Shown in pieces: positions 1-64,000 of a DNA stretch of 64,000 bases. This DNA is from Callorhinchus milii (Eukaryota). The notes beneath the pieces are model-generated. The model was not told the DNA's origin. It searched no databases and saw only the letters and a program-made list of their open reading frames with translations. Made by a program: the position numbers and the translations under genes. The stretch lies in contig NW_024704764.1 in NCBI RefSeq assembly GCF_018977255.1, positions 9,300,001 through 9,364,000 of the forward strand. Direction: 5' to 3'. Within the stretch, counting starts at the first letter, position 1, and every line of letters begins with the position of its first letter.

Positions 1-171
1 GTGAATACGTGCAGCGACACGTTTGTGGGGGGACGTCGCCGCGCGCGATCGGCCGCCGCGTTTCGCCCACAAGACGTACAGTCAATTCACGTCACGGGGT
101 ATTCCTGCGAAGCGCTTTGAGGCGTCTCGAAGACGCGATAAGGCGCTGTAGCAAATACCGGGATCATCATC

Positions 172-501
172 ATCATCATCATTATTATAATAATAATCCT
201 CGCATATAGATATAGCGCTTTTCACGTCGGGAGGACGTCCCAAAGCGCTTCACAGAACACACTGTAAAGTGAATTGACTGCATATTTGTGGGCGAACGCG
301 GCGGCCAATTGCGCACAGCAATGTCCCCACAAACAGTCGTGGATTGAAAATGACCAATTTATTATTGTTTTTGTTTTTGGAGGGATTATTATTAGGCTCT
401 GTGTGGAGTAAGGAAACTTGCCCAAGGTTTCACCCTCTGCCTGGAATTGAACTCAGGTCTCTCACTTGCAAAGCGAGTGCTCTAACCACTGAGCTACAGG
501 A
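172..501 (-). mobile_element. tRNA-derived SINE, near full-length copy with L2-like 3' tail
   Basis: Minus strand begins TCCTGTAGCTCAGTGGTTAGAGCACTCGCTTTGCAAGTGAGAGACCTGAGTTCAATTCC (A/B-box-like tRNA head) and ends ...GAAGCGCTTTGGGACGTCCTCCCGACGTGAAAAGCGCTATATC...(ATT)n. The same family recurs dozens of times in the window. Ends are approximate. Confidence 0.8.
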
Positions 502-1855
502 CCCCACATTATGATCATCATTGCTGTTATTCCAGCGCCTCGGGACGTCCTCCCGACGTGAAAGGCGCTGTACAAACGCAATCATCTTGTTGTTGTTGTT
601 GGTGTTGGGGAGCAGCTGGGCTGGGTTAAACAGTGCAGCTGTCAATCATACCGAGCCCCGCCCCCAGGAGACAGACCACGTGATCCGCCTGATTGACAGG
701 CGGCGGTTCGCCGGGAAAAGACCCGGAGCGCCCATTTCCCGCCCCACTCCCGCATTACCGAGCTCCGGCCTAAACCGCCCGCACAAAACACACTCACCGC
801 CGCCGCCGCCTCCTCCGCCGCCGCCCCCAACCAACCCCTCGGCCCTCAGAGCCCGTCTCCCGTCCTCGACTCCCTCCCCTCCCCTACTGCCCCTCCCTGG
901 AGCTCCCGGCACTCCCCGTCCACCCCTCAACACCGCGCTCGCCCATTGGCCGCCCTCCAAACCAACTCAGCGCCCACCAATCAGCGGCCGAGTCACTCCG
1001 CCCGAGGTTGCCAGGCAACCGACCGAGGCGGCCCTGCAGGCCCGGGGAGTGGGGGGCGTGGCGGGCGTCGCCTCACGTGGCGGCGGCGCTCTCCAAAATA
1101 GTCGTCCCGTCCCCCCGTCCCCCCCCGAGACCAGCGCAGAAACCGCCGGGAATTTCATCAGCCACTCCTCAATGTCAAAACACTTTTTGAAGCGCTGCGC
1201 TGCGTCCACAACAATAAGCCTCACGTTCTTCGAGGCGTCTGAAAGCGCTTCGCGGGACGCGCCGTAGCGTTGGCAGCCAGTGGCGGGCAGCCGTACTCCC
1301 CTCAGTGGGGGCCACGGGGTTCGGGCCCCCCTCCCGCCCACCCCGGGTCAGAACGTAAGCTGACAGTGCAGGGCTGGGGGTGGGGGGGGGGAGTGCCGCA
1401 TCGACACAGGCTCTGACCGAGACGCTTCGCACCGAATTATTATTAAATGGGAAAGTTCAGACTTAGCGTTCAAATCGCTCGCGGCGCCGCCGCCGCCGCA
1501 CGTACCTCTGCGACCCGCAACCCTACCACCCCGGGCCGCTTCAGTCTGCTTCACGTGCCCCCACCATCAGCGGGTTAGCTCGCAGCCATTTTGCTCCTGC
1601 TCTCTGGAGCTCACCCACCCCCCGCCTCACCCTCACCCACCCCGGCTCCGGTACACCCCCACTCAGCTCACTGCTTTGAGATGTCCTCCCGGTGTAAAAT
1701 GCCGCTCTATCGATCTACGTTGCGCTCTCCCAGAGGAATAAATCAAAAAAAAGGGGGAAGGAGACCCCCCCCCTCTAAAAAAAAATGTTTGACAGGGACA
1801 ATAAATTGACAGGTGGGGGGGGGGGAAATCGGGGTGGGGCGCCTTAAGTTCGAAG

Positions 1856-1947
1856 TGCATTGTGGGAACCGTAGTTCCACGTGGTCCCGCGACCTCATTA
1901 GCATGAAGTGCGTCGCCAGCCGCGGGAAACTACAACTCCCGGCATGC
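1856..1947. promoter_or_regulatory. Pair of oppositely oriented ZNF143/THAP11 (ACTACAnnTCCC) motifs with an E-box between them
   Basis: ACTACAACTCCCGGCATGC at 1929-1947 (+), ACTACGGTTCCCACAATGCA at 1856-1875 (-), CACGTG at about 1878-1883. Confidence 0.65.
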
Positions 1948-2166
1948 CCCCAGCGACCCCCCCCCTCCACACCACCACGGAGCCCGGGGTGGGGGGGGAC
2001 CCGCGTGCGCTGCAGGGTCGCCGTGACGCGAACACCTCCCCGGACCAATCGGCGAGGCTCTCTAATCGCGCCTCGGCTGGGGCCCCGACCAATAGCGAGC
2101 GGCGTTGTTGGGTTGGGTCGGGTCGGGTCGGTGGCCGGGACTGGCTGAGCTCCTTCCTCCCGAATC

Positions 2167-16646
<14,480 letters not shown>

Positions 16647-18993
16647 TCTCCCATGTCGCTGATGTTGGTAGAAATCACCAGTCAGTCCCATCAGGAATAT
16701 CCTCCGATCTCTCTGACCTGACCTGACGGCAGCCACTGAACCAGAAAACCTCGCGAGAAATGGGAGGGAAAAGGAGCCCATTGGATTGGGGGAAAAAAAA
16801 GTTTACAGATTCTATCACCCAGTTATATACAGTTATTTCCCACTAACCCACCCCAACACCACTCCCCACCCCTTTCCCCCTGTGGAACTAAAAAAGATCG
16901 AGATATATATATATATATATGCATTGCACATGCTTTTAACACATGGAATGTGACCAGGCAGATTTGCAAAGGCAGTCAGTCTCAGACTTGTTCAAAGCTG
17001 TGTTAAATATTTTCTGATGTTGATTGAGCTGTGACCACATCTAAAACCCACTCCCCACCTTCCTCCCCCCCCCCCCCCACCCACCCCCCACCCTCTGCTC
17101 CTACTCCTTCTCCTATATCTCCTCCTCCCTGAGAAGCACATAGTCTAAAATTATGTTAAGAATTATATTTAAAACATTTTTTGAGAATCAAGTCACTGAC
17201 CATTTTTAATCACGGCAATTTTATTTTAGAGAGAGAGAGAGAGAGAGAGACAAAACAAAGGTTCAATTCCAATAAATGTTATGGCGCTGTATATCTTCTC
17301 CAGACTCGGATTAATCCAGGGTTTGCTACAGGAACAGGCATGGTGGGAGGTGGAGGGGTGGGGGGGGGTGCAATTTGGGGACCTTCTTTGCTGTGGCTTT
17401 AATAATAATAATCCCTGCATTTGATACAGCGCCTTATCGCGTCTTTGAGACGTCTCAAAGCGCCTCACGGGATACACCGCAAAGTGGAGTGACTGTATAT
17501 TTTGTGGATGAAACAAATCTATACCTAGATTTAAGAATTTTAGGAGGGGGTGTGGTTGGGGGGGGGGGCGGTGGGGGTAAAGGGAGAGAGAAGTAAATAT
17601 CCCGATGTACCATCTAACCTGAAACCACAAGCTTTCAAATGGCAGCTCTTGGCCTGATTTGTCACGGAGTTACCAAGAGTGACTTGGCTCAGTAATAGGC
17701 CCATCTAGTCTGAGTCGGTGCTCACACAAGCCACTGGTGAGTGTCCGGGAGCAATGTAATCCTCTTGAAATGAAGCTGCCTGTAGCCTCCCAGTGTGTGA
17801 ACGCCACAGTATTCCCCACCACACGTTTCTCTTCCCTCGATCCACTACCATAAATGGTCAACAGGTCCACGAGGTGAGTAACGTTCTTACTCTGAACTGC
17901 CGTTGGGTTGAAACTGACCCTTGGATTAACTTCATTCGTGCCCTAATGCTTTTTTTTTTTGTGTGTGCAATCGGAAATGAAATTCTACTGTAGCGTCCGT
18001 GTAGCAAACCCGGCAGATGTCTTCGTGCTTTTGCTGCTGGTGCGTGAGCGGGTCGGGGTGAGGATGGGGTGGGGGTGGGGGGGGGGGGATCTGTTTGCCT
18101 GACGAGCGGGAATCGGCGAGCAGAGCCAAGTCAATAAACAGCCTACAGAGCTACCTTGAAACGCAGCCATTTTCTTTCTCCGGTTTCTAAACGGATTGGG
18201 TTCATTTGAGAGTGACCACAAACGTGGTGACCGCTCCGGTTTCGTTAGCGCTACGTGCAACTCGCTCGCAGCTCCGAGCTGTTTTTTAAAACCAGCCCTG
18301 GCCTCCTGCCCTCAAGGTAACCCATTTCCTGTTTCGAAATAAGTTGGGCTGTGTGACGAGCTTCTGAGACGCGAACACACGGGGATCAAATGCAAATATT
18401 TATTCCCGTCCGTTCACACTGTTGAATAGGACAGTCAGACTAAAACCCAAAGCCTATCGGCTGAGGGGTCGTAAGTAAGAGCAGCAAAGGGGTGGGGGGT
18501 TGATGAGGTTCCTGTCTTTGTGGGGTGAGTCCCTGTTTGACAGCTTTTGATCCCTCTTTCCTCTCTCCAGTCGTTGAGACTGATCAAAGCGCTTCACAGG
18601 GTATACGGTAAAACAGAGTGACTGTGTGTTGTGGGTGAGAAGGTGATGTTCTCGGTTTGTCCCAAACCTCTCCATTTATGTCTGACTTAAAAACGACTCT
18701 GCCGGAAAGATACGGACAACCACTCGGGTGAGATGCCAAGAGGCCAATCAATCCCCCCCCCCCCCGCCCCCAAGAAAGAGTCAACACCTTCAGGAGAGAG
18801 AGAGACACACACACACGCACACACCATCAGAACACAGAAATATCTAATTTAAACACCTGCCAACGATGAGGACGTTAAAGTCTATTGCTACCTCTGGAGT
18901 CTATTAGGATGACGGAAATGCTTCACATTTCCCTCGTCTGTCTCACTTCCCCCCCACTGTGCGATTGAGGGGGGGCAGGGGGGAGGAAAACAG

Positions 18994-21900
18994 TCAAATG
19001 TGGGGCGGGGGCTGGGCACAGTCACCGTCTCCGCTCGACTCGCTCTCTATCCTGATCCGGACGAACAGGGTGGCCGGCGAGAGGGAGGTGCCGTCCTTGG
19101 CCAGTAAGTGGACGTGGCGATAGCCTGCGGGAGAAACGGGGAACAGTTAATCGGGTTCCTGGGGCCGGGAGGAACACTGGGGTTGTTATAAACAGAATCC
19201 TCAGCAGCGAGAATGGTCCTGATTGATCGAGTTCTCACGGAAACGTGGAACAGTGTGCGTTGGCGTCAACACGGTATATATTTTGGGGCAACGTGTATAC
19301 CCCCGCACCCCCCCCCACACACGCGTGCGCGCACCTTGCTGGACGCTGGTGAACGGGAGGGTAAACTGCCCGATGAAGTCGTTGCTGCTGGCCGTGTCGT
19401 AATCCTCCACCACAAAGCGGATCAGCGCCAGCTCGGGAACGCTGATCCCGAACCTCAGCACCTCGTTCCACACCGGGTTAAAGCCTGCGATCGGGAACAC
19501 CAACATCAGCCCCGAGCGGTGAGCAGCCACTGCCCCCCTCGGCCACAGCCTCACCACACTGAGCCCCCCCCAGCCTCACCACACTGACCCCCCCCCCCCC
19601 CCCCCCCCACAGCCTCACCACACTGACCCCACCCCCCACAGCCTCACCACACTGACCCCCCACCCCAGCCTCACCACACTGCCCCCCCCCCAGCCTCACC
19701 ACACTGACCCCCCACCCCCCCCACCACAGCCTCACCACACTGACCCCACCCCCCCACAGCCTCGCCACACTGACCCCCCCCCCAGCCTCGCCACACTGAC
19801 CCCCCCCCACAGCCTCACCACACTGACCCCCCCCCCCACAGCCTCACCACACTGACCCCCCCCCCACAGCCTCACCACACTGGCCCCCCTCCACAGCCTC
19901 ACCACACTGACCCCCCCCCACCACAGCCTCACCACACTGACCCCCCCCCCCACAGCCTCACCACACTGAGCCCCCCCCCCACAGCCACGCCACACTGACC
20001 ACCCCCCCCCCCACAGCCTCACCACACTGACCCCCCCCCACAGCCTCACCGCAGCGCGCCCCCAGCCTCGGCCACACTGACCCTCATTCCCTCCCCCCTG
20101 AGATAGTGATACACTCTGTATTTGACACAGCGCCTCATCGCCTCATTGAGACGTCTGAAAAGCACTTCACAGAATATCCTGTAAAGTGTAGTGACTGTGT
20201 TTTTTCGGCCATCATCAAACATCTAAATATCTGCAGCCCCTGAATCCTCCTCCCTAACCCCCCCAATCCAATCCCCCCCGGGGACCTCCCCACCCCTTCG
20301 CTGCTCTCACCATTATTCGTCACGTATCCCGTCTTTCCGGACGCGTTGTCCTCGGGAACACCGTGAACTTCCACCCTCACCTGCGGGTCCACGATGGAGT
20401 TCTTCTTGGTCTTGTTCACTTTGGGCAACTGCTGAGCTGTGATCACCTGTCGCGGAGAGAGAGAGAGAGAGTCCGAGCACTGCAACACCAGCGAACCATC
20501 CCCTCTCCCCCCTCCCCAGACCACACTGAGACACAAAGCAATACTCAGCAACTAGTTATACAGAGCGAGGGAGGGGGCGGTGGGGAGAGGGAGGGGGGGG
20601 CGGTGGGGAGAGGGAGGGGGGGGCGGTGGGGAGAGGGAGGGAGGGAGAGAGGGGGAAAGCCACTGGGCAGAGATGGACAGAAATGACAAGGGGAGAAAAT
20701 GAGGCTGACGCCCAAACACGTGGGGTAAAGTTACATCAATGACCAGCTGTCTCCTGTCCAGCCCGGCCCCCGGCACGGGCTTTGTGGGGCTAAATGCGGA
20801 GTCGCTGCTCCTCATGAAGTCCGGCTTCAGCACGTAACCGCAGCGACCGTTCTGCCGGAACCTTCCCTCGTTCAGGTCCATCTCCGCTCCGCACTTCTGG
20901 AAATTCAGGGAAACTGGAGAGGAGAGAAACAGACGGCGTTAACCCTAAACTCCCGTTTCCCTTCAACGAGCGGAGAATTAAGGTTTTCTTTTAAGATCGC
21001 GCCGTGACCACAGTGTGCGTGTGTGTGTGTGTGCGGCTCCCCTCGTGCAGGGAAGAGTCCCAACTGTCCGGCTACAAACACACAGTCACTGCAGTAAATC
21101 CTGGGAAGTGCTCCTGACGTGATGGGGCGCGATATAATAATAATAATCCTCGCATTTGATATGGCGCGTTTCACGTCGGGAGGACGTCCCGAAGCGCTTC
21201 ACACAACACACTGTAAAGTGAATTGACTGTATATTTGTGGGCGAACGCGGCAGCCAATGGCGCACAGCAATGTCCCACAAAGTGTCGTAGATTGAAAATG
21301 ACCAATTTATTATTGTTTTTGGTTTTGGAGGGATTATTATTAGGCTCTGTGTGGAGTAAGGAAACTTGCCCGAGGTTTCGCCCTCTGCCTGGAATTGAAC
21401 TCAGGTCTCTCACTTGCAAAGCGAGTAACCGAGGTCCGTCCGTCCAGTTCGCCTTCCATCATCCCTGGCCGTGGCTTTGACGGAACCAACGCGAGGCTTA
21501 TTATGGACAGCAATTCCTTAGAGGCTCGCTGGGGTTTTGTGGGGCACCGGGCACCGAACGGAACACGCGGATTGTTTTGACCGGGGGGGGGGGGGGGTGA
21601 GAGGCGAACGTGGAAGCTCCGGCCTCTGGAGTCTCACCGAGGTGACAGCCGGCGTTCCACATGTCCTGGGGGTTGAAGTTGGAGGAGCTGATGCGAGATC
21701 CCAGAGGGTAGACCTTGGACAGCTGCAGGGTGTTATGCCGGACAAAACTGGTCCCTGGGGTGTGGGGGGGGGAGGGGGGGGGAGAGAGAGAGAGAGGAGG
21801 CAGAGATAGAGACAGAGAGAGTGAAATGGATCTCAGACATTGCTTTAACATCCAAACGTCCAAAACCAAACCAAACTTATGGGAGAACGAACCCAAAGGA

Positions 21901-24900
21901 CATTCTTCCTACTCCCACCCCAACCCCTTGACCACCATCACCAGGGCTGATAAATTTTGATACAGAACAGAACGGGTGCTGTTCTCCCTTCTCCATAGAG
22001 CCCCCTCTCAATCCCCAGAGGGGGCTCTCACCACAATCATTGATCAGTTTCTTGGCTTTGGTCTCTGAGAAGGAAGAGGTCTCGCAGGCCACCTGCCGGC
22101 TCCACACAGCCTCGAAGCCCTGGAATCGGGTGTTCCTGCAGTAAACCACCAGCTCAGACATCTCCTGGGTCATTCTCTGCAAAACCAACAGCGGACTTGG
22201 CTTACACAGGGAGCTCAGCTTCCCCCTCACCCCCCACACTTCCCCCTCCCCTCCCTCCACCGTCCCCAACGCAGCTCTCCCCCATCCCCTCCCCTTCTCC
22301 CTCTCCCTTTACCTTCCTGCTTTTCTCTTCATTTGTTACGCTTTCCTCCTCCTCCTCCTCCTCTTCCTCCTCCGGAGTCTCCGAGTCCACGTCCCCCGAG
22401 CCGGTCAGCCTCTTGCCCCTGATCACAATCTTCCCTTTGAGCTCCTGCGGGAATGAGGAGGGACTGACTGACTGACCACAGCCTCGCAGCTCAATGTCAG
22501 TCGCCGCATCAGCGTCAGAGCACGAATGCTCCTCACCCTCACCGCAGACACACGGGAGGACACGGGCCAGGCCGGGCTAGCCTCGGGCCAGGCCGGGCTA
22601 ACCTCAGGCCGGGCCGGGCTAACCTCGGGCCGGGCCGGGCTAACCTCGGGCCGGGCCGGGCTTACCTCGGGTGAGGGCAGCTCCTCGGGCTCTTTGCCGT
22701 CAACTGGGCCGGTGACCAGCAAGTTGCCCAGAATGTTGGTGAAGTGTCGAGCCATCACCATCTGCTGCTCCACCCCACAGTGATTCTCCAGCGACAGGAT
22801 GAGGGGGAAGGGGGACATCTACCACAGACAGCGAGGGGGGGAGAGAGGGGGGGAGAGGGAGAGAATGGAATTGAATGAACTTTACAGCGAAGCATTCAGT
22901 AAGTCACGTCACCAAAATAATAATAATAATATACAATAATCTTTGCATTTGATGTAGAGCCTTATCATGTTGTTGCGACGTCTCAAAGCCTCAAAGTGCT
23001 TCCCAGGATGTGTACTGTAAAGTGTAGTGACTGTGTATTTTGTGGGAGAAACTCGGCGGCCAATCGCGCACGGCAGCGTCCCACCCGCGCACAGTTGTGC
23101 GAGCGACCAAATCGTTATTTTTTGGGGGGGAGGGAAAGCGATCCTCCAATCAACTAACAACCAGGTTCCTACTCACTGCTAATTCAAAATACAAGACGTA
23201 TTGAACAATTTAACCGCGACAGCATTTTGTTTCCCGACAACACGGTGGCCCCGGGAGCCTTACCTTGAAGGCGTAGTCGCGGATGGCTGTGACCACGTCC
23301 TTGAAGAGGATTTTGGAGGTGAGGGTGTGTCCGTGGTACACAACGGGCTCCCCGTTAGCTCCGTCCCAGCAGTCCAGCTCCACACAGCGACAGCCTCGCA
23401 ACAGCGCTCTGACACACACACACACACGCACAGAGACACACACACAGAGACACACACACAGAGACACACACACAGACACACACACAGACACACACACACA
23501 CGCGCAATGTTAGCACACCACCAGCCCCGTCTCACACAACCAAACGGGTTACGAATGAACCTCGTCGCACGGCCTGAGAGTTGATAATAATCCTTGCGTT
23601 TGACACAGAGCCTTATCACGGTATTCAGACGTCTCATAGCGCTTCACGGGACACACCGTAAAGTGGAGTGACTGCGCGCTTTTGTGGGCAAAACCGCGAC
23701 ACAGTGTAAATGTCAGTGGGACGCAGTGCAATACCCCGGGGTTGGGGGAGCGTTGAGGAGGCCTGAAATCAAATGATCCGAAGGCTGTTTTTTCACCCAA
23801 AGTTCTCTCGGACTCCAACCTTCCTCCTACTGATGATATAAGAAGGGTGGGGGGGGTGGAGAGCGGGCGAACGAGTACCTGATATAAGCCTCAGTGCTGC
23901 TGGGTCCTCCCAGCTGGTTCTCCATCAGGTAGGTGTTGTGCGAGGACGAGATGAAGTAGTGGCTGAGGGGCTGCCCCATGTCCTGGTAGATCAGGTCGTG
24001 GCTGTGGTTGAAGATGTCGCCGTCCGGCGAGAGCATGTACATCACAAACCCGTCCCGGGTCAGGAGCTGGTTCTGTTTCGCTGCCGATGGCAAACAGGAT
24101 GAATAGGTTTTTATTAGGGTCTCAAACCGTGAAGGAAAGGGAGCGATTGGGAACTGGAGGAGGCCCTTCAGCCCCTCGAACCTGTTCCCCCGTTCCATTC
24201 CTTCAATCACCCGCCTTCGCCCCATTGGGAGGAACAGCTGCTATGGAGAAGGAGTTGGGGAGTGGGACCGGTTGGTAACTCCTCCAAAGAGCCAGTGCAG
24301 GCACAATGGGCCGAATGGCCTCCTTATGTGCAGTGGGATTCTACGATGCTAGGAAATTGCATACCTTTCTCGTTCAGCTCGTGCCTTTGTATGATGCTCA
24401 GGCCGTTCTCCTCGCTGGGGACCTCCTTCTGCTCCTTCAGGAAGTTGCTGATCTCCCTGACGGCCAGAATCTGGTCCTCGCCCGAGTAATAGTTGAAGAT
24501 CTCCTCCAGCTCCGGCCTCTGCATCAGCAGCTGACAGAACTCCTCGATCTCGTGCTCCTCCAGTTTGCTGCTCTTGGACCTGTCGCACTGCTGTTGACAA
24601 AGACGAGACGAGAAATTGGGAGCAGAGCGTCCCACAAACAGTGGATTGTCTCCATTTTTTTCGTGTGTGTGTATGTGTGACGGGACCACTCATCGACTCA
24701 CCTGGAAGAGGCAGGTGATGTATTCCTCGTTCACCTTCAGGTTGATCATTTTCACCAAGTCCTTGATCTCCTGGAAGCTCATTTCGCTGTCGTTGTCTTT
24801 GTCAGCCTTGTGCAGGTACTGGTGGATCCAGGTGAATGGGACATTAAGGAAATTGCTTAGCAACGATGGGGTTAATAACCGCCGGTAACTATTAATCATA

Positions 24901-27530
24901 ATAATAATAACCCTCGCATTTGATACAGCGACTTATCACGTCTCCAAGCGCTTCACAGGATACACTGTATGGACAACAGTCACTGCACTTCAAAGTAACT
25001 CATCGACTCGAGTCTCTTGCTGAGCAAACGCCTCCGTTCCTACGGGACACAGCGGACAGTTTGGGGCCAGGACATGTCAAGGGACCCCTGGATGGTGGGT
25101 GGGAGGTGAACTAGATGGACCTGGGTCTTGCGTTCGCCCAGTGAATGGCTGAGCGCCGGCCGCTAAAGGATATTGGTGCAGTTTCTCACGCTGGCTCATG
25201 CCGGCCGCTCGGGCCATCAGTTTGTGAAGCCCCCGGACCCAGCGTCTCCTCTCCTCCGGGGTCTCGGCCACCAGGTCCAGGTTAGTGCGGTTGCCCTGGA
25301 ACACGATGGTGAAGCACTGCTGCTCCGAGAAACCCCGACCGTGTTTCCGCATCACCTCCGACTGGTGGCCCTCGCGCACAGACTGGATCTCCATCACCGA
25401 GACTGCGGAGAGAGGGAGGGAGAGGGAGAGAGTGTGAGAAAGAGGGAGAGAGAGAGAGGGGGGGGGTGAGTGTGTGTGAGAGAGTGTGTGTATTATAGAA
25501 AGAGAGTGTGATAGAGAGAACGTCAGAGATGGTATGCGAGAGAGAGAAGAGTGTGATAGAGAGAGTTTGTGTGATGGAGAGAGTGTAACAGCGAGAGAGG
25601 GGAGTAAGAGAGAGAGAGAGAGAATACGTGTGCGTGACAGAAAAACTGAGATAAAGAGTTAGAAAAAGTCAGGGAGAAAAAGAGAGACTAAATGTCCGTC
25701 CTCTTCCCCCACTCCCCCCCCCGGAGACACAGAGTGATCAGAAGTCTGAGGTGTTTGAGAGGGTGAATGGCGAGAAACTATTTCCACCGGCTGTTGAGGC
25801 AGTAAACCGAGAGATCTCGCGTTTAACGCGGCCACCAAAAAAAAAGGGAAGAGGTTAGGAGAGGGGGTTCGCTCGTTAGTCAAAGGTTATCGTTGGGACT
25901 TGGAGCTCATGACCGAAAACGGCGCTGGGAGCTGCCAACAGGGAAAAAAATATCGCAGGGTGTGTCTGTGTGTCTGTGTGTCTGTGTGACTGTGTGTCTG
26001 TGTGTCTGTGTGACTGTGTGTCTGTGTGTCTGTGTGACTGTGTGTCTGTGTGACTGTGTGTCTGTGTGACTGTGTGTCTGTGACTGTGTGTCTGTGTGTC
26101 TGTGTGTCTGTGTGTCTGTGTGTCTGTGTGACTGTGTGTCTGTGACTGTGTGTCTGTGTGTCGTGTGTCTGTGTGTCTGTGTGTCTGTGACTGTGTGTCT
26201 GTGTGTCTGTGTGACTGTGTGACTGTGTGTCTGTGTGTCTGTGTGACTGTGTGTCTGTGTGACTGTGTGTCTGTGTGACTGTGTGTCTGTGTGACTGTGT
26301 GACTGTGTGTCTGTGTGTCTGTGTGACTGTGTGACTGTGTGTCTGTGTGTCTGTGTGACTGTGTGACTGTGTGTCTGTGTGACTGTGTGTCTGTGTGACT
26401 GTGTGTCTGTGACTGTGTGACTGTGTGTCTGTGTGACTGTGTGTCTGTGACTGTGTGTCTGTGTGTCTGTGTGTCGTGTGTCTGTGTGACTGTGTGTCTG
26501 TGTGTCTGTGTGTCTGTGTGTCTGTGTGTCTGTGTGACTGTGTGTCTGTGTGACTGTGTGTCTGTGTGCGTGGCAGTGAGATTAAACGAAAGCCGTTTCC
26601 GAGAGCCAGAGATGGACACAATGGGTTTAATGACTTTGAGAGCTGTGCTGTGTGTTCTGTATTCCATTCCCTGCTCTCTCGCTCTCTCCCTCTCTCTCGA
26701 TTCGATAACAGCTTTAAAGAGAGAACTGGACCGGTATCTGGGGAGGACGGGTTTGCAGGGTAACGGGGAGAAAGCTGGTGATTGGGGTTTAGTGAAAGTG
26801 ACGCTCTGTCAAAGAGCCGCCACGGACTCGATGGGCCGAATGGCCTCCTTCTGTGCCGTAACATTCTATGAATCTCCCCATCGTGTCCGGGCTGGTGCTC
26901 CCTCCCTCCCTCCCCGGTGATACTCACAAGTGGACATGGATGGCTTTCTCCTGGACTTGGACTCACACCAGACAGACAACCCATCTCCCTGCAGCCTCAG
27001 CTGCCTCGGCTTCTTCCACACCTGGGACTTGATTTTCTGTAACTTGCTGCCCTTCAGCATGAACCTCACATCCTCATCCTCCTGGAGCCCTGGACAGACA
27101 CGCGGGGGGGGGGGGGGGGGGGGGGGGGGGGGAGAATGAGGGTAAGGCAGGTCCACATCGCAAAGGCTTGGATATCAAAGCCCCAACTCCCTTCACAGAG
27201 CCAAACCCTACTGTCGAACATTCATACAGAGCCCATCTCCGCTCCAGTCACAGATCATTCAACATTTACCCTTCCAATACCCCATTCCCCCAAACCAACA
27301 CCCACTCCCCAACAACAACAGCAACTTGCACTTATGTCGCGCCCTCCACGCAGGGTAGAGTCTCAGAGCCCTCCCTACCCAACAACCTCCTCCCCCCCAC
27401 ACCTCCCCCAATACCCAACCCATTCCTTACCCACTTGTTTAAGGGCTTTAAAAGCCAGCTTGTTTCTCTCCGGGCTGAGGTCAGGCACCTCACTTTCCAG
27501 CTCACTTCCCTTGGATTTAGTGCCGATCAT
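18994..27530 (-). CDS. PLCD3: Phospholipase C delta-3-like, copy A (PH-EF-X-Y-C2), 15 coding exons, intact ORF
   Basis: Exons (5'->3'): 27530-27431, 27089-26928, 25402-25174, 24831-24702, 24590-24365, 24080-23879, 23408-23264, 22818-22666, 22444-22313, 22176-22032, 21754-21638, 20913-20735, 20446-20311, 19484-19335, 19124-18994. Motifs: [83 protein letters not shown]. Intron 3 is AT-AC. Confidence 0.92.
19540..20080. repeat. Intronic minisatellite (CAGCCTCACCACACTGACCCCC...)n in PLCD3-A intron 13
   Basis: About 25-30 bp units with variable C-runs. The same repeat is at 46265-46790 in copy B. Confidence 0.9.
21132..21428 (-). mobile_element. tRNA-derived SINE copy, head truncated
   Basis: Nearly identical by eye to the copy at 172-501. 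Confidence 0.8.
22561..22665 (-). repeat. 5 x 21 bp tandem repeat built from the exon-8 splice donor (G[T/C][A/T]AGCCCGGCCYGGCCCGAG)
   Basis: Units follow directly from the GAG|GTAAG donor. The counterpart is at 42733-42890. Confidence 0.9.
24832..25173 (-). other. U12-type AT-AC intron (PLCD3-A intron 3)
   Basis: Donor CA|ATATCCTTT (25173-25165), branch site TTCCTTAAT (24851-24843), acceptor CAC|. Splicing restores the conserved L-H-H-W-I-H junction. Confidence 0.93.
25960..26570. repeat. (TGTGTC/TGTGAC)n compound microsatellite
   Basis: About 600 bp of low-complexity repeat in PLCD3-A intron 2. It produces the spurious Thr/His/Gln ORFs. Confidence 0.95.
26690..26875 (+). mobile_element. 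CR1-like LINE 3' end
   Basis: [16 protein letters not shown] translation followed by GATGGGCCGAATGGCCTCCTTCTGTGCCGTAACATTCTATGA, a typical CR1-type tail. Similar tails at about 24200-24350 and 43960-44130. Confidence 0.6.
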
Positions 27531-30500
27531 GGGGTCACCTTAGTGGATGCAACAAGCCTCCAGCTCCCGGGAGCCTGTCTCCTGGGGAGGAAGGTGTGTG
27601 GGAGATCTTCGAGCTGCTGTAGATGGAGTTGGACGGTGTAGTTTGGGGTTACTCCGCCGATCACTGGGATGGAGCTCCGATTCCTTTCAGCTCTGGTTAA
27701 CCTTAGAGCGGGTCTGTCTGTCCGTCCGTCTGTCCGTCCGTCCGTCCGTCTGTCTGTCTTGACCAGTTGGGTTGGGTTTGGATGGGTCGCTCTCTTCTTG
27801 TCTGTATCTGTGCTGGAACTCTTCACTCTGTGTGTGTGTCTCTCGCTGCTCACGGACTCCTCTCACATCACAACTATTTTTTGCTCAGAATCGTTTCACC
27901 GAACACCAGGAATTCGGTCCATGTGACTCTTACACCCGGTTCCCAAATTAAAGGAGGGGGAAAAGTGTTATTTTGCACAAGTGAACAGCAGTTGGAAAAG
28001 CAGAGCAGATCGCCCCAGGCTCCGGTTAACACACGTTCGTTCCTCAATAGCCTGGGCTCCCCAACTTAATTCCATTCCATTGCTCTTCTTGTTGAGTTAA
28101 TGAATGTTTTCATTCATAGTTCAGAGCAGTCAAAGCCTCCTTTTGTGCTCCAGCCTCCCAGTTGCTGAATGTGCCAGATCTGACGTAAAGTTGCCTGTGT
28201 TAACTGCGTTACTGAGTCTCTCTCGTTCTCTCCCTCCCTCCCTCTCCCTCCCTCCCTCCCTCCCTCTGTCTTTCCTGTGTCACCCACTCCTGAACTGACA
28301 GCACATCACGAGCTCAGCTGCCTTTCAGCCCCTTTATGGTACAGGGGGGGGGGAAAAAAAAAGCCAAAGCTCTCGCCAATCACCGGAATAATAGTATTAA
28401 TCCTTGCACTTAACACCGCGTCAGTAACATCAAACATCTCTCTTAAGTACTTTGCAGGGAATTAAGTGTAATGACTGATTTTTTTTGTTGTCCAGGCGAG
28501 TGCGACACGCAGATTTTTACGCAGCAAAAATCTCACTCGCAACCGGCCCTGAAGCGAACGATTAATTCAACCGTGGAATTGCTCAGCCAGGATCCCGGGA
28601 GGAACTCCCTTCTCGTTACCTATTTGTCCCGGGGAATGTTTAACAGGCAAAAAAGGGATTTGGGTTTAACATCTCACCCCCAACCCTCCCCCACCCCACC
28701 TCCGACCCACACCCCACCCCACCCCATCCCAAAACCGTGCTGGAGTGGTGAGCTTCAACCGTGAGCTCAAAATCTCGAACCCAGGCGTGAATAGAGCGAC
28801 AGACCGAGCCAGGCTGAGACCAACTTGAAACCGCCGGAAAACTATCGGCCAAGCTAAGAACGAATTTAAGAACTGTCCCCCCCCCCCCCCAAAAAAAAAA
28901 ATTCTGCGTCAACCTTAAACTTCGCAGCGATGAGCGAAGCTGAGGCTCGGAGACACTTCTGGGATCTGGGGTTCGGTTTGTATCGGGGAACACGACGCCT
29001 CCTCGGGGTGAAGCAGTTGAAAGCCAAGCACCGTTGATGTCTTTGGTCCGCCAGGTGGCGCCTGAGCCACAGGCGGTGGTTGAGAACATATGGACCAAAG
29101 TTGAAAGAGCCTTTGAAGAGACTAATGGGCCTCATGGGCTGAGGGCTCTTGACAGAGACATGTAACGTCTACTCATTAATTAACGCAGCAGCCCTGTAGT
29201 TATATCCCACTGCTCCGTGCCAGACAGTCTCATTAAACTAAAAGATAAACTGTGTTTAAAAAGCAACCACCAAACAGAGATGACGTCAAGACCCAAGTTG
29301 GCAACCGTCTCCAACCCGGACATGTCCGTGACTGGCGTGTCAGAGTGAATGATTCTTATGGAAACCGGTACAATAAAGTCTATAAAGGTACTGTAAGAGA
29401 AGCGCTGATTTAATCTCGCCCGCAAAACATACACAGTGTATCCTGTGAAGCGCTTTGAGACGTCTCAAAGATGCGATAAGATACTGTATCGAATGGAAGG
29501 ATTATTATTATTTATCATAATATTATTATTTATTGTTATTGAGCCACCAGCAGGTCGGCAGGACACTATAATATTATTCAAAGTTACCTGGAACAAATAA
29601 TACTTTGTAACCTGTATAATATACTCTGCAGAAATAATATTATTATTTATTCAAGGTTACAGAGTATTACTTATATTATTCTCTCATGGTGTTATTCAAG
29701 GTTACTCACTCATGGTACTCTGCCCGTCTTAATAACAAGATGATCCGTTACTTAACAACAATAAATAATAATATTGAAGCAGCGTTTTTATTGTATCGCC
29801 TTTATAAGACTTCATTGTCACCTCTGTTTTGAAATAATATTATTTGAGATGTATAAACGTAATTTGTTCCCCTTGTTATTGTTAACTGTGGACAACGTCA
29901 GGGTATCGATTTGTGACTGGTGGGTCAGTGAGAGAGAGAGAGAGAGAAAGAGCTAAGGCTATAATACCGCAGATACAACAACAACAACTTGCATTTATAT
30001 AGCGTCCTTCACGTGGGATAACATCTCGGAGCGTTTGACCGTGGAGGAGTTTGGGCCCGAGCCGGGGGGAGGGAGGTCTCTAGACGGGGGTTTGAAAGGG
30101 AGGAGGGAGGAGGCCAATCCGAAATAAGAGCACTCAGCAGATCAGGCAGCGTCTACGGAGAGAGGAAAGTGGGTCAGTGTTTTGTGGTCGATGACCTCTC
30201 GTCAGAACCGGGGGCTGTTGGCAGTTCCGAAGGAGAAAGAGAGAAGCAGGCGGGGAAAGAAAGACGAAGGGAAAGAGAGAGAGAGAGAGAGAGAGAGAAA
30301 CATTACCGCAGTCTGTCTGTTCCCAGCAGAAAAAATAGGAACAGAAATCTGGACTTGGGAGAGAGAGAAAATGAGAGAGAGAGAGAGCGATGAGGCTTTT
30401 TGTTGTTGAGATGTTGGAGGCCGTCGGTTTAAGGTCATCAAAAAAAAAACAACCGCCGGATTACTTAGAATTTAGGATTTCATTACACAGAGTGATAAAT

Positions 30501-30671
30501 TCACCCGGATTTACGGACCGCAGTTTTACATCACAAATAATCCACAAATCCGCTCCATCTAATAACTCCCACTCCATATTGCTATTACAGTGAGAGAGAG
30601 AGAGAGAGAGAGTGAATGTGAATGAGAGAGTGGGGGGAAGCGAGAGAAGGGGGAGCAGAGAGAGAAAGAAT

Positions 30672-30702
<31 letters not shown>

Positions 30703-32595
30703 GGAGAAAGGGAACAAAACAGAGTAAGAGTCAGAGTGAATGAGTGAGTGAGTGAATGTGAGTGAGAGAGTGAGACAGCAACAGAAGACAGAGAGAGAAT
30801 AGCCCTGAGCCCAACCAGCTCGTGACTGAATAGTTTGGTTTGAAATGACAGTCTGTCAGGAAGAATCCCGTCTGCGGGGGTTATAAATAAATCTCTCTCT
30901 CCCTCCCTCTCCCTCAAGTCCGAGTTCCAAAGGTGTGGCTAAGAACAGTACGTGCACGAGAGCAGAGATCAGCAGCAATCGCTTTCGTTTCTCATTCGGG
31001 TCACAAACCAAACTCTGGTCAAGTTCAGAAAAAGTTGGAGGGGAGGGAGGGAGGGAGGGAGGGAGGGAAGGAGGGGTGACATAAACTTTAGGTAAGATTT
31101 GTTGCTCCGCACGCCTCTCTGTTGACCCAGCAGCAACCCAGTTGTAAGTCGATTGGCAAATCGCTTTCTGTGGTTAATAATCCCTCAAAAAAATGCGGTT
31201 ACTCAACCCACGACTGTCTGTGGGGACATTGCTTTGCGCAATTGTCTGCCGCGTTTCGCTCACAAAACTCATCCAAATCACTTTAGAAGACGCGAATAAG
31301 GCGCTCTATCAAAGGCGAAGGATTATTATTAGTAGTAGTGGTATGATTAATAACGTAAGTTACAGAAAGGACAGCGTTTGACTGAAAGGAAGAAGGTTTT
31401 GCAGTCGCCCTCGATGACCATTTCCGGAGGAGAACATTCAATCCAGGTGTCAGCTCGTTTCGGAACTTTACAGGATTTTCACGTTGGTTCTTGTTATTGC
31501 TGAATAAACAGGATTGGAAACCAGGTCAGGCTCTGCGAAACTCTGCACATCACTTCCCCCTCACTCTCACCTCACCTCTCACCTCCTCCAACCCCCTCAC
31601 CACCACCCTCCCCTGGGCAGACCGGTCACTGGGGGCAGGGAATCCTCCCACTCGGCTCCTGTTGAACCCCTAAAGCCAAAGCCCGAACGGTCCAAGCTGG
31701 ACAAGCAGCGGGAGAAGCTTGCCACACTGCTAACCCCTGCCCGTCCCCCGCCCGCCCGCCCGCCCCACCCCACAGAAGAACATGAAAAAATACCCACTTG
31801 GCTCCACTCAATGACTTTCCCGTGTTGGCAGTAAGTGCCCGTTTCGTAAACAGTCCCCAGTGTAGCGTGTAAACACCGCTGATTGATGGCAAACACGTCG
31901 CAATTCCCTCCTCCGGGTTCCTCTTGGCTTCCCGCGTTCAGAGATCTTTTTTTTTGAAAACAAAAACAAAATGCCTTTTCTTTGTCTCTTTTTTTTTTGG
32001 CAAATGAATGAGGAGAGTAAAAAAAGTTAAACTCACGAGATGTCGAACGTCACTACGGAAGAGAGGACCCGGGTTTGACTCCCGGACGGGGCGAAACTTT
32101 GGCCAAGTTTCCTTACTCCACACGCGCGCCTCTCTGGGGGGGTAATAATCCGTGTCCCCCCCCTCCCAAATAATTTGGTCACTTCAATCCACGACTGTAT
32201 GTGGGGGCACTGCTGTGCAAACTCCACTTTACAATGTACACTCTGAAGCGCTTTGAGACGTCTCAACGACGTGATAAGATGTTGCATCAGATACAATGAT
32301 TATTATTCAGGGTTTTTTTCTCTCTCCTCGGCGTCTTGGTTAAAACCCCCCCCTCCCCCCCCCTCCCCTCCCCACCCGGTGCACAAATTGGCTGCCTGCA
32401 GAACACACAGTCACTTTTACAGAAAAAATAATCACTCAGCACTTCAGGACGCAAACAAGACCAGGCTTTATTGTTGCAAGATATTCAAATTTCATTTGTC
32501 CGCCTGCCAAAAAGAAATGTTTTCCTATGTTGAGAATCTTCGAGTCACGAGAGTGGATAGGGGTCACTTACCCAACTTGTGTGTGCATGTCTGCG

Positions 32596-32767
32596 NNNNN
32601 NNNNNNNNNNNNNNNNNNNNNNNNNNNNNNNNNNNNNNNNNNNNNNNNNNNNNNNNNNNNNNNNNNNNNNNNNNNNNNNNNNNNNNNNNNNNNNNNNNNN
32701 NNNNNNNNNNNNNNNNNNNNNNNNNNNNNNNNNNNNNNNNNNNNNNNNNNNNNNNNNNNNNNNNNNN
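32596..32767. other. Assembly gap (N)
   Basis: Run of N. Other gaps are at 41129-41320, 41436-41731 and 63733-63886. Confidence 1.
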
Positions 32768-33203
32768 TCACACGTTAATAAAAAAAGGGATTGATTTCTG
32801 TGAAGGAGAAGGTTACTGAACAGTCTATTTGGAGATTCAATCTAATGTCAATCAGCTTTAAGTCTCAAGACAGCACAGTGAGGGCTGTGTGTGAGTGTGT
32901 GAGTGAGAGAGAGAGTTGGAGAGGAAACCTCAAGCCACTGACTGACTCCACCCCAGAGAAAGAGCAATGTATAAATCAATCCCAGCTGTTCCCTGGATTG
33001 ACCCACTCTCTGGTAGTCATTCTCACCACCTCCCAACCCAAGGAACTTACTGTGTGGTGTAATCTAACATCTTACCCCACCCACTGGAGAAGGAGAGAGA
33101 GAGAGAGAGAGAGAGATTTGCAGTTGAGTGTTGTGTTGGTGTTGTGTTGAAGACAGTAACAGAGCAGCAGAAGGAGGAGAGGAACACACACACAAAGACA
33201 GGA

Positions 33204-36200
33204 ATGAACACTCGATCAGACCCCAACTCCTCAGCCCGCAAGAAGCTGGTCCTGAAAGACATTAAGAGAGGTGGGTGGGTGAGAGAGGGGGGGTGGGTGG
33301 GTGGGTGAGTGGGTGAGAGAGGGGGTGGGTGGGTGGGTGAGAGAGGGGGTGGGTGGGTGGGTGGGTGAGAGAGGGGGTGGTGGGTGGGTGAGTGGGTGAG
33401 AGAGGGGTGGGTGGGTGAGAGAGGGGGTGGGTGGGTGGGTGGGTGAGAGAGGGGTGGTGAGAGAGAGAGGGGGTGGGTGGGTGAGAGAGAGAGAAAGGGT
33501 GGGTGAGTGAGTGGGTGGGTGAGAGCGGGGGTGGGTGGGTGAGAGAGAGAGGGTGGGGGTGGGTGAGAGAGAGGGTGGGTGAGGCTGAGAGAGAGGGGGT
33601 GAGGGTGAGAGGGGGGGGGGTGAGAGAGAGAGGGTGGGGGGTGGGTGAGAGAGAAGGAGGGTGGGGGGTGAGAGGGAGAGGGAGGGTGGGGGGTGGAGGG
33701 TGAGAGGGTGAGGGTGGGGGTGAGAGTTGGCCCAGTAGCCTTTTCACTGTTGGAGACGCTGTGAGTGAGTGAGTGAGTGAGTGCAGAGCTGCGATGACTA
33801 AATAAGGAATTTCTGTCCCATTAATGGGAAAAGCATTCCTTTGATTTAAAAAAAAGCCCCTCCTCTCTCCCCTCCTCTCCCACCCACTCTCTCTCTCTCT
33901 CCCCCCTTTCTCTCTCTCTCTCTCTCTCCCCCTTTCCCCCCTCCCCCCCCCCCCACCCACCCCACTGTTTTCCCAGCCCAGGGATCTGCACATCTGTCTC
34001 TGTTCTGTGTCTGTCTTGGGTTATATCACAGGTCACATCTGGTTTACCGGTGGGGCGGAGGGGGTGTGAGCGGACGCTTATTGTATTTGTGGGGAAAGGG
34101 ATTGGGAATAATCTCCCCCCACCCCCCCACCCCACTCCTCCCCCTCTCTGTCTCCACTTCTCTTCCTTCCAAAGCAAACCCGGTCCCCGCCCACGACTTG
34201 GAAGTCTCCGAGCCGCTGTCGCTCGGGGCTTCATGGAGTCTTGAGCACTCGCCTCGCAGGAACACTCATGTCCTCCAACTACAACCGGCATTAACACAGC
34301 GTCCCATCGAGTTTGACAGTGGCGGGACATGACCCCGAGACCGGGGGAAGGGGGGAATGGGGGGGGAGATGACCGTAGGCATTGGTCGAAGAGGAAGGTC
34401 TTCAGGCGTGACCTGAAAATGGGGCAGGAAGGGGGGCAAGGTGGTGGGGAGGGGGGATAGAGGAAGGGTGTTCCACAGTTTCGGGGGGTAGTGGTGGTAC
34501 GGGGGACAGGCAGGAGGGCAGAACCAGTCGAGCGGATGCAGCGGGTATTGGGTTGGAGGGTGAGCAGGACGGAGAAGGGAGGGAGGTGCCGGGGAATGAA
34601 GGGATTTGAAAACGAGTGAGAGGATCTTGAAATCAATCTGTTCAATGATAGGGAGTTAGTGGAGCCTGGCGAGGGCTGGGGGGTGGGGGTGCGGGGTATA
34701 GTGTGTGTGATAGGGAGCCGGTGGGGCCTGGCGAGGGCTGGGGGGGTGGGGGTGCGGGGTATAGTGTGTGTGATAGGGAGCCGGTGGGGCCTGGCGAGGG
34801 CTGGGGGGGTGGGGGTGCGGGGTATAGTGTGTGTGATGGGGAGCCGGTGGGGCCTGGCGAGGGGTGGGGGATGGGGGGGTGGGGTGCGGGGTATAGTGTG
34901 TGTGATAGGGAGCCGGTGGGGCCTGGGGAGGGCTGGGGGGTCGGGGTGCGGGGTATAGTGTGTGTGATGGGGAGCCGGTGGGGCCTGGCGAGGGCTGGGG
35001 GATGGGGGGGTGGGGGTGCGGGGTATAGTGTGTGTGATAGGGAGCCGGTGGGGCCTGGCGAGGGGTGGGGTTCGGGGTTCAGTGCAGGGAGTATATGTAC
35101 CTTATCACAACGTCGAGACGTCTCAAAGCACTTTATAAAACATATGATAAGGCAAAAGAAGGCGATGTGTGTTTTGGGGAAAGGAATATGTGATATTATA
35201 ACATATATGTGATAGGGCCCTCTATCGAATGCAGGGATTATTATTATTATTGTTAATGTTATTACTGCACTTTACAGTAAATCCTGTGAAGCGCTTTGCG
35301 ACGTTCTCCTGAGTGCCAAATGCTTTATAATTAGTTGTTGATATCGATATAACTATTGAGCCGTGGCTTGTCCGTGTTCGTGTGGGTGTGCGTGTGGGTG
35401 TGCGTGCGTGTGGGTGCGTGTGCGTGTGCGTGTGTATGTGTGTGTGTGTGCCCAGGTCTGCTGGAGGATGAGGACCTGAAGTTCATGCAGAAAGGCAGCA
35501 AGTTACAGAAGATCAGGTCCCGGATGTGGACGAAATATCGTCGGTTTCGGCTGCTGGAGGACGGACTGACCGTGTGGTGTGAGAGCAAGTCCATGAAGAA
35601 GTCCGGCATGACCACGTGTGAGTATCTCTTCCCCTCACCCTCCCCCCCCATCCCACCACCACAGCCACCACCACCACCTCCCCCTCCCGTACTATAGTGG
35701 TTCGAGCCCTCGCCTCGCAAGCGAGAGGACCCGGGTTCGATTCCCGGCCAAGGGCAAACCTTAGGCAAGGTTCCTTACTCCGCACACCTCTGTTTTCCCG
35801 GCAGTAAACAGGTTCTTGTTGATTGGCGGATCGCTCTCCGGGGGGTTATAATCCCTCCAAAGAAAAATATTAATGATAAGTTGGTCACTTCCATCCACGA
35901 CTGCTTGCGTGGGGACGCTGCTGTGCGCAGTTGGCTGCCGCGTTCCACCCACAAAATACACAGTCACTCCACTCCACTTTGCAGCGTGTTCTGTGAAGCG
36001 CTTTGAGCCGTCTCGAAGCCGTGATCAGGCGCCGTATCAAAAACGATGTTAAACTCTGCGCTATTTATTTGCGATCAACGCCCTTTCTCTGTGTCCGGTC
36101 AGGGAATCCCGAGAGGACGGTTGTTCTCTCCGGATAAGATAAGAAGAAAAGGCTGTGTTTGCGTTGCGGGTGGAATGTCTTGGTGAACGTTAGGGCTGAT

Positions 36201-36382
36201 CTTGATTACGCGCGCGCTCTCTCTCCCTCTCTCTCTTTCTCTGTCGCTCACACACATTCTCTCTCTATCGCACATTCTCTCTCTATCCCACATTCTCTCT
36301 CTATCCCACATTCTCTCTCTATCACACGTTCGCTCTCTCACACACTCTCTGCCTCTCACCTTCTCTCTCTCACACACACTCA

Positions 36383-36414
<32 letters not shown>

Positions 36415-38071
36415 ACACTCTCTCCCTCTCCCTCCCTCTCTCCGCAGTCTCGGTGATGGAGATCCAGTCTGTGCGTGAGGGCCACCAGTCGGAGGTGATG
36501 CGGAAACACGGTCGGGGTTTCTCGGAGCAGCAGTGCTTCACCATCGTGTTCCAGGGCAACCGCACTAACCTGGACCTGGTGGCCGGGACCCTGGAGGAGA
36601 GGAGACGCTGGGTCCGGGGGCTTCACAAACTGATGGCCCGAGCGGCCGGCATGAGCCAGCGCGAGAAACTGCACCAATATCCTTTAGCTGCCGGCGCTCA
36701 GCCATTCACTGGGCGAACGCAAGACCCAGGTCCATCTAGTTCACCTCCCACCCACCATCCAGGGGTCCCTTGACATGTCCTGGCCCCAAACTGTCCGCTG
36801 TGTCCCGTAGGAACGGAGGCGTTTGCTCAGCGAGAGACTCGAGTCGATGAGTTACTTTGAAGTGCAGTGACTGTTGTCCATACAGTGTATCCTGTGAAGC
36901 GCTTGGAGACGTCTCGACGACGTGTTGAGGGCTGGGGCTGGGGGTCAGGTAATGCAGATCTTTCTACGCTGTGTGAACGAGGCTGATCGTCGGGGTTAGA
37001 GGAATGAGCCGTGAGCCACGATCGGACAAGCTCAGGCTCCTCGCTCTGGGAGAGGGGACGTGTCGGGTGGTGGTGGGGGGGGGGGTGGGGGGACCTTTTA
37101 TAGAGACTCACCATTTTGAGAGCGGGGTCGGAATGGAATGGTAAACCCAGAGCAATACTTTCGGACCCACCAAGACAGGAGCACAAGGGGTTTAGGGTCG
37201 CACAAGGGGAGAAATTTCAGGAAAGGCACCAGGAACGATTGGGACCAGGGTTGCCAGGGAGGCTGGTTGGGGCCAGGATATTGGGACTTGATGCCGTGAT
37301 GGTGGGTCTCTCTCTCGCTCTCGCGATGACACCTTAACGCCGAGCACCTGGATTCACGAGTACCTGCGGAGGGCAGACGCCAACAAGGACAAGAAGATGA
37401 GCCTCGAGGAGATCAAAGACCTCCTGAAGCTGATCAACATCGAGGTTTACGAGGAGTACACGCTGCTGCTCTTCAAGGTACAGCACTGAGTGGGGCCGGG
37501 AGTTACCATGGAAACGGCTGGAAGATGATCCCCACCCCTCCGCCCTGAGGGAGATGAGGAGATGAGGGAGATGAGGAGATGAGGGAGATGAGGAGATGAG
37601 GGAGATTAGGAGATGAGGGAGATTAGGAGATGAGGGAGATTAGAGAGATTAGAGAGGGAGGGAGGATTGTTCACTGTTACACATTATAATAATAATAATA
37701 ATAATAATAATAATCCTTGCATTTGATATAGCGCTTTTCACGTCGGGAGGACGTCCCAAAGCGCTTCACAGAACACACTGTAAAGTGAATTGACTGTATA
37801 TTTAGGCGAACGCGGCAGCCAATTGCACGCAATGTCCCACAAACAGTCGTAGATTGAAAATGACCAATTTATTATTGTTTTTGGTTTTGGAATTATTAGG
37901 CTCTGTGTGAGTAAGGAAACTTGCCCGAGGTTTCGCCCTCTGCCTGGAATTGAACTCAGGTCTCTCACTTGCAAAGCGAGTGCTCTAACCACTGAGCTAC
38001 AGGTCTCCACGATTCAGCCACTACGCCCCGAAACTCTGGAACACTCTCCCTCAGACCCTCCGCCTTGCCCC

Positions 38072-38106
<35 letters not shown>

Positions 38107-39070
38107 CTTTTTCAAGTCCCGTCTGAAAACCTTCCCCTTCGACCGCGTTAAGCGCTCTGAGGCTCTGCGGGCGGGGAGGGCGCTGTGTAAATACACGTTG
38201 CCGTTTCGTAGCTGAAGTGGAGCTGCAGCTGAGCTGTGATCTACTAGAATGGCGGAACAGGCTCGAGGGTCTGAATGGCCTCCTCCCCTGTTCCTTGCCA
38301 AGGTATCTTTTAAAGCCCACCTTACTTTGACGGCTCCTTCGAAGGACGGCACCTCTGACAATGCCTCTCTCTCTCTCTCTCTCTCTCTCGTTGAAACGTC
38401 AGCCTTGAGTGTGAGCTCCAGGGAGGGGAGGGCGGGGAGGGGGCACGAGTCCCAGTGATAAGCCGAGTAGTTTTATCTGCTCGTCTTTGCCAACAGCAAT
38501 GCGACAGGTCCAAGAGCAGCAAACTGGAGGAGCACGAGATCGAGGAGTTCTGTCAGCTGCTGATGCAGAGGCCGGAGCTGGAGGAGATCTTCAACTATTA
38601 CTCGGGCGAGGACCAGATTCTGGCCGTCAGGGAGATCAGCAACTTCCTGAAGGAGCAGAAGGAGGTCCCCAGCGAGGAGAACGCCGTGGAACTCATCGAG
38701 AGATTTGAGCTCAATGAGAAAGGTGGTCACCAGCGCTTGTCCCAAACGTCTTCCCCCTCTTTGTGGCCATTTTTCGGGACGTAATAATAACGATAATGAA
38801 TCCCTCGCGTTTGACCCGGCGCCTGATTGCGTCGTCGAGACGTCCTCAAAGCGCTTCACGGGATACACTGTGAACTGTAGTGACTGCGTGTTTTTTTGTG
38901 GGCGAAAACGCGGCAGCCGATTGCGCCCAGCGACGTCCCCGCAAACAAGTCGTGGGTTGAGTGACCGCGTTTTGGTGGTGGGGGGGGGGGTTTTCGTAGG
39001 GATTATTACCTGAAGAGCGATCCGCCAATGGACTAACAACCGGGTTCCCACTCACTGCCGGTAAACGTAA

Positions 39071-39109
<39 letters not shown>

Positions 39110-42100
39110 AGTAAGGAAAGTTGCTGAAGGCTTCACCCTGACCGGGAATCAAACCCGGGTCCTCTCGCTTTGCGAGGCGAGAGCTCTAACCGCTGACCTG
39201 CCTCCAGGTCATCGTTGAGCGCACACTGCCCGGTGCGTTTCACCTGCAAGACACAGAGGCCCTGTGACTCCCGGGTCACAGCCAAATCCCACCAAGTTCT
39301 CCTCTGTTCACTCCCAGGGCAGAGCAGGGCTGGAGATCTTTTCTTTCTGCACCACTGGAGACCAGGCCACGGTGTGTTCCTCGCCCTCTCCCGTCCCCAC
39401 CCTCACCCACACCCCACCCACTCCCCCCCCTCCCACTCCCCCAGCTGAGGGTGACGCGTTATCTGTTAATAAACATTTCACTCCAAAGTGGACGGCGGTT
39501 GGAGAAAGCGTTCAGTGCGATAAATGTGCACGCAGTGTGAACCAGCTCCCTGCACCTCACGCGCTCAGATCTCTCTCCCCCCCCCTCTCTCTTTCTTTCC
39601 GACTGAGTCAAAGGTTTTATTTATAGAGGCGTCAAATGATGTTACCCGTGGACACAGCCCGTCTGTCGGCGCTTGTCCCAGATGGTGAAGTATTTTGGAA
39701 CTTCTTCCATCTCGTATCTCGTCCTATATCTTAACTCAGCTCCGTTCAGGAGGCCATCAAGGACCCTGCGAGTCTATTGGAGAAAGAGAAAGGGAGTTTC
39801 TCTCTCTCTCTCTCCCTGGGGTCCTGGCCGGCAATAATCCTCGCATCGCAGGATTCCTGGAGCTCAGCGGTTAGAGCACTCGCGAGGCGAGTGCGAGACC
39901 TGGGTTCGATTCCCGGCCAGGGCCGAACCTTGGGCAAGTTTCCTGACTCCGCGCGCCTGATAGTAACCCCTCAAGGGGGGAAAAAAAAAAGCAATGAAAC
40001 TGATCACTTCAATCCCCGGCTGCTGCGCGCAGTCGGCTGCCGGGTTTCGCCCACCGATATACGGTCAACTCACTGCCCGGTATATTCGGTGAAGCGCTTT
40101 GAGACGTCGAGAAGAAGTGGAAAAGCGCTGCATCAAAGGCGAGGATTATTATTATTATTATTATTGCTATTTGACACAGCGCCTTATCAGGTCATCGAGA
40201 CGTCTCACAGGAAAACACTGTAAAGTGTAGTGACTGTGTGTTTTTGGAGGCGAAACGCGGCAGGCCAATTGCGCGCAAACAACGTGCCACAAACCGCCAT
40301 GGAGCGAGCGGCCAAATTTATTAGGAGTTAAGGTGTGAATGAATGAACGAACGAACGGACGAACGAACGAACCCGACGCGAGATCGAGGCACCGTCCATG
40401 ATTCTCCGCTCACTGACCATTTGCCATCGGCAGCGAAACAGAACCAGCTCCTGACCCAGGACGGGTTTGTGATGTACATGCTCTCGCCGGACGGCAACAT
40501 CTTCAACCACAGCCATGACCTGATCTACCAGGACATGGGGCAGCCCCTCAGCCACTACTTCATCTCGTCCTCGCACAACACCTACCTGATGGAGGACCAG
40601 CTGGGAGGACCCAGCAGCACTGAGGCTTATATCAGGTACTCGCTCGCCCACTCCGTCCCCCCCCACCACCACCAGCACCCCAACCCCCTGGGCCCCCACC
40701 TACCCCGGACCCCCATCCCCTTGGCCCCCAGCCCCCAGCCCCCCCCGGCCGCCTCTTCCTCAGTGGGAGGAAGGGAGAGAATTTTGGGTGAAAAAAAGAC
40801 CCTTCGAACCATTTGATTTCAGGCCTCCTCGATTTCCCCCCCCCCCCCAACCCCGGGGCGTTAAGAGCTGTGGGACCCTATCCCGCGAGGAGGGAACCTG
40901 TCAGCCCCTCACACAGCTGAGAGGAGAGATCAGTTCATCCATCCGAGACCAGTCGCTTATCGGCTGAAACCTCCCCCACAGCTTTGCCGGATTGTTTTGG
41001 TGAAGTGAACGCTCACTCCCAATGGTGATGTTGGGGACACACGGACCAGGTGCCCCCCCAGTGCCCCCCCACCCAGTGCCCCCCCCCCCCAGCGCCCCCC
41101 TCAAAAAAAAAACTTTTATCGACTTTTTNNNNNNNNNNNNNNNNNNNNNNNNNNNNNNNNNNNNNNNNNNNNNNNNNNNNNNNNNNNNNNNNNNNNNNNN
41201 NNNNNNNNNNNNNNNNNNNNNNNNNNNNNNNNNNNNNNNNNNNNNNNNNNNNNNNNNNNNNNNNNNNNNNNNNNNNNNNNNNNNNNNNNNNNNNNNNNNN
41301 NNNNNNNNNNNNNNNNNNNNGTCTCTGTGGGTGTGTGTCTCTGTGGGTGTGTGTCTCTGTGGGTGTGTGTCTCTGTGGGTGTGTCTCTCTGTGGGTGTGT
41401 CTCTCTGTGGGTGTGTCTCTCTGTGGGTGTGTGTCNNNNNNNNNNNNNNNNNNNNNNNNNNNNNNNNNNNNNNNNNNNNNNNNNNNNNNNNNNNNNNNNN
41501 NNNNNNNNNNNNNNNNNNNNNNNNNNNNNNNNNNNNNNNNNNNNNNNNNNNNNNNNNNNNNNNNNNNNNNNNNNNNNNNNNNNNNNNNNNNNNNNNNNNN
41601 NNNNNNNNNNNNNNNNNNNNNNNNNNNNNNNNNNNNNNNNNNNNNNNNNNNNNNNNNNNNNNNNNNNNNNNNNNNNNNNNNNNNNNNNNNNNNNNNNNNN
41701 NNNNNNNNNNNNNNNNNNNNNNNNNNNNNNNGCTGTCGCTGTGTGGAGCTGGACTGCTGGGACGGAGCTAACGGGGAGCCCGTTGTGTACCACGGACACA
41801 CCCTCACCTCCAAAATCCTCTTCAAGGACGTGGTCACAGCCATCCGCGACTACGCCTTCAAGGTAAGGCTCCCGGGGCTGGAGCGACACTGGCCTCGGGC
41901 CACGTTTGGTGTCGTGCTATAGGAGACTGTTGGCGCGGAGGTCGCTGCGCGCAATTGTCTGCCGCGTTTCACCCCGAAAATACACGGTCACTCCGCTTCG
42001 CCGTGCTTTCCCGTGAAGCGCTTTGCAGAAGTTTCAACGGCGTGACGAGGCGCTGGGTCAAATGCAAGGATTATTATTGATCCCCGCGCCTTATCACGTC

Positions 42101-45100
42101 TTAAATAAATCCCTTAATGTTTAACGGTTAACTTTGTAATGTGATCCGTGGTGTTTTGGGTCCAGGACATGAGCCGGAAGGAACCTGGAAGTGGGTTTCA
42201 ATGGAAATCAGTTCCAGGAATTGTCCTCTTATCACACAACGCCTCAAACCTCTCTCTCTCTCTCTCCCCTTTCCTACATTACACTGCACCTCCCGCCACC
42301 GTTAACCCCCAAACCGCTGACTTCAACATGCGTGACCGTGCGTGTGTCTGTGCGGTGCTGGACCCTACCCCGTGTGAAGGGCGCTATATAAGTGCAAGTT
42401 GTTGTGTGTGTGTGTATGTTTGGGTGCGTCCGTCCACATGTACTGACCTAAGAATGTTTCACTGTAAATTTAATTCAATGTCTATTACCCTGACCCTTCA
42501 CCCTCCCTCTCCCCCACTCCCCCTCGCTCTCCCCTCCTCTCCCCCTCCCACTCTCTCCCCCCCTCGCTGTATGTGGCAGACGTCCCCCTTCCCCCTCATC
42601 CTGTCGCTGGAGAATCACTGTGGGGTGGAGCAGCAGACGGTGATGGCTCGACACTTCACCAACATTCTGGGCAAGTTGTTGGTCACCGGCCCAGTTGATG
42701 ACAAAGAGCCCGAGGAGCTGCCCTCACCCGAGGTAAGCCCGGCCCGGCCCGAGGTTAGCCCGGCCCGGCCCGAGGTTAGCCCGGCCTGGCCCGAGGCTAG
42801 CCCGGCCCGAGGCTAGCCCGGCCCGAGGCTAGCCCGGCCTGGCCCGAGGCTAGCCCGGCCTGGCCCGAGGCTAGCCCGGCCTGGCCCGTGTCCTCCCGTG
42901 TGTCTGCGGTGAGGGTGAGGAGCATTCGTGCTCTGACGCTGATGCGGCGACTGACATTGAGCTGCGAGGCTGTGGTCAGTCAGTCAGTCAGTCAGTCCCT
43001 CCTCATTCCCGCAGGAGCTCAAAGGGAAGATTGTGATAAAGGGGAAGAAGCTGACCGCCTCGGGGGACGTGGACGAGGAGACGGCGGAGGAAGATAATGA
43101 GAAGAAGAAGGTAAGAGGTGGTTGGAGGGTGAGGTTGGGGGGGAGAGAGACAGTCAGAGCTCTGTGGCTCGGTTGAAGGGAGGCGAGAGCGAGCGACTGA
43201 ACGACGGGCTGAGATCTGTCGGACATTCAGGGCGGCGGTCTTTCGAGGCGCGCTGGCAAATGGGTGTCCTGCCGCGAGTCCGTGTCCACGGGAACCGAGG
43301 GCAGAGGGTTTACTGTCTCTGACGGGACGAGAATCCTACGAACCACCCAATCTCACAGCGCAGGAGGAGGCCATTCAGCCCATCGTAACCTGTGCCAGGT
43401 CTTTGAAAGAGTTCCCAACTCGTCCCACACTCCCCCCCCCACCTCCCACCCCCACCTCCCTCCTCCGCTCTTACCCCAATAGCCCTGCTTTTCCCCCCCG
43501 ACCCCCTCCCCCCCGCCGTAAGGACCTCTCCAATTCCCTTTTGAGACGTATCGTCAAATCTGCTTCCGGGCGGAGGGTCCCAGAGCGCAACGACTCCATC
43601 GCTCGGGTTTCGGCCGCACTCAAATACAACGGTTTAAAAAGAAAAGGCAACGCAGTGTATATTGGGGCCACAGACACAGACACAGACACACACACAGACA
43701 CAGACACAGACACATTGATACTTGGGGGTCCCTTGTTCCACCCTGGTCCTGGGGCGCCCCCTGCAGGCCAGGGCTGGCACTGCACGCTGTTCCTCAACCC
43801 CCGTTAGCCCACGTCAAATAGCGCCTCCTGGTGGATACTGGAGGAACTAAACGCCGCTCAGTGACACTCTCATGGACCCCCTAACACTGGACCTGCGCCT
43901 AATACTCTCCGGAATTAGGCAATCAGGATGCCTCCTCCCACCCCCCCCCAGAAAGGGGGAGAGAGAGCGCGCATTCCATTCCAAGTCGATGGATAGACAT
44001 TTGTTGGGTCGGGGTGTTAAGGGATATGGGGCGAAGGCGGGTAATTGGAGTTGAGGCGCAGATCAGCCTTGACCTTATAGAATGGCGGAACAGGCTCGGG
44101 GGCTGAATGTCCTCCTCCTGTTCCTATGTTCCTGGAGCTGGTGCTTGTGTTGTGTTGTGTTGTGTTGCGGAGCCTGGGTACTGATGGGCTTCGCTTGTGT
44201 TTGTTGGCAGGAGGCGAAGCTGTCCCAGGAGCTGTCTGACCTGGTGGTTTATTGCCAAGCCGTCCACTTCCACAGCTTTGCTGCCTCCCGCACCGAGGGC
44301 TCAGTCACGCAAATGTCCTCCTTCGGAGAGAGTAAAGCCAAGAAGCTGATCTCCGAATCGGGTAAGAAACCACAGCGGAAAAGCATTTATTAATAACAAT
44401 AATAATAATAATAATAATAATAACCCTTGCATTTGATAAGAGCGTCTTATCACATCGTTGAAACGTCTCAAAGCGATTCACAGGATATATTGTGAAGTGG
44501 ATTGTCTGCATATTTTTGTGGGCGAAACCCGGCAGCCGGTTAGGCACAGCAGCGTCCCCCGTCAAACCGGTCTGGATCGAGTGATCTAACCTCCCTCTCC
44601 CTCTCCAGGGAAAAGCTTTGTCCAATACAACGCCAGGCAGCTGAGCAGGATTTATCCGTCCGGAACCCGCTTCGATTCTTCGAACTACAATCCTCAGGAC
44701 ATGTGGAATGCCGGCTGTCAGCTCGGTCAGACCCCGTCTCTCGCTCTCGCTCTCGCTCTCGCTCTCTTTCTCTGTCGGATTGATTCCTTGCACACTGTGA
44801 CTCTGTGTGTGTGTGTGTGTGCGTGTAGGTGTGGGGTTGGGAGATGTGGGCTACTGTTTTGTTCTGTGGCTGAATTGAGGGGGGAATTCAGTTAAGGTTC
44901 CATGTTCTAGTGTCTACCAGTTGGCTCTGACTTATTGGGGTTTATTCCCCCCCCCCCCACCCCCCTGATGGGTTGCAACAACAACTTGCACTTACACAGC
45001 GCCATTCACGCAAGGGCAGCGTCTCTGAGTGCTGAGCGGTGGCGGAGCCCGACTCTGAGCGGGGAGGGAGGTTGCTGAAGGCAAAGCTAAAGAGGAAGGT

Positions 45101-47294
45101 CTTGAGCTGTGATCCGAGGCAGGTTATGATTTGTTTGGGGGTTTCCCCCCCTCCTCTCCTCTCTCCTCTCCAGTTTCCCTGAATTTCCAGAAGTGCGGAG
45201 CGGAGATGGACCTGAACGAGGGAAGGTTCCGGCAGAACGGTCGCTGCGGTTACGTGCTGAAGCCGGACTTCATGAGGAGCAGCGACTCCGCATTTAGCCC
45301 ACAAAGCCCGTGCCGGGGGCCGGGCTGGACAGGAGACAGCTGGTCATTGATGTAACTTTACCCCACGTGTTTGGGCGTCAGCCTCATTTTCTCCCCTTGT
45401 CATTTCTGTCCATCTCTGCCCAGTGGCTTTCCCCCCCTCTCCCCCCCCTCCCTCACCCCCCTCCCTCTCCCCACCGCCCCCTCTCTCCCTCACCCCCCCC
45501 TCCCTCTCCCCACCGCCCCCTCCCTCCCTCTCCCCACCGCCCCCTCCCTCCCTCACCCCCCCTCCCTCTCCCCACCGCTCCCTCTCTCCCTCAACCCCTT
45601 CCTCTCCCCACCGCCCCTCCCTCCCTCTCCCCACCGCCCCTCCCTCCCTCACCCCCCTCCCTCTCCCACCGCTCCCTCTCTCCCTCAACCCCCTCCCTCT
45701 CCCCACCGCCCCCTCCCTCCCTCTCCCCACCGCCCCCTCCCTCGCTCTGTATAACTAGTTGCTGAGTATTGCTTTGTGTCTCAGTGTGGTCTGGGGAGGG
45801 GGGAGAGGGGATGGTTCGCTGGTGTTGCAGTGCTCGGACTCTCTCTCTCTCTCTCTCCGCGACAGGTGATCACAGCTCAGCAGTTGCCCAAAGTGAACAA
45901 GACCAAGAAGAACTCCATCGTGGACCCGCAGGTGAGGGTGGAAGTTCACGGTGTTCCCGAGGACAACGCGTCCGGAAAGACGGGATACGTGACGAATAAT
46001 GGTGAGAGCAGCGAAGGGGTGGGGGAGGTCCCCGGGGGGGGGATTGGATTGGGGGGGCTGGGGAGGAGGATTCAGGGGCTGCAGATAATTAGATGTTTTA
46101 TGATGGCCGAAAAAACAGTCACTACACTTTACAGTATGTTTTGTGAAGTGCTTTGGAGACGTCTCAATGAGGCGATGAGGCGCTGTGTCAAATACAGAGT
46201 GTATCACTATCTCAGGGGGGAGGGAATGAGGGTCAGTGTGGCCGAGGCTGGGGGCGCGCTGCGGTGAGGCTGTGGGGGGGGGTCAGTGTGGTGAGGCTGT
46301 GGTGGGGGGGGGTGGGGTCAGTGTGGTGAGGCTGTGGGGTGGGGGGTCAGTGTGGTGAGGCTGTGGGGGTCAGTGTGGTGAGGCTGGGGGGGGGGTCAGT
46401 GTGGTGAGGCTGTGGGGGGGGGGGTCAGTGTGGTGAGGCTGTGGTGGGGGGGGTGGGGTCAGTGTGGTGAGGCTGTGGGGGTCAGTGTGGTGAGGCTGGG
46501 GGGGTCAGTGTGGTGAGGCTGTGGGGGGTGGGGGGGGTCAGTGTGGTGAGCCTGTGGTGGGGGGGTCAGTGTGGTGAGCCTGTGGGGGGGGGGGGGCTCA
46601 GTGTGGTGAGGCTGGGGGGGGGTCAGTGTGGTGAGGCTGTGGGGGGGGGGGGTCAGTGTGGTGAGGCTGTGGGGTGGGGGGGTCAGTGTGGTGAGGCTGT
46701 GGGGGGGGGGGGGGTCAGTGTGGTGAGGCTGTGGGGTGGGGGCTCAGTGTGGTGAGGCTGGGGGGGGTCAGTGTGGTGAGGCTGTGGCCGAGGGGGGCAG
46801 TGGCTGCTCACCGCTCGGGGCTGATGTTGGTGTTCCCGATCGCAGGCTTTAACCCGGTGTGGAACGAGGTGCTGAGGTTCGGGATCAGCGTTCCCGAGCT
46901 GGCGCTGATCCGCTTTGTGGTGGAGGATTACGACACGGCCAGCAGCAACGACTTCATCGGGCAGTTTACCCTCCCGTTCACCAGCGTCCAGCAAGGTGCG
47001 CGCACGCGTGTGTGGGGGGGGGGCGGGGGGTATACACGTTGCCCCAAAATATATACCGTGTTGACGCCAACGCACACTGTTCCACGTTTCCGTGAGAACT
47101 CGATCAATCAGGACCATTCTCGCTGCTGAGGATTCTGTTTATAACAACCCCAGTGTTCCTCCCGGCCCCAGGAACCCGATTAACTGTTCCCCGTTTCTCC
47201 CGCAGGCTATCGCCACGTCCACTTACTGGCCAAGGACGGCACCTCCCTCTCGCCGGCCACCCTGTTCGTCCGGATCAGGATTAAGAGCGAGTAG
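33204..47294 (+). CDS. PLCD3: Phospholipase C delta-3-like, copy B, 15 coding exons; apparent 1-nt frameshift in exon 12
   Basis: Exons 33204-33270 (putative first, [22 protein letters not shown]), 35456-35617, 36448-36676, 37348-37477, 38497-38722, 40434-40635, about 41718 (in gap)-41862, 42580-42732, 43015-43110, 44211-44361, 44609-44725, 45174-45351, 45866-46001, 46846-46995, 47206-47294. Exon lengths match copy A except exons 1, 9, 10, 12 and 15. Catalytic His/Glu/Asp motifs are intact. Confidence 0.88.
33271..33725. repeat. G-rich (GGGT/GAGA) low-complexity tract
   Basis: Purine/GT-rich repeat directly after the putative exon-1 donor of copy B. Confidence 0.9.
34290..34655 (-). mobile_element. 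L2-like LINE 3' fragment
   Basis: Minus-strand ...[12 protein letters not shown]...[13 protein letters not shown], an L2 ORF2 C-terminal signature. Confidence 0.55.
34660..35070. repeat. About 60-bp G-rich minisatellite (GCGGGGTATAGTGTGTGTGATAGGGAGCCGGTGGGGCCTGGCGAGGG...)
   Basis: About 6-7 tandem units abutting the L2 fragment. Confidence 0.9.
35686..36042 (+). mobile_element. tRNA-derived SINE copy
   Basis: TAGTGGTTCGAGCCCTCGCCTCGCAAGCGAGAGGACCCGGGTTCGATTCCCGG head plus the family body and tail. Confidence 0.75.
36677..37347 (+). other. U12-type AT-AC intron (PLCD3-B intron 3)
   Basis: Donor ATATCCTTT at 36677-36685, branch site ACCTTAAC at about 37331-37338, acceptor GCAC| at 37347. Confidence 0.93.
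37684..38003 (-). mobile_element. tRNA-derived SINE, near full-length
   Basis: Nearly identical by eye to the copy at 172-501, with a long (ATT)n tail. Confidence 0.82.
38782..39200 (-). mobile_element. tRNA-derived SINE copy with internal (CA)n
   Basis: Family tail, body and tRNA-like head. Another copy is at about 39855-40165 (+). Confidence 0.7.
42733..42890 (+). repeat. 8-unit splice-donor-derived tandem repeat (21/16 bp units)
   Basis: GTAAGCCCGGCCCGGCCCGAG, GTTAG... x2, GCTAG... x5. Confidence 0.9.
46265..46790. repeat. Intronic minisatellite (GGGGTCAGTGTGGTGAGGCTG...)n in PLCD3-B intron 13
   Basis: Reverse complement of the copy-A array at 19540-20080. Confidence 0.9.
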
Positions 47295-48179
47295 ACCGGA
47301 GACGGTGACTGAGTCACTGCGGTCGGGTGGAGACCTGGGTGCACAGGTCTATCGTGCTGGGAGGCTGAGGTCCTGCCTCAGGCACTGGCCTGGGATGAAG
47401 CTCGGATTTTCAGACACAGGAGAAGCTTTCCGTCCCTGAATTCGGCTCCAGTTGAGCCTCAAGAGCCGGGTCGTAACCCAGAATCCGTCCCAACTCCCAG
47501 CAGATCTGAAGCTTTTTAGACTTTTAATCCGCGAAACATTTTTATATCCACAGACATCGAATGTCCCAACTTTTTAAGCGCGCGCGTGTGTGTATGTGGG
47601 GGGGGATGGGGGAGGGAGGGTCACTTCTCGTCCCGTCAAACTTTTACATCACAGAAAGAAACCATTTCAGCCCCATTGAAGCTCCCATCTGCTCGCGCTC
47701 TTTACCCCACACCCCTTATTTTATGTATTTAATCTATTTATCTAATTCCCCGCTGAAAGCTATTATGGTTTTGGCCGAGTGTTCTGAGGCCCTAATCACC
47801 TTCCCTGAAGGAAACGCCTACAAATACCCTTTGCCTTATTCTGTTTGGGTAACGACAACGCGCACTTGTTTTGTTGCATCCGTTCGTGCACCTTAGTAAA
47901 GTTTCGGCTCGAACCGCGTGGGCGCAGGAACCCCCATCACAGACGCGGGCTCGGTACTCGGTAACGAGTTGGTGTTTTGAGTCTGTAATTTAGGGGAAGA
48001 AACTTCGCCTTTTTTGATTGGAATAACGTAGAATTATTGCGCTAAGTCCGTGAGGTGACGAAGCCAATGTCCTATCTCTCCTCGAGCGAGACTCGCGCGT
48101 GTTTTTTTTTGTGTGTGTGTGTGTGCGTGCGTGCGCGTGCGGTACGCAATCTTGTGCGGTTGAGCACGTTTGCCATATA

Positions 48180-48944
48180 ATTGTCGCATCTGTTACAGAA
48201 GCCTCGTCGCCGCTCGAAAGGTCACAAAGTGCTTCCCAGTTAATAAGCGGAGGTGCGGGGACTGTCTGCCGGCCAACGCGCTGCCCTGATGAACGGGTTC
48301 GCACCTCCGGCCGGAACGGAGACAGCCGTTGGCGGACTGTCGGCCGGGACCGCGCCGCGACCCGTCCACTCTCTCCTGCGGAACAGCGCGGCGGCCGGAA
48401 CCTTTTAACGTCCGCCCGGTCCCGGCGCGAGGCGGGACCTCGGGTTTATTTGACCGCTCGCGTTCCATGTATTATTCCGCAAATAAACGCACCGAACTGC
48501 ACGTCGACCTCCTGCGCGCGGTTTATCGCCGCAGTGCGGCTTCGGAGGGATCAGGACCCCCCCCCGACCCCCCGACCCCCCCCCACCACCACCCCGAGGC
48601 GGGAAACTACTGGGGTGGTCTCTGCCCTTTAGTGATCCGCTTTGGCGGTGGGACTCCCCAAGTGGGGTCAGGTCAGTGGGAGTCACTGGGGTGGGTGGGT
48701 GGGTGGGTGGGTGGTGCTGGTGGTTTGCTCTGTGTGTGCAGTGGGGGGCACCAGCCACGTGGAGGCGCTGCAGCGCCGCCTGGAGCCGCACGGGGTCGCT
48801 GTGCAGACGCGGTCAGCCGAGGCGCTGCAGTGCCGCTCGGAGCCGCTGTGGGCGGCGGCGGCGCTGTGGGCGGCGGCGGCGCTGTGGGCGGCCCCTCGCC
48901 GCCCGCGCCTGCGCGGTGGTGCGCCCTCCCCCTTTGTTGTCAAG

Positions 48945-48950
<6 letters not shown>
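48180..48950 (+). promoter_or_regulatory. CpG-island promoter / 5' region of RNF113A
   Basis: CpG-rich, with CCGGAA ETS-like motifs (about 48312, 48395) and a YY1-like CAAGATGGCG overlapping the start codon. Confidence 0.55.
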
Positions 48951-54299
<5,349 letters not shown>

Positions 54300-55267
54300 C
54301 ACATTCCGTCTCTCTCTTCCCCCCTCCCGCCCACCCGCCCACAAAAACTCCTGCTTATCATCTGATGTAATTTGTATCTTATGTAGACCAGCAAAATAAA
54401 GAGATTGGTTTAGAAATCTCTTCTATGTGCTTATAAACGAAAAACTTTTAACTATTGCATTTCTGGACACTTAATATAGTCCATTGTGTACACACACACA
54501 CACACACGGTATTCTGTTACAGTCATGTATGTCCTGCTTTGGGAAACCTATCCTTTGTACCTTTCAGAGACAGAACAAAATATTTCATTCAGCCGTGTTT
54601 TCAGTTCGGGACTCGAAATGCCCTGGGACTGACTGTGCATTAGATAGCAAATAATCATTGAAGCGTGTCAGTTGCACTTGTTACCCTAGCCAAGGCTATT
54701 GGTGAACTCTCTGTGTTGAGACTCTCCCTCTCCCACACTCTGTCCGATAAAACTCACATTTATATCCAAATGTAACTTTAATATTGATCGAATCAGAATA
54801 AATAACAATTCAGGTACAAAGGTCCAGGAATAAGCACGCCAGTGTTCAGTCTCTCCAGGAATGGTTTGTTCTCTCTCCTCAACCCCCCCCAAAAGGGGGT
54901 AAGCAGGAGTAAGATCACCCCCCGCCACCTCACTCACTGGCCTCCACATTCCTGTATCAGAACCCTGCTGGTGCATCTCACATTATAGGAACTGAAGTAA
55001 TGGAAAAAGTAAAATCGCGCCAATCTGTAAATTCCCAATTTCTTCAGCTAATTCTTCTTCTGAGCAGCCTTGCCAGAGACAGTGTGCAACATTCCCATGC
55101 TTCCCTGCTTCCATCATCAGCGGAGGTGGCTTGGAGCAGGGTAGAAGCTGCCGCCTCCCCAAGGTCGGAAGGTTGATGAAGTCAACTCTTTGATACTATA
55201 TAAAAAAATAAGGATCACTGATGTCAAGCAATATTTTTTTCTCTAAGAATCTGGTCAACGTTTGTTA

Positions 55268-58200
55268 TCAGAAATCCCAGTCCTCAATGTCCAACTCTTC
55301 CAAACTGGCTTCCATTTCGTCCATCCCTCTGTCGTGCCCTTGAGAGGAGTTGCAGTCTGGCATGGGGGCCACTGGTCGCAGCAGCTCCGGCAGCATCTCT
55401 GCTGCTCTCCTCTTCAGCTTTTTAAACATTAAAGAGAAATCAAGTTAGCTGGCGAACGTCAGAGAAACAAAGTTCACGTTCTGATTCAAGTTCAGAAAGG
55501 TTTGGGGCCCTAGGAATTAATTCTCATGAGGGAAGTTGAAGGTGGGGAGATGAAGAACAAGGCGAAGGGACTTTGGGAGACAGTTTCAGTGGACAGGGAC
55601 ACAGTCGCTGATGGCTGGGCCACTGGTGGTGGAACCGAGGGAGTGAGGAAATGCAGAGAATATGGATAGAACAGGGCTGGAGGAAACTGCATTGTTCTGG
55701 ATGGGCAAGATCATAATAGATCTGAAAGTTGATCCGCTCGACTACAAACAAAGTCTGTTTAAATGCAAGTGCGAACACACCTGTTTTATAAATGAATGAT
55801 TGAGGAGTGCGTTGGCTGAGGGTCTGTGAAGAACAAAACAAGAAGAATTAAGACATTAAGAGTGGTAGAGAACCAGGCACAGCAGCATAACGATTGCAAG
55901 AGAATACCACTGGCAGGTAAATAGAAATACACGTGGGTAAAATGTGATCAAAAGCCCTCAAAGAGCTGACAGAAGAAGGCATGCGATTGCAATGAAAGTA
56001 CCTGTGCTCAGGCTCCCTCTGTAAGCACAGCTCTACAAAGTTGTGGAAGAGCCCAGAGAAGGTCCTGTTGTAAGGGTGCTGCTCATGTTCCCCGTTTGTT
56101 GCTCGGGCTCCACAGGCCGCACTGCCCTCCACTATCCCCGAGTCCACCCCTGAGCGAGAGTTCTTCATCATCAGCTCGTCCTCAGGGATGGTGGTGGTGT
56201 CCAGTAGGCAGGGCACGGTGCCATTCAACTTCTCCAGCAACATCTGAGGAGCAAAGAAAATGCTAAGAAGTCATAACCATCTCCGTTTACCTCGGCGTAA
56301 GGAACAACCCAGTTGTTAGTTGATTGGCAGATTGCTTTCCGAGGGTAATGATCCCTTCCTCCTACCCCCCAAAAAAGTGGTCACTCGATCCACGACTGTT
56401 TATGGGACAATGCTCTGCGCAATTGGCTGCCGCGTTTCACCCACAAAATACAGTCGCTCCACTTTGCATTATTTTATGTGAAGCGCTTTGAGACATCTCC
56501 AAGACGTGATAAGGTGCTTTACCAAATGCAAGGATTATTATTATCATCAATTTTTGCGACCGGTGTGAAAGGAAAAGGGAAGCTGTAGTTAGAATGCAAC
56601 GTACTCACCTGAGTTGCCGGCATGTTTTTGAAGGGAACGTGCCCATTAGCCAGCTCACAGGCAGTTATTCCCAAACTATAAATATCTGATTTTGCATCAT
56701 AACCCTGCAGGTTCTACAAACAAAGAAGAGAAATTGCACGCAAGTTATTTCCAGTAGGTTAACCTCTGACATCTATCACTCTTCCTCGATCCCTCCGTCT
56801 TGCCACCTCCTCCCCACCTTCAGGTCGCATCTGAAGACCTTCCACTTCGCCCGTGCCTACGGTCACTTTCCCCCCTCCCTCCGGCTCGGCATCGTGCTCT
56901 GCCAGTGTCAAGCGCTCTGGGACGCTACGCTGCATGAGGGTCGCTAAATAAATGCAAGTTTTTGTTTAAAAAAAAAGGATTGACAGCAAGTTTCAAATGG
57001 CCGGCTTTGGACAGCCAATCCGTGAGTGTTCCGCGGGATCAGCAGGTGGAAGGCACAGAGCCAATAACTGTTGGGATCAAAAGCCTCAGATATTCAGGGA
57101 TTTTATAAGATTCATCTGATGCTAATGATAGTACTGCCACGTGCAGGACTGCAGTGCCAGATAAACTGAAAGTTTGAGTTCCACCAGGTACAATATCCTG
57201 TACTTTCTGAATGGATGATACACAGCTCCAGTTCAATACAAGTGCCAATGCACACACACTGGAGACATTATCCTGAAGCTACCCTTTACCAGCAATTGTT
57301 TACGCAAGAAAGCCCCTCCCGCCAGAGGTCAGTTTACCTGTTGTAGCAAATCTGGGCTCAGCCACGGCAATATTTTAACACTGTATTTCGGGAAATCATG
57401 AACCACCTTTAGCCTCTTCCCATGGCTGATCATGCTGAAAATACTGCGGAGTCCTGATAAATAAACTTGTCCATCCACTGAGATTAGAATGTGACTCGCT
57501 TTAACGCTCCTAAACAAAGGTGGGGGGATGGGGTGTGGAAATAACGAATGACTAAAAGTGAGCAAGACTATAATCCAATCCATCTCTACTTAACTTACAA
57601 AGAGAGAAAGCAGTAAATTCTAAAATCGTGCACACAGCAGTCATCCAGTTAAAGAGAAAACATTTAGCGCTTCCTCCATGTAAATCCAAGCAGTTCTAAT
57701 CCTTTCACTAACACTCAAGAGCTAACCTGTGTACGTAGCCCATTCTATGAATGTAATCCAAAGCCTTTAGCACTCCCTGTAGGATGTACGCGATAGTAAG
57801 TTCCCCCAAACCATCTGTAAAGTGGCTGTTCATGAGATCTTTGGCAGAACCTAAGAAAAATCAGAACACATATAAACCACCTTAAGAGTTATAAATATAA
57901 TCTTACAGTAAGGACTGGATACAAGCATTCAGAACAAAACAGTTTCCTTCCTCCTCTACATGGAAGGCATAGGGGTAAAGACTGGGAATATAAATTCAGA
58001 GAACAAATGAGGGAGCCAGCACATATGGAATGAGGGAAGTGTAGAGGCAGTAGGGGAGCGCACACCAGCACAGACGCTGACAATGGAGTGGAGGAATAGG
58101 ATTAGAGTTTCGCTTTATTGAGGAAATTAGGAGCAGCAGACATGAGGGACCGAATGTGTGATAGATAAATCACAGGATTAGAAAGTGTAGGAAATCGATG

Positions 58201-60998
58201 CAAAAAAAAACCTTACCGTATTCCATGAACGGAGTCACGACCCACACTTCATTGTTAGCTATCAGCGTGGCTTTGTACGGCAATATGTTGGGATGGTGAA
58301 AGAGCTTACATATATGGAGTTCCCCCTAGTGAAGAAAACAGCTCAGTTAGGCCAACCACACGACAACCTTGCTTCAATTGTCTGTGAACGAATTGTTTCA
58401 ATGATTTTAAAAATAAGGCAGTCTTAAAGAATTATATTGAAAAGGCAGCTTTATCTACTGATCATTCCTAGGACAGCTTTTGTAAAGTTTTACCTGTAAT
58501 AAAGTAAACATCTCATTGGTGCAGTAGTCCAAATTAATCCTACGAACGGTCACACGTTGACCAGTGCGTTTATACCTGGCCAGGCTCACAGTCAGAATGT
58601 CCTCAAACCCAGTACCTTTAAAGAAACAAAGGAATTTACCAATCTGTAGAGCCAACATAGATTTAAATGCTGAGACGCTACCCTGTGTGGAGGGTGCTAT
58701 ATAAGTGCAAGTTGTTGTTGTAATAATAATAATGGGGAAAGAGCACACAGTAACTGCAGTGAATTGGCATTCAGTTATCATTGGAACAGCAGTAGCCATT
58801 CAGTCCATTGAGCCTGTTCTGACATTTATTGCTTGGGGAATATTCTTCCATATGTTAGCATCATGTGTTCAGTAGTTGTTATTATTATCATCATCATCAG
58901 AGAGAGCAGAATTGAATCAGCTAAAGCATGGATTTGGTGTAAAGAAGTGCTCTGACTGCATTGCCTCTTCAATGTGCATGATCCCCAGGCTCAGTGTTGA
59001 ATTATTGGATCATGGCGGATCTTTTAGTCCCATCTCTTGATCTTTTCTTCATATCAACCTTACTTTCCAAGTATCTATCCATCTCCTGTGTGAACGCGCC
59101 AATGAAATCTGCGTCATACAACATCTAAGATTAAAGGTGTGTGTGGATATATATATATAAATTACCGATTACTTGCAGTAGTTCATAGGAACTACTGTCG
59201 GCTGGTAATGTACTCATGGTCTCCCAGTTCTGGGAGAACACAGTGTGTCCGGTTGAGTGTTCATCTGTCTGAGGAAGGAGAAACAGACAAAAACACGTTT
59301 AACACAGACCGCATCGTAACTATCTGAACAATGTGATTTTGATGATTTAGGAACCTTTAAAGATGTTTATTTCCTTTAGATTGTTCTTAAGAGTTTAAAA
59401 ACTATACTTTTATCAAGCAGAAATCTATGATATATGAAAGGCCATCTCGGCTAAAACTGCCTAGTAACAGTCTGTGTAGCAGTGTGCCGGCTGCTTCCCT
59501 CAACATATCTACCGATGCCTGTAAATTAGCCACTTGGGTTCAAAACAAAAGGCGCTTAGTTATTTTATTTGAATTCTTTTCTTGCCCTACCTTCAGGTCT
59601 CCCGAACCACACCCCCTGACTCGCCTGGGAGATCTGACCCTCCTGGGGGAGCAGGTGATCTGTGAACAGCACAACTGAAAATCGTACATTGGCTTGCAAG
59701 CATTTCCAACCCCTCACTGATGGTACGATCGGGAAGCCATCATGCGAGGGAGCGACAGTCGCAACCTGCATCACACTGCTCGATGCAGCACTAACTGCAT
59801 AACGCATTCCATTACAAATCGCTGACAAACCACACTGTTAATACAAACCAGCCACTGCATTATAACAGCTCGGAACCCGGATACACTGCATTACTAACTG
59901 CTTACAAACCAGATGTAATACATATTACAAACCACACACATTGAATTGCAAACCACTTACAAACACTGCATTACAAACTGCATAGAAACTCCTCCCACTC
60001 CATTTGATAAATCAACAGGAAATCCCTAATCTCAAGCTGAAGTCCCATAGAATGTGAGGAACACATATAATGTAAACCACGTGCAAATCAAAATGTGGTT
60101 GAAAAGATAAAAAGGAACCCACTTTTTATATTCAAGGCAGCAAAATAAAAACCCTTGAAGCAATACATACTGGGCATGCAGAAGGAGATAACATCCCAAA
60201 ATGTACACCACAAGACACGACAGGAATTCATGAGCATGCAGGCATTGCAATCATACTCTTAGTGTTGGACACTCACCTTTCTTTGATATTCTGTCTGAGG
60301 TCGCTCTGAAGTAAAGAAACTAAATGTTGACTTTCAGTTATGGGATAAAAAGTACGGTCAAACATAATTACATGAACTCAGGTAGTATACCCAACCATTG
60401 GTACTCCCAAACCTGCACTCAGAGTACTGGTACTTAAGCATTTCCTGACTTTCTCCCCTGGCCACGCATAAATGTGACAAGACACTCTACAACAAAGCAG
60501 AGAACAGACTTACCAGCAAACAATCCCACGTCCTGCAGACTCTCCACACTGAGTTTCTCGGACACCCACTTCTGCTCTCAGGAATTCATAAAAAAATGAA
60601 AGACATCAGATGTTAATGATTGAGATCATTCCTCTTTTCTGATGATTTTCACTCCCAACCTCCCCTCTTCAAGCTTTAGATGAGAAAATTAGGCATTTTA
60701 AATAATTTTCCTTAAAAATCTGCAGCAGACTGAGAGAACGGAGGATCTACAACAGCCAGTTTAGTTTCTGAAGATCAGGAACAAACTACTTGCCTTTTAT
60801 AGTGATGTTGCCTTTAAAGGCAGAAATCAGCAAACTTAAATCACACACTGCAATTAGTTTCATGTAAACACAGTAATCCAATCCCACCCCAAATTATTAC
60901 AATGTTCAAATGATTTGATTATATAAAACTTTAGACTGTACAGCACATCCTCGTTAAAGCTGCTCAAATCCATCTGGAGCACTGACCAGAAATGACAT
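55268..60998 (-). CDS. STRADA: STE20-related kinase adapter protein alpha (pseudokinase), 12 coding exons
   Basis: Exons 60998-60987 (MSFL), 60571-60514, 60305-60277, 59268-59166, 58615-58494, 58325-58217, 57850-57727, 57509-57338, 56713-56609, 56243-56002, 55823-55781, 55417-55268. Motifs: [29 protein letters not shown] (replacing DFG), [16 protein letters not shown]-terminal WDF* (MO25-binding WEF-like). Confidence 0.95.
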
Positions 60999-62279
60999 GG
61001 GAACGCTGGTACGGTCACCAAACTGGCACAGCCATTAAGAAATCTAGTGAGAAAGGAAGATGGTGATTAGAGCAACGGTTAAGCAGAAGGCAACAAAATG
61101 CTCATTTATCGTAAAACATTGTTCAGTTTTCCTTTCAGTATGAAGGAAATAACGGCACTGAGTGTGAGGGCGGGTGCAGTGAGCATACTTCATCTTCAAG
61201 CATCTTCAAATTGAAGCGAACATAGTCTTAATTAAGGAGTCAAATCAAGTTCCCCCGCGAATCCCTTTTAAATGTAGATCACACGTATGGGTGTAATCAT
61301 CCTAACCACGTTCCCTGCAAATTGCGTATATTGTGGCTCTCATTAATGCGCAAACAATACTTTGCATTGAGTACTGAGCAATTTGGGTAACACAATTCGC
61401 TCCATAAAGAACCTGAATGGACCAAACGGATGGATGGGTGGATGGATGGGATGGATCTTCGCGGGACATTGGTGGGGTGTTGACAAATAGGGGTTGCAGC
61501 GTTTGTTTGCCCACAAATAAATACAGTCGCCACACTCGACAGCAAGTCCCTGCAAAGGGCTTTGATGTTATGAGGTACGACGACAGCAACACCGAGACTG
61601 CATTTATAGAGCGCCTTTCACGCCGGGAGGACGTTCCGAGGCGCTGGACCCGACTGTCGGGTCGGGACCCGAGCATTGGGGGGGAAAATGGTCAAGGGTG
61701 AGGGGAGGGAGCGAGGGAAGGGGGTAGAGAGTCGAGAGGGGAGCCGAAGGCACGGTCGAAGAGGTAGGCGCCGTTCAGTCAGGTACGCAGCAATAATAAT
61801 AATAATTCGGTCACTCCATCCACGACGGCGCGCGCGTGTGTGGGGGTGGGGGGGGGGAGGGTGACGGGCCGCCGCCTTTCGCCCACGGAGCGCGCGCGGT
61901 CAGACTGACCCCGCGGTGCGGGCCCGTGAGGCGCTTCGGGGTGTCGCGAAGAAGACCCCGGCGAGAGAGAGGCGCCGCGTCGAACGCAAGTAAAGGTGAT
62001 GATTGTCGGGGACGTCCTCCCCGACGTGAAAGGCGCTCAATAAATGGAATCGTGTTGTTGTAGTTGTTGTCGTCGTCGTCGTCGTCGTCGTGGTGGTTGT
62101 CGTCGTCGTTGTTTCAGACAGGACGAGCCCGGGGCTGGTCATGGAGGGGCCCTGTTTTGGTGGGTGGGGGTGGGGAGGGGGGGGTGTGGGGAGGGGGGGG
62201 CGCCACGTAAACCAGTGCCGTCGTCGTTATTACCCAATGTAGACCAAAAGGAGCCTCGACCCGGGAGGCAAACAGCCCC

Positions 62280-63260
62280 CGAAACGATTGGAAAGCCGAC
62301 ACCAACCTCTGACGGAAAGTTTCCGTGAAGCGCTCTCTCTCTCTCCTCTCTCTCTCCCTCCTCTCTCCCGCTCTCTCGTCTCGCGCGCGCCGCCGCCGCC
62401 GGCGAACCCTCCCCCCCCGCAACCTAACCTGCTGCCGGAAGTCCCGCCTCGAGCGTGCCGCCGCTCCCCCCCCCCCCCGCCGCGCCCTGAGTGGCCGCTG
62501 GCGGCGATTGACGGGCTGCTCGGCTCTCTCATTGGCCGAGCTCGCCGTCAATCGCCCCGCGCGCCCCGCCCTCGGGCTGCGCGCCTTCCACAGCCGGGCC
62601 AGCAGGTTAGGTTGCGGGCCTGGTTTTCCGCTGCGACCTCCTCGCCTCAGAGCGGACGGGGGGGAAAAAAAACGCGAACGGTCGTCGCCGCCGCCGTCCG
62701 TCCGTCCGCTTTGTCGACGGCCCCCAACCGGAGCTTCGAGGCCAAAAAGTGTGGGGGTGGGGGGGGGTTCGGCGAAGCGGCGTTCAGTTGACGTTTCGTG
62801 AGGGAAGGAAGGAGGGAAAGGGAAAAGGAAAAGGAAGGAAAGCGCTCGGTGACCCTCGACCCCGACACACGACGCCCCGCGCATCGGCGAGAAGGAGCCC
62901 CAACTGAGGTATTTTTAATCGATCGATCGATCGATAGAGAGAGAGAGAAAAAAATAACTAATAATAACCGATTGAACGTCGCCTCCCGGTACCGGGGAGG
63001 GGGGGAGGGGTCGGGGTTTTTATTTTTTTTTCTCTCTCTCTCTGAGGTAAAAGTCGGCGGTGTGTGTGTGTGTGTGTCGGTGGGTGAGAGAGAGAGGGGG
63101 GGGGCGGTGTGCGCGTGCGCGGGGCCGGGGCCGGGCCGAGCGGTTTTGTTGTCGCTTCTGAGACCCGCGGCCTTGCGGTGGGGGGGAGGCCGGGGGGGGG
63201 AGGGCCGGGGGTGGGGGGGGAGGGCCGGGGGTGGGGGGAGGCCGAGCCCGGCCACAGCCA
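62280..63260. promoter_or_regulatory. CpG island, likely STRADA / bidirectional promoter
   Basis: Very CpG-rich. CCGGAAGT (62435-62442), ATTGG (62531), and outward-facing CAG|GTTAGG donors on both strands. Confidence 0.6.
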
Positions 63261-63404
63261 CAGCCTGAACCCCCCCCCCCCCCCCCCACTCAGTCACACC
63301 CCCGCCCAACACTCACTCCCTCCACCCTCATCACTACCACTACCGCCTCGACCGAGAGCCAGGCCTCCAGACCCCCTCCCCACCAACCCCCACCCCGGGG
63401 GGTG

Positions 63405-63732
63405 GACACACACACAAACACACACACACACAGAGCGAGTCCCCCCTCTCCCTCACACACACACACATAAACACACACACACAGAGCGAGTCCCCGTCCC
63501 CTCCCCCCACACACACACACACAGAGCGAGTCCCCCCCTCTCCCTCACACACACACATAAACACACACACAGAGCGAGTCCCCCCCCCCCTCACACATAC
63601 ACATAAACACACACACACAGAGCAAGTCCCCCCCCCTCCCTCACACATACACATAAACACACACACACAGAGCAAGTCCCCCCCCTCCCTCACACACACA
63701 CACACACACACATATAAACACACACACAGAGC
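63405..63732. repeat. (CACACACACAGAGCGAGTCCCCC...)n minisatellite
   Basis: About 45-bp units running into the N gap. Confidence 0.85.
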
Positions 63733-64000
63733 NNNNNNNNNNNNNNNNNNNNNNNNNNNNNNNNNNNNNNNNNNNNNNNNNNNNNNNNNNNNNNNNNNNN
63801 NNNNNNNNNNNNNNNNNNNNNNNNNNNNNNNNNNNNNNNNNNNNNNNNNNNNNNNNNNNNNNNNNNNNNNNNNNNNNNNNNNNNNNCACACAGTCCACCC
63901 GCCGACCCTCCCTCTCTTTCTCTCTCCCCCGCGCGAGCAAAGACCGAGACACCGACCGACCAGCGAGCAAAAGCAATCCCCCCCCCCCCCCACACACACA

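Follow-up and report, generated by a model that had tools for sequence, protein, structure and literature searches.

How can two neighbouring genes agree almost base for base in some exons and be about 30% diverged in others? The window analysed here, a stretch of 64,000 nucleotides from Callorhinchus milii (NCBI RefSeq: GCF_018977255.1, contig NW_024704764.1, positions 9,300,001 to 9,364,000), carries two inverted PLCD3 genes, A and B, with 15 exons each (Table 1). An initial annotation had described a head-to-head pair about 5.7 kb apart, and the start codons indeed lie 5,673 bases from each other. It had attributed the patchwork to an old duplication with gene conversion and to selection protecting particular domains. 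We examined both parts of that reading in Callorhinchus and in the pairs of sharks and rays.

Locus and gene models

Exon phases match and splice sites are proper across all 15 exons of both genes. Our spliced translation of A equals NCBI model P0130 at 778/778 residues, and over exons 1–11 an older model, P0004, disagrees with B at a single residue. A Pfam scan of P0130 returned the order PH, EF-hand, X, Y, C2; P0004 gave the same PLC domain order, with PH just below the cut-off. These are the domains of vertebrate PLCD3 and of rat PLC-delta1 (Protein DataBank 1DJG). The best protein matches of the pair are named PLCD3 or PLCD3-like, and in trees rooted on one contig-6 paralog both copies cluster with bony-vertebrate PLCD3, in keeping with orthology to PLCD3 and not to PLCD1/4. 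NMT1 adjoins A tail to tail (NMT exons at 11120–12780, plus strand), a neighbour that also fits this assignment, NMT1 and PLCD3 being linked in human. The spacer, which presumably holds both promoters, shows no arm-to-arm similarity apart from repeats. Intron 3 is of the AT-AC (U12) type in both copies, a feature absent from the initial annotation.

Table 1. Positions in the window of the two PLCD3 genes, their shared blocks and their paralog-specific exons.
Feature	Position	Strand	Remark
Gene A, PLCD3 type A	27530-18994	minus	intact, 15 exons, 778 aa; equals NCBI model P0130
Gene B, PLCD3 type B	33204-47294	plus	15 exons; 743 aa if the one-base gap in exon 12 is read through
Spacer between start codons	27531..33203	.	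5,673 bases
A shared block, exon 3	24940..25470	minus	exon 3, AT-AC 5' splice site, 234 bases of intron 3
B partner of exon 3 block	36380..36912	plus	
A exon 4	24702..24831	minus	first EF-hand pair; paralog-specific in every species examined
B exon 4	37348..37477	plus	paralog-specific
A exon 5	24365..24590	minus	
B exon 5	38497..38722	plus	
A exon 6	23879..24080	minus	X box start; shared island; differs from B at 4 of 202 bases
B exon 6	40434..40635	plus	shared island
A exon 7	23264..23408	minus	X box; shared island
B exon 7	readable part ends at 41862	plus	identical to A
A shared block, exons 8–9	22420..22835	minus	exon 8, intron 8, start of exon 9
B partner of exon 8–9 block	42560..43040	plus	
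A exons 10 (22176-22032) and 11 (21754-21638)	21638..22176	minus	Y box; paralog-specific; Lys555 at Arg549 site
B exons 10 (44211-44361) and 11 (44609-44725)	44211..44725	plus	Y box; paralog-specific; Arg at 549 site
A shared block, exons 12–15	19019..20927	minus	with introns; Y box end, C2 domain
B partner of exon 12–15 block	45160..47311	plus	
C-run, shorter by one base than that of A	45297..45300	plus	frameshift site of B

A mosaic that includes intron DNA

Between A and B, DNA identity reaches 98% in exon 3, 93% in exon 5, 98% in exon 6, 100% in exon 7 (131/131 readable bases), 96% in exon 8, 100% in exons 12–14 and 97% in exon 15, whereas exons 1, 2, 4, 10 and 11 stand at 70–74% and exon 9 is mixed. 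Synonymous difference is 4% (0.04) in exons 3, 5–8 and 12–15 against 54% (0.535) in exons 1, 2, 4, 10 and 11, and the synonymous sites of exons 4, 10 and 11 are near saturation. The likeness extends into introns: 232/234 bases are equal at the start of intron 3, intron 14 aligns with 209 matches and the 3' part of intron 8 with 118, both with zero mismatches, and the 5' part of intron 13 has 230 matches and 9 mismatches. Both copies have the tandem arrays of introns 8, 12 and 13, in unequal copy number. With synonymous differences of 0.04 versus 0.535, and intron parts 96–100% identical, protein constraint is insufficient as a cause. A and B differ at 19 of 256 four-fold sites, and the longest stretch of such sites without a difference is 90, a length reached in 320 of 100,000 shuffles, so the clustering of identity exceeds chance.

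The initial annotation had drawn the identical blocks and divergent exons correctly, along with the within-exon switches of exons 5 and 9 and the peptides that it quoted. Its further claim of unalignable introns holds for introns 1, 4, 5, 9, 10 and 11, which retain only short local matches, mainly at splice sites (scores 24–43); introns 2, 6 and 7 share simple repeats or SINE pieces. In A, the body of exon 5 is identical to B and belongs to the elasmobranch B type, and its final 39 bases, with an A-type Leu motif, are of the A type. The exon 8–9 block of A stops directly before the Lys438-equivalent codon (Arg in A). A exon 4 has converted sequence on either side, the intron 3 block at 108 bases and exon 5 at 111. 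Identity follows no gradient with distance from the pair centre, being highest in the outermost block. GC-biased conversion was considered and set aside: third-position GC of 0.85/0.84 (shared exons), 0.78/0.78 (divergent exons) and 0.82/0.78 (exons 4, 10 and 11) leaves too small a gap.

Two incompatible histories across cartilaginous fishes

Both types are present in all 21 shark and ray species for which a pair was available, giving 22 pairs with Callorhinchus. This count includes the pairs of Chiloscyllium plagiosum and Mustelus, whose members lie on different contigs, and that of Pristiophorus, which has no contig; it leaves aside a second Chiloscyllium punctatum model and an unpaired Carcharodon B. 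Both copies are listed on equal-sized contigs in 18 of the 21 elasmobranch pairs, entries in which distance and orientation are not visible; accession numbers are consecutive in Heterodontus, Heptranchias and one Scyliorhinus. Other species were compared as protein with assumed exon borders, dS, introns and orientation coming from Callorhinchus only, and the trees took in 10–12 of the 22 pairs.

In the tree of exons 4+10+11, every A, that of Callorhinchus included, falls in one clade (100/99), and a Callorhinchus-only A+B clade is rejected (p=0.0010; mixture model p=0.0014). The B clade is weak (80/37), and the A stem measures 0.27 versus 0.05 for B. Taken singly, exon 4 rejects the Callorhinchus clade (p=0.026), and neither exon 10 (p=0.15) nor exon 11 (p=0.17) does. 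The tree of exons 6–8+13–15 instead pairs A with B by species in Callorhinchus, Heptranchias, Pristiophorus, Heterodontus, Cetorhinus and Scyliorhinus (bootstrap 96–100) and rejects an A clade, both in general (p=3e-5) and when confined to elasmobranchs (p=3e-7). In exons 6, 7, 8 and 13, the own paralog is nearer than any same-type ortholog from another order in 13/22 pairs; in exons 4, 10 and 11 this is so in 0/22.

These protein trees establish that type A arose once, before the chimaera/shark split, and that in sharks and chimaera the shared exons group by species. The paralog grouping of one exon set and the species grouping of the other imply that the duplication predates that split and that conversion has recurred since, in line with the history first suggested for the locus. 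We regard conversion in this pair as very nearly certain.

The mosaic is not equally stable everywhere. Exons 1, 5 and 12 are protected in some lineages only, exon 1 having escaped in rays and chimaera and exons 5 and 12 in elasmobranchs, and much of the gene has done so in skates. In skates and the electric ray, homogenisation has largely stopped, A/B identity (0.86–0.87) being lower than that between orthologs. The core whose protection has lasted is made up of exon 4, which encodes the EF-hand, and exons 10–11, the Y-box exons of the substrate pocket; all three are paralog-specific in 22/22 pairs. Protection had also been proposed for the PH loop and the X–Y linker. Trees of exon 2 (PH) reject neither species nor paralog grouping and contain a single diagnostic site, so we call the PH loop neither protected nor converted. 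In linker exon 9, the Callorhinchus copies compared with elasmobranchs show 21 species-pattern sites against one paralog-pattern site, and exon 1 is homogenised in sharks (11/21 pairs); neither belongs to the core.

The protected Y-box exons and the substrate pocket

Catalytic residues were placed by alignment to rat PLC-delta1 (1DJG, chain offset 132), using residue lists in passages of PMC12195575 and PMC11174929. In the catalytic barrel, exons 10–11 supply the half formed by the Y box, with the equivalents of Ser522, Arg549 and Tyr551; by this alignment they are catalytic and not merely regulatory, which makes the label of divergent regulatory exons too narrow. A retains the equivalents of His311, Glu341, Asp343, His356, Glu390, Lys440, Ser522 and Tyr551. 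At the phosphate-binding site of Arg549, type A carries Lys in 22/22 species (21/21 elasmobranchs and Callorhinchus), whereas Arg occupies it in 21/21 type B sequences and 9/9 outgroups, as in the sampled bony vertebrates. Callorhinchus A additionally has Arg at the Lys438 site; its B is canonical at both.

At eight of the nine sites kept in both Callorhinchus copies and in elasmobranchs, A carries the derived state, and these A-biased changes lie around the phosphate pocket. A rate excess of A was significant in 7/7 tests against Latimeria, 2/7 against Acipenser and 0/7 against the contig-6 paralog, the tests not being independent. In a word-based search with 44 candidates, no A-type Y box appeared outside chondrichthyans: 15 of 16 matches were chondrichthyan A, and the sixteenth has Arg. 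The exchange of Arg for Lys at this site is a conservative one; a 1996 mutagenesis paper reportedly found R549K to have little effect in human PLC-delta1.

A-type exon 4 is coupled to A-type exons 10–11 in every pair. A crossover flip of the inner segment was also considered; A-type exon 4 joined to B-type exons 10–11 was seen in no species, so no flip between them has become fixed.

Selection or passive escape

We propose that PLCD3 duplicated before chimaeras parted from sharks and rays, and that exon-sized patches of each copy have since been replaced from the other through non-allelic gene conversion. Breaks in one arm would be repaired from the other without crossover, with tracts ending where intron homology is gone. 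An inverted pair would not be deletable by unequal exchange, which would account for its long survival. Selection would remove converted versions of exons 4, 10 and 11 because copy A would have taken an early new setting, suggested by its long stem and by Lys for Arg549. The outcome would be two enzymes on one scaffold, with calcium and head-group handling tuned differently. The whole account, comprising old duplication, recurring conversion and selection keeping exons 4 and 10–11 distinct, we consider moderately probable.

The chief alternative accepts an equally old duplication and real conversion. Exons 4, 10 and 11 would have been left behind by chance as they and their flanking introns drifted past the point at which identity still suffices to initiate a tract, each version then being frozen by purifying selection, so that the enzymes would be near-equivalent or differ in expression only. 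Among the islands that unalignable introns set apart in Callorhinchus, the divergent exons are indeed the shortest (67–162 bases), tracts stop about 15–30 bases from the borders of exons 5, 6, 7 and 8, and the set of escaping exons varies by lineage as described above. The largely halted homogenisation in skates and the electric ray means that passive escape does occur in this pair. In yeast duplicates, according to PMC3924837, conversion became confined to coding DNA once introns and flanks had diverged. In theory, converting duplicates stay unlike only under strong selection or lost homology.

Neither length nor constraint, however, predicts which exons escaped in elasmobranchs. Taking elasmobranch exons to have the Callorhinchus sizes, exon 5 (226 bases) is paralog-specific in 21/21 pairs, whereas exons 8, 13 and 14 (136–153 bases) are homogenised in most sharks. 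Conservation between elasmobranch orders is 0.87 in exon 4, 0.90 in exon 11 and 0.83 in exon 10, the same degree of conservation as in converted exons 8, 13, 14 and 15 (0.82–0.88), and exon 1 is the least conserved (0.56) yet homogenised in sharks. The overwriting of A exon 5 indicates that deep divergence is no absolute barrier to conversion. The bias of the changes to A and their position around the phosphate pocket also speak against chance loss. Passive escape as the full explanation seems possible but doubtful to us, and selection likely maintains the difference of EF-hand exon 4 and Y-box exons 10–11, as far as sequence comparison can tell.

Integrity of copy B and of the assembly

B exon 12 has 178 bases against 179 in A, which puts the assembled B out of frame, a point missing from the initial annotation. 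If the base loss were real, the C2 domain would be cut off and B would be a young pseudogene kept alike by conversion. The frameshift stands in the window sequence; protein matches gave no full-length B from the current annotation, only an older model without exons 12–13 and a fragment; and contigs lose rare variants and may fuse A and B reads within the shared block. Yet the extra C is present at full depth in 4/4 sequencing runs examined, and two DNA-like contigs that start in B-only intron 11 contain it. B is spliced: its specific exons 9-10-11 are joined in two RNA-like runs from two studies (X5 and X7, whose RNA status is a guess supported by spliced contigs alone). Contig depth in the two runs is unequal between B-only and shared exons and cannot rank expression. 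The remaining B exons are all open with proper splice sites, and type B is nearest to bony-vertebrate PLCD3 at diagnostic sites. Decay of B is therefore improbable, and the frameshift is likely an assembly slip. Exon 7 had no coverage in any run examined and carries no weight as evidence.

An assembly or polishing artefact, with one sequence pasted into two loci, could produce identical blocks such as exons 12–14, long-read polishing can level near-identical copies, and none of the contigs listed spans a whole gene. Against this, contigs from two other samples cross unique/shared junctions of B (42862-43181; 44947-45393; 44955-45425), older gene models repeat the residues that tell the copies apart within shared exons 3 and 6, and separate assemblies of other species show the same mosaic with 2–5% differences within shared blocks, leaving this reading a very slim chance. 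Separate, recent duplications within each lineage, with the same three exons then changing fast in parallel, would yield just the tree of the shared exons. They would have the same A residues arise repeatedly (nine sites kept in chimaera and elasmobranchs), the exons 4+10+11 tree rejects them, and synonymous sites in those exons are near saturation; we give them almost no credence.

Relation to known converting pairs

The phenomenon itself is known from opsins and frog ATP1A1; the PLCD3 pair is unusually old. The ATP1A1 R/S genes of Leptodactylus (bioRxiv 10.1101/2020.08.04.234435) are likewise a pair from one ancestral duplication with within-species conversion and trans-specific residues kept. 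That pair is in tandem and the same orientation, belongs to one genus and differs at 12 scattered sites whose function was shown by protein engineering, whereas the PLCD3 pair is inverted and class-wide, has whole exons about 30% diverged, and has its function suggested by sequence. In the human and macaque red/green opsins, the 'peak of divergence' model reviewed in PMC3924837, introns likewise group by species and the key exon by paralog. That duplication is placed there at 30–40 million years with most introns still converting, and the worked examples of converting duplicates in the same source are 30–200 million years old; the PLCD3 pair is about 10 times older than the opsins, most of its introns are unalignable, and conversion is left in exon-sized islands.

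Closer in lineage, LeftyA/LeftyB form a two-gene cluster in all chondrichthyans with a tree that hints at lineage-wise conversion, and PMC12344233 leaves the choice between conversion and independent duplications undecided. In the PLCD3 pair, the age of the duplication can be read from the protected exons, and conversion is recent enough to show within species. The same paper cites oxytocin/vasotocin as a known conversion case and puts the chimaera/shark split at about 400 million years. Looser parallels occur in PMC8476164 and PMC7408487. We did not find the pattern of the PLCD3 pair in published open-access full text, supplements being outside that scope.

What the pair means for PLC-delta in cartilaginous fishes

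The mosaic is a plain observation in the Callorhinchus genome, shared intron DNA included. Sharks and rays with the same two versions of three exons make it likely that copy-correction has run for about 400 million years with a probable functional difference kept. Whole-gene trees will misdate the PLCD3 duplication, and B may be mis-annotated in databases because of the one-base slip. With a pair about 400 million years old that is converting in chimaera and sharks, fading in skates and present in at least 20 sequenced species, selection and passive escape become testable exon by exon.

Together, these findings point to chondrichthyans having a second type of PLC-delta3 in which a change at a substrate-binding residue has become fixed. 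More tentatively, the first EF-hand pair and the Lys pocket of this extra isoform might be co-adapted for another head-group preference or another calcium setting, a module that selection might have defended against recurring conversion for about 400 million years. If so, the 22 species would amount to a natural exon-swap experiment.

Gene Pair and Assembly

The initial annotation described two head-to-head, 15-exon PLCD3 paralogs about 5.7 kb apart; the strands, the exon counts, and the 5,673 bases between the start codons of A and B agree with that description. Exon phases match between the genes, and both proteins have the domain order PH, EF-hand, X, Y, C2. The window was placed on contig 23 of the 992 Mb genome, and its exons agree at 100% with Callorhinchus milii proteins. 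An X-box query of that genome returned the two window copies at 100% and 95%, followed by a PLC-delta gene on contig 6 at 59%, and none of the 15 candidates scored was a third PLCD3 copy. Gene A adjoins an NMT gene tail to tail.

Positions of the paralogs, local features, and neighboring genes in the window
Feature	Position	Strand	Remarks
Gene A	27530 to 18994	minus	15 exons
Gene B	33204 to 47294	plus	15 exons
Intron 3 of A	25173–24832		AT-AC, U12-type
Intron 3 of B	36677–37347		AT-AC, U12-type
End of exon 3 block	24940 (A), 36912 (B)		within SINE remnant
Exon 15 of A	19050–18994		
Neighboring gene	2160–12780	plus	NMT, by Pfam match
Neighboring gene	48900–54300	plus	putatively RNF113A-like, from its peptides
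Cysteine/histidine-rich frame	50111–50581	plus	in an intron of the RNF113A-like gene; probably similar to the first part of a DIRS-type retrotransposon protein
Neighboring gene	55800–58800	minus	putatively STRADA-like, from its peptides

Contigs from four sequencing runs were compared over 41740–45425. DNA-like contigs from two samples span the junctions between unique and shared sequence of B at exon 9 (42862–43181) and at intron 11/exon 12 (44947–45393, 44955–45425). Two RNA-like runs, each from a different study, have contigs in which the B-specific exons 9, 10, and 11 are joined without introns. In the window, exon 12 of B is one C short, a gap that would cause a frameshift ahead of the C2 domain; the extra C is present at full depth in all four runs. 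As contigs may mask a minor variant, we regard an assembly slip as likely rather than certain. An older B gene model agrees over exons 1–11 save for a single residue, at the beginning of exon 8, which is that of A. Position 42699 in this exon has the A-like base in three runs, and both 42581 and 42699 show the A-like state in the older gene model or other samples, which may reflect conversion polymorphisms or errors.

Mosaic of Shared and Divergent DNA

Over exons 3, 5–8, and 12–15, A and B differ by 4.0% (synonymous) and 1.6% (non-synonymous), versus 53.5% and 26.9% over exons 1, 2, 4, 10, and 11, bearing out the proposed patchwork of near-identical and divergent blocks. Introns are shared in part, including the start of intron 3 (232 of 234 bases), intron 14 along its full length, and introns 8, 12, and 13 outside their repeats; elsewhere, identity ends 15–30 bases beyond the exon border. 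Among 256 four-fold sites, the longest identical run is 90, a length reached in 320 of 100,000 shuffles. Because such identity in introns and at synonymous sites is beyond the power of protein constraint, it indicates recent DNA copying between the arms. Switch points inside exons, also claimed initially, were located in exon 5 (final 39 bases differing in type) and exon 9 (35 bases in), and a third lies around the stop codon. The original observation is confirmed.

Exon 15 of A has lost the stop codon of B and the aligned elasmobranch copies, gaining a 13-residue tail; four differences fall within 14 bases between identical flanks, and identity returns for 17 bases past the stop. The contig 6 paralog also has an AT-AC, U12-type intron 3. 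In the window copies, the 5′ splice site of this intron lies inside the conversion block, but each copy has its own branch point and 3′ end. A SINE piece within the shared portion of intron 13 is 96% identical between arms; it is of the same family as the remnant at the exon 3 block end, a family scattered across the window.

Age of the Duplication

Both A-type and B-type proteins were found in 21 elasmobranch species, listed on contigs of equal size in 18 of the 21 pairs, and typing by exon 4 was concordant with typing by exons 10–11 in every protein. The tree of exons 4, 10, and 11 (130 columns, 12 pairs, 7 outgroups) joined Callorhinchus A to all elasmobranch A with 100/99 support, and a Callorhinchus A+B clade was rejected (p = 0.0010; for 10 pairs and a mixture model, p = 0.0014). 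The per-exon check envisaged in the initial annotation thus gave grouping by paralog for these exons, whereas exons 6–8 and 13–15 (291 columns) grouped by species: A and B of the same species paired in six species (96–100 bootstrap), the two types intermixed among carpet sharks, and an A clade was rejected (p = 3e-5). For exons 6, 7, 8, and 13, the own paralog was nearer than any other-order, same-type ortholog in 13 of 22 pairs, versus 0 of 22 for exons 4, 10, and 11, these species pairs being non-independent and representing 11 orders. The nine remaining pairs come from three skates, the electric ray, two catsharks, and two rays that narrowly missed the cutoff; the ninth is doubtful.

The A type has a single old origin, and the shared exons were homogenized species by species. 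One account dates the chimaera–shark split to about 400 million years ago (PMC12344233). In the tree of exons 4, 10, and 11, weak support for the B clade (80/37) and 87/81 for the chondrichthyan clade leave room for a still older origin; the duplication may predate chondrichthyans, with A then lost in bony fish.

Selection or Passive Escape

Exons 4, 10, and 11 are paralog-specific in every species sampled. Exon 5 keeps distinct A and B versions in all 21 elasmobranch pairs, yet is common to A and B in Callorhinchus, where exon 5 of A has a B-type body and an A-type motif in its tail, so B likely overwrote A there. Exons 3 and 12 are in part paralog-specific in elasmobranchs and wholly shared in Callorhinchus. 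In 11 sharks the two copies of exon 1 are 93–100% identical, but in rays and the chimaera they diverge. Set against the lasting core, the lineage-varying exons 1, 3, 5, and 12 show that the protected parts first listed (PH lipid-binding loop, EF-hand, X–Y linker, Y box) mix core with lineage-specific escapes. EF-hand exon 4 and Y-box exons 10–11 stand; for PH exon 2, the trees reject neither paralog nor species grouping. The poorly conserved N-terminal exon 1 is identical or near-identical between the paralogs of those 11 sharks (e.g., the individual proteins P0011/P0017 and P0184/P0186), which may reflect conversion on the promoter side or a first exon used by both genes.

From established recombination biology, a break in one arm would be repaired from the other without crossover, with tracts bounded where intron homology is lost. 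A crossover between inverted arms flips the segment between them without loss of a copy, which would help the pair persist. The mosaic, the single old origin of A, species-wise homogenization, and the splicing of B are themselves observed.

Selection across all sampled lineages probably holds exons 4, 10, and 11 divergent. These exons are conserved no less than the converted ones, exon length does not forecast escape in sharks, exon 5 demonstrates that old divergence can be overwritten, the exon 4 and exon 10–11 types never separate, and derived change is skewed toward A. That the same exons left conversion without selection seems less likely; in favor of such passive escape, the divergent islands are short in Callorhinchus, skates are ceasing to homogenize, and the A rate excess varies with the outgroup used. 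Of the initial interpretation, an old duplication with ongoing conversion is upheld by the mosaic and conflicting trees; selection as protector is likelier than escape alone, its reach narrowed to exons 4, 10, and 11.

Catalytic Content of the Core

By alignment to rat PLC-delta1 (1DJG, offset 132), the equivalents of Ser522, Arg549, and Tyr551 map to exons 10–11. Lys438, Lys440, Ser522, and Arg549 contact the 4- and 5-phosphates, according to a review (PMC12195575). The Arg549 site is Lys in the A-type of 21/21 elasmobranchs and in Callorhinchus A, and Arg in B (21/21) and outgroups (9/9). Among 189 proteins, mostly PLCD3, 34 have Lys, all of them chondrichthyan A, and 137 have Arg; three of the 18 without a pattern match also carry Arg. 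Callorhinchus A alone has Arg at the Lys438 site, whose codon is the first past the end of the exon 9 tract, a single case that may be chance. Nine diagnostic sites hold in both copies of Callorhinchus; at eight of them, the derived state is in A. By residue mapping, the protected core is partly catalytic. R549K in human PLC-delta1 reportedly has little effect; if so, the Lys at this site would mark the A pocket rather than act as a switch.

Comparison with Known Systems

Searches of open-access text brought up no relevant paper on PLCD3 and gene conversion or on PLCD3 duplication in cartilaginous fish. The pair shows all three tree and sequence features of duplicates combining conversion with divergence peaks. 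An opsin pair, about one-tenth as old, and Leptodactylus ATP1A1 work in the same way; the account of chondrichthyan Lefty leaves open the choice between independent duplications and conversion, a question that the present data answer for PLCD3. The mechanism is known and the age of the PLCD3 pair is unusual. The pair supplies 22 species for a clean test, along with a definite lead for biochemistry.
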